DNA of 64,000 bases from Pristiophorus japonicus (lineage: Eukaryota), in assembly GCF_044704955.1 (NCBI RefSeq), contig NC_091998.1, positions 18,662,001-18,726,000 on the forward strand, given 5' to 3'. Numbering within the stretch: the stretch's first letter is position 1; each line of letters opens with the position of its first letter. Below the pieces are notes generated by a model. It worked only from the letters and a program-made list of their open reading frames with translations, was not told where the DNA came from and searched no databases. A program made the position numbers and the translations under genes. Of the stretch, positions 1-64,000 are shown piece by piece.

Positions 1-1651
1 GACCCAAGACCTGCACCATAGTTTTCCCCTCTCCCGAGCCCCAGGTTTTGAGAATGTTCTCCAAGCTTCCAGGGTCACTCGTACTTAGTGAGTTTTAGGA
101 GATATAAATGCAATTTTTAGCTCTTTTACGTAATTGCTATACCTGTACTTTTAATGTTGATTCCTTGTGTGTAAACCTCTCGGGCACCAATAGTATAAAT
201 CTACGCCTTGAACTTCCGCAGGCGGGACAATTCATACCATTTCTCTGGTTTCCAATGATCAAGAGAACTCCATGGGACTTCACTGCATAGTCCTTTTTAA
301 AATCTGATGGGGCAAAATCAGCTGTTTGAGAACTGAATACTATGTCCTGCGTTCAACACTGCTCTGACCCGTTGGGTAGCTACTTACCATGGATGCTCAA
401 TCTGGTTATGAAATAAACCATATCCCACTTTAACATTGAAATCAAATCTATCCAGCTAACCTGACCATGTGAGAACCAAATTCAGATTAACTTATTACAG
501 AATCAAAAATGTAACACTTTTTGTGTACTTTTTAATGAATTAGGTGGTGAACAGGTCCTTTGTGAATTTGAATCCTTTTGGTTACTGGGAATTGAAGGAA
601 TTGTACTGAAGAACCAATGGGAAAGAAGAGATTTTTCACATTCTAATGCCTGTTCCAGAAATTTAATGGGTTGAACTTAATGTGTTGAACATCTATCATT
701 TTTATATTCTCTCAGAGCTACGTAAGCCCAACTGAGAGTGTGTGTCTAGTCTGTAGGAAAAACTTTATGAATTGCTTCTATCCATGTATTTGTTAGTGTG
801 AAAAAGAATGTATTATTCTGAAGGAAGAATGCAGTACATGTCCTTGCTCAATATTTCATCGTGAACAAGAAGATTCAACAGTTAGGTATTTGTCAAATGA
901 AACATTCACACAAAGAGCACATGCACAGGGCACCACATGATGGTGTTGTTTATTTGAAATAGACGGAGATCCGTATTGCAGCAAAACAAATTGCTGTTAC
1001 CTTTTGGGACTGTAAAACACTCAAATTAGAAACTACAAGTCATTACAAAATATTTTAGTTTGCCTAAGAAATGGAAACTTGTAACTAATTTTGTAAATCT
1101 TTGTGCCGGATGTGACCAATCAAAAGCAACTTTTAGTGATGTCCAAAAGAGGTATTAGACTACTGCTACACACACTGGCCTACCCCGCCAATGTTTCCCA
1201 GGTCTGTGGTAGGTGCGGAGTGACTTTACGACAAGCTGGTCCAATCAGGGTGTCCTACATTTTATAATGTCCATGTCTCTGCCATATTTCCCACCATTTG
1301 TGCTCTCCGAACGCAGGGGCCACCTATTCCTGACTTCCCCGTCCAACATTCCAAATTTCTGCTAAAGAGGCTTCAGTCCAGAAAGATAAAAGGGGCCTGT
1401 GTAAATGCTCTTGAGCATGGCCATGCACTGGCCCAACCAAGAAAGGGTAACATTTTCAGATAAGTGGTTTTCCCCCCCACAGGCTACCATCTTTCATCTT
1501 TGGGACCTGTGACAGCCATTTTCCACCCTGCCGAGCGCTACTCCTTGGTGGAGGCAGGCAAGCCCACCTCCTATAGGTGGAAATATGGCCAGGGGCAAAG
1601 AGGTAAATCTAGGGTTGAGGAACTCCATCCGCAGTGGAGATGTGCCCCATG

Positions 1652-1950
1652 TCATCATAGGCAGTCCTTTGAAACTGAGGAAGACTTGCTTCCACTCTAA
1701 AAGTGAGTTCTCAGGTGATTGTACAGTCTAATACGGGAATTACAGTCTCTGCCACAGGTGGGATAGACAGTTGTTGAAGGAGAAGGTGGGTGGGGAGTCT
1801 GGTTTGCCGCACGCTCCTTCCGCTGCCTGTACTTGTTTTCTGCATGCTCTCAGTGACGAGACTTGAGGTGCTCAGCGCCCTTCCGGATGCTCTTCCTCCA
1901 CTTAGAGCGGTCTTTGGCCAGGGATTCTCAGGTGTCGGTGGGAATGTTGC
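1652..1950 (-). mobile_element. RTE-clade LINE 3' fragment
   Basis: Reverse complement of the copies at 41170 and 56025; (TGA)n-type tail and C-terminal CPTC...HLRTH segment. Confidence 0.75.
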
Positions 1951-2359
1951 ACCTTAGGGGGAGCCGGGGAGTAAGGGAGAGCCAGAATACCTAAACTATT
2001 GTGTCTATAAAGTGTCAGCAGCTCATCGCATTTTATCGAACCTGGATCTCGCTTAGTAACCGTTAACAATAAGTGCTGTTGGCGTAGACAGAATGCTGGT
2101 TGAGCACATAGGTTTAGCATGTAGTTTCACACAATTTTTCCCATGCTATGGTCTCAGCAGATTGCAGGCGGTGGTGTTGAGAGCATGGCCAATGACACAG
2201 CTGTGCTGGCACAGATCTTGGCAGTAGACAGTGTATGATGGAGATGGAAGAAAGGTGCATTCCACATAGAGGGACACCAGATACTCTCTTGGAGCTGAAG
2301 CTTGTTTGGTGATCCGCCAATCACAGGTTCTATCTTCACCTCCACTGACTTATCTGTAA

Positions 2360-2615
2360 ATGCTCTCCTGGCCTCCCATAAACTTGAGCTCATCCAAAAC
2401 TCTGGCCGTATGCTGACTCACATCAGGTCCCATTCGCCCATCAGCCCTGTGCTCGCTGACCTACGTTGGCTCCGAGTTCGGCAACATCTTGATTTTAAAA
2501 TTCTCATTCTTGTTTTCAAATCCCTCTATGGTCTTGCCCTGCCCTACCTCTGCAACTTCCTTCTGCCTTACAACTCACCGAGATCTCTGCCCTCCTCCAA
2601 TTCTGGCCTCTTGTG
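2360..2615 (+). mobile_element. L2-type LINE 3' fragment
   Basis: Translates to ELIQNS...HSPISPVLADLRWLRVRQHLDFKILILVFKSLYGLALPYL, the L2 ORF2 C-terminal signature. Confidence 0.7.
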
Positions 2616-2758
2616 TAAGCTCCTTAATTGTTGTAATAGAGCACTTGACAGTAACTTTTAAGCCCTTCAAGTTGGGCAGCATTCATCAGCAACTAGTGCT
2701 GTTTTTGTCAATCCTGTGTTAAATGAAGTTTACAGTTTCAGTTGGAAAGACTAATATC

Positions 2759-2764
2759 TTTATT
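2759..2764 (-). terminator. Candidate poly(A) signal of DUSP29
   Basis: AATAAA on the minus strand about 690 nt after the stop codon, following an AT-rich UTR-like stretch. Confidence 0.3.
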
Positions 2765-2787
2765 GGGTGTGTAGTCCTAAGGTTGGT

Positions 2788-2873
2788 GCGATGTTAGTGC
2801 AGCAAGTATAGAATCGGGCGATGTTAGTGCAGCAGGTATAGAATCGGGCGATGTTAGTGCAGCAGGTATAGAA
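2788..2873. repeat. 30-bp tandem repeat, about 3 copies
   Basis: gcgatgttagtgcagcaggtatagaatcgg repeated about 2.9 times. Confidence 0.9.
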
Positions 2874-3448
2874 GATAAGGAGCTAATCTCCAGATGATTT
2901 TATCACATTTTATGAATTGTCTTTTGTGACTGCAATTGGGACACAATCAGACCAAGTATGAAGTTTAAAAAATATTTCTCCTTGAAGATCATTCTTTCTT
3001 TTTCTGTTGCGTTACAACAGGTTTTCAGTACTTGTTACCTAATATAACTTTAAGTAATGGCAAACAAAATATAGTCTGCACATAGTTACTTAGACAAAGA
3101 AATATTACAAATTACACATTGCAGCAGTTTAGACATAATTTTGAAGACAACGAGTAACTGGATTTAAAAAAAATTATTAGCTGTTTGTTGACTGTAGATT
3201 AAGGTAGTCAAAACATGTTTAAAAGTAAGAATTTGGATTACTTGTCACACTTGTTTTCTTTTAGGAGTTCCTGAGATTCTTTCATATTATGTGCATCTTT
3301 GGGACTGTGGGATGCTCATATTGGGAACTATTCATCTGTTTATCTTAACACTTTCCTTGCATATCAGAAAATAACTATTATATTCACATCTGAACGTACT
3401 TTTCTATGTAAAAAAAGGTTCTATTATATCTGTACAATGAAAGAAACG

Positions 3449-3693
3449 TCAACAGATTTCTTTTTCATCGCCATTTGTGCTGCCGCCATTCTTTGCAATA
3501 CTTCTCTCCATCGCCAGCTCGATATCAAGAGCTCTCAGTTGCTTCAGGAAGCCACGATTTGGTAAAATGCACCGGTGTGTAATTACTTGTTGAACTGCAT
3601 CCACCACCGTCATATTCTTGTAGATCATCAGGTAAGCCAGGACAAGTGAGGCTGACCGACTTCGGCCCCTCGCACAATGGACTAAGAGCTTAG
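3449..3693 (-). CDS. DUSP29: DUSP29 (DUPD1) last coding exon, containing the catalytic loop
   Basis: Acceptor ttttccag|CT, then [80 protein letters not shown]. HCx5R motif and AYLM motif present; the GRSRS and VDAVQQV...[12 protein letters not shown] segments are characteristic of DUSP29. Not listed in the ORF track. Confidence 0.93.
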
Positions 3694-3942
3694 CTGGAAA
3701 AGCAAAACAATGTATATTACTTATAGGACCAATTGTTTTTCAGTTATTACAAGCTATTAGGAAGATGCCTGTGTAATATCTGAGCCACTAGACCCACATG
3801 CACAAACAGATCCCAAACAAAACTACAGACCAAATTAATTTGCTTTTTTTTTTTAATGCCTACATATACTCGAGAATATTCAGGCCTGTTTATTTAGTCT
3901 TCAAATTTATACTCAACATAAGACTACCATAATAAAAACAAA

Positions 3943-4437
3943 ATGCTGGAAATCTCAGTGGGTCAGGCAGCATCTGTGGAGAGAGAAACAGAGTTAACGT
4001 TTCGGTCGATGACCCTTTGTCAGAACTGGCGAATGTTTGAAATGAATGGATTCTTAAGGGGGAGGGGAGGAAAGAACAAAAGGGAAGGTCTGTGATAGGG
4101 TGGAAGACAGGAGAGATTAGGGAGACAAAAGGGATGATGGGCCGACTTGAAATGGTAATGACAGAAGTTAGAAAAAGGTTAGTCATCATTCACACTAACC
4201 TTTTTCTAACTTCTGCCATTATCACTTCAAGTCGGTCCATCATCCCTTTTGTCTCGTTAATCTCTCCTGTCTTCCACCCTATCACAGAGCTTCCCTTTTG
4301 TTCTTCCCCTCCCCCTTTCAGTGCTCCTTAAGAATCTGTTCATTTCGAACATTCTCCAGTTCTGATCAAGGGTAATGAAACATTAACTCTGTTTTTCTCT
4401 CCACAGATGCTGCCTGACCCGTTGAGATTTCCAGCAT
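3943..4437. repeat. Long inverted repeat of Penelope-like element ends
   Basis: Arms 3943-4183 and 4194-4437 around a 10-nt loop. Opposite-strand ORFs give near-identical peptides (TNLFLTS...PFVSLISPVFHPIT). Arms carry degenerate hammerhead-like cores. Confidence 0.75.
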
Positions 4438-5565
4438 AGTACCTGACACATCTGGTGCATCATTCCGAAGGCAGGTTTACTGAGCAGGAACAAAGCCGAT
4501 TGGTACAAAGCAGAAAATGCAGAACCAGTTCTGGTCAAAGGTCATTGTTCTTAACAACGTTAACTGTTTCTCTCCCCACACATGCTGAGTGTTTCCAGCA
4601 TTTTATGTTTGTATTTCAGATTTCTAGCATATGCAGTGTTTTGCTTTCGGTATAAAGCACTTTGGGATCCAAGATAATTGCATCCTGCCCTGACCCCGGG
4701 CAAAAGTTGAGCTTTCGGAGAGATTTTGGATAGACAGTTACTTAAAACATACCCAAGAATGCAAAGAGCTTGGTTTAAATAAGCAGACAGCAAAATTTAA
4801 TGAAATGTTAGGTAACAACATTGCAAGTTTCTTAAAGCATAAATGTCAAAAGCTGAATCTAAACACAAATACTCCTACGCAGAAATAGATTTGGAATCCA
4901 GTTAACTGGAGGGAAATACAGTCTAGAGAAATTTAAAAACATGTTCCTGACCTTAACATTTCAATCTGCATGCACCCTCTACTAATTAAATATATTTCTA
5001 GTATCTTACACTAACAGTGATATAGGTACTATTGTAACTTGGAACCAAAGGGCTGTTGAAATGTCTCACCAGGGATGGCAATAATGTACTCAATGGTTTG
5101 CTGCTGCTATTAATAATCGGATTATTCTTCTTCTGGCCCTTAGTCATCTGTATGGACTTCATATTTTTTCAATGAGTTTCTAACAGGAATCACCTCTGGG
5201 ATAGTATCATTTGCTAATGGAAGCTGGTGAAAAACCCATTAATGATCAGTATTTATAGATTGCCTAACGAATTCTGAGACCCACAGTGGAGTAATGTAAC
5301 ATTAGTATTGAAGATTACTGTAACACGCATCAGATTAAAGCTGTCACTTTATTATAGGTTTTGTGTCATGATGAACTTAGCTACTTGAGAATGTTGCTGA
5401 AGCTTTCAGTTTGTGTGGAGACCAGGGCAACTAATGCCTCAACTTGCATAACTGTGCACCTAATTTTAGGAGCAATTTAAAATCACTTCAGTGCAGACAA
5501 CCCTAAGTTGGTACTGTTGGCTCGAGCCCAACATTTGTGGTTTGCAAAACAGAAGGTTCAAGCAG

Positions 5566-5930
5566 AATGATACAGTGCAGAAGGAGGAGGCGATTCGGCT
5601 CATCATGCCTGTGCCGGTTCTTTGAAAGAGCTGTCTAATTTGTCCCCCTGCTCTTTTCCCATACCCCTACAATTTCCCTTGCGAAAGTTACGATTGAATC
5701 TGCTCCCACCGCCCTTTCGGGCAGTGCGTTCCAGATCATGAAACAAATTCTCAACTCCCCTCGGGTTCTTTTGCCAATTACCTTAAACCTGTGCCCTCTG
5801 GTTACCTGCCAATGGAAACAGTTTTGCCCTATCTACGCTATCAAAACCCTTCATCACTTTGAACACCTCTATTAAATCTCCCCTTAACCTTCTCTGCTCT
5901 AAGGAGAACAATCCCAGCTCCTCTAATCTC
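5566..5930 (-). mobile_element. CR1 LINE 3' fragment
   Basis: RLEELGLFSLEQRRLRGDLIEVFKVMKG, the CR1 ORF2 C-terminal motif. Confidence 0.8.
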
Positions 5931-6372
5931 TGCGCAATAAGCAATAAATACAAAGGAAGGTAAACGAGAAGCTGCAATACTGATTTCTGCCTGTAAAAGA
6001 TTATCATTCCTCTTGGCAAGAAATAATGTTTGCAAGTATAGATATATGAAAATAGAGAATGCACACACACACAATGGGCAGGAAGCTTTTTATGGAGCAG
6101 CAGAAAATAGACAGAATTTTTGCCCTGTTTCGAGCAATACGTTCCACAAATTGAATTTTTGTCTGTATATAAGGCATATCAGTAACGTTAGAAAAATATT
6201 CATTTTTATCATTTCAGTTACTTTTGATCCATGTTCCTTTTGTGGAGTTGGTAAAATGGAGATAAGTTAGTTGAGGGCAATTGATAGAAGGATATTGTTA
6301 GATATTTAATAGATATTTATATCTCCAATGTCTCTGGGATTTTAGCTGTCAAAGATGTCTGGTATCACTTAC

Positions 6373-6593
6373 ATCCTGGTGTGCTTAATGCTCTGTCAAT
6401 GTACTGGGCAGCTGGATAGAAGAACTCGCTCAGATTAAACTTTGGTAGGTCTTCAGCCTCCACACCATAGTAATCAATAGACATGTCCCGATAGTATTCA
6501 TCTCCTGTGTCCACATTCCAGCGACCATGGGCTGCATTTAGTATGTGAGTGAAACCCATCTTTTCCACTGTATACCGGTCCAATGCTGTCACT
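6373..6593 (-). CDS. DUSP29: DUSP29 middle coding exon (221 bp)
   Basis: atcacag|A ... GGA T|gtaagt. Encodes [73 protein letters not shown]; phases join both flanking exons in frame. Confidence 0.93.
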
Positions 6594-7254
6594 CTGTGAT
6601 AAAACACACAGGATATAGACATAAGTTATATGTACTTAGTGGAAAATGTTCGCTCCCTCCAACTTTAAAAAGAAAGCCTGCTCTTCTCTCTTAACCATTT
6701 CTTCAGCACCTACTATCTGGGCATGAGTGCTGCTCTCAGACTCTGCTAATGTCACTCCATCATTAGTCAATAAAGAGTGCACCTGAGTAACCAAGTTGGA
6801 CTCTTCCAGTTCCCTCTCCTCAAATCAGCAGCTACCTCACCTGCATTCTGTATCTGCCTTGCTGGCCCAGCTGAAATGGGACAAATACACATGCTTTTAT
6901 GACCACAGTTATTTTTATTTGAGTGAGTAAAGTAACATTTTGAAAGAAAAAGCATTGTGTTTTTATTGAAAATAGTAATTTTAAAAAGGGAATTGTATAT
7001 ATATATATACTTGAAACGGAAAAATTTGAAGGGCTATGGGGAAAGAGCAGGGAGGGTGGGACTAATTGGATCGTTCTTTCAAAGAGCCAGCACAGGAACG
7101 ACAGGCCAAATCACCTTCTTCTGTGGTAAGATTCAGGAAATGTGCTGGATGGAATTGCTCAGATTTAACTTCAGTCACCTAGGTGTCTTTTTACTGGTAA
7201 CCAGGAATTAGATACAGTATTCTGCATTTTGGCTGTTAAGGGAAGCAAGAGAGT

Positions 7255-8683
7255 AAATAGCAGAGGCTCTTACCATCATTTTCCAATCCTCTCTGGCTGC
7301 AGGTATGGTGTTGGAGGACTGGTATCGTTATTTAAAAAGGGAGAAAGGGATAGACTGAGTTACAGGCCAGTCAGCCTAACCTCGTGGTGAGAAACTGAGT
7401 GGAAAAATTCTGAGACAGGATAAATCTTCATTTAGAAAGACCCGGATTAATCAAGGACAGTCAGCATGAATTAAGGGAAGGTTGTGCCTGACTAACTTGA
7501 TTGAAGTTTTTGAGAAGGTAATAAGGGGGGGTCGATGAAGGTAGTGCGTTTGATGTAGTGTATATGGATTTTAGCAAGGCTTTTGATAAGGTCCCACATG
7601 GTAGACTGATCACAAAAGTAAAAGCCGATGGAATCCAAGGCAAAATGGCAAGTTGGATCCAAAATTGGCTCAGAGGCAGGAAGCAAAGGGTAATGGTTGA
7701 TGGGTGTTTTTGTGACTAGAAGGCTGTTTCCAGTGGGATTCCACAGGGCTCAGTACTAGGTCCCTTGCTTTTTGTGGTATATATCAATGATTTAGAATGT
7801 AGGGGGTTTGATTAAGAAGTTTGCAGATGATACAAAAATTGGGCGTGTGGTTGATAATGAAGCAGAAAGCTGTAGACGACAGGAAGATGGTCAGGTGGAC
7901 TGAACAGTGGCAAATGGAATTCAATCTGGAGAAGTGTGAGGTAATGCATTTGGGGAGGGCTAAGAAGGCAAAGGAATATACAATAGATGGTAGGACACAG
8001 AACTGTAGAGGAACAAAGGGACCTTGGAGTGCAGGTCCACAGATCCCTGAAGGTAACAGACAGGTAGATACGGTTGTTAAGAAGGCATACGGAATACTTG
8101 CCTTGATTAGTCGAGACATAAAATACAAGAGCAGGGAGGTTAGGCTGCAGCTTGGAGTACTGCGTGCAGTTCTGGTCACCACATTACAGGAAAGATGTGA
8201 TTGCACTAGAGAGGGTACAGAGGAGATTTATGAGGATGTTGCCTGGACTGGAGAATTTTAACTATGAGGAAAGATTGGATAAGCTGGGGTTGTTTTCTTT
8301 GTGACAGAAGAGGCTGAGGGGAGATTTTATTGAGATGTATAAAATTATGAGGGGCCTAGATAGAGTGGATAGGATGGACCTATTTCCCTTTGGAGAGGGG
8401 TCAACAACCAGGGGCCATAGATATAAATAATTGGTAGGAGGTTTAGAGGGGATTTGAGGGGAAATGTTTTCACCCAGAGGGTGGTGGGGGTCTGGAACTC
8501 ACTGCTTGAAAGGGTGGTAGAGGCAGAAACCTTCACCACATTTAAAAAGTACTTGGATATGCACTTAAAGTGCCGTAACCTACAGGGCTACTGACCTAGT
8601 GGGATTCGGCTGGATAGCTCTTTGTTGGCTGCACCGACACGATGGACTGAAATGGCCTCCTTCCGTGCTGTAAATTTCTATGA
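7255..8683 (+). mobile_element. CR1 LINE, degenerate RT and 3' end
   Basis: Fragments including WQMEFNLEKCEVMHLG; CR1 3' UTR ending ttctatga. Confidence 0.85.
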
Positions 8684-8807
8684 TTTTACTCAATAGTTCT
8701 TCTGAATACTTTTAACAAAATGTAAAAGGTTAATTTTAGTCAGACAGGATCACCCACTGTACATTGCATATCTATTTGTCCCCAAAAATAATGAATTTGG
8801 TCTAGCT

Positions 8808-9290
8808 TATAGAAACATAGAAACATAGAAAATAGGTGCAGGAGCAGGCCATTCAGCCCTTCTAGCCTGCACCGCCATTCAACGAGTTCATGGCTGAACA
8901 TGAAACTTCAGTACCCACTTCCTGCTTTCACGCCATACCCCTTGATCCCCCGAGTACTAAGGACTTCATCTAACTCCCTTTTGAATATATTTAGTGAATT
9001 GGCCTCAACTACTTCCTGTGGTAGAGAATTCCACAGGTTCACCACTCTCTGGGTGAAGAAGTTTCCCCTTATCTCGGTCCTAAATGGCTTACCCCTTATC
9101 CTTAGACTGTGACCCCTGGTTCTGGACTTCCCCAACATTGGGAACATTCTTCCTGCATCCAACCTGTCCAAACCCGTCAGAATTTTAAACGTTTCTATGA
9201 GGTCCCCTCTCACTCTTCTGAACTCCAGTGAATACAAGCCCAGTTGATTCAGTCTTTCTTGATAGGTCAGTCCCACCATCCCGGGAATCA
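8808..9290 (-). mobile_element. CR1 LINE 3' fragment
   Basis: LTYQERLNQLGLYSLEFRRVRGDLIETFKIL...FFTQRVVNLWNSLP; (tttctatg)n tail; same subfamily as the copy at 29428-32616. Confidence 0.85.
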
Positions 9291-10334
9291 GACGATCGAT
9301 ACTTTGAGACAGAACTTGATGCACCATAGACAACATAGATGCACTGCTAATGCCAAGTGACAGTCTTAACCTGCCCTTTGCAATCAATGGCAGAGCTCAT
9401 TACAATCATCAATGCTGTATCGGTGCTTATCCAGATATGACAACAACATCAGAAATTGCCGGAGTGCGGCTGTGCTCTCTGGTGTGTTGCCTCCGGAGAG
9501 TTGGAGTCTGACTTTGAATCTGTTTTTTTCCCCACACCTGGACTTCCTGCTCTCAGGCAATGTCCAGTCACTCTGGGTCGTTCTCACACTTTTGTTCCCA
9601 CATTGCAACAGTGACTACACTCCAAAATTCCTTCATTGGCTGTAAAGCACTTCGAGACGTCCGGTGGTCATGAAAGGCGCTATATAAATGCAAGTCTTTC
9701 ATTCTTTACTGATCCTAGCAGCTAGTCATACCTTGGAATTATAGGACTCTGAGAGCAAGGGTAGGGAAAATGGCATTGCTCCCAAACACGAAAACAGTTC
9801 GTCGGACTTAACCCAGTTGTTTTATACGTTGCATCCTTTATACCTCAACATCAACTATTGCTGCTTCCCAGAATTATTTTTTAAATTCATTCATGGGATG
9901 CGGGCATCGCTGACAAAGCCAGCATTTATTGCCCATCCCAAACTGCCCCTGAGAAAGTTCAGCTGAGAAAGAACAACAATACATGAAGTCAACCTGAAGT
10001 CGTCTGTCTTCTCAGCAAGAAAGCAGCTCTATTAACATCCCTAAAATTATTAAATCATACCTGAATAGATTTAGCAGTGGGGAATGGGAACTGTTTAATG
10101 TAGGAATGACTGTAATTCCAGTCATCATTTATGTGCCGTGCCGAGAGTTGAACTCTGCTGAAAGCACGGATTAGAGACTGCGTACTTCTGTATTGCGTTG
10201 TGCATGTTGAGTGTCAGGTGGCAGGACAAGACAGCCTGTACCAAAGTTATAAGTGGTCTGCATGCAATTAGTGTACTGTAAGCAAGTAGATTGTGTTTGG
10301 CAGGATGCTTCTTTCCAATCCACCCATGTCCTCC

Positions 10335-10697
10335 CCACTCACTATCTCGGTAATCTCCTCCAGCCTCACAACCTCCTGAGATATCTGCGCTCCTCTAATT
10401 CTGGCCTCTTGAGCATCCCTGATTATAATCGCTCAACCGTTGGTGGCCGTGCCTTCTGTTGCTTAGGCCCCAAGCTCTGGAACTCCCTCCCTAAACCTCT
10501 CTGCCTCTCTAACTCTTTTTCCTCCTTCAAGATGCTCCTTAAAACCTACCTCTTTGACCAAGCTTTTGGTCACCTGTGCTAATTTCTACTTATGCGGTTC
10601 GGTGCCAAATTGTTTTATCTCATAACACTCCTGTGAAACACCTTGGGACGTTTCACTACATTAAAGGCGCTATATAAATACAAGTTGTTGTTGTTGT
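10335..10697 (+). mobile_element. L2-type LINE 3' end
   Basis: RSTVGGRAF...LWNSLP...FKMLLKTYLF; tail aaaggcgctatataaatacaagttgttgttg. Confidence 0.75.
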
Positions 10698-11465
10698 AAG
10701 CAACTAGATTATCCTGGGCAGGATTCGGCTAGCTGAAGATCAGTAGCCTTAGAGAGCAAGGAATGAGCTCCAATTGTGGGGAAAAAACATGTAGAAAGTC
10801 TAAAAAGAGATGGTGCAATGCTGCACAGGAACAAGAAAGATAACAGACAACCTGGAGAAGTGGCAGAGAGGAGAGCACAAAGGCAAGCTTCACTGATCTC
10901 TATAACCAGCCTACTTATGATATTTGTCTGACTAACTGCCGTTAGGAGCTAACAGTTTTGTTATGTACTCATACCATTATTTGATTTTGAGATAATATAT
11001 AGAACCACAGAAATACACCATTTAACCCTCCCAGTCTGTGTCAGTATTTTTCTCCATGGACCAACATGTCTATTCCCATTCCACTCCACTGCTTACTCCG
11101 CACACCCTTTGATATTCCTTTTTTTTTTAATAACTCTAATTCCCTTTCAAAAAAATTTACAGATTCTGCTTCAACATTAAATTCCACATTCTAACCATTC
11201 TCTGTGTGAAGATTTCTTTTCTACTTTCCCCTTTAGTTCTTTCTATGTATCTTTAATTATTTCTTATCGTGCCATGTCTATAGTGATCATACAACACCAA
11301 GCAGAGCAAGCCCATTCAAATGGATGGCAAACTCCCGTGATTCAAACTGGAGTGATGTTTAGCTTTAATTTACTGCATGGTACAAAGCGGATATATATTC
11401 CGTATATTTTATACAGCCTTATCGGGTTGAAAAGCGGTGGGTTTTGCAGGTAACCTGGAACTTAC

Positions 11466-11644
11466 TCATCTCCTATGTAAATAGCCGGCCACACTTCGTT
11501 GACGTGAGCAAATTTTACAGCGCTCTTCCAGAAGAGACGCTCCAGTTCAAAGGCCCCTGGTGTGACATAGTCATCATTGGGGTCCACTTTCACCGCCGAG
11601 TAGGCGTTTGTCTTCTTACGGATCTCTGTATCTCCAGAGGACAT
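11466..11644 (-). CDS. DUSP29: DUSP29 first coding exon
   Basis: ATG at 11644; [59 protein letters not shown], then GA|gtaagt donor. [12 protein letters not shown] is DUSP29-typical. Spliced CDS is 179+221+245=645 nt (214 aa). Confidence 0.9.
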
Positions 11645-11871
11645 CCTGCCACAGCAATGCTCCTGAACTTGAGAGCTTCTCCAAGTATCACTGACCTGGG
11701 TGTTGGGTACAAAATAACACTCATAGAAATCTTCACACAAAGCGTTGGGACAGAAGCTCTGACCTCTTGGAAGGCCCAACTGTCTCCAATGGGATTACAT
11801 AATGAATTTGGGTTTTTAACAATACTGGCCAAGATTTCCCCTGTGTGTAATAAATATATAGAGAATAGGTT

Positions 11872-12990
11872 TGTTATATATGCAGACTATAGATATATGC
11901 TCTGTGTAGTCACTGTATAGTTGCATAAGATGGAGACTTGTTACCTGATGTACTTTCAATAGGGTTTACACTGTGTATATACTATGCTGTCACCACTAGA
12001 GGGTGCAACTGTTGGAGACTGGGGTTTCCTGCCCCTGTGGCAGAGGCTGTCCACCAGCGGGCACTGTAAACGGGAGACCTGAGGGTCACCTGCATAGGTG
12101 TGCAGGGCCCAGTATAAAAGGCTGCTCACTATGCTTGTGCCTCACTCTGGAGTTATGAATAAAGGACCAAGGTCACTACAGTTTGAGTACAACACATTGC
12201 CTTGTGGAGTCATTCATATGTGCATTACAGACATAACAACTGCGACGAGAATACGGACTTTCATGCGATTATGGCTACCTTTGGCACACTAAAAGACTTT
12301 GCAGAGGGTGATGATTCGGATGCCTTCACGGAAAGGCTCGAGCAATATTTCGTGGCAAACGACCTAGCAGGGGAGACGGACACATTGGCGGAGAAACGCA
12401 AGGCTATCCTGCTGACCAGTTGTAGGCCCGAGGTCTACCGCCTCGTCAGGGACTTGCTGGCACTCACGAAGGCCAAGGATAAGACGTACGATGAGCTGAC
12501 TGAACTAATTCGTGACCAACTAAAACCAAAACAGAGCATCCTCACGGCCAGGCACAGATTCTACACTCACCGCAGACCTGAGGGCCAGGAGATTGCAAAA
12601 TATGCTGCCGACCTCAGGAGACTTGCGGCACCGTGTGATTTTGGCATGCACATCAAAGAAAGCATTGCGAGACATCTTCGTTATGGGAATTGGCCACGAG
12701 GGTCTCCTTCACAAGCTATTATCTGCCGACACCACAGTCAACCTGCAGAAGGCCATCAGCATCAGTCAGGCGTTCATGACCTCAACCTGAAGCACCAAGC
12801 AAATTATTCATCCTGTGGACTCAAACCCAGCAAGTACTGTACACAGAATGGTGCCTTTCACAGGCAAGACTGTAGAACGTGGCTCTGCCCAGGGCAGAGA
12901 GCACAGACCTCAGGGTTCCAGAACAGAGTCCGCCGCGGGGTGCTAATGAAGTAGCACATTGCTGGCGTTGCGGAGGAAACCATAGGGCTG
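11872..12990 (+). mobile_element. Truncated Gypsy (Mag-type) element: 5' LTR, PBS and gag
   Basis: LTR TGTTAT...ATAACA at 11872-12238 with TATAAAA and AATAAA; degenerate PBS; gag starting MATFGTLKDFAEGDD at 12271 with frameshifts; ends in the CWRCGGNH knuckle. Confidence 0.85.
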
Positions 12991-13840
12991 CGGTTATCAA
13001 ATGCATTTTTAGGGAGGATATCAGGGCCATGGAGAAGGTGTAGAAGAGATTCACTAAGATGATAGTGAGGAGAGGGTTTAGTTATGGGAGAGACTAGAGA
13101 AAGTGAGGTTCCTTCCATTAGAACAAAGATGGTGAAGAGAAGATCTAATTGAGGGTTCTGAAATAATGTGAGTTATAAATTTCAGCGCTACACGAAATCT
13201 TCTCTTGCTTTCTGCATCCCTGATCACATTCAGAAGTGGACCCTGCATTCTAACACTATAACTAAGACCGACATAAAGCAACCAGCTTCAATTAAATATC
13301 ACATACTGATGCATGCAGATGCACAATATTTGTTTAAAATTAAACAGGAAATTAATACACTAGACAGACTGAAAATAAAGGGCTAATTGTGGCAATTTAT
13401 TTTTCTCAAAAACCACAAAACAGTCGCCAGAAAAGAGTGTGAACAGCCACCAGTGAACTAATGGGTGATTATTTCCTTATTCCTATACATTACAGTATCG
13501 ACAAAATAAATACATATTATAGGGCAGTCGAACATAAAATCTGCCCCCATTACTTACAGATAGAGTTGGACTTGTTGAGTGTGGCCAAAGACGAAGTAAG
13601 GGACCAAACCGGGACCAGCATCAGGAGCAGAGTACTTTTTCTATCTCTTCCATTCTCTGTGCCTCAATCTCTGGACTCTGTATATTTAGGGTGGGAGCTG
13701 CTAACTTTGACCTTTGCTGAGGCTGGGTTCTAAGCTGAGGCAGGATCATCATTGCACAGGTGCTCGGGCTATTTTTAACCAGAGTCTGAAATCCTAACCT
13801 CCTGGCACTGCAGAAATCCACCCATAAGGCAGCCCGAGGC

Positions 13841-15212
13841 GTGTCGGGGGAGAGGCAATGTCTAATACAGGCTGTGTCGGGGGAGGGGAGATGTATAATA
13901 CAGCCTGTGTCAGGGGAGGGGCAATGTATAATACAGCCTGTGTCGGGGGAGGGGAGATGTATAATGCAGCCTGTGTCAGGGGAGGGGCAATGTATAATAC
14001 AGCCTGTGTCGGGGGAGGGGAGATGTATAATGCAGCCTGTGTCAGGGGAGGGGCAATGTATAATACAGCCTGTGTCGGGGGAGGGGCAATGTATAATACA
14101 GGCTGTGTCGGGGGAGGGGAGATGTATAATACAGCCTGTGTCGGGGGAGGGGCAATGTATAATACAGCCTGTGTCGGGGGAGGGGCAATGTATAATACAG
14201 GCTGTGTCGGGGGAGGGGAGATGTATAATACAGCCTGTGTCGGGGGAGGGGCAATGTATAATACAGCCTGTGTCGGGGGAGGGGGCGATGTATAATACAG
14301 CCTGTGTCGGGGGAGGGGCAATGTATAATACAGCCTGTGTCGGGGGAGGGGAGATGTATAATACAGCCTGTGTCGGGGGAGGGGAGATGTATAATACAGC
14401 CTGTGTCGAGGGAGGGGGCGATGTATAATACAGCCTGTGTCGGGGGAGGGGAGATGTATAATACAGCTTGTGTCGGGGGAGGGGTGATGTATAATACAGC
14501 TTGTGTCGGGGGAGGGGCGATGTATAATACAGCCTGTGTCGGGGGAGGGGAGATGTATAATACAGCTTGTGTCGAGGGAGGGGGCGATGTATAATACAGC
14601 TTGTGTTGGGGGAGAGGCGTTGTATAATACAGCTTGAGGCATGTCGGGGGAGGGGCGATGTATAATACAGGTTGTGTTGGGGGAGGGGGCGATGAATAAT
14701 ACAGACTGTCTCGGGGGAGGGGGCGATGTATAATACAGCCTGTGTCGGGGGAGGGGCGATGTATAATACAGCTTGTGTCGGGGGAGGGGTGATGTATAAT
14801 ACAGCTTGTGTCGGGGGAGGGGCGATGTATAATACAGCTTGTGTCGGGGGAGGGGCGATGTATAATACAGACTGTGTCGGGGGAGGGGGCGATGTATAAT
14901 ACAGACTGTGTCGGGGGAGGGGGCGATGTATAATACAGCCTGTGTCGGGGGAGGGGCGCGATGTATAATACAGCCTGTGTCGGGGGAGGGGCGATGTATA
15001 ATACAGCCTGTGTCGGGGGAGGGGGCGATGTATAATACAGCCTGTGTCGGGGGAGGGGGCGATGTATAATACAGCCTGTGTCGGGGGAGGGGCGATGTAT
15101 AATACAGACTGTGTCGGGGGAGGGGGCGATGTATAATACAGCCTGTGTCGGGGGAGGGGGCGATGTATAATACAGCCTGTGTCGGGGGAGGGGCGATGTA
15201 TAATACAGACTG
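13841..15212. repeat. G-rich minisatellite, 33-34 bp unit, about 41 copies
   Basis: Consensus tgtgtcgggggaggggcgatgtataatacagcc, contiguous with no unique spacers. Confidence 0.95.
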
Positions 15213-15214
15213 AG

Positions 15215-15715
15215 GAATCATACAGCATGGAAGGAGGCCATTCGGCCCATCGTTCCTGTGCCGGCTCTTTGAAAGAGCGTTCCCATTAGTCCCACTCCCC
15301 CGCTCTTTCTCTAGAACCCGGCAAATCTTTCCTTTTCATGTATATATCCAATTTGCTTTTGAAAGATACTATTTAATCTGCTTCCACCTCCCTTTCAAGC
15401 AGCGCATTCCAGATCATCACAACTTACTTTGTTAAAAACATGTCCCTTTTATTGACTTAAATCTGTATCCTCTGACTGCTGACCTTCCAGCCAGTGCAAA
15501 CAGATTTTCCTGTTTACTCTTTGTAATTTTGAAAGCTCTATTAAATCTCCGCTTAACCTTCTCTGCTGTACGAAGACCAATCCAGCTTCTCCAGTCTCCC
15601 CACAGACCTGAGGCCCCGGTATTCTCAGACCTGGTATTCTCGCAAAGCCCCTCTGCACCATCTCCAAGGCTTCAACACCCTTCCTAATGTGTGGTGCCCA
15701 GAATTGGACACAATG
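15215..15715 (-). mobile_element. CR1 LINE 3' fragment
   Basis: QQRRLSGDLIE motif and CR1 3' UTR. Confidence 0.7.
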
Positions 15716-15950
15716 TCATGAGGGAGTCCATGTATAATACAGGCATGTCGAAGGGGATTCCGCAAGTAATATGTATCCTGACTCTGATCCATGACTGTTG
15801 AATGCATTAATATTGATTTTCATTGTTACTTGTTTATTAATAACTAATTTATGAAGAGACTTACTAACAAATTACAAAGTGATTTAAAAAAAATAGATGT
15901 ATTTTTTGTAAACCAGTGGTTATGTTAACTATCACTCACTGATATAGTTT

Positions 15951-16240
15951 ATCATCATCACAGGCAGTCCCTCGAAGCAAGGATGACTTGCTTCCACGCC
16001 AAAAAGGGATGAGTTCACAGGTGTTTCAATGAAGGACCTAATATTCCAGGTCCCGAACTACATCTTGAAGGGTGGAAGATGCCTGTGTGTGGATTTTTTT
16101 AACGTGGGGTGGCCGTTGCACACCAGCCACCACACGGGCTTGACAGAGCTAGGTCTTGGTCCAGTGGCAAGGGTTAACCAAGATGACTGGAGACCAAGCT
16201 CTGCTTCTGCGCGCACGTATCGCAGTGTGGGCTGGCCCGT
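15951..16240 (-). mobile_element. Non-autonomous RTE-tailed short element
   Basis: Homologous to 38312-38541 and 39405-39684; 3' tail ggaagcaagtcatcct...gggactgcctgtgatgatga is shared with the RTE LINE copies. Confidence 0.7.
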
Positions 16241-17132
16241 GCTACCCCTGGGCCCTCGCCTCTTCTGGGCCCCAAACTCTCATCCTTCCTGGGCCCCAGT
16301 TACTTCCCTCTACAAACTCTTGCCGCTCCTTCGCCCCTCCTGCTGAACCTGCCCACGCTCCAATCAGCGACCTGGCTTCGTAGCTGTCGCCCTCCAGCAG
16401 GAGCACACGTCGCCTGCTGATGGTCTTGCAGGCCGGGATTTCCGGGCCGGGCTGCCACACACTGCTCCCTTCAATGAACACAGGAATCGCTGTTATACTC
16501 ACTGGTACAGTTTGATTCCTGTGTTAGACCAGCGATTGACTTATCAGGCCACAAATAATGTCTAACAATGAAGACAAATTGCTCAATGTTGATTAATTCT
16601 TCCGTTCAGATCATAACAGGAGTTTGGCACCATATCAGGACATTGCAGTGTGTGCAGCTGACAAATGGTATCTGGTTCCACAGCTACTCGAGGCCATCTT
16701 TCAGTGTTTTATAATGTAATCGACATTCCAGGACACATGCAGTGAGTCACATTCCCGGAGGTTTGCAGACTATCGCGTTGAGTGGTGTGTCATTATTCCA
16801 TACTAAGCAAATCCCTGCTGCTATTCCAATGCCTCGGCGGTGCTGACTGAGAGTTGCAATGACCAAAAACAACTCGAGATATCAATTCCACATGGTGAGA
16901 GAACGTCACATCTTTCACTTCGCATTTCCTTTTGGAGAAGGATTCTGTCATTTATTTTATGAGATAGTGAAGCAGAGAAATTAGAGAAAACATATAAAGT
17001 CAAACAAATATTCATAGTGTTCTGGAATAAAAGAAAAATCTTAGAATCTCATTGCATTGTGGATTTGATGCCGAGTTATATCACCATCCATCTCGATATG
17101 GTGATGCTCTTGTTTTGACTATCACTGTTAAA

Positions 17133-17425
17133 AATGAAAAAGACACGCATTTATATATTGCCTTTCACGATCACCGGACATCTCAAAGCGCTTTACAGCC
17201 AATGAAGTACTTTTGGAGTGTAGTCACTGTTGGTAATGTGGGAAATGCGGCAGCCAATTTGCGCACAGCAAGCTCCCACAAACAGCAATGTGATAATGAG
17301 CAGATAATCTGTTTTTGTTATGTTGATTGAGGGATAATTATTGGCCAGGACACCGGGGATAACTCCCCTGCTCATCTTCAAAATAGTGCCGTGGGATCTT
17401 ATACGTCCACCTGAGAGAGCAGACA
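17133..17425 (-). mobile_element. tRNA-derived SINE with L2-type tail (partial)
   Basis: Core attatcacattgctgtttgtgggagcttgctgtgcgcaaattggctgcc and the aaaggcaatatataaatgc tail. Confidence 0.75.
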
Positions 17426-17534
17426 AAGGGCTATCGACCTGAAACCTTAACTGTTTCTCTCTCCACAGATGCTGCTTGACCCGCTGAAATTTCCAGCATT
17501 TTCTGTTTTTATTTCAGATTTCAGCATCGGCAGT

Positions 17535-18130
17535 AATTTGTATTCGAGGATAAATCTAACCCCGCCAATTGCCTCCCGATATTAACCGCTCGGCTCCAGA
17601 TCTCATCGTTGCTTTCATGCAAACATGGGCACAAAACCTGAATGCCAGAGGAGCGATGAGAGTTGGTCCGCATCAAGGCAGCAGAGACTGAATCGTGCAC
17701 CAAGGAGACCAGCAAAATCAATGGTGGTCCAGGGAAACCCCTCCAGGGGTTGGAATCAATCCTGATACAAAGGAAGGTGGCTGTCTGGGTTGAATCGTCA
17801 CAACCGCAGGACAGCATTCCGGGAGTTCCTCGGGGAATGTTTTTCAGCCCAACCATCTTCAGCTGCTTCATCAGTGACTTTTTCTCCATCATTAGATGAG
17901 AAGTGGGGCTGTTATTTAACAATTCTACAATGTTCAGCTCCATTCACAACTCCTCCAAGTTGTGGAAATGTTACCGTTCTTTCACCTTTGCTGGCTCAAA
18001 GTCCTAAACTTTCCCACCTAACATCTTTGTGGGAGAACCATCACATGTGTCCAAGGAGGCCACACCACCACCTTCTTGGGACAACTAGGGAAGACATTTA
18101 AAGCAGCCCAGCCACATCACCCACATCCCA
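17535..18130 (+). mobile_element. Old CR1/L2-group LINE RT fragment
   Basis: PGVPRGMFFSPTIFSCFISD resembles the [19 protein letters not shown] RT motif. Confidence 0.55.
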
Positions 18131-18911
18131 AGAGCAAAAAAATACATCATATTAAATTCATAACAAATACAACATTTTGAAATGTTTACAATAAATTGGA
18201 ACGACTGAACTTTTGACAGTTATTTATAACCCATTGCGATTTATTAATAATTTTATAGATAAACACATAGGAGAAGCAAACATGCTGCAAAGCAGTTAGA
18301 AATATTGGGAAAATATAATTTTGGACATCCTGATATTTACTTTGGGTCCATAATACACTAGGAAACCCTTCAAATCTCTGTGACTCTGAATGTAATGTCT
18401 ATCTGTTGACTACGGTGTTGTTTATGGAAAAGCAGTTTTCTCTTGGAATGGTGAGTGGAATTTCCTCATGTCTCCAATCTATTCAACATTAACTTGAAAC
18501 AGAAATGACAGCGCTCACATTTCTCTAACATTAACTCCACAAACCTTTCTAAACAAGGATCACTGTCTTAGATGCATTACGTCAAACCATCAATCTCTGA
18601 ACTATTTATTCCACTGCATCAGTGTCCAGGAATTTGGATTGATTGAATTCACAGAATTCCTGCTCTGGTCCACTGACTCAAGTGATTAATATAAGGTGCA
18701 AAAATTTAAGCTTTGGTGCCAATAAAGCCACATTAGCCTGATAAACAATTGTCTATCAGTTCTCAGGTATCCAAGAAGGTGCTGAACTAAATTGAAAGTC
18801 TAAAGTTGATAAATCTCCATCTATTTTTGTTGTGTAGCATTCACATCTGTCGAGTTTCTTCGCAAATGAAGTCTCAGTGAAGTGACCACATGTTTATTGT
18901 TTGGGGTCCAG

Positions 18912-19111
18912 TCATCGTTTCCTTTCGTTCACTAAGGCTCTGTCAAGCTCCCGGAGTTGACCGAGGAAGCCATTGTTGGGTGAGATGTTTCTATGAGCGC
19001 TCACGGTTTTGATAGCCTCGACCAGAGATTTCTGTTCACAGATCATTAAAAACGCAAGGACCAGAGTTGCAGCCCGGCTGATTCCCATAGCACAATGAAC
19101 AAACACTTTAC
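18912..19111 (-). CDS. DUSP13B: DUSP13B (TMDP)-like last coding exon
   Basis: cctttgcag|GT, then KVFVHCAMGISRAATLVLAFLMICEQKSLVEAIKTVSAHRNISPNNGFLGQLRELDRALVNERKR*. LAFLMICE and AHRNI match DUSP13B. Confidence 0.88.
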
Positions 19112-19876
19112 CTGCAAAGGAAGATAAATATCCATATCAACACACTGTGCACAGAGCACTGCATATAAGAATGATTGATTTTCTGAACTTAGACTATCTA
19201 TGATGTGAGACAGTTACTTTGCCAATTTATCTCATAATAGTTGGATGGGCACTTAAAGTGCCGTAACCTGCAGGGTTACGGACCTAGAGCTGGTAATTGG
19301 GATTAGACTGGATGACCTTTTGTTGGACGGCGCAGATATAATGGTAAGTACCGCAGGGAATCGAATACGGCCAGGGTGATCTCCTGGACGAGTTTCGATC
19401 GCCTGAATGGGTCAGAGGAATTTTCCCAGATTTTTTCTCCCTAATTTGGCCTGTGTTTTTATCTCGTTTTTGCCTCTCCCAAGAGATCACATGACTCCGG
19501 TTGGGGTGGAGTGTAGAATGTTTCAGTATAAGGGGTGTTGCAGTTGTGTGAGGCGGACTGGTTGTGCTGGGTGCTCTTTGCCTTTTCATCATTGTTTGTA
19601 GATTTATATGTAACCTTTCGGGCTGCTGACCGAGGGCCTTGCGGCTCTTTGTCGGCCAGTGTGGACACGATGGGCCGAAATGGCCTCATTCTGCGCTGTA
19701 AATTTCTATGCTTCTAGTTGCTCCTTAGTGGACCCAATTGAAATCTCTTAAATTATTTTTACATCATTAGACAGCAGGGATATAAGTGCTACCATGGGTT
19801 AGCTGCACTGTCCTTTCACCGCTTGGATCTGGGTTTGGATCCAGCCCAGATCGAGGGGTGATTGTCTCCTATTTCT

Positions 19877-20960
19877 CAGTCAGAAGGTTGTGGATTCAAA
19901 CCCCACTCCAAGGACTTGAGCACAAAATCCTGGCTGGCACTCCCAGTGCAGTGCTGAGGGAGTGCAGCATAGTCAGAGGTGCCATCTTTCGGATAAGACG
20001 TCTGCCCTCTCGGGTGGATATAAAAGAACCTATGGCACTATTTCAAAGCAGAGCAGGGGAGTTATCCCTGGTATCCTGGTCAATATTGATCCCTCAACTA
20101 ACAGCTAAAGCAGATTACCTGGTCATTATCACATTGTTGTTTTTGGGATCTTGCTATGCCCAAATTGGCTGCTGCGTTTCCCACATTACAACAGCGACTA
20201 CATTCCAAAAGTACTCCATTGGCTGTAAAGTGCTTTGGAACATCCTGAGTTTGTGAAAGACGCTATAAAAAGAAAGACTTGCATTTATATAGCGCCTTTC
20301 ACGACCACCGGACGTCTCAAAGCACTTTACAGCCAATGAAGTACTTTTGGAGTGCAGTCGCTATTGTAATGTAGGAAACACAGCAGCCAATTTGCGCACA
20401 GCAAGCTCCCACAAACAGCAATGTGATAATGACCAGATAATCTGTTTTTCTCCTGTTGATTGAACGATAAATATTGGCCTGGACGCTGGGGATAACTGGA
20501 GGGCGGTTTGGAGGAGATATGAGGGAAAATGTCTTCACTCAGAGGGTGGTGAGGGTCTAGAACTCACTGCCTGAAAGGGTGGTCGAGGCAGAAACCCTCC
20601 CCACATTTTAAAAGTACTTGGATGTGCACTTAAAGTGCTGTAACCTACAGGACTCCGGACCAAGAGCTGGAAAGTGGGATTAGGCATGGACATGATGAAC
20701 CGAAATGGCCTCCTTCTGTGCTGTAAATCTTTATGATTCTATGCTCTTCTTCAAAATAGTGCCATGGAATCTTTTATGTCCACCTGAGAGAGCAGACGGG
20801 ACCTCGGTTTAATGTCTTATCCAAACGACGGCACCTCCGACAGTGCAGCACTCCCTCAGCATTGCACTGGCGTGTCAGCCTAGATTTATGTGCTGAAGTG
20901 GAGTGGGACTTGAACCCACAACCTTCTGACTCGGAGACGAGAGTGCTACACTGAGCTACA
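19877..20960. mobile_element. Tail-to-tail pair of tRNA-derived SINEs; the second is interrupted by a CR1 3' end (about 20498-20742)
   Basis: Plus copy at about 19877-20268 and minus copy at about 20270-20960; the SINE sequence resumes after the CR1 tail. Confidence 0.75.
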
Positions 20961-21526
20961 ACGTATATAAATGCATGTCTTTATTTATAGCCTATCCAAG
21001 GCAATACTGCAATTATTGAAGAAACCCCCATGATGGATGGAAGGACAGGGAACACTTTTGATGGTCACATTAATATTATCCTGATCCTCTACACAGTAAA
21101 GGGTCCTGTCTTCACCCTAACTCCATTTGTCCCTGTGGGACGGACTCAGTCACTCACACTCTTTCCTCGTCCTGCTCTCACATTCTCTGACACATCCACT
21201 CTTGCCATATGTCCCTAGCAGGTTTTATAACTAACAGATAGGAATCAGACCCTCAGTAAATCTGTACAGGATCTGCATCAGTCAAGGGGTAACTATCATT
21301 ATATTCAGCTAAGACCTAACTGATGGTTTTCGTTGTGTGATTTGTTTACAGGTGAGTGGCAATCCCTTCTCTGAGGTTGAGAAACGTCAATGAGCTGTCT
21401 GCCTGAACGTCGATTAAAAGTTAAAAGAAAATAGTAACCGCTTCCTTAAATGTGCATCTAATAAAAATACAGGGAGGGTTTCCCCCTCCTCACACTCCTG
21501 TAGTGCCCGTTGCAGATGGCACTATA

Positions 21527-22161
21527 CGGCCTAGCGATTCGGGCGCAGGGTTCAATCCCCGCATCTTATTGGCGAGGCCCAAGGTGCCCCCGATATTGGG
21601 CTTCGGGCCTCATTTCCATGAACGGGACGAACTGTGGAAAGAGACAACTCGCCCGGAAAAGTGTGATTGGAGATCGGCCGGTTGCGACACTCGCTGTGGT
21701 CCTCGGGTAAGTGAGGAAGGGAGGGCGAGCGGGTCGGGCAGTAGTGGTGGCCGGCGGGGGCGGGAGCGAGGGGTGTGGATTGGTTGCCGGGGAGGTGTGG
21801 TGATACTGGTAGTGGGAGCGCGAGGGCCTGTGTTCTTTGAATGTGGGGCCGGGAGAAATATTTTAAAAAACTCACCTTGCCGGTTGCGGCCTGGTTTTCC
21901 AGAGTGGGGCCTGCACCTCAGCCTCGGGACCATCCAATCTTGCAGTGGGGGCCTCAGACAGGCATTGGGCCTCTTATTTGCAAACACAGAGGGCCTAGCG
22001 CCTACTTCAGGTGTGGGCACTGCACGCTGATTCTTTGACCAATTACCAATATTGCACATCTGGCTCACAATGAGCGACCTCTTTCTGCCCGCCATATTGG
22101 AGACTTAACATTCTGTTTAGCGCCCGAAAAGTGAGCGCTGCATGGCTGGATCTCTAGGCCG
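21527..22161. mobile_element. GC-rich non-autonomous TIR element (Harbinger-like)
   Basis: Imperfect 18-bp TIRs (cggcctagcgattcgggc vs reverse-complemented end cggcctagagatccagcc); flanks ata/atg. Confidence 0.5.
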
Positions 22162-23011
22162 ATGACTCCTGTCAGCGTGTAAATACTAGAAGCAATCACT
22201 CATCCCACATTTCATAACCCTTCAAGTTTTCAAGGACACTTAATAAATTAACAAATGAGCAATTATTGCGGATGATCTGTGTGAACAGGGGCACCAACCA
22301 TACGTTTCCTACTTTATTTATTCTTTAAAAGGATTCCATTACACATCCATTTGATAGGTTCAGAATAAGGGGCCGCCCATTTGAAACAGAGATGAGGAGG
22401 AATTTCTTCTCTCAGAGGATTGTAAATATGGAATTCGCTGCCTCAGAGAGCTGTGGAAACTGGGACATTGAAGAAATTTAAGACAGAGATAGACAGTTTC
22501 TTAAACGATTAGGGGTTATGGGGAGCGGGAGGGGAAATGGAGCTGAGTCCATCAGATCAGCCATGATCTTATTAAATGGCGGAGCAGGCTCGAGGGGCCG
22601 TATGGCCTACTCCTGTTCCTATTTCTTATGTTCTTATAAAAGCTGTGTTTATCTCCATCATCTCTCTTTATGACAACGAGACAATTAGAGTCTGGGCCCC
22701 TCCTACTTCAGGCTCCAAGGGGTATCTCACCTGCCTTAGGGACAGAAGGAAGGGTTAAAGTGGTATGGTTGATGGAACTGCTTTCATTGTGCTTGTGCCC
22801 GATGAAATTCCAATTTGATTTTGTGTGTTAAGAAGGGCCACTTCTGCAGAGGGGCACAAAGTATTTCCTAATTACTTATTCCACTGTAGATGGAAATGTG
22901 ATGAAAAATAGAAAGGCAGATCGGGAAGTAACCATGTGAGAAGATAGCTTTCTGACCCTACTTTCAAATTACATTGGACATCGATTATCATTGAGCTTCC
23001 CAGCTACTTAC

Positions 23012-23232
23012 CACCAAGTGTGTTTAGTCCAGCTCTTATGAATTTTGCAGCTGGGAGAAAAAAGGCACTAAGATTGAAATCTGGGGCATCAAACGCCTCT
23101 ATTCCATAGTAATGTATTTCCATGTCCTTGTAATATATGGCTCCAGTGTTAATATTGAACTTTCCATCAGCAGCATTGAGGATGTGTGTAATCCCCAGGC
23201 TCTGGAGAGTTGACTTATCTCGTGCTGTCCAC
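23012..23232 (-). CDS. DUSP13B: DUSP13B-like middle coding exon (221 bp)
   Basis: ttccccag|G ... GGT G|gtaagt. Encodes WTARDKSTLQSLGITHILNAADGKFNINTGAIYYKDMEIHYYGIEAFDAPDFNLSAFFLPAAKFIRAGLNTLG. Confidence 0.88.
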
Positions 23233-23683
23233 CTGGGGAACATTAAATGATTATTTTAATCTTATTTAGAACATAAATAGCTTACAGAGTCTTGCTGTGT
23301 TGCCAAGATTGGTAATTTCACTGCCCAGAGACTCAATATTTCACGCATGCACAAAAAACCAATCAAAAGCATTGACCCAGAATGTGCTGGAGGGGGGCAT
23401 CATACATTGTGCCCCGATAGTTAGTCTTTATCCCTCACCCTTCAGCTCAAAATTATTTGCCCTGCGCGTCGCTGGAGGGAGGAGCTGATAACGGCGCGGC
23501 CAGGGTGATCGGACATCTGGGACCGAGAAACCAGGCAAGTGTGTTGTTAAAAACGAGCAGATTATTTGTCTGCTCAGTCACTGACTATTTCCAATTTGAA
23601 CACTAGGTATTGCAGGCAAATGAGGTGGCCGCCTGTAATGTATGAATCTGTGTGGATGCTCACAGGTTTGTAGAGATCTTGAG

Positions 23684-24610
23684 GGAGCCGGCGCCTCACA
23701 ACTTGAGCCTCCTCGGGGAAATCCCCTCTGTGCCTTTCAGTTCCGCACGGAGGGGATTCCTGTACGGGCTGCTCCTGCACACTCTCCACCTTGCCATTCT
23801 CGTCTGCCGTCAGGACATGCCATGGCGCACCATCTTGCCGTCTGGAAGAGGCGGGGGGTTTCCCTTGGAGTGCACTCTACGCGGGAGTCCTCCCTCTATT
23901 TATTGGGTACTTGGTCTGGAGGGTGGTGCACGGAGCAGTCCCGTGCAATAAGTTTTTAAGTCGGTTCATGGGCTCCCAGGCCCCCTGCAATTTCTGCGGT
24001 CTGGAAGAGTCCGTGTTCCATGTTTTTATCGAATGTGTGAGGTTGCAGCCCCTGTTCCAATATCTGAAGGGGCTGGTCCTCAAATTCTCGTTGCACTTCA
24101 GTCCCACACTCCTGATCTTTGGGCACCCTGTGCAGAGGGGAGCGGGTAGGTCTGAGGGCCTCCTCGTAGGGCTGCTCCTGGGTACGGCCAAGGGGGCCAT
24201 CAGCCGGTCCAGGCAGCGGGCAGTCGAGGGGGCCGCTCAGCCTGACTGCCTGCCTCACTTCCGTGGTTACATCCGAGCCAGGGTGTCCCTGGAGATGGAA
24301 CACGTGGTGTCCACCGGTACGCTCGCGGCCTTCCGCGAGAGGTGGGCGCCGGAGAGACTGGAGTGCATCATCATCCCCGGCAACCAAATTTTAATTTGAT
24401 TTTAAATGTCTAAAGTTTAATTTGTTTATTGTGTCGGTTTTAATGCCCCCCCCCTTTTAGCCAGGGGGCATTTGTATAATTTGTGTTTTTAGTGCCCTCA
24501 ATAAAAAAAACAAAAAACAAGGGGGCACTTATTTGAAAGTGTTCGGAGTGTCCACCCCTTTAATCAGGGAGCACTTGTTTTTAATGATTTAATTGTTCAC
24601 AACAAAATAG
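23684..24610 (+). mobile_element. Tx1-clade LINE, 5'-truncated (copy A)
   Basis: ORF 23791-24399 with WRVVHGAV...CNFCGLEESVFHVFIEC (CCHC knuckle of L1/Tx1 ORF2); T-rich 3' UTR ending aaaatag. Confidence 0.85.
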
Positions 24611-24626
24611 TTGGAGAGCTCTTGAG

Positions 24627-24971
24627 TCGAAGGGCCTCTTCATGGGACTGCTCCTGGGCCTGGCCAAAGGGACTATTATCGGGTCCAGGCAGCGAGCGGT
24701 CGAGGGGGTCATTCAGCCCAACTGCCTGCCTCTCTTCCATGGCTACGTTCGCGCCAGGGTGCCCATGGCGATGGAGCACGCGGTGTCCACAGATACGCTC
24801 GCGGCCTTCCTTGAGAGGTGGGTACTGGAGGGACTGGAGTGCATCATTACAGCTGGAAACAGAATTTTAATTTGATTTGGCAAGGTTCCCTTTAATGTTT
24901 CTTTGATAACTTGTGGGTTTTGGTGCCCTCGCAAAAGGGGGCACTTGGTTTAATGTTATAATTTTAAATAG
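24627..24971 (+). mobile_element. Tx1-clade LINE, 5'-truncated (copy B)
   Basis: GLLLGLAKGTIIGSRQRAVEG...LECIITAGNRILI*, homologous to the C-terminus of copy A; ends aaatag. Confidence 0.85.
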
Positions 24972-25349
24972 TTGTAGAGCTGTTGAGTTGGGAGTGGCTT
25001 AGCCAGTCACGTGATGATCACAAGACTCAATAAAACCCCGGCCAGTTCGGTTCAGGGGATCCACGATGAGGCAGGTGATTGTGAGCCTGGTGGATGAATA
25101 GGTAATGTGTCGTGTGATTGTTAAGCAAAGAACCCATGAAGCAAATACATTACACTGCCTAAAGCAGGTTGGAGCCTCCTAGGTTTGTGCAGTTTTAACT
25201 GGCCGGAGTGGGGAAGCCACCTATTACTCTTACAGGTAAGAGGCCTGTAAGGTAAGTTTTCTACACCGTCCGGTGTTAAAACACACCCCCTAGTTTTTCA
25301 TGCAACCGAGGCGGATAACTGAACAATCTATTTTAAGCTGTGCTCTTAC

Positions 25350-25513
25350 GCATCTCCCAGGTGAAGGTTTGGCCAGACCTGATCCACGTGTCCACCGTTT
25401 ACGTTGGTCCACAGAAGGCGCTGGAGCTCTGATAGAGTTGGAGGTTCATAATCTCCCTCACTTCCATTCCCCAAACCAGACCGCGGCACAAGGGCCTTGT
25501 CTGATTCTTCCAT
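25350..25513 (-). CDS. DUSP13B: DUSP13B-like first coding exon
   Basis: Acceptor ttttcag|A ATG; MEESDKALVPRSGLGNGSEGDYEPPTLSELQRLLWTNVNGGHVDQVWPNLHLGD, then GC|gtaag. YEPPTLSELQRLLW resembles DUSP13B YQPPTLASLQRLLW. Spliced CDS is 585 nt (194 aa). Not in the ORF track. Confidence 0.88.
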
Positions 25514-25541
25514 TCTGAAAAGCAAAGTGTATTATTATTCC

Positions 25542-28500
25542 TGTCATGTATGTACATGCTGTTTGTAGCCACCAGATGGTGTCATTGCTGGAGGCCACTG
25601 AGCAGCACGCACATGGTGCTGCTCTGGTATAAAAGGCCAGTCATTTTGTGAGTCAGACACTTTGGGCCAGAATAAAGCAGAAGCAAAGGTTGTACCTTGC
25701 TTAGTTAAACAGTACTTTATTGTATACATAACATTTGGCGACGAGAAAACAAGAAACTTTATTTGCAAAATGAGCACCATTAGATTTTTAGAGCGATTCG
25801 TGGAGGGAGAAGATTGGGCAGACTTTATGAGCCATTTGAACCAGTACTTCGTGGCCAACAAAATGAAGGGGGTTGACGATGCAGATCGGCGCCGGGCCGT
25901 GTTCCTCACTGTGTGCGGTTCAAAGATCTACGGTCTGATAAAGAATCGACTCATGCCTAGTGATCCAACAGAGAAAACGTACAAGGAGTTGTGTACATTG
26001 GTATGGGAGCACCTTAAGCCAGACAACGGCATCATCATCTCGAGATACAAGTTTTATACACATGTTCGATCGGAGAGCCAGAGCGCGGTGGAATTCGTTG
26101 CTGACCTGGGACGTCTAGTGGGACCGTGAAAGTTTGGGACAGGGTTGGCAGACATGCTGCGGGACTTCTTTGTTATCGGTATCAACCATGAGGTGATCCT
26201 GCACAAACTTCTGGCGGTGAAGGAGTTGGATTTAAAAAGGACCATCCAGATCGCTCAATGTATGATGACGGACAGGAGTCTAAAGCAAATGTCGGTGAAG
26301 AACCGAACCGAACCTCGGCAAGTACTGTAAATGCGATTGATTCGGCGTTCAGCAGAGCGGCACATGGCAGGGCCCATCCGGCTGTGTTCGCGAAACCTGT
26401 GGCTGCCCAAAGTCCACCAGCGGGAATGTATCCGACTTCTCCGTGTTGGCGTTGTGGGAGAAATTATCGGTACCAGCAGTGCCGATTTAAGCAAAATAGT
26501 TGCAAAGGCTGTCTGAGAGTGGGGGCAGCTCCAGCGCAAGTGTCTGCAGATGAGCAAGCAAGCTGTGACGCACCATATGGCGGATGAGAGTCAGACTAGC
26601 GCGGATCCAGATACGCAATCCAAGATGCCAGAGGAGGAAGTGTATGGGCTGTACTCCTTCATAACCAAGAGTAAACCAATTTTGATTAATGTGAAGTTTA
26701 ACGGGATACCGGTATCGATAGAACTGGACACGGGCGAGTCAATCGATCATGAATGAGAGGGCATTTAATAAGCTGTGGGATATTCAGACTGCGAGGCCCA
26801 GGCTGAGCCCTGTTAACACCAAGCTGTGCACGTACACCAAAGAACTGATAAAGGTGATTGGCAGTGCACAAATTAACGTGTCGTATAACGGTGCGGTTCA
26901 CAAGTTACCGCTGTGGATTGCTCCAGGCAATGGCTCAACGCTGCTCAGCAGGAGCTGGTTGGAGAAAATCAGATGCGACTGGAATGACATAAAGGCGTTG
27001 TCGTCAGAGGAAGATACATGTGCCCAAGTATTGAGAAAGTTCCCCTCGCTGTTCGGACTGGGTATCGGCAACTTCATGCGAGCCAAGGTGCAGATCCATG
27101 TGGACTCAGATGCAAGATCCGTCCATCATAAAGCTCGGGCAGTGCCGTATATGATGAGGGAGAAGGTCAAAATTGAACTGGACAGACTCCAGCGTGAAAG
27201 GATCATATCACCGGTCAAATTTAATGAATGGGCAGCCCCATTGTTCTTGTGCTGAAAAGTGATGGCACAGTCAGAATCTGTGGAGACTACAAGGCTACGA
27301 TCAGCAGGGTTTCGAAACAAGATCAGTACTCGTTACCGAAGGCTGATGACTTGTTTGCGACGCTAGCCGGAGGGAAGTCGTTCACAAAACTGAACTTGAC
27401 GTCGGCCTATATGATGCAGGAGTTGGTCAAGATGTCGAAGAGTCTTACGTGCATTAACACGCACAAAGGACTGTTTATTTACCACAAGTGCCCGTTTGGA
27501 ATTCGCTCGGTTGCAGCAATATTCCAGAGGAATATAGAAAGTCTACTGAAGTCCGATCCCAGAACCGTTGTGTTCCAAGATGACATCCTGATCACCAGTT
27601 GTGATTCCAAGGAACATCTGAACAACCTGGAAGAGGTTTTACTGCGTTTGGACAGAATGGGACTCAGACTTAAACGCTCGAAGTGTGTCTTCATGGCACC
27701 GGAGGTCGAATTCCTCGTGAGGAAAATCGCCGCTGATGGCCTCAGACCTACTGACATGAAAACCAAAGCCATCAAGAATGCACCCAAGCCGCAGAACATG
27801 ACGGAGCTGCATTCATTCCTGGGTCTACTCAACTGCTTTGCTAACTTCCTACCTAAATTGAGCATCTTACTTGAACCACTGCACATACTATTGAGAAAAG
27901 GCCACAACTGGGTGTGGGGCACATCGCAAGACAGAGCTTTCGAGAAAGCCATCAATCTGCTTTGCTCGAGAAAGCCATCGATCTGCTTTGCTCGAACAAG
28001 CTGCTGGTATATTATGACCCATGTAAACATTTAGTTTTGGTCTGTGATGCATCGTCATATGGAATTGGTTGCGTACTCCAACAAGCCAATGAATCAGGGA
28101 AACTTCAACCTGTCGCGTATGCATCCAAAAGTTTATCTAAAGCAGGAAGAGCCTACAGTATGGTAGAAAAAGAAGCTTTAGTGTGTGTACGGTGCTAAAA
28201 AGATGCATCAACACCCGTTCGGTCTGAGGTTCGAATTAGAGACCGATCACAAGCCGCTCATTTCGTTGATTTCTGAGAGCAAAGGTATCAATACCAACGC
28301 CTCATCCCGCATCCAAAGGTGGGTGCTGACATTATCTGCCTATGATTATGTCATTCGCCACAAACCTGGCACAGAGAATTGTGCCGATGCTTTGAGCCGG
28401 TTGCGGTTACCCAGACCAGAGGTGGAAACGCCACAACCGGCAGATTTAATGTTAATCATGGATGTTTTTGAGAGTGAAGGTACCCCTTTCATGGCTCAAC

Positions 28501-31500
28501 AAATTAAGACCTGGACCAACCAGGACCCGATATTATCGGTGGTAAAGGGTTGCATCCTCAAAGGGGATTGTCTGCCGTACCGAAGCAAATATACAAGGAG
28601 GCCAAACCATACATTCGTCGCAAGGACGAACTGTCTATTCAAGCAGATTGCATATTGTGGGGCAATAGTGTTGTAATGTCTAAGAAAGGGAGACAGAAGT
28701 TTGTGCATGAGTTACACAGCACACATCCTGGTATAGTGATGATGAAGGCCATCGGCAGGTCCCACGTATGGTGGCCAAAAATTGATTCTGAGCTGGAAGC
28801 ATGCGTACATCAGTGCAACACCTGCATGCAGCTCAGCAAAGCAGCAGCGGAATCGACACTGAGTCTGTGGTCATGGCCATCCAAACCTTGGTCCAGGAAC
28901 CATGTAGATTTTGCAGGTCCCTTCCTGGGCAAGATGTTTTTAGTGGTGGTGGATGCTTATTCGAAGTGGTAGAATGCATAATCATGTCATCCAGTACGTC
29001 CACGCAACAATAGAGAATCTCAATGTCATGTCTGCCTGACATAGCAGTGAGCGACAATAGGTCGTGCTTCACCAGTCAGGAGTTTCAGGAGTCTGTAAAA
29101 CTTAATGGCATAAAACATGTAAGGTCAGCACCGTTCAAGCCTGCGTCCAACGGGCAAGCAGAACATGCAGAACAAATTATCAAGCAACGCATGAGGAGAG
29201 TAACTCAAGGGTCGCTGCAGACCTGCTTGTCTTGCATACTGCTGAGTTGCAGGACAAGACCCCACACACTCACAGGGGTCTCGCCTGCTGAACTCATGAA
29301 TGAAAAGAGGTCTTAAGACCAAGTTATCTCTTGTACACCAGGATTTAAGTAATCATGTTGACTACAGAAGACGGAGTCAACAAGGGAACCACAATCATGC
29401 AACTGTGTCATGCCAGATTTCTGTTAATAGAAACATAGAAAATAGGTGCAGGAGTAGACCATTCGGCCCTTCGAGCCTGCACCACCATTCAATAAGATCA
29501 TGGCTGATCATTCACCTCAGAACCCCTTTCTTGCTTTCTCTCCATACCCATTGATCCCTTTAGCCGTAAGGGCCATATCTAACTCCCTCTTGAATATATC
29601 CAATGATCTGACATCAACAACTCTCTGCGGTAGGGGATTCTACAGGTTAACAACTCTCTGAGTGAGGAGGTTTCTCCTCCTCTCGGTCCTAAATAGCTTA
29701 CCCCATATCCTTAGATTGTGTACCCTGGTTCTGGACTTCCCAACATCGGAAACATTCTTCCTGCATCTAACTTGTCCAATCCCATCAGAATTTTATATCT
29801 TTCTATGAGATCCCCTCTCATCCTTCTAAACTCCAGTGAATGCAGGCCCAGAAGATCCAGTCTCTCCTCATATGTCAGTCCAACCATCCCAGGAATCAGT
29901 CTGGCGAACCTTCGCTGCACTCCCTCAATAGCAAGAACGTCCTTCCTCAGATTAGGAAACCAAAACTGAACACAATATTCCAGGTAATATTGCAGTAAGA
30001 CCTCCCTGCTCCTATACTCAAATCCCCTAGCTATGAAGGTCAACAAACCATTTGCCTTCTTCACCTGCATGCCAACTTTCAATGACTGATTTACCATGAC
30101 ACCCAGCTCTCGTTGTACCTCCCCTTTTCCTGATCTGCCTCCATTCAGATAATATTCTGCCTTCATGTTTTTGCCAACAAAGTGGATAACCTCACATTTA
30201 TTCACAATATACTGCACCTGCCGTGCATTTGCCCACTCACCTAACCTGTCCAAGTCACCCTGCAGCCTCTTAGCATCCCCCTCACAGCTCACAACAACAC
30301 CCAGCTTAGTGTCATCTGAAAACTTGAGATATTACACTCAATTCCTTCAACTAAATCATTAATGTATATTGTAAATAGCTGGGGTCCCAGCACTGAGCCC
30401 TGCAGCACCCCACTAGTCACTGCCTGCCATTCTGAAAAGGACCCGTTTATCCCGACTCTCTGCTTCCTGTCTGCCAACGAGTTCTCTATTCACGTCAGTA
30501 CATTACCCCCAATACCATGTGCTTTAATTTTGCACACCAATCTCTTGTGTGGGACCTTATCAAAAACCTTTTGAAAGTCCAAATACACCACATCCACTGG
30601 TTCTCCCTTGTCCACTCTACTAGTTACATCCTCAAAAAATTCTAGAAGATTTGTCAAGCATGATTTCCCTTTCATAAATCCATGCTGACTTGGACTGATC
30701 CTGTCACTGCTTTCCAAATGCGCTGCTATTTCATCTTTAATAATTGATTCCAACATTTTCCCCACTACTGATGTCAGGTTAACCGGTCTATAATTCCCTG
30801 TTTTCTTTCTTTCGCCTTTTTTAAAAAGTGGTGTTACATTAGCTACCCTCCAGTCCATAGGAACTGATCCAGAATTGATAAACTGTTGGAAAATGATCAC
30901 CAATGCATCCACTATTTTTAAGGCCACTTCCTTAAGTACTCTGGATACAGACTATCAGGATCTGGGGATTTATCGGCCTTCAATCCCATCAATTTCCCTC
31001 CTAATAAGGATTTCCTTCAGTTCCTCCTTCTCACTAGACCCTCGGTCCCCTAGTATTTCCGGAGGGTTATTTGTGTCTTCCTTCATGAAGACAGAACCAA
31101 AGTATTTGTTCAACTGGTCTGCCTTTCTTTGTTCCCCATTATAAATTCACCTGAATCTGACTGCAAGGGACCTAATCTTCACTAATCTTTTTCTCTTCAC
31201 ATATCTATAGAAGCTTTTGCAGTCAGTTTTTATGTTCCCGGCGAGCATCCTCTCATACTTTAATTTTCCCCTCATAATTAGATCCTTTGTCCTCCTCTGC
31301 TGAATTCAAAATTTTTCCCAGTCCTCAGGTTTGTTGCTTTTTCTGGCCAATTTATATGCCTCTTCCTTGGTTTTAACACTATCCTTAATTTCCCTTGTTA
31401 GCCATGGATGAGCCACCTTCCCCGTTTTATTTTTACTCCAGACAGGGATGTACAATTGTTGAAGTTCATCCATGTGATCTTTAAATGTTTGCCATTGACT

Positions 31501-33276
31501 ATCCACTGTCAACCCTTTAAGTATCATTTGCCAGCCTATTCTAGCCAATTCATGTCTCATACCATCGAAGTTACCTTTCCTTAAGTTCAGGACCCTAGTC
31601 TCTGAATTAACTGTGTCACTCTCCATCTTAATAAAGAACTCTACCATATTCACCTAGCACAACAAGATTGCTAATTAGTCCTCTCTCATTACACATCACC
31701 CAGTCTAGGCTGGCCAGCCCTCTAGTTGGTTCCTCGACATATTGATTTAGAAAACCATCCCTAATACACTCCAGGAAATCCTCCTCCACCGTATTGTTAC
31801 CAGTTTGGTTAGCCCAATCTATTTGTAGATTAAAGTTGCCCATGATAACTGCTGTACCTTTATTGCTTGCATCCTTAATTTCTTGTTTGATGCTGTCCCC
31901 AACCTCACAGACCTACTGTTCGGTGGTCTGTACACAACTCCCACTCGCGTTTTCTGTCCTTTGGTATTCCGCAGCTCCACCCATACAGATTCCACATCAT
32001 CCAAGCTAATGTCCTTCCTTATTATTGCGTTAATTTCCTCTTTAACCAGCAATGTTACCCCACCTCCTTTTCCTTCCTGTCTATCCTTCCTGAATGTTGA
32101 ATACCCCTGGTTGTTGAGTTCCCAGTCTTGATCACCCTGGAGCCATGTCTCTGTGATGCCAATTATATCATATTCATTAATTGCTGCCTGTGCAGTTATG
32201 CAATTAATTCATCACCTTATTAAGAATACTCCTCACATTGAGGCACAGAACCTTCAGGCTTGTCTTTTTAACACACTTTGCCCCTTTAGAATTTTGCTGT
32301 AATGTGGCCCTTTTTGATTTTTGCCTTGGGTTTTTCTGTCCTCCACTTTTACTTTTCTTCTTTCTATCTTTTGCTTCTGCCCCCATTCTACTTCCCTCTG
32401 TCTCCCTGCATAGGTTCCCATCCCCCTGCCATATTAGTTTAACCCCTCCCCAACAGCACTAGCAAACACTACCCCTAGGACATTGATTATGGTCCTGCCC
32501 AGGTACAGACCATCCGGTTTGTACTGGTCCCACCTCCCCCAGAACCGGTTCCAATGTCCCAGGAATTTGAAGCCCTCCCTTCTGCACCACTCCTCAAGTC
32601 ACGTATTCATCTGAGCTATCTTGTATATGTGTTGAATTATGGTCAGGATCCCAAATGGATCGCTGGTACCGTCATGGCTAAGGAGGGCAACAGAGTATTT
32701 GTTATTAAGCTCAAGAATGGGCAAACTTGCAGGAAACACATGGATCAAACAAAGCTGAGGACCACAGATGAGCCAGAGCAGTCGGACGAAGAAACCATCG
32801 ACGACCAACCAACCTACCAACAGCCTTCAGAGGACTCAAGGGTCATCAGTGAACCCGGAATTTCCATCACAGACTTGCTCAATAAAAATGGACTTGCAAT
32901 TCCTGACATGGTCACTGCCTCCTCCAACAAGTCAGCCATCCAGCCACCAGCCACAACAGACTCCGCACAGTCACCCAAGGCCGGAATCGAACTGAGACGG
33001 TCAACCCGGGAGCGTAAAGCACCGGGCCGTCTCAACCTGTGAAAGATTGTGATAAGATCTGAGAGGAGGATATTGTCATGCATGTACATGCTGTTTGTAG
33101 CCACCAGATGGCGTCATTGTTGGAGGCCATTGAACAGCACTCACATGGTGCTGCTCTGGTATAAAAGGCCAGCCATTTTGTGAGTCAGACACTTTAGGCC
33201 AGAATAAAGCAGAAGCAAGGTTGTACCTTGCTTAGTTAAACAGTACTCAGTTTGAACCTTTATTGCCTACATAACA
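25542..33276 (+). mobile_element. Full-span Gypsy (Mag-type) provirus, decayed, with a nested CR1
   Basis: LTRs 25542-25733 and 33074-33276; TSD attcc/atttc; PBS tggcgacgag; PPT gagaggagga; gag, protease (ELDTG), RT (FQDD), RNase H (CDASSYG, TDHKPL) and integrase fragments. Confidence 0.93.
29428..32616 (-). mobile_element. Long CR1 LINE inserted in the Gypsy integrase region
   Basis: End of the ORF1 esterase, ORF2 endonuclease (LKVLCLNVRSILNK), RT (YLDFQKVFDKVPH, GVLQGSVLGPQLF) and 3' tail; the Gypsy frame resumes as VYVLNYG at about 32620. Confidence 0.92.
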
Positions 33277-33309
33277 ATTTCTTTACAGGCTGTATTTCTC
33301 TGTTTCTGT

Positions 33310-34664
33310 GGGCCCAAGTTTCCATATGATTTGCGCCTGATTTTTAGGAGCAACTGGTGGAGAACGGACTATCTTAGAAATCGCAATTCTTCACATTTCT
33401 TTTTCTGCAGTTCTACTTTGGAACAGAATTTTTTCTTCAAAAGGGGGCCTGTCCGGCCACTGACGCCTAATTTGAAAGTTTCCACAGTGAAAACGTACTC
33501 CAAACTAAAGTAGAATGGAGCAAGTGAAGATTTTTGTAGAACTGAAAAAACCTGTTCTACACATTAAAAAATCAGGCGCAGGTTACAAATTAGGCGTCCA
33601 GAACGAGGTGGGGGGGAGGGGAAGGGAAGTCATTAAATTCTATAATAAATCCTTATTTATACTTATACAAATATTATACAAATAAATCCAACCTGAATAA
33701 ACATTTATAAGCAAAGAAAAGATTAAATAAACCATCTTCCTACCTGTGTGAAAGTGCTTCAGGCAGGCCTTTCGGGACCGAAGGCTGAACGGGCCGTCCC
33801 GAGACTTCGGGCAGGGCTCGTCCCCAGCACCAGATTTACAGGTAGGTGGTGTTGGGTTGGGTCGGGTCGGGGAGGTTTGGTTCGGTTCGGTTCGGGTCGG
33901 GGGGGGGGAGGGGGGAGGGGAGAGAGAGAGGGGGGAGAGGGGGGGGGGAGAGGGGGGGTGGGAGAGAGAGAGAGAGGGGGGGAGGGAGAGAGAGAGAGGG
34001 GGAGAGGGGGTGAGGTCGGATCCAGTCCGGGAGCGGGAGTCGGGTCGGGTCCAGTGGGGGGGGGGGGTCGGGTCGGGGGGCGGGAGCGCGGGTCGGGTTG
34101 GGTCCAGTCGGGGGGGCAGGGAGCGGGAACAGGAGCGCGGGTCGGTCGGGTCAGTCGGGGGGGGGGGGTGCGTGGGTGTCGGGTCTGGTCTGGAGGCAGG
34201 GGGGGGGGGCGGGGAGCGGGTGTCAGGTCTTGTCTGGTCCGGAGGCAGTGGGAAGCGGGTGTCGGGTCTGGTCCGGAGGCAGGGGGTGGGGGGGAGCGAG
34301 TGTCTGGTCGGGGGGGGGGGAGCAGGAGCTGGCCGTGGGAGGAGCCTTATCCACGCAGCCCCAGTGAGGCCATTCGGCCAGGGCTAGGGGCTGCGTGCTT
34401 CGGGCCCCTCCCACACAGTTCGGCGCCTGGAGCTACTGCACTTGCGTGCCCACTGTAGCGCACATGTGCAGAGGTCCCGGCACTGTTTTCAGCGCAGGGA
34501 CCTGGCTCCACCCCCCTACAGCTCGTGCTGGCTGCGCCGAGGGCCAGAGGACCTGCAAGTAGGTGGAGAATACCGAGGATTTTTTTAGGCGCACTTTGTG
34601 GCGCGAAAAACGGGCGCCCAGCTCGGAGGGGCGCCCGTTTTTTTTCTTGTGGAAACTTGGGCCC
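33310..34664. mobile_element. Non-autonomous PIF/Harbinger-like DNA transposon (1355 bp)
   Basis: Perfect 15-bp TIR gggcccaagtttcca / tggaaacttgggccc; 3-bp TSD tgt; G-rich low-complexity core. Confidence 0.85.
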
Positions 34665-37600
34665 TGTAGACTGTTCTTTTACATGTTTTGAACAAAAATG
34701 ATTGTATAAACAAGGACAGGAACTGGAAAGGGTGCTCAAATCAGTTTGAGAGATCATGGGTCTTTCTCTTACCACAATTCAGTTGTAAATCTGTCGTGCA
34801 AACTCTCCACCCGATACATTACTGCCCATGAGCAGAAAGATACAAGGCACTCAGCTTTCCTATTGATACGTACCCTTGATGGTAAGGCCAAATGGTTAGG
34901 CTGTTGAATATTTTTGTTCTCAAACTGTGGATATTTACCGCTTGGTCTTTTGGATTTTTCATTCTGAGTAAACATTCTAAGATTGAGATATACTTGGCCT
35001 TCAATGTCTGATCCCATCTGGTTATTGGTCCAGGTAGAAATTGCTTCACTCCAGCTCCAGTACATTGCCCCCTCTAGGAGGCTCTAACCCCTTCAGAAAT
35101 TGCTATCTTCTGATTACTAGCTATCTGTGGTGTCTGATCACTTATCTTTATCCCTGGATAAAATGTGTAATCTGTTATTGATGAACACATGGTCCTAGTT
35201 CATCCTGAGGTTCAATATTATTCTCTGAGCTAAAAAAAAGGCTAAAAGTTAATTGCTGGCAACTTTCCCATTTAAACTTCATTTCTTCCTCTAACATTAC
35301 CTAACAGGGCCACGATAGCTGAGTTTAGTGAATAAATCTGTCCCGAAATGATATTACTGTTACTGGATACTCTTTCTCTCTCTCTCGATCTTCTTGAAGA
35401 AGAATAGAGAGTTTTCCTGGTGATGTTGGTTGAGCCCTGACATCAAAAATTCTTAGATAAATTCACCAAATATAAAATCTATAGTGAATACAAGCATTTA
35501 TTTTTAGCATCGCCAATGCATGACAATGGAGGGATATGGCTTTCATTCCCCCTATCCCCACCTCCTTCTGAGCTCATGCTGCACAGAGAGGTATTGATAG
35601 AGAACAGCACCACCCCCTCCCCATCCCGCAATCCTTACACAGAATCAAGGGGCACAAGAAGGAAGCCCCTGCCAGGTTGTTCTTGTGTGCGTTCTGGTCA
35701 AGATCCGCATTGGTGGCTGTTCAGGAGTGATCGGTGCTGAGAAAAAGTGGCATAAGGACATTATGGGTCATGATTCGATATGACCTCAGTTTCTTAAATG
35801 ATAAGGGGATCAGGGGTTAGGGGGAGGAGGCGGGGAAGTGGAGCTGAGTCCATGATCAGATCAACCATGATCTTATTGAATGGTGGAGCAGGCTCGAGGG
35901 GCCGTATGGCCTACTCCTGCTCCTATTTCTTATGTTCTTATGGCACAACCTCAAAAAAGCTTTTTCTTTAGGAGGGAGTTTTTTAACAAATGGTAAGAAC
36001 TGCACTTAATCAGACAACTGGACTTTTTAAAAAGAAACATATGATGGGTTGGACATTAATGATCTGCAACACAGAGTGATGGGAAATGGATTAGAGGCTA
36101 TGAGTCACTACCTGAAGATTAGCCTGTCCGAGCCTTATCATCATGTGGGTGTAATGATTGGAGACAATCTCGTTGCTTCCCCACAGGGTGTGAGAGTGAC
36201 TTGCCCGGGGCTGCTGCTTTATACATCCCCTGGAGTGAGTTTCAGAATAGGCCAGGATCAATTAGGCCTGCCTTCCCTCATGGGTCTGGATGGTGCCCAG
36301 TGCACAGACATCGTTAGCAACAGAAAGGGGAGAAAAGAGAATGGTCACAAAAGTGTGAGTTCCATCTTCACAATAAAAGCCGAAAATAACGTGTGAAGGG
36401 GTCAGTTTATGTCCTACTGCACATTGTGTGGTAAGTGTTATGTCACCAGAGGGACACTTGTCCAGGTTTTTAATTGATTTTGGTTATTAACAAAAATACT
36501 TGTACAACATTTTTATTTGCACTTTTATAAGTCTACAAAGACTCATTAACACTTTGTCAGTTATCTAACTCTATCAAATCTGACTCTCAGAGGGGGAGTG
36601 ACTAGTCACTGAAAATAACATAAGAACAGGAGTTGGCCATTCAGCCCCTCGAGCTTGTTGTGTCATTCTATTCGATCAGGGCTGATCCGCACATCAGCTC
36701 AATTTCCCCGTCTTTGTTCCATATCACTTGATACTCTTACCTAACAACCACCTATCAATCTCAGTCTTTGGTTCACTCAGCATCACCAGCCTTTTGGGGG
36801 ACAGTGTTCCAGATTTCCACTGTCCTTTGTGTGAATAAATGTTCCTGATTTCACTCCTAAGTAGCCTAGCTCTAATGTTGAGATTATGCCACCTTGTTCC
36901 GATCTCCTCCACCAGAGGAAAGAGTTTCTCTGTATCTGGCCCGATAAATGACAGCATGTTCTCACCACACAGAGATGTCACTCTCCATTGACACATGGTT
37001 CATCCACCTTGAGCCAAAGCCACGCAACAATAGTCATTTTTAGAAATATTTTCAAAATGTTGTTTACGCATTGTGTCTTACTGGGATGGAGGAGGGTCCA
37101 AATCCAGGAACTCCGTCTGATTCCCTTGAGCCTAGTGGAAAAATCTGCATTGAGTCCCTTTATAGAATCAGAGAATGGTTACAGCATGGAAGGAGGCCAT
37201 TGGGCCCATGAAGCCCGTGCCTGCTCTCTGCAAGAGCACCTCAGCCAGTCCCACTCCCCCGCCCTTTCCCCGTATCCCTGAAAATGTTTTTCTTTCAGGT
37301 ACTTATCCAACTCCCTTTGGAAAGCCGCAATTGAGTCTTTGGCTCACCACTCCCTCTAAATTTTTTTCTTTTATGATTTTCTCTCATTTCCCTCTTTCTC
37401 AGTTACTCACACCCACAGACCGGAGAAGTGGTCACAGGGGTACGAGATACTCCATCATGACTGCCATTGCTGCCCTGTCATTGGATAGCAGTAACAGTAA
37501 TTAAAGCAGGATGAGATGGAATCCTTTTGTCTTATCCTTTCACCACTGTGGAGATCAGTGAGGCCATTAACCTATGTCCTTATGTCCAGACCTCCTCCTC

Positions 37601-38034
37601 AGCAGGACTCTGCCAGTAATTAATGGGCCAAACTATAAATATCAGATTATTCAGTGCATGTAGCCTTTATTATAAAGAACACGTTAATTGTGAGGTTCAT
37701 GGCACAGACATTTGATGTTGAATGTATGTTTTGCTACCCAAGGGACTGTCTCTTGTTGGACTTGGCATAGCCAATAGTTAAAGTGGCTCCAGAAGCAGAT
37801 AGTAATCCCCTTGAAGGAACACAGCAAATGAAATCTGGGCAGGTTCTTACTGTAACAGAATATTGACGTAGCCACAAATAATTTCAGAAAAAAGCAAAGC
37901 CACATTAATGATTGAATGGTGAATTTGTGCTGTGTTTCACAACAGTGTAACTTCACTGAAATTTCAGAGAAGCACCCCCAAACTTCTTTTTTTCTCACAT
38001 CACCCCTCCTGAGGGGTACTCTGTTCCACTCCAG

Positions 38035-38630
38035 ACATTTGAGTCGAGGCTGACTCTCCAGTGGAGTACTGCTGCATTGCCGGAGGTGCCGTCTTTTGGA
38101 AGAAACGTTAAACCGAGGCCCTGTCTACCCTCTCAGGTGGACATAAAAGATTTCATGACACTATTCGTAGGGGAGTTGTCCCTGTGTGCTGGCCAATATT
38201 TATCCCTCAATCAACATTTAAAACAGTTTATCTGGTCATTTATCTCAGTGTTGTTTGTGGGAGCTTGTAGTGCACAAATTAGCTGCTTTGTTTCTTACAG
38301 TACAACATGTCAACTGGAGCCATCCTGGTTAACCCTTGCCACTGGACCAAGACCTAGCTCTGTCAAGCCCGTGTGGTGGCTGGTGTGCAAAGACCACCCC
38401 ACGTTAAAAAAATCCACGCACAGGCATCTTCCACCCTTGAGGATGTAGTTCGGGTCCTTCTTTGAAACACCTGTGAATTCATCCTTTTTTGGCATAGAAG
38501 CAAGTCATCCTTGTTTCGAGGGATCACCTATGATGATGATGACAACATGTCTACACTTCAGAAGATATTTAATTAGCTGTAAAGCGCTTTGGGACATCCT
38601 GAGATTTTGAAAGGCGCTATATAAATGTAC
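38035..38630 (+). mobile_element. tRNA-derived SINE interrupted by an RTE-tailed short element (38312-38541)
   Basis: The insert is flanked by the TSD acaacatgtc (38302-38311 and 38542-38551). Confidence 0.75.
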
Positions 38631-39404
38631 GCCTTTTTTGCTCTGAAAGAGTCTCGGTATTGCACCAAATTATGGACACCCCTGTACCAGGATTGGTGTG
38701 CTCCCTGGGTTTGGTGATTTTAGTTGGTGCTGTGGTGAGAGCCCTATAACTGGCTTCTATTTATTACGTGTGCAACCTGAGAAGCCAGATCAGAGATGCA
38801 GCAAGTGTAATTGTAGCCAATTGCAGTATCCCCACCCTGACTTTAATTACCACATGCATAAAAATAAACCTGCTGTAAGAAACCTATGCTTATTTCTCCA
38901 GGCCTTTCTGTTGAGTAAGGTTTGAGCAACACTTCAAAACTTGTCAAAGTATAACGTGTGGAAACTACACCCGTTATTTGTTTGCGACTAATGTTTACCA
39001 GACTGAATATTTTGCTTACTTTAATCATTTTCTTTGGCAAGTGTACCTAGTCATGAACTTAAGATGGTTAAATGAATATTAGTCATTGAGACGTGGGAGT
39101 AACGTCATTCTCTGACCAAAGCTGCCTACACGTGCTTTTGCTCTGTTTTTTTGGTGGTATCTCAGGACTTTAACATCTACATTACTTCAATCAATTAGCA
39201 TCTGTTGACACCCCAGATTACATCAGGACATCGATGCAGGGATTGAAATGTAAATCTGCATTCTAATTTTCTGTGATAGTTTACCAAAGCACCGAATCAG
39301 GAGCTGCCAGCACTTACTGACAACGTACTTTCATTTGCTGTTGTGGGACATGCTGGGCACACATTGGCTGTCACGTTCAACCATGTAGCAACTAGTGTCT
39401 CAAA

Positions 39405-39684
39405 TGGGCCAGCCCACACTGCGATACGTGTGCGCACTAGGTCCGTGCAGCAGAGAAAGTCTCCAGTCGTCCTGGTTAACCCTCGCCATTGGATAAAGAC
39501 CTAGCTCTGTCGAGCCCGTGTGGTGGCTGGTGTGCAACGGTCACCACACGTTAAAAAAATCCAGGCACAGGCATCTTCCACCCCTTCAACTGGAGTTCAG
39601 GACTGGAACATCGGGTCCTTCATTGAAACATCTGTGAACTCTTGTGGAAGCAAGTCATCCTCGATTGAGGGACTGCCTACGATG
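39405..39684 (+). mobile_element. Non-autonomous RTE-tailed short element
   Basis: Homologous to 15951-16240. Confidence 0.7.
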
Positions 39685-39829
39685 AGTGTCTCAAAAGGTT
39701 ACTCATTGGCTGTAAAGCACTTTGAGGTGTGATAATAATGATCAGCCTTTGGCCAAAGTTGGTCAAATCAACCACATTCAGCTTTCTAGCCACAAGCACC
39801 TGTTCCATTAGACACAACTTGTGGAATGT

Positions 39830-40269
39830 AGACCATCAGCCGGCCCAGGCAGCGGGCGGTCGAGGGGGTCGTTCAGCCCGACTGCCTGACTCGCTTCCGC
39901 AGTTACATCCGAGCCAGGGTGACCCTGGAGATGGAGCACGCGGTGTCCACCGGTACGCTCGCGGCCTTCCGTGAGAGGTGGGCACCGGAGGGACTGGAGT
40001 GCATCATCACCCCCGGCAACCAAATTTTAATTTGATTTTAAATGTCTAAAGTTTAATTTATTTATTGTGCCGGTTTTAGTGCCCCCTGCCCCCCCGCCTT
40101 TAGCCAGGGAGCACTTGTATAATTTGTGTTTTTAGTTCCCTAAAAAAACCCAAAAAAAACAAGGGGGCACTTGTTTGAAAGTCTTTGGCGTGTCCCCCAC
40201 CCCTTCTTTAATCATGGGGCACTTGATTTAATTGTTTTCTACAAAAATAGAGCTGTCGAACAAAAGTAG
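39830..40269 (+). mobile_element. Tx1-clade LINE, 5'-truncated (copy C, outside the host element)
   Basis: Near-identical to the 3' end of copy A; perfect 11-bp TSD ttgtggaatgt. Confidence 0.85.
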
Positions 40270-41169
40270 TTGTGGAATGTGGCATTATTTCTGTCGGCAG
40301 GCAACATTAAGCTGGACACAAACATGATCTCTGTCCCCGTTACAGAGAGAAGTCATTTGTGAACTTACCGTCTTCAGGTCTTGTGTGAGGCTGGGAGTTT
40401 GGTTTACGAGCTGTTCTTTTCTGTTCCCACTCCGTTCCCCCGTGAATAAGTGATACAATGTACACTCCTTCCCCAACATGTGACACCGTGCCTGTGTGTG
40501 ATATCATCTCCCAACCCGCACAACATCTTGGGAGGCTGCCACATCTCAGCCCTGGTCACTGCCAACAGCGACTCCTCCTCCGCACAGTGTGACTGACGGC
40601 TGGTCCAAGCAGGGTCACTCACACGGTGCGACTGAAACCATTCCTCCCATTGCACTCCTTAAAGTTTCCACTAAGTTGAGGGGGGGCGGAATTTGGTTCA
40701 GAGAATGGACCCAGAAGAGACATCTCATTTTCAGCACAATGAATTTTCAAACAGTTGATAGAATGATGTGATGTGCTTTATTCTATTACCTAGTGAGTTG
40801 CAAATGACATTGAAAAAAAATCGCCAAACATCATGGAATGTTCCAGCTGTCACCGCAAATCTCAGATAAGCAAGAACTACACACCAGGGGGCAGGTCAAA
40901 GCTGGCCTATAAACATGGCATCGCAGTCCCAGTCAGGGCAACAGCTCCCCAACCTGTGCAACGATTGACTCCGTGTTCTGCAATACTCTGCCATGTTCTT
41001 TAATATTGTGATGGCACTACACTGAATCATTCACAATAAATCGCACTGAAATTTTGATCGTTTAAAAAAAAACCCACAACTGGCTTAAGTTCCTAATCTC
41101 AGAGGAGAGACCTCCCGACAGAAAGCAGGGAACAACTGGACAGGTTGCCTCCAATAGCTGCTGTCAAAC

Positions 41170-41686
41170 ACCTCCCAACATCAGCGTCCTCATCCAGGCC
41201 AACATCCCCAGCATTGAAGCACTGAGCACACTCGATCAGCTTCGCTGGGCAGGCCACATTGTCCGCATGCCAGACACGAGACTCCCAAAGCAAGTGCTCT
41301 ACTCGGAACTCCTTCACCGTAAACGAGCCAAAGGTGGGCAGTGGAAACGCTACAAGGACACCCTCAAAGCCTCCCTGATAAAGTGCAACATCCCCACTGA
41401 CACCTGGGAGTCCCTGGCCTAAGACCGCTCTAAGTGGAGGAAGTGCATCCGGGAGGATGCTGAGCACCTCGAGTCTCAATGCCGAGAGCATGCAGAAATC
41501 AAGCGCAGACAGCGGAAAGAGTGTGTGGCAAACCTGTCCCACCCACCCTTTCCCTCAACGACTATCTGTCCCAACTGTGACAGAGACTGTGGCTCTCATA
41601 TTGGACTGTTCAGCCACCAAAGAACTCACTTCAGGGGTGGAAACAAGTCTTCCTCGATTCCGAGGGACTGCCTATGATGATGATGA
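41170..41686 (+). mobile_element. RTE-clade LINE 3' fragment
   Basis: QLRWAGHIVRMPDTRLPKQVLYSEL...KRYKDTLKASL; (tga)n tail. Confidence 0.85.
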
Positions 41687-42091
41687 TTGGATCGGCCTGG
41701 GATCAGACTACAAATACTACCCAATTGGTTGCAGAGTTGCATGCTTTGGAGAGGAATCCTGTGAGGGGGGAATAGGAAACAAGAGATTGCTGTTATTGTA
41801 GACCAATGTATATTTATATTTACAACAATAAAAAGCTGGATAGATTAAAGAGACTATATGGCCCTACTAAAGTGTGTACGGGCAATTTAGCAGTGCAAGG
41901 GGATGCAGATGATATTTTTTGCAGTAAGCCATTGCAGAAACTCAATGCTATAAACTCTCTGAAAGGATGTCTCTTTTAATAAATAATGTGATCAGACTGC
42001 CTCTGGACTTCTGCAGTTAAGAAACATTTAAAACCTTGAGCAAGAGGCAATGACGCTGCATCAATTGGTTGTCCCTCAGCGATCCGAGCGA

Positions 42092-42312
42092 TTATGTGTG
42101 GTCTTGTGCCAACTGCTGTTTCTTCTTATCGTTCAACTCTATGTCCAGGTTGCGTAACTGTTCCAGAAATCCCCGATTGGGTGAAATGGGCCTGTATAAA
42201 ATGAGCCTGTCGACGGCACTGAGCAGAGAGCGGTTGTGATAAATCATAAGATAGGCCAGGACCAGGGAGGCGGATCTGCTCATTCCAAGAATACAATGCA
42301 CCAGTAACTTCG
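42092..42312 (-). CDS. DUSP13A-like (third paralog) last coding exon
   Basis: tcttgcag|CG, then [72 protein letters not shown]. Confidence 0.88.
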
Positions 42313-42967
42313 CTGCAAGAGAACAGAGATGATTGCTAAGTGTTTGGATTCTTCAATCACATAAATGATACATTCTAAGTCCAAACCATGTCAGCTGTGG
42401 CTCAGTGGGCAGCACACTCGCCTCTGAGTGGGAGGTGCTGTCTTTCGGATAAGATGTTAAACCGAGGCCCTGTCTGCCCTCTCATGTGGATATAAAAGAT
42501 CCCATGGCACTATTTCTAAGAAGAGCAGGGGAGTTATCTGGCGGTTGTGAAAGGTGCTATATAAATGTAAGTCTTTCTTTCAAACAATGCAAAAGATCTG
42601 TACTGGGCTCCCAATGACTATGTGGGTAAGTGTACAGGCAGAAATTGTTTTGAGCCACACCGATCGGGCAGGCCCAAGGGTCTGTGCTGAGTGAGCTGGT
42701 TTCGGTCAAAGTGGTAAAGTTTACCCACAATGCCCCAGGACTGGGAGGGGAAAGGTCATTTGGGATTCCTGCTCTCGGTTGGTATCCAGTCACCCACACT
42801 GGCAGGTTTGACATGTGTTGACATGAAGTGGGGGCTGGATCAGGCTGGCCTGCAACTCTCTTCACAGTGGATCCACCTGCTGATGTTCATATATGGAGAA
42901 CGGACTCTTGGGTGAGACACGAGAAGGCTGTTGGCAATGATGCCCCAGCAAGTTCCCATCTTCAGAA

Positions 42968-43433
42968 AAGAAAGACTTACAGTTATACAACGCCTTTCAT
43001 GACCTCAGATCGCCCCAGAGCGCTTCACAGCCAATGAAGTACATTTTGAAGTTTAGTCATTGTTGTAACGTAGGAAACATAGGCAGACAATTTGTGCACA
43101 GCAAGCTCCCACAAACAGCAATGTGGTAATGACCAGATCATGTGTTTTAGTGATGTTGGTTGAGGGATAAATATTGACCAGGACACCGGGGATAACTCCT
43201 CTGCTCTTCTTCAAAATAGTGTCATGGGATCTTTCACATCCACCTGAGAGGGTAGAGGGGGTCTCGGTTTAATATTTCTCCCGAAAAGTCAGCACCTCCA
43301 ACAGTGCAGCATTCCCTCAGCACCGCACTGGAGTATCAGCCTAGATTTTTGTGCTCAAGTCCCTGAAGTGGGACTTGAACCCACAACCTTCTGACTCAGA
43401 GTCAAGAGTGCTACCCACCGAGCCATGGCTGAC
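42968..43433 (-). mobile_element. Near full-length tRNA-derived SINE
   Basis: A-box-like tggctcggtgg, B-box-like ggttcaagtcc, conserved core and L2-type tail. Confidence 0.8.
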
Positions 43434-43654
43434 AACAGTGCTGTAGCTGTTCATTAATAGGTACACAACACTCACTAGGGTGACTTTCCCTCTCGTTCTC
43501 ATTCCCTCCCTAACTGTAGGGGAGCATCTAGCCTTTGTTTGACACTTCCCCATGAAATCAATAGCTTCACATGACCCTCTGTGCCACTCTGTGTCAGTCC
43601 ATGATGTACCAATGGACCACACCACATGACTGCATCTTTTTAGAGTCTCAATGG

Positions 43655-44015
43655 CATAGGAACAGGAGGAGGCCGTTGAATCCCTCGAGCCTGTTCCACC
43701 ATTCAATGAGATCATGGCTGATCTGTGCCCTAACTCTATATACCCGCCTTTGGCCCGTTTCCCTTAATACCTTTGGTTAACAAAAAACTATTAATTTCCG
43801 ATTTAAAATTAACAATTGATCTAGCATCAATTGCCATTTGCAGAAGGGAGTTCCAAACTTCTACTACCCTTTGTATGTAGAAATGTTTCCTAATTTCACT
43901 CCTGAAAGGCCTGGCTCTAAATTTTGGACTGTGCCCCCTAGTCATAGTCATGTGCCCCCAACCAGCAGAAATAATTTCTCTCTATCTACCCTATCTGTTC
44001 CACTTAATATCTTGA
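43655..44015 (-). mobile_element. CR1 LINE 3' fragment
   Basis: TRGHSPKFRARPFRSEIRKHFYIQRVVEVWNSL. Confidence 0.75.
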
Positions 44016-44179
44016 CTTTATGACTTTATATGAGAAAAGGTCACCAGTCATGTGCCGCAAACTATGGCAACCCACCCTTCTGTACTAATTGGATGGTTCC
44101 AGACAATAAGTAGATTCATCAACAGCAACACTCTCTCTTTAGCACATCTAACTGCAGTGGACATCAAAACATGCCTTAC

Positions 44180-44397
44180 CATCTGGAGTATTCAGTGTTT
44201 GATGTATCTGTTCAGCTGCAGTGTAGAAATACATACTTAGGTCAAAGTCTGGGGAATCGTCAGCTGCTATACCGCAGTAATTTATTTTCTTGCCGTAGAA
44301 GATTTGATCTCCTTTGCTGCCCCATTTGGAGTGTGCAGCATTTAACACATGAGTGATCCCCATCTTCCTTAATTGTTTTCTGTCATGGGCTATTAGC
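44180..44397 (-). CDS. DUSP13A-like middle coding exon (218 bp)
   Basis: gttacag|G ... GAT G|gtaagg. Encodes LIAHDRKQLRKMGITHVLNAAHSKWGSKGDQIFYGKKINYCGIAADDSPDFDLSMYFYTAAEQIHQTLNTPD; one codon shorter than the equivalent exon of the other two paralogs. Confidence 0.88.
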
Positions 44398-44599
44398 CTG
44401 TAACGAGAATGGAATGATCATGTAAGTTTTCAGTTTTGTGAGAAAGTACTGTAAAGTTGTGCTCCTCACCACAAAGATGAGGAAAATCCCTTGTGTGACT
44501 GAGTTAGTCGATTGCTCAGCCAGTGATAGTAGGAACTCTGCAATTGGGAGGAATTGGTCCAGCACTAAGGGAATTAAAGAGATACGGGGATAGGGCGGG

Positions 44600-44873
44600 T
44601 GTAATGTATGCACCCGTGAGTATGCTCACTGGTTTATAGAGCTGTTGCATTGTGAGTGGCTTAGCCAGTCACGCCATGTTCACAAGACTCAATAAAACCC
44701 CAGTCATTTGAGTCTAGCTCATCCACGATGAGGTATGCAGTTGTGAGCCTGGTGGATGAACTGGTAATGTGCAGTGTGATTGTTAAACCTTTGTTAATAA
44801 ACCAACTAGTTCTTAATAGCAATGTGTTGCTCTGAATTCTTAAGCAAAGAATCCATGAAGCAAATAGAGTACA
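44600..44873 (+). mobile_element. Small TG...CA element (probable solo LTR), empty-site copy, 274 bp
   Basis: TGTAATG...GTACA ends; perfect TSD gcggg; two AATAAA; inserted in a CR1 3' UTR; single target ttatagagctgttgc at 44634. Confidence 0.85.
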
Positions 44874-45018
44874 GCGGGAAAGTTGAGATCAGCCATGATC
44901 TTATTGAATGGCGGAGCAGGCTTGAGGGGCCGAATGGCTGACTCCTGCTCCCATTTCTTATGTTATGTTATGTAAGGTTCTTGTTCCTGATTATAACCCC
45001 ACTGGATAATATTAGATG

Positions 45019-48000
45019 TGATACGTATGCTAATCACTATAATAAATCACACATGGCCCATTTGCTGGAGCTGATCACCTTGTGACCTTTCGGTTTAATG
45101 TAAACTCCAAAAGTGAAACCTGCAGGAGGAGCCTGCTTTATATAGGAAGGCAGCACGAGGTGCAGTAATGTGTGCCTCCCAGTCTTTCCCCATCTGTTGG
45201 CTGTTACATGTAATTACATGGTACAGAGCTTGGTACAGAGTATGGCTGCAAATACATCACAACACTTCACCCCAAGTCTTAGATGAGGTTTATAGGTCGA
45301 GCCTGGCCGGGGGTCTGCGCTCTCTGGTCGAGCGTCTGAGTTGGGCGCTGGGTGTGGGCAGCCTGACCGGAGTGTCGCTGACTTGCGGTGCTGTGGCTCT
45401 GGTCGGACTGTCCGATGCGACGGGTTCTGTCTTTTGGTGCACCGCTGGTTCTGTTGCTTGTGGTTGGAAGTCGATGTCACTGTAGTCATCCAGCAGTTCT
45501 GGATCATCGGTGAACCTCAATTTGGTTTGATCAACATGCTTCCTGTAAGTTTGGCCATTAGTGAGTCTTACCACGAATACCCTACTCCCCTCTTTAGCTA
45601 CGACAGTGTCTGCGAGCCACTTGGGGCCCTACCAAATTTCAGCACGAAATCAAGATCATCGATATTGATACAACGCGTTACAGAGTTGCGGTCATGATAT
45701 GTACATTGCTTAAGATGCCGGTTTTCGACAATCTCACTTAAAACCGGGTGCACGAGGGACAACCTTGTTTTGAGGGTCCTCTTCATGAGGAGTTCAGCGG
45801 CTGGAACCCTTGTGAGTGAGGCCTCGTCCGATAGACAGGGCTGCAAGGGGCCTTCCGTCACTTGCTACATGCCCTGCTTTATGATCTGTATTGCCCGTTC
45901 AGCTTGGCCATTGGTGGATGGTTTGAACGGGGCCGACCTGACATGCTGTATGCTGTTACAGCACATAAATTCATGAAATTTGGAACTCGTAAAACATGGT
46001 CCATTGTCACTAACAAGGTCGTCGGGCAGGCCATGGGTGGCGATCATTGTCCAAAGGCTCTGTATTGTGGCGGTGGATGTGCTGGACGACATTATAACAC
46101 ATTCGATCCATTTCGAATAAACATCAATTACAACCAGGAACATTTTTCCTAGAAAGGGACCCGCGTAGTCTAGGTGGATACGGGACCAGGGTTTGGAGGG
46201 CCAGGTCCACAGGCTCAGGGGGGCTTCCCTGGGTGCGTTGCTGAGTTGCGCGCACGTGTTGCACCAGCGTACGCACGACTAAGTCTGCGTTGATGCCGGG
46301 CCACTTCACGTGCGATCTCGCAATGGCTTTCATCATTACGATGCCGGGGTGTGTGCTATGGAGATCCTTGACAAAATAAATCTCTGCCCTTCTTGGGCAG
46401 GACTACGCAATTTCCCCATAAAATGCAGTCGGCCTGGACGGATAACTTGTCCTTGCGCCGGTAAAATAGCTTAAAATCACCATGCATCTCTCCATACGGG
46501 TTGCCCAGTTTCCACTTAATATACAGTTTTTCACCTGGGACAGCAGTGAGTCTTGGCTGGTCCAGATTCTTATCTGGTGTGCCGTGATGGGTGACCCTTC
46601 GCCCTCAAAGGCTTCCATGGCCATGACCACTTCCGTGGGCTGTTCCGCTTTACCTTCGGGTGGTGGTGAGCGGGAGCCGGCTGAGCGAATCTACGCAGTT
46701 ATCGGTGCCTGGTCTGTGGCGGATCGTGTAGTCGTAAGCGGACAGCGTTAATGCCCACCTCTGAATGTGAGCTGAGGCATTGGTATTAATGCCTTTGCTC
46801 TCAGAGAATAACGACGTGAGCAGCTTGTGGTCAGTTTCTAGTTCCAACCGCTGGCCAAATAGGTACTGGTCAGCTTTTTTACCGCATACACACAAGCTAG
46901 GGCCTCTTTTTTGACCATGCTGTACCCCCTTTCAGCCTTGGAAAGGCTGTGGGACGCATATGCTGCAGGTTGGAGCTTACCCGACACGTTCGCTTGCTGA
47001 AGCACACAGCCGATCCCGTAGGATGACGCATCGCACGCTAAAATAAGATGCCTACAGGGATCATACAGACCAGTAGTTTGTTTGAACACAGTAAGTTTCT
47101 GGCCTTCTCGAAGGCAATTTCTTAATTTTTACCCCAGACCCAGTCTTCACCCTTACCGAGCAGTACATGTAATGGTTCAAGCAAAATGCTCAGCCCAGGC
47201 AGAAAGTTACCAAAGTCGTTCAGTAGTCCTAGGAACGAGCGTAGCTCCGTTGTGGTCTCGAGGCCTTCTGGATCGCCTCCGTCTTGGAGTCTGAGGGTCT
47301 GATGCCATCAGCTGCGATTCTCCTTCCCAGGAATTCCACCTCTGGAACCAAGAAGATGCATTTGAATTGTTTCAATCTTAGACCTACTCGATTTAGTCGG
47401 CCTAGCACCTCTTCCAGGTTATGGAGGTGTTCATCAGTGTCGTGTCCGGTGATCAAGATGTCGTCTTGGAAGACGACAATTCCCGGGACAGATTTCAGCA
47501 GGCTCTCCATGTTTCGTTGGAAGATCGCAGCCACTGAACGGATCCCGAAGGGGCACCGATTGTATACGAACAACCCCTTGTGTATGTTTATGCATGTCAG
47601 CTTCTTGGACGATTCTGCCAGCTCCTGGGTCATGTACGCCGAGGTGAGGTCCAATTTCGAAAACAGCTTTCCCCCCGACAGGGTCGCGAACAAATCCTCC
47701 GCCTTAGGTAGCGGGTACTGGTCCTGTTACGATACTCGGTTTATGGTTACTTTATAATCCCCACAGATTCTAATTGTCCCATCACTTTTAAGAACGGGGA
47801 CAATGGGACTGGCCCAGTCATTAAATTCCACTGGCGATATAATGACTTCACTCGATCTGGCTCGACTTCTACTTTCTCCCGCATCATGTAAGGGACCGCT
47901 CTGGCCTTGTGGTGAACAGGTCTCGTGTCTGGGCTGAGGTGAATTGTCGATGCCAGGCTGGAACAGTGACGGAAACTAGTCTAAGACCTGCGCACATCCC

Positions 48001-49490
48001 ATTTCCAGTTAAAATTCCGTTGCCAGCTGCTACCAAGCAGCGAGGGCTCGTTACCGGGAACAATCCATAGTGGCAATTTATGCACAGAACCATCATACAG
48101 CACCTGAACCATTGCACTTCCGAGGACCGGGATAATTTCTTTGGTGTCGGTGTGCAGCTTCGCGTCGATTGGGCTCAGCTTGGGCCTGTGTGCCTTGTTT
48201 GTCCATAACTTCTCGAAGGCCTTCTGGCTCATGATCGATTGGCTCGCACCCGTTTCCAGTTCCATTGGTACCGGTATGCCGTTCAGTTTAACGTTCATCA
48301 TAATCGAGGGACTCTCGTTGGTAAAGGTGAGCACATTTCTGCGCGATCCTCAGGATCTACGCTTGACCTTCTATCCTCCGCTACGTATTGAGTTTCAGCA
48401 CGTTTACACATTCGTTGAAGGTGCCCCGTCATTGAGCAACTCTTGCAGACATATTGTTTGAACCCGCACTGGTTTGCGCGATGAGCCCCTCCACAGCGCC
48501 AACAGCTTGCTGATGGACTTTCATTCACAGCTACTGATCTCTTCGCATTAGTCCATTGTTGGGGTGACTGAGCCATCTCAGGTCGAGCAGAGGTCGCACT
48601 AGCCCAGCTGGGGGCACTTCTCCTGTCTGCCGACGAACTTAGCTTATTCACTGTGTTTGGCCCCGGGTGATTCCGAAGTTGTGAGTAGAGTGGCTTTGTT
48701 TCTTCCTCTCTGGCCATGTATGTCTGAGCAATCAGGGCGGCTTTGGCTAAGTCCAAGTCTTCCTCCGCTAGTAACAATTTGCGGAAAATCCCTTCGTGCC
48801 CGATTCCCAAAACAAAGAAGTCTCTTAACATTTCTTGAAGAACTGTCCTGAATTCGCATGGCCCAGCAAGACGCCTTAGCTCAGCGATGAACGCTACCAC
48901 GTCTTGGCCTACTCCGCGCCCGTGGGTGTAGAAACGTTACCTCGCCATGAGCGCACTGCGTTTCGGCTTTTGGTGATTTCGAACTAGCTCGCACAGTTCT
49001 TCATAACTTTTCTCAGCGGCTTTCCTCGGGGCCAGTAGGCCTTGATCAGTGCGTATGTCCGTGATCTACAGACCGTGAGGAGGACGGCCCTGCGTTTGCT
49101 GGCATTCGCGTCTCCCTCGAAATCTTTCGCAACAAAGCATTGATCCAGCCGGTCAATTAAGTCATCCCTGTCTTCCCCGACGAAATATCGCTCGATGTAG
49201 TCAACAGTGGCCATAGCTGCGTGTTAGTATCCCATCTTCGTCGCCAGTTGATACGTATGCTTATCACTATAATAAATCACACGTGGCCCATTGCTGGAGC
49301 TGATCACCTTGTGACCTTTCGGTTTAATGTAAACTCCAAAAGTGAAACCTGCAGGAGGAGCCTGCTTTATATAGGGAGGCAGCACGAGGTGCAGTAATGT
49401 GTGCCTCCCAGGCTTTCCCCATCTGTTGGCTGTTACATGTAATTACATGGTACAGAGCTTGGTACAGAGTATGGCTGCAAATACATCACA
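45019..49490 (-). mobile_element. Full-span Gypsy (Mag-type) provirus, decayed
   Basis: LTRs 45019-45261 and 49249-49490 (4 substitutions and 1 indel by eye); perfect TSD agatg; PBS tggcgacgaagatgggat; gag, PR, RT (FQDD), RH and IN fragments. Confidence 0.94.
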
Positions 49491-50239
49491 AGATGAGCTC
49501 AGGACTGGCTGTTTTGCCTCCTTCAGTTAAATAGTCTGCAGCTGCTCATCGTCTAACCTCATTTATAAAGAATTGGTGACTTAGCAAGGTACTGGAGGAT
49601 TGACACAGCCTGTGGAACTTCCAGATAAGGAGGGTGAAAAATGGAACAAAAATGTAATATTTTTATCAACAAATGTGTACGTTTACTTTTTGAATTTTGC
49701 TGTTGGTCCCTAGAAGCCTCCATTTGAACCTTAACTGATATTGTACACAGAGGCGGGATTGATACAAGGGCAGGTCCCGTCATTAGAATTGAACAGTGGA
49801 AAATTGATGGTTGACTCACTGATGGAGAAATTCTGATTAAGCTACTGGGATGTTGTCCTCTCATCCCACCACAGGACGTCTCCGACATGGTCAGCCATGA
49901 TCTAATTGAATGGCGCAACAGGCTCAAGGGGCCTGCTCCTGTCCCTCTGTTTCCAACCCAGCATTGTGTACTTAGATTTAGTGAACCTCATTGGGAGAGC
50001 TGTGATGGGTCTCATCTGGGCCACTAGATGGAGCCCTGCTTGGGAGAACCTTGCTATTTCACAAGGTGTAAAACATATACCAAACGCCTCACTCTCTTCA
50101 CAAGAAACAGATCAATGTGCTCGCACTCTCCCCCACCAATTACCATCGGCCTTTAGAGACCAAATACAAACATCTCTCTGCCTGTCATTACCACAGATTA
50201 CCCATTTCAAAACAAATACTAGACAAACTATCTCTGCAA

Positions 50240-50575
50240 TCTCGCTAATCTCCTCCGGCCCCACAACCCCCCGAGATGTCTGTGCTCCTCTAATTCTGCC
50301 CTCTTGAGCATCCCTGATTATAATCGCTCAACCATTGGTGGCCGTGCCTTCTGTTGCCTGGGCCCCAAGCTCTGGAACTCTCTGCCTAAACCTCTCCGCC
50401 TCTCTACCTCTTTTTCCTCCTTCAAGACGCTCCTTAAAACCTATCTGTTTGACCAAGCTTTTGGTTGCCTCCGCTAATTTCTCCTTCTGTGGCTCGGTGT
50501 TAAATTTTTAATCTCATAATACTCCTTGGGACGTTTCACTATGTTAAAGGCGCTATATAAATACAATTGTTGTTA
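50240..50575 (+). mobile_element. L2-type LINE 3' end
   Basis: Close match to 10335-10697. Confidence 0.75.
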
Positions 50576-50863
50576 TTGCATTCAGAAGCTGTTTCTAATC
50601 CCAGCTGCAGTCCACACCTGTGTGAATTATGGAAGGTTTAGAATTTATTTTTTAACCTATTCATTATATCCTACAGACAGAGGTATCGCCATGTATTTCC
50701 TATTATAAAACTGCAAGCAGCTTATAAGAATGCACTTAAATGAATTTAATTTAATCCTATTTTTATCTCCAAAGATTATGCTTACAAAAAATCTGTACTG
50801 AGTTGCCCCCAGTGCTGTTTGCTACAAGTGTACTATCTCTGCATCATGTGCGTGCGTACTTAC

Positions 50864-51033
50864 AAATCTCCAATGTATAGGTTAGGCCACACTTCATCGA
50901 CATGGTTTAATTGGGCTCTGCTGCTCTCCAGGATTGTCTCCAATTCTACAACAGAGGGAGTTGTTGAATCACAGGTTGTGTTACTGTTAGAAGGATCTGG
51001 ACTGCCGCCCAGTAGAGATTCTGCTGCTGACAT
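50864..51033 (-). CDS. DUSP13A-like first coding exon
   Basis: ATG at 51033, preceded by an in-frame TGA and a tatttcag acceptor at 51053. MSAAESLLGGSPDPSNSNTTCDSTTPSVVELETILESSRAQLNHVDEVWPNLYIGD, then TT|gtaagt. Spliced CDS is 609 nt (202 aa). Confidence 0.86.
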
Positions 51034-51301
51034 GGGTACGCCTCAGTTTCTCCTGAAATATTGCTTTTGCAGGCTCGCCTGCCCTTCCCAACATTCACTG
51101 TTTAAATGTTTATTGCTGTGAATGTGATGATACTGAATTTCCTAGCTCTCTCTTTGACCTTTAGAAACAGCTGCGATTCCTGGCTCCATTTCATGCCACC
51201 ACGTGTCTATTAAGGACAGACACCTTTTTATGCAGTGCAGGGTTTAAATTTCTGCTTTTAATACAAAGCATAAATAAAAGAAACTGAAACGAATTTCACC
51301 T

Positions 51302-51757
51302 TGTAACGTTTGCACCTGTGAGGATGCTCACAGGTCTGTGGAGCTATGCGCTCGCGGCCTTCCGTGAGAGGTGGGCACTAGAGGGACTGGGGTGCATAAT
51401 CACCCCCGGGAAAAGAATTTTAATTTGATTTGGTAAGGTTCCCAGTTAATTTGGAAATTTGTGGGTTCAAGTGCCCGTACCAAAAGGGGGAACTTGGCGT
51501 AAAGTTATTTAAAAATAGTTGTAGAGCTGTTGCATTGTGAGTGGCTTAGCCAGTCACATGATGTTCACAAGACTCAATAAAACCCCAGCCAGTTGGGTCT
51601 AGGTCATCCACGATGAGGTATGCAGTTGTGAGCCTAGTGGATGAACTGGTAATGCGTAGCGTGATTGTTAAACCTTTGTTAATAAAGCAACTGGTTCTTA
51701 ATAGCAATGTGTTGCTATGAATTCTTAAGCAAGAATCCATGAAGCAAATACATTACA
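51302..51757 (+). mobile_element. Small TG...CA element (probable solo LTR) carrying a short Tx1 insertion (about 51346-51518, copy D)
   Basis: TGTAAC...ATTACA ends; TSD cacct/gacct; Tx1 3' end flanked by ctgtggagct / ttgtagagct. Confidence 0.85.
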
Positions 51758-52042
51758 GACCTCAAGTTTAATTTAGAACAGGGGAACCATGGTGTAGACT
51801 GCACAGTGTTTGATTGGTCATTGTAATTAGGACAATCTCCCACAAGGGGTCGCAACCTTCAGCTGGCTGCTGTGTATCGGTGGCACCAAAGTTGGCTTCC
51901 AGAACAATGGACGAAACTTTCAACTTCGTGGGTTAACGACTCGGCTGTCCACTATATACTCACCAAAGCCAAAGTCAAAAGTCCTGCCGAATGTCTTACA
52001 CAGTTCTATGGGCAGTGAAATGCTAACCCCTGGAGTCCCATC

Positions 52043-52170
52043 AGTGGAGCGAGAAACAGAGTTGATGTTTCAGGTCGATGACCCTTTGTCAGAACTGACG
52101 AAAGGTCATCGACCTGAAACGTTAACTCTTATTCCCCACTGTAGCCGCCTGACCTGCTGAGTATTTACAG
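52043..52170. mobile_element. Penelope-like element ends in inverted arrangement with hammerhead-like cores
   Basis: ctgacga-a-aggtc-atc-gacct-gaaa-cgtt at 52095-52123, with a mirror copy on the minus strand. Confidence 0.6.
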
Positions 52171-52171
52171 C

Positions 52172-53435
52172 CTTTGATGTTGTGTATATGGATGCTTGGA
52201 AACCGTTTGATAAAATTCACATAATAGTCAAATTAAAGCCCATAGGGACAGAAAGCAAAAAGTGGTGAATGGTTGTTTGTCAGACTGGAGGGAAGTATAC
52301 AGTGGTGTTCCCCAGGGCCACGACACTTCTTGGTATATATTAATGACCCGGACTTGGGTATAGCAGTCAAAATTTCAAAGTTGGCAGATGATACAAAATT
52401 CGGAAATGCAGTAAACAGTGAGGAGGATAGAACAGATTTCAGGAGGACATAGAAAGACTGGTAAAATGGGCAGGCACATGGCAAATACAATTTAATGCAG
52501 AGAAGTGTGAAGTAGTGCATTTTTGGAATGGAGAATGAGTAAAAGCAATATAAACTAAATGATAAAATTATAAAAAGGGTGCAGGAACAGAAGGACCTGG
52601 GGGTTCACATATGCACATTTTTCAAGCTGAAAGAACAAGTCCATTATGCTGCTTAAAAACAAGCTTACGAGATCCTGGGCTTTATAACTAGAGGCATAGA
52701 GTACAAGAGCAAGGGTGTTCCAGTAAACTTAGGCACCACACTTTAGGATGTCAAGGCCTTGGAGAGGGTGCAGAGGAGAATGATACCAGAGATGAGGGAC
52801 TTCATGTGGAAAGGCTAGAGAAGCTGAGATGGCTCTCCTCACAGCAGAGAAGGTTAAGGAGAGATTTAATAGAGATGTTCAAAATTATGAAGGGTTTTGA
52901 GAGAGTAGAGCGGGATAAACTGTTTCCAATGACAGGAGGGTTGATGACTAGAGGACACAGATTTAAGATGAAGAAAAAAAAGAAAGACTTGGATTTATAT
53001 AGCGCCTTTCATGACCACTGGATGGTTTACAGCCAAAGGAGTTCTTTTGGAGTCTAGTCACTGTTGTAATGTGGGAAATGCGGCAGCCAATTTGCACGCA
53101 GCAAGCTCCCACAAACAGGAATGTGATACTGGCCAGATGTTGATTGAGGGATAAATATTAATTTCCCTGATAATTCGTAAAAGAATCAATGGGGGGGGGG
53201 TGAGGAGAATTTTTTTACGCAGAGAGTTTGTTGTGATCTGGAACGCGTTGCCTGAAAGGGTGGTGGAAGCAGATTCAATAGTAACTTTCAAAAGGGAATT
53301 GGCCATATACTTCAAAAGGAAAATTTGCAGGGCTGTGGGAAGAGAGCAGGGAGTCGGACTAATTGGACAGCTCTTTCAAGGATCTGGGCACAGGCACGAT
53401 GGGCTGAATGACCTCCTTCTGTGCTGTAAGATTCT
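52172..53435 (+). mobile_element. Degenerate CR1 LINE interrupted by a SINE fragment (about 52970-53160)
   Basis: KLADDTK, QQRRLRRDLIEMFKIMKG and VVIWNALPERVVEA segments. Confidence 0.75.
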
Positions 53436-53437
53436 AT

Positions 53438-54219
53438 GGGGCCGAAATTGCCCCTCTCACTAAGGCTTTGTTACCACCGCAAATTGGCGGCCACGCTGCG
53501 GAGTGGAGTGGCCTCTGACTTTTCGTGGACTGGCCGCTGATAGCCCAATTGCCCTTCCAAGGTTTCCTGGCGCTGCCCTAATCCCCCTCCTCACCGCTCC
53601 CCTGCTGCCGATCCGTGTTAAGCAACATTCCCCTCTGAAAATCTTCGGCCGCCCGGCAGTGTCAAAACCTGTTTTTCCCTGGTGGTCCAGTGAGACTGTG
53701 GCCTTCTGCAATGGTGATGCTTCTTCCCTTAAAGGGGAGGGCGCACTGACGCTTGCACCATGCTTTTTTTTTTGTCAGCTGATTGCCATGTTGGCCCGAC
53801 AATTATGCCCCCCCCCCCCCAGGGTTCGGGGCAGCCTGGCACGCAGCCCCTCTTGGGTGCCAGGCCACTGGCCCGGCCAAAGACCCTCCCTGGTGGCCCA
53901 GTGGGCCGAAATTTTAAAAGCGCGAAGGCTCTCCCCTTTAAGTGAAGGGGAGAGCCATGGTGGCGCGGCGCCGTGATGATGTCATCGCGGCGGTCACTCC
54001 GCACCGCCCCCAACTTCCACCCCTCGAATATTACCACCACCGTGTATCCGCCCCTCTCGTGTAGCCACCGCCCCCGTTAAGAGCGACTTCCGGGTCTGAA
54101 TTTTCAAAAACAACAAAGAGCGGAATTTCGCTCAAGAGGCGACCTCAACCACAGCTGCGGTAAAAGCTATTGAAACGGGGTGCGTGCACCCGTTTTGGGC
54201 AGGGGGCAATTTCTACCCC
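53438..54219. mobile_element. Non-autonomous PIF/Harbinger-like DNA transposon (782 bp)
   Basis: TIR ggggccgaaattgcccc vs reverse-complemented end ggggtagaaattgcccc; 3-bp TSD tat. Confidence 0.8.
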
Positions 54220-54479
54220 TATGATAAAACTCCTGAAGTGTTTCCCTGATTCCTGAATAGAATCTATTGAAACTCTAGGATACCAATCCAACACTGCATA
54301 CTAATACTTAATCCTGACTTTTGGCATTCTACGGATGACACATTGATTGTTCTAGCAACACAATTCCCATTGTATTCTACAAAGTATTTGAGCATCTGTG
54401 TCTATATTTATGTTCATAGCCGTCAATCCGATTCTTACTGGGCTGTGACGAGGGCCAGCTCCACCTCATCCCCACCTCT

Positions 54480-55460
54480 CTACTGCCTCCGATTTGTCAC
54501 GCTGCTTGTTGTCCAGTATTGGATGAGCAGAAACTTACTGCAATTAAATATTGGGAATATTAAATATTGCAAAGCTCCTGTCTTTGGTGCCCGCCACAAC
54601 TCATTTCCCAAGCCACTGACTCCATGCACCTTCCTGGTCACTGTTTGAGGCTGAACCAGTTCACAATCTTGGCGTCCTATTGACCCTGACCTGAGCTTCC
54701 GACCCCATATCCTCTCCATCACCAAAACAACAACAACAACAACTTGTGTTTATATAGTGCCTTTAATGTAATGAAACGTCCCAAGGCGCTTCACAGGAGT
54801 GTTATGCGATTAAAAAACTGTGTACTTCCACCTCGGCAATATCGCCCGACTCCACCCCTGCCTTAACCCATTAGCTGCTGAAACCCTCACCCTACATTTT
54901 TTTTACTTCCAGACGACTATTCCAATGCTAACTTGGTTGGCCTCCCAGCTTCCACCCTCCATAAACTTCAGCTCATCCAAATCTCTGCTGCCTGTGTCCT
55001 AGCTCGCACCAAGTCCCGTCCCCCCCCTAACCCCAGTGCTCGCTGACCTGCATTGGCTCCCGGTCCGGCAATGCGCCAAATTTAAAATTCTCATCCTTGC
55101 GTTCAAATCCCTCCATGGCCCCACCCTATCTTTGTAACCTCCTCCAGCCTCACAACCCCCGAGATCTCTACGTTCCTCCATTTCTGGCCTCTTGCACTCC
55201 CCCAATTTCCATCCCTCCGTCGTGCCTTCAGCTGCCAAGGCCCTAAGCTCTGGAATTCCCTCCCTAAACCCTTCTACCTCTCTTTCCTCATTTAAAACAC
55301 TCCTTAAAACCTACCTCTTTGCCCAAGCTTTTGGTCACCTGTACTAATATCTCCTTATGTGGCTCGGTGTCAAATGTTGTTTTTGTCTGATGACGCTCCT
55401 GAAACACGCCTTGGGACATTCTACTACGTTAAAGCCATTAGATCAATGCAAGTTGTTCTT
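54480..55460 (+). mobile_element. L2-type LINE 3' portion
   Basis: WMSRNLLQLNIG and YFHLGNIARLHP segments plus the L2 3' end; an inverted L2 tail is inserted at about 54725-54820. Confidence 0.7.
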
Positions 55461-56024
55461 GTTCTAAAATATTCATTGAGCTGTTTTAAAAAGGAATTTA
55501 ATCAACACGTGCGTTACTATTCCATGTATTTGCCTTTGTGGAGGGAATTTTATAATCTATGGCCCTCTTTTATACTTGTGTTCTCCAGCTCAATGGTCAG
55601 AATTTAAATAAAATAATCTGCCTATATCTACATAAGTTTGCTTTTCAGCATTTGAAAGGCCTGCATTATATCCTTCCTCAACCTTTCTTTGTCCAAAGAA
55701 AATAAGTCCAATTCTGTGAGTCTTTATATCCCAGAATTGTGTGTCCTGGAATCACTCCTTGCACTCTCCCATGAACAATCTCTGGAGCAGTAAAGTCCAG
55801 TTGAAGGTAGCACTCACTCTCCTGAGTGTGACTTCACCAATGAGTAATATGGGGTTATAATAATCGATTTCACTTATAAAGTTAATTTCTATACTTGGTT
55901 CATTTTTTTTATTATGTTCTTGAGATGTGGGTGACATGGGCAAGGTGGCATTTATTGTCCATTGCTGGTTGACCTGAGGAGCTGGTGGTGGGCCATTTGC
56001 TTGAACCATTCCACTCCTGTGGTG

Positions 56025-56436
56025 CTCCCACATCGGCGCTCTACTCGGAATTCCGTCACGGCAAGCGAGCCCCAGGTGGGCAGAGGAAGTGTTTCAAGGA
56101 CACGCTCAAAGCCTCCTTGATAAAGTGCAACATCCCCACCCACACCTGGGAATCCCTGACCAAAGACCACCCTAAGTGGAGGAAGTGCATCCGGGGGGCT
56201 GCTGAGCACCTCGAGTCTCATCGCCGAGAGCATGCAGAGATCAAGTGCAGGCAGCGGAAGGAGCGAGCGGCAAACCAGACTCCCCACCCACCCTTTCCTT
56301 CAACCACTGTCTGCCCCACCTGTGACAGAGACTGTGGTTCCCATATTGGACTGTACAGTCACCTGAGAACTCACTTTTAGAGTGGAAGCAAGTCTTCCTC
56401 GATTCCAAGCGACTGCCTATGATGATGATGATGATG
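56025..56436 (+). mobile_element. RTE-clade LINE 3' fragment
   Basis: GKRAPGGQRKCFKDTLKASL...TVCPTCDRDCGSHIGLYSHLRTHF*; (gat)n tail. Confidence 0.85.
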
Positions 56437-56988
56437 TTAGGTAGGGAATTCCAGGACACTGACCCAGCGACAATGAAGGAACGGCAAGAGGTGTCCGAAT
56501 CAGGATGGTGTGTGACTTGGAGGTGATGGGTGTTCCCATGCCATTGTTGCTCTGGTCTCTCTTCATCGTGAGGTCACAGGGGAGGGCAGTGCTGCTGAAG
56601 TCTTGCTGAAAGCACCTTCCCAGTGAATGACATGAGATTGAAGGATGTGGTGTGATAGCTTATTGCACCATATTACCTGCCATTACAGTGTGTTATTGTG
56701 AAAGTCAAGTAATATAGTTGTTAGTACATGATTGAATACTGATGTCTCTTGATCGGCAGGGTACACCTATAATGTATTAATTCATATAGTTTGCATTTTA
56801 AAGGTTTCGGGTTAAATTATTTTTTGGTACAATGACCGCACTCTTCTGGCAAATCATATTTGAGAAGTTATTGTTTGTGTTTATAATGTGTTTAGTGCAT
56901 TATTTCGGAGAACAGAAGAATGTAAGAATTAGGAGCAGGAGTCGGCCACACGTCTCTCGATCCCAGCCTCGAATATACTTAACGACTG

Positions 56989-59900
56989 TGTCATGTATCT
57001 TACATTATTATTTATAACTGTATCCTAACATGCCATACATGACTGTAATAAGATATGACCTGTAACCACCAGCATACCTTACCGCCAGGGGTGCACTTGC
57101 AAGAGACAGGTATATAAGGACAGGTCTCAGGCAAGTGCAGAATTCCAGAGCTGTGAAATAAAGGTGCAGGTCCAGAGGGACCTTGACTTCACTACATGTC
57201 TCGTGTAAATCTGTACTAAGGGGACAGGACTTTACAGTGGCGACGAGTTACGGGATTACAGAATCCACAGAATGGCGAACAACGGATCAGATGAAAAGTA
57301 CAATGCGGGAGACAATTGGGAGGACTTTATAGAAAGGCTCCAGCAAAGCTTTGTAACCAAAGACTGCTTAGATGATAAGGCAGACAAGAGAAGAGCCCAT
57401 CTCTTGACCAGCTATGGCTCGAAAACATACGCTTTAATAAAGGATCTGTTGGCACCCGAGATACCAGCAAGCAAGTCGTTTGAAGAATTGAGCACACTGG
57501 TAAGAGACCACCTGAAGCCAGCGAGCAGCCTACACATGGCCAGACACAGGTTCTACAACTACAGACGCTGTGTGGGCCAGAGCATACCCGACTTCGGAGG
57601 TTGGCTAGTTTATGTGAGTTCTCCGATGAACTGAGGAGAGAAATGCTGAGAGACTTTTTCATTGAAGGAATAGGCAACGCAGGCATATTCCGAAAGCTCA
57701 TAGAGACCAAGAACCTGACCTTAGAGGCAGCAGCACTGGTTGCACAGACATTCTTGGGAGGGGAAGAAAAAACGAGATTGATTTACAATGCACGTACGAC
57801 AACTAACGAAATATCGGAACAAGAAGTTCACAGCCCTAAACAAGCTGCTACCCCCACACACAGACAAAACCAGGAGAACAGGCTCTCGACAGCAGGCAGA
57901 AGCCATCAAGGGCCTCAGGAACAGCCGTTCACACCTCATCAACCCACAATGCGAGCAATCAACTACAAACTGAGAGAAGCTCAAGAGAGATCAGCCAGGC
58001 GCAGCTCATTCTATGGGAACACTTTGAACAATGGAACAGGTCTGTGCTGGAGGTGTGGGGGTGGGCACTCGTCAAGGGGATGTCGATTTCAGCAGGCTGT
58101 TTGCAGAAATTGTGAATATACAGGGCATTTGGTCCGCATGTGCAAAAAAAACGGCAGCTCGGCTGGTATACGAATCGGATGGGTCGGAAAGCGGACCAGA
58201 AGATGGTGGGGACAGTACCCGGGACACCAATGTACAGCGGGTCAACACGATCAATTATATCACCTGTGGAATTTAGCGACTGGGCAAGTCCCATAGTCCC
58301 AGTCATGAAGCCTGATGGATCCGTACGAATCTGTGGGGACTACAAATCTACCCTAAACAGAGTCTTCCTACAGGACCAGTACCCGCTGCCCAGAGCGGGG
58401 GACTTATTTGCCACATTGGCTGGAGGTAAACTTTTCTCAAAATTAGACCTCACATCTGCGTATATGATGCAAGAATTGACCGAGGAATCCAAGCTACTCA
58501 CCACCATCAACACACATTGAGGCCTTTTCATGAACAATCGATGCCCATTTGGCATCAGGTCGGCAGCTGCCATATTCCAGCGCAACATGGAGAGTCTGCT
58601 CGTCCATCCCGGGGATGGTTATATTTCAAGACGACATACTTATCACGAGCAGGGACACCGACTCCCATCTCCGTAATTTGGAGGAAGTACTAAAGCGGTT
58701 GGATCGGGTAGGCCTACGAGTCAAGAAATCCAAGTGCCTGTTTCTCGCACCCGAGGTTGAATTTTTGGGCAGAAGGATTGCCGCTCATGGAATCCGCCCA
58801 ACAGAGTCCAAAACAGAAGCAATTCGCCTGGCACCCAGGCCCCGGAATATCTCAGAACTGCGCACCTTTCTCGGGCTACTCAATTACTTTGGGAACTTTA
58901 TGCAGAACTTAAGCATGCTGCTAGAGCCTCTCCACGTGCTACTCAGGAAGGGGTGCGATTGGTTTTGAGGGGACGCCCAGGAACGCGCCTTCAATAAGGC
59001 ACGCAATCTTCTGTGTTCCAACAGTGTTTTGACTTTCTTTGACCCAGGTAAAAAGCTAGTTCTCACATGCGATGCGTCAGCATATGGGGTCGGGTGCGTT
59101 TTGCAACATGTCAATAGTGCGGGCAAATTACAACCCATAGCTTATGCCTCCAGGTCACTTTCGCGGGCGGAGCGCGGGTACGGAATGGTAGAGAAGGAGG
59201 TGCTCGCGTGCGTGTATGGTGTCAAAAAGATGCACCAATACCTTTTCGGGGCCAAGTTCGCGTTAGAAACCGACCACAAGCCCCTCACGTCCCTCCTATC
59301 CGAGAGCAAGATAATAAACGCCAACGCCTCGGCGCGAATTCAACAGTGGGCACTCATGCTGGCATCCTACGACTATACCATAAGGCACAGACCAGGCACA
59401 GACAACTGTGCCGATGCGCTCAGCAGGCTACCCCTGGCAACCACGGAAGGGTCTGACGAACAGGACTGTGAGATAGTCATGGCAATCAATGCCTTTGAGT
59501 CCACAGGTTCGCCCATGACGGCTCGCCAAATCAGAGCCTGGACGGCCAGCGACCCCACGTTATCCTTAGTAAAAAGATGTGTCCTAACCGGTGACTGGGC
59601 AGAGACTCGCGATGCCTGCCCCGAGGAATTAAAACCCTTTCACAGGCGCATGCATGAGCTATCACTACAAGCAGACTGCCTGATGTTGGGCAGCCGAGTA
59701 GTCAGCCTCTGCGAGGCAGAGAGGCATTTGTCCGAGAGCTCCACCGCGAGCACCCGGGGATCGTTCTCATGATCCCACGTCTGGTGGCCTGATATTGGCG
59801 TGGACTTGGGGCTCTGCGTCCGAAGGTGCACCATTTGTGCCCAACTCAGCAATGCCCCCAGGGAGGCTCCACTGAGCCCCTGGCCTACCAAACCATGGTC

Positions 59901-61128
59901 GCAGGTGCATGTAGACTATGCGGGCCCATTCATTGGCAAAATGTTCCTTGTAGTTGTGGATGCATTTTCAAAGTGGATCGAATGCACCATTTTAAACTCG
60001 AGCACAACCTCCACCACTGTGGAGAGCCTCGCAACCATGTTTGCAACGCACGGAATCCCTGACATATTGGTCAGTGACAATGGTCCGTGCTTCACCAGTG
60101 CAGAATTCCAAGACTTTATAATTGACCACGGCATAAATCACGTCAAGACGGCACCGTTCAAGCTGTCCTCCAACGGCCAGGTGGAGAGAGAAGTGCAAAT
60201 CATTAAAATCAAAGGTCCCATGCTGCAGGGTCGCCTGTCGCGACTGCTGCTGGCATACAGATCTCGTCCGCACTCACTGACTGGGATCCCCCCCGCACAA
60301 CTGTTGATGAAAAGGACTTTAAAAACAAGGCTCTCATTAATCCTCTCAGACATCCACGAAATCATTGAGGCAAAGTACCGTAAGCTGACTGAGTACCATG
60401 ACAGAAATTCGAGGGGAAGATGGAATGAGATAGGGGACAAAGTGTATGTACTAAACTATGGCAGGGGTCCCAAATGGCTTGCAGGGACAGTAACGAGCAA
60501 GGAAGGAAACAGGATACTGGTAGTACAAATGGACAATGGCAAAACCTGCCGGAGGCATGTAGACTAAGTCAAAAGCAGATTTACCAACAACACTGCGGAA
60601 CCAAAGGCAGACTACAATGTGGAACTCGCACCACACCTGGTGGACAGACAGACTGAGGGAACAACCTGAGGAAAGGGCAATCCCAACAGACAGCCCAGGC
60701 GAGTCAACAACAATCACACCAATCAAAACAGACAGCCCAGGCGAGATACCAGCAACCACACCCAAAGAAAAACAGACACCAAGGCAAACAACTGAACCAC
60801 AACTCAGACGCTTCACGCGAGAGTGTAGACCACCTGGGAGACTGAACCTATAAAGACAATAAGACCTTGGGGGAGGGTGATGTCATGTATCTTACATTAT
60901 TATATATAACTATATCCTAACATGCTATACATGACTGTAATAAGATATGACCTGTAACCACCAGCATACCTTACCACCAGGGGTGCACTTGCAAGAGACA
61001 GGTATATAAGGACAGGTCTCAGGAAAGTGCAGCATTCGAGAGCTGTGAAATAAAGGTGCAGGTCCAGAGTGACCTTGACTTCACTACATGCCTCGTGTGA
61101 ATCTGTACTGAGGGGACAGGACTTTACA
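56989..61128 (+). mobile_element. Gypsy (Mag-type) provirus with the protease region deleted
   Basis: 248-bp LTRs at 56989-57236 and 60881-61128; perfect TSD gactg; PBS tggcgacgag; PPT ggggggagggtga; gag (CWRCGGGH, CRNCEYTGH), RT (FQDD), RH and IN; inserted in a CR1 3' end. Confidence 0.94.
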
Positions 61129-62227
61129 GACTGAGCATCCACAACCCTCTGGGGCAGAGAATTCCAAAGATTCACAACCCTCTGAGTGAAGAAATTCCTC
61201 CTCATCTCGGTCTTAAATGGCCGACCCCTTATTCTGAGACGATGCCCCCTTGTTCTCGGCTCTCCAGCCAGGGGGAAACAACCTCTCAGCATCTACCCTG
61301 TCAATCTCCCTCAGAATCTTATAAGAGAAAAAGATATGTTTGAGTGACCTTAATCCAGAGGTGAAGTGTAAAGATTGAATATATTTCTGGGCCTTATGCT
61401 GCAGTGCATACTGCTTTAAAAAAGTCTCTGTTTCCTTTGTGTCTGAGAGGCTGAAAGTAAACAGTTCTGTGGAATGGGTTGAGTCATCTGTCTCCCTTTA
61501 TGAGCTTGCCCTTGATAAGGTACCAAAAATGAAATGTAACTTCAGTATGAGGTAGAACAGAGAGACCCTGTGGTTATAAACAAGGTTCACTCGAAGGCTA
61601 CACAGCATGACACTGAATCACGATGGCAGGAAGCCCGCATTGCTGGTCATTATTTATTAGGGAAAAGAAAGCAATTTGAGTTGAAATGTTTTTTTTAAGT
61701 TGGCAAGTGCCGCGTGCTCAAAGCAATGCCAGCGATTAGGTCATTTGGCAGTGGTGCTTCAGAAATGCTTTCCTTCATTATTGCTTTAATATATAATGTG
61801 CATTTTAATGAAACCTGATTAGAATGAGAAATGGAGATCACAAACTGTGGACAGAAGCTGCAGAGCTGCCAATAGATGATGGTGCATCAGCGCAAAGTGA
61901 GTGGGTCACAGTGAATAAACCTTTCCTTGAGTTATGCCTCACAGAAGTGTCTCCAGGATCTCGGAGGGGATTTTGGTTCGGAGCTGAAGCCCTGGAGCTG
62001 CCTTGATTCTTGAGCCAGCAAGTCACATTTGTATTGAGCATTACAATCTGACAGGTAGCGGCCGAGGGAACACTGATGGATGCTGAAGTCAGACTAACTA
62101 CACAGCCAGTTTGACAATGCAGCAATGGGAGCTGAAGTGGAGTGGAGCCATGTGCTTGATAGTTCAATTGGACTGGAATATTCAGGGTGGATGTCCCAAG
62201 CTTCTCAATATGTCAGTAGAGCAACTG

Positions 62228-63185
62228 GTAAAGAAAGAAAAGAGCTGCATTTCTATAGCGCCTTTCACCACCTCCGGGTGTCCCAAAGCGCTTTACAGCC
62301 AATTTTGGAGTGTAGTCATTGTTGTAATGTAGGAAATGCGGCAGCCAATTTGTGCATAGCAAGCTCCCACAAACAGCAATAAGATAATGAGCAGATATCT
62401 GTTTTTTTTTAGTGATGTTGGTCGAGGGATTTATTTTGGCCAGACCTCCCCTGCTCTTCCTACAAAGAGTACCATGAGACCTTTTACTTCCACCAGAGAG
62501 GGAGACAGTACCTCGGTTTAAAGGCCCATCCGCAAAGTGTCAGTGGGTAGCACTTTCGCCTCTGAGTCAGAAAGTTGTGGGTTCAAGTCCCACTCCAGAG
62601 ACTTGAGCACAAAAATCTAGGCTGACACTCCCAGTGCAGTGCTGAGGGAGTGCTGCACTGTCGGAGTTGCTGTCTTTCGGATGAGACATTAAACCGAGGC
62701 CCCATCTGCTCTCTCAGGTGGACGTAAAAGATCCCATGGCACTATTTTGCAGAAGAGCAGGGGAGGTATCCCCGGTGTCCTGGGCCAATATTTAGCCCTC
62801 AATCAAAATCACAAAAACAGATTATCTGGTCATTATCACATTGCTGTTTGTGGGAGCTTGCTGTGTGCAAATTGGCTGCCATGTTTCCCACATTACAACA
62901 GTGACTACGCTCCAAAAGTACTTCATTGGCTTTAAGGCGTTTTGGGACTTCTGGTGGTCGTGAAAGGTGCTATATAAATGCAATTATTTCTTTCTTTTTG
63001 CTTTTATCGAACAAAACACCCAGTACTCCAGGATTATCCGAAGGATGGCGCCTCTGACAGTGCAGCACTCCCCCAGCACGGGAGTGTCCGCCTAGATTTT
63101 GTGCTCAAGTCTCTGGAGTGGGACTTGAACCCACAACCTTCTGACTCAGAGGCAAGGGTGCTACCCACTGAGATATGGCTGACCA
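62228..63185. mobile_element. Cluster of tRNA-derived SINE copies in alternating orientation
   Basis: Minus copy at about 62228-62530, plus copy at about 62540-62985, minus 5' half at about 63035-63185. Confidence 0.75.
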
Positions 63186-63718
63186 CTGCTATCAGTGAAG
63201 GACTCCTTCTCAAAGTATTCGTATTTCCCTCCCCAAATTTCTCAATGGTAATGTATAGATGCTGGAAGCTTTCCCGTACCTTGCTGTTCTTCATGTGGGA
63301 GTGTCAACGGATTTGGGAGGAGGGAGAAGGGGGGCCCTGCATAAAGGCTTGGGTCGGGGGTCAGTATGTTTGTGGGATGGGCTCCCAGGAATCCCACTGG
63401 GAGCCCATAGCCAGCAAGTTACGTTCTGACAGTGCTGGAACAGGAGCAACGCTACTATACTTGTAGAGGAGGAACAATTTAAAGAGGGCAGAGAAACCCC
63501 CAAAATGAAAGAGGAACAGGTCCCAGCCAAGGCCTAAAAAGGTAAGGGTGTCCGGCCTACTGGGACAGAAAGGGGCCCAGTACAGGTCCACCTTCTCTCA
63601 AAAGGGGCTTCACCAGCAATGAATTACTTTTGAAGTGTCGTCACTATTGTCTGTGGACAAATGCGACAGCCAGTTTGTGCACAGCAAGGTCCCACATACA
63701 GCAATGAGATAAATGAGC

Positions 63719-63950
63719 TGTCTTGTCTCCTACATGGTTACTGCTTGTACAATTACAAGGTGTGCCTCCAGAGGGCACTGCAGTGGGAGACTTGTAGTTT
63801 ACCTGTACAGGTGTGCCAGGCCGGGTAGAAAAGGCAGGCCACCAGGTGTGATTCTCAGTCTGGAGTTATCAATAAAGGACTAAGGTCATACAGTTCAAGT
63901 ACAACACATTGCCTTGTGGAGTCATTATCAGAGTATCTAAAGACATAACA
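63719..63950 (+). mobile_element. Solo Gypsy LTR related to the LTR at 11872-12238
   Basis: TGTC...AACA ends; perfect TSD tgagc; shares tacaacacattgccttgtggagtcatt with the 11872 LTR; inserted in a SINE. Confidence 0.88.
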
Positions 63951-64000
63951 TGAGCAGATCATGTTTTTTGAAGTGTTTGTTGGCTGAGTCATCAATGCTG

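Follow-up and report, generated by a model that had tools for sequence, protein, structure and literature searches.

Successive targets of a Tx1-clade LINE lineage in Pristiophorus japonicus: from a Gypsy LTR to CR1-like LINEs

A LINE lineage with over 25,000 copies in the genome of Pristiophorus japonicus, assigned to the Tx1 clade from its predicted proteins, has moved from one site in the long terminal repeat (LTR) of a Gypsy-type retrotransposon, its oldest target, to a site in a CR1-like LINE (site C) and then to a homologue of that site (D, the youngest). It has long been asked how sequence-specific LINEs come to switch targets, and the usual approach is to compare distant families. That Tx1 families may aim at LTR retrotransposons is already known from crocodilians; what we consider new is the growth of arrays at their 5′ side only, the takeover of truncation points and a move from LTR to CR1-like elements in which no endonuclease column separates the groups at the first step.

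The initial annotation of the window (64,000 nucleotides of contig NC_091998.1) had recognized Tx1 3′ ends inside LTR-like elements, and both identifications hold. The LINE consists of an ORF1 with a CCHC knuckle followed by an ORF2 with an APE endonuclease, a reverse transcriptase (RT) and a C-terminal Cys motif. The closest named protein to ORF2 is that of Xenopus Tx1L (YTX2; 54% identity over 800 aa), and human L1 endonuclease matches the LINE endonuclease only at E about 1e-20. Recovery of a full-length element, which had been proposed, succeeded at three loci (L174, the D-site copy L183 and the C-site copy L184); endonuclease and RT are present, and Pfam reports Exo_endo_phos, RVT_1, zf-RVT and, weakly, zf-CCHC. 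LINE copies show 5′ truncation and a target duplication at a preferred sequence. A protein search with a short C-terminal piece matched two chimeric gene models only.

The 274-bp host element proves to be a Gypsy-type LTR. A primer site follows the 5′ LTR in 19 of 29 cases, the remaining 10 being another family, and a purine tract common to 30 of 30 loci precedes the 3′ LTR; at one locus (L247) the primer site corresponds to the 3′ end of a tRNA with anticodon GCT. In pol, RT_RNaseH (L229:7184-7822) precedes an integrase-like stretch (8272-9426; Pfam, with the RT outside the scan), and the homologues are polyproteins of Gypsy type (K02A2.6-like or Tf2 by name). Two-LTR elements are about 4.1-4.4 kb long, with LTR pairs 80-89% identical. 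The host may belong to the Mag clade of Gypsy, which would fit the short element, the 5-bp duplication, the Ser primer and the K02A2.6-like matches. Reading the 274-bp element, which has 10-bp inverted ends, as a DNA transposon is ruled out by the primer site, the purine tract and the pol remnants.

Three LTRs start in the window at 23634, 44600 and 51302, exactly where they had been placed, each with its own 5-bp duplication (with one mismatch at 23634 and 51302); the copy at 44600 is empty and the other two hold Tx1 3′ ends in one orientation with differing 5′ ends (see table). Their target duplications do share one offset, as first described, but begin at 23669 and 51337 (LTR base 36) rather than at 23668 and 51336, one base later, because sister targets show that the LINE's own end is AAAA[T/G]AGT. 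The long-tail insert of LTR copy 1 is 42% identical to Xenopus Tx1L ORF2 over 144 aa, and its 3′ UTR ends in AAAATAGT, with no poly(A). A fourth Tx1 copy had been overlooked: it lies outside any LTR, has its own 12-bp duplication and contains a remnant of the LTR target (40249-40258) flanked by two LINE ends, with no LTR nearby.

Features of the Gypsy LTR copies and Tx1 inserts in the window
Feature	Position	Strand	Remarks
Solo Gypsy LTR copy 1, full span	23634..25154	+	TG...CA; flanks CCGCC/CTGCC
LTR copy 1, 5′ head (35 bases preceding the cut)	23634..23668	+	flank CCGCC at 23629-23633
LTR copy 1 target duplication, 5′ copy	23669..23681	+	
Tx1 LINE, 5′-truncated, long-tail type	23682..24611	+	ORF2 C-terminal part with CxxC-H motif
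Target duplication separating two stacked Tx1 copies	24612..24624	+	
Tx1 LINE, 5′-truncated, short-tail (older) type	24625..24972	+	earlier resident of LTR copy 1
LTR copy 1 remainder	24973..25154	+	target duplication 24973-24985; 57-bp deletion; flank CTGCC after
Off-site Tx1 copy with its duplications	39820..40282	+	LINE 39832-40270; 12-bp duplications 39820-39831 and 40271-40282, starting TGTG
Empty solo LTR	44600..44873	+	TG...CA; target 44635-44647; AATAAA 44691-44696; flanks GCGGG/GCGGG
LTR copy 3, full span	51302..51757	+	TG...CA; flanks CACCT/GACCT
LTR copy 3, 5′ head and target duplication, 5′ copy	51302..51347	+	5′ copy 51337-51347
Tx1 LINE, 5′-truncated, short-tail type	51348..51519	+	
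LTR copy 3 remainder	51520..51757	+	target duplication 51520-51532; flank GACCT after

Genome-wide, Tx1 inserts between LTR bases 35 and 36, in the same orientation and with a 13-14-bp duplication, and exact junction matches number 4,007. Hand counts gave 71 filled and 29 empty sites among the first 100 junction loci and 21 of 30 loci on site, and samples picked by LTR were about half filled. In a positional sample, 19 of 28 old-type ends fell at the LTR base; since an insertion at random would find this base, in this orientation, only about once in 100,000 times (arithmetic that allows as many as 100,000 LTR copies in 5.9 Gb), the on-site pattern is not due to chance. The view that the family aims at the LTR thus stands for most old-type copies, but roughly a fifth of the old-type copies that could be resolved lie elsewhere, and the wider lineage now has most of its copies in CR1-like LINEs, not in the LTR; LTR targeting is a strong preference, not an absolute one. 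Random genomic sampling (180 kb) met two LTRs, both empty, a sample too small to use. A second LTR site, at base 158, is also in use, and four strays lie directly beside tRNA genes.

The insertions are separate, as had been proposed, since their truncation points are diverse (44 5′ junctions in 39 distinct clusters, five of which hold two loci) and some elements have only one LTR filled (5′ filled and 3′ empty at L235 and L236). Among 29 stacked pairs, the younger type lies upstream in 16 and both are of the same type in 13, while the older type is never upstream (p=3e-5). Arrays therefore grow only at their 5′ side, at the 5′ duplication (16:0), and new copies often reuse the truncation point of the resident, possibly because the new cDNA anneals to the resident's 5′ end. 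Shared truncation points had been put forward as the sign of one amplified composite. Sharing does occur inside arrays (9 of 20 adjacent pairs), but 6 of these 9 pairs differ in tail type and in all eight pairs tested the upstream copy is less similar to its neighbour than to a copy at another locus. These tail-type and identity tests, together with the truncation clusters and half-filled elements, rule out composite amplification and local tandem duplication as a general account. It is thus highly improbable that a single LINE insertion into an LTR was spread as a composite, whether through the Gypsy element or through duplication, an account with which the shared truncations and two-locus clusters would agree and which may hold at single loci, but against which also stands the finding of both LTR variants filled and empty.

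Within the lineage, pairwise identity rises from 0.88 (A) through 0.92 (AC) and 0.95 (C) to 0.97 (D), and C and D form one branch (support 100/97). This ladder is unrooted, without an outgroup, and its order is based on divergence, on array order and on the leader with which full-length C and D copies open, which resembles the LTR target. Tails agree with targets: C1 tails are at C in 10 of 11 cases and D1 tails at D in 27 of 28. The D flank encodes, in antisense, an RT (RVT_1 6e-21) with FADDTK and RDLGVLV motifs, which presumably place its host in CR1; the C flank is without Pfam match on the stretch tested, yet reads as a related LINE ORF2.

Strays retain the first four bases of their parent target (T17 T16 C14 A14 of 19 for D; T11 G8 T10 of 11 for A), with weak upstream constraint. 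Genome-wide, strays that keep both duplication copies would number in the hundreds (206 for one D pattern). A shared upstream GG was rejected as an endonuclease signal: all four main sites have it, yet in strays it is weak. When the paired duplications disagree within the first four target bases, the 3′ copy is nearer the parent target in seven cases and the 5′ copy in one (p=0.07, not significant). Such patterns would suit a two-step aim, which we give an even chance: a fairly tolerant endonuclease would nick the DNA, perhaps favoured by the upstream LTR flank, and the nicked end would then pair with target bases at the RNA 3′ end, priming reverse transcription on the target. The RNA probably carries these bases by read-through of its own duplication, as suggested by the absence of poly(A) at junctions and by the LTR AATAAA 56 bases past the cut; it would extend beyond AAAAGAGU, the LINE end without target bases. 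A copy that once landed in a CR1-like site could have given rise to a lineage with an RNA end matched to that new target. More tentatively, target memory might be RNA-borne, with a constant endonuclease, a few read-through 3′ bases choosing the landing and one lucky insertion re-aiming the lineage.

No column separating LTR-site (n=14) from C-site (n=18) endonucleases was found (lowest p 0.075), and the two are intermixed on the tree; 11 of the 14 LTR-site sequences were classed via the 5′ junction only, four of the 14 carry a TGTGG variant with the host outside view, and 9 of 20 fetched stretches lacked the endonuclease. Since the endonuclease has no consistent change at the first move, the choice of site likely depends in part on pairing between RNA end and cut DNA. 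It is nevertheless possible, if less than evenly probable, that the protein alone sets the aim, as in classic Tx1L, whose endonuclease by itself nicks its own target almost exclusively in vitro (PMC1950540), the RNA end being irrelevant. C67S and A74G would then have re-aimed the element to D, and linker, thumb or C-terminal changes to C. C67S tracks D almost perfectly (18 of 20 D, 1 of 18 C), A74G also goes with C to D, and their loop aligns adjacent to L1 K70/K71, yet one copy with the D-type S67 (L421) lies behind an LTR head. In the rest of ORF2, 19 columns vary between LTR-site and C-site copies at p<0.02, with 855, 1102 and 1187 near-fixed, so the protein could carry the first switch, although these could simply be markers of lineage. 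Even before insertion, the sites hit by strays held TTCA or TGT, as protein-set aim would have it; less easily accommodated are endonuclease columns shared between LTR and C sites whose duplicated targets have little in common past the first T, the 7:1 asymmetry and the LTR relic in the off-site copy.

An unlikely alternative is that a single endonuclease nicks the four sites with similar ease and that the host filled at any time is whichever repeat is then accessible or transcribed in the germ line, the link between subfamily and target reflecting time and not heritable aim. Early filling of old LTRs, late filling of young CR1-like hosts and the strays adjoining tRNA genes would fit; however, each subfamily's strays hold their own first four bases, C and D keep their targets while overlapping in age, and 29 of 100 LTR sites are still empty.

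A parasite occupies at least half of the LTRs of another element, and its 5′-side stacking with inherited truncation can be mistaken for tandem duplication. Because full-length members of each stage are 92-97% alike, the parts played by the endonuclease, by the remaining ORF2 residues and by the RNA end can be separated by exchanging each singly. Should it be the RNA end that re-aims the LINE, this bears on programmable gene-insertion tools: it would be a natural, RNA-reprogrammable site-specific integrator, caught over three successive targets in one genome.

The pair had been thought of an undescribed kind, but Kojima (2015, PMC4494074) names the crocodilian Tx1-8_Crp and Tx1-4_AMi as preferring LTR retrotransposons; site, host clade, occupancy and stacking are absent from the accessible text, and the likeness is by description, not sequence. 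Our searches, with subscription journals, Repbase Reports and Dfam outside their scope, found no paper that describes a Tx1/Gypsy-LTR pair from cartilaginous fish or a Tx1 element targeting CR1. Tx1L shares the APE endonuclease, RT, C-terminal Cys motif and a single site in another mobile element (the Tx1D DNA transposon), whereas here the hosts are a Gypsy LTR and later CR1-like LINEs, strays are common and the hairpin loop is shorter (VRPGVGWS or a GRG variant; RVRDGHVSQS in Tx1L). Endonuclease swaps exchange targets between stringent LINEs, a point against an aim set by the RNA end, and in L1 'snap' priming the last four primer bases matter most (PMC4014453), which the four-base match of strays resembles. 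R1Bm requires downstream target sequence for an accurate start (PMC7265360), and R1 tandems arise through double insertion (PMC5932611). As in our model, the RNA 3′ end of R1/SART1 and L1 (snap-velcro) pairs with the nicked target, but there pairing refines an endonuclease-chosen site or uses poly(A), and the accessible parts of that literature report no heritable target change via the RNA end. A comparable use of sites is known from the Tx1-Mar group (Mariner-N4_AMi) and Tx1-9_AMi (Harbinger), in which related families use two unlike sites (about 240 and 830) of one host, much as LTR bases 36 and 158 are used here; by contrast, the present LINE moved to a different class of host within a lineage 92-97% identical, with full-length copies at every stage.

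The window sequence bears out what the initial annotation describes: three elements, each between 5-bp duplications, and three inserts. It also holds a fourth Tx1 copy, not within any LTR. The LINE 3' end reads AAAA[T/G]AGT at every target type, which places the cut between LTR bases 35 and 36 (the LTR site) with a duplication of 13-14 bp. The 274-bp element is an LTR. A purine tract lies directly 5' of it in 30 of 30 loci found via the flank common to two copies, and these loci have up to 1.5 kb of internal sequence in common; a primer site lies three bases past the LTR in 19 of 29 pattern matches, the remaining 10 being a different family. Where uninterrupted, two-LTR host elements measure ~4.1-4.4 kb, and their interior (RNase H, then an integrase-like stretch) matches Gypsy-type polyproteins; the family may be Mag. 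Identity within LTR pairs is 80-89% (the four pairs, of five, that aligned), and the host family is therefore old. A different, younger element, its internal regions 93-95% identical, has the same primer site as this host and the same ten bases at the LTR end, and a TRIM-like miniature was seen in one copy.

Coordinates and loci of features (plain numbers, window positions; L, loci from the same genome; C1, genome contig)
Feature	Location	Remark
LTR copy	23634 (start)	filled
LTR copy	44600 (start)	empty
LTR copy	51302 (start)	filled
Fourth Tx1 copy	39832-40270	
Tandem repeat array	13837-15212	period near 33/66 bp
Three 2-kb stretches	27107-29225, 45836-47931, 58254-60179	65% similar to one another; probably other LINE remnants
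Younger element	L241, L242, L244, L248, L249, L256, L260, L261, L264, L267	
Miniature	L246:1237-1976	two LTRs; the 193 bp between them include a primer site and a purine tract
Base-158 side branch	L099, L111, L119, L171, L180, L186, L258, L259	
Strays adjoining tRNA genes	L391, L401, L302, L037	
Secondary target of D-type copies	L387, L388, L394, L403, L406	GGCRCTA then TTCA
Full-length array	C1:9710372-9765504	nine ORF2 ends, eight steps, seven ~7.2 kb
Similar arrays	C1:10.64, 22.64, 27.22 Mb	

Full-length LINE copies, recovered by upstream walking, are ~7.2 kb long, with an ORF1 containing a CCHC motif (weak match) and an ORF2 containing endonuclease, RT and zf-RVT, the latter ORF being 54% identical to Xenopus Tx1L across 800 aa. 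One exact pattern at the ORF2 end matches 25,777 copies in this 5.9-Gb genome, and the C-terminal piece of the insert has its closest matches in gene models from one ray and one shark. Among the 30 loci most like the window insert (the window's own two included), the LTR site holds 21, directly or via an array, and nine lie elsewhere (hand count), eight of which begin TGT. A pattern accepting filled and empty sites gave 4,007 genome matches, with 71 of the first 100 filled (hand count), although this junction pattern may exaggerate occupancy. Three samples selected on LTR features were also scored: the first (n=30) yielded 11 filled, 12 empty and 7 unclear; the second (n=19) 10 filled (seven at base 36, three at base 158), 6 empty and 3 unclear; in the third (n=30), 18 were broken close to the site, two of them by deletion, and 12 were intact. 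The insertions are separate, as initially claimed, and later than host integration, since the 103 LTR heads examined gave 44 5' junctions in 39 truncation clusters (51 heads were empty, 8 other) and two host elements have a filled 5' LTR but an empty 3' LTR. Base 158 is a second LTR site of insertion, used by a side branch that has a tail of its own; one member, L171, is apparently chimeric, its 5' part being 93-95% like C-type copies and its tail of the base-158 type. Four stray insertions, outside the main target sites, directly adjoin tRNA genes (Lys, Ser and Asp upstream; Glu downstream).

The lineage has changed targets. Site C and site D are homologous; both lie antisense within LINE RT sequence whose motifs look CR1-like. 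In a positional sample of 79 LINE ends, the 28 with old-type tails lie at the LTR site (19), elsewhere (5) or without assignment (4), and the 51 with young-type tails at site D (42), site C (2), elsewhere (6) or without assignment (1). The 84 ORF2 ends form a ladder-like tree that runs from LTR-site copies (pairwise 0.88, then 0.92) through C (0.95) to D (0.97); the C+D branch has support of 100/97 (no outgroup, bootstrap still settling). The leader of full-length C and D copies resembles the LTR target, a sequence that present C/D hosts do not carry. D-type copies also have a recurring secondary target in another repeat.

What sets the aim? At 30 strays with both duplication copies present, most selected by patterns forcing bases 5-7 to differ, the first four bases of the parent's target are retained with little constraint upstream (of 39 loci, 14 lacked a usable 5' copy and another three were dropped as array-internal or misparsed), as expected under endonuclease reading and RNA pairing alike. 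No endonuclease column splitting 14 LTR-site from 18 C-site copies was found in the alignment (excluding five near-duplicates; of 20 new stretches, 9 contained no endonuclease). This constancy at the first switch favours pairing of the RNA 3' end with nicked DNA, as do junctions without poly(A), the 7:1 ratio by which 3' duplication copies are the closer to the parent target (p=0.07), a single case of an LTR relic, in the off-site copy of the window, and the precedents described for L1 (PMC4014453) and R1/SART1 (PMC7265360) priming. Alternatively, the protein alone might set the target, the RNA end having no role: the C to D step is accompanied by endonuclease changes C67S and A74G, and C67S counts against RNA pairing, as do differences in the rest of ORF2 (19 columns between LTR-site and C-site copies, the LTR-site copies being few across the N-terminal half), Tx1L specificity in vitro (PMC1950540) and endonuclease swaps (PMC4014453). 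We regard this alternative as possible, if somewhat doubtful, and give an even chance to a two-step model in which the endonuclease nicks and the RNA end then pairs.

Tx1 copies also stack; insertion duplication restores the target, and reuse seems limited to the duplication still preceded by the LTR head. Of 29 adjacent pairs, with age ranks taken from the ORF2-end tree, 16 have the younger tail type upstream and none has it downstream; in the other 13 both copies are of the same type. Where both copies show their 5' ends (20 pairs), truncation points agree within 4 bases in nine, and six of these nine combine different tail types. The upstream copy is nearer some copy elsewhere than its neighbour in 8 of 8 pairs parsable from 12 loci (a best-of-many comparison; at L062, 97% versus 87%). 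Such sharing suggests that new cDNA may anneal to the resident's 5' end. Long head-to-tail arrays of full-length young copies occur as well. Among 99 full-length array junctions, some 40% have TGTGG in place of TGTAG; this form may be a variant of the LTR, or may mark a target intermediate between the LTR and C sites.

The site-specificity for an LTR element proposed at the outset is real. The pair had not been recognised as described, but its kind is already known: Tx1 families with a preference for LTR retrotransposons, Mariner and Harbinger elements were reported by Kojima (2015; PMC4494074), whose supplement may give site details. A search of literature listings, as distinct from the repeat catalogues Repbase and Dfam, found no account of the present lineage. 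Target changes are on record for R2 lineages (PMC5035012) and double insertion for R1 (PMC5932611). New here, and worth testing, are the series of target switches, 5'-only stacking and inherited truncation.
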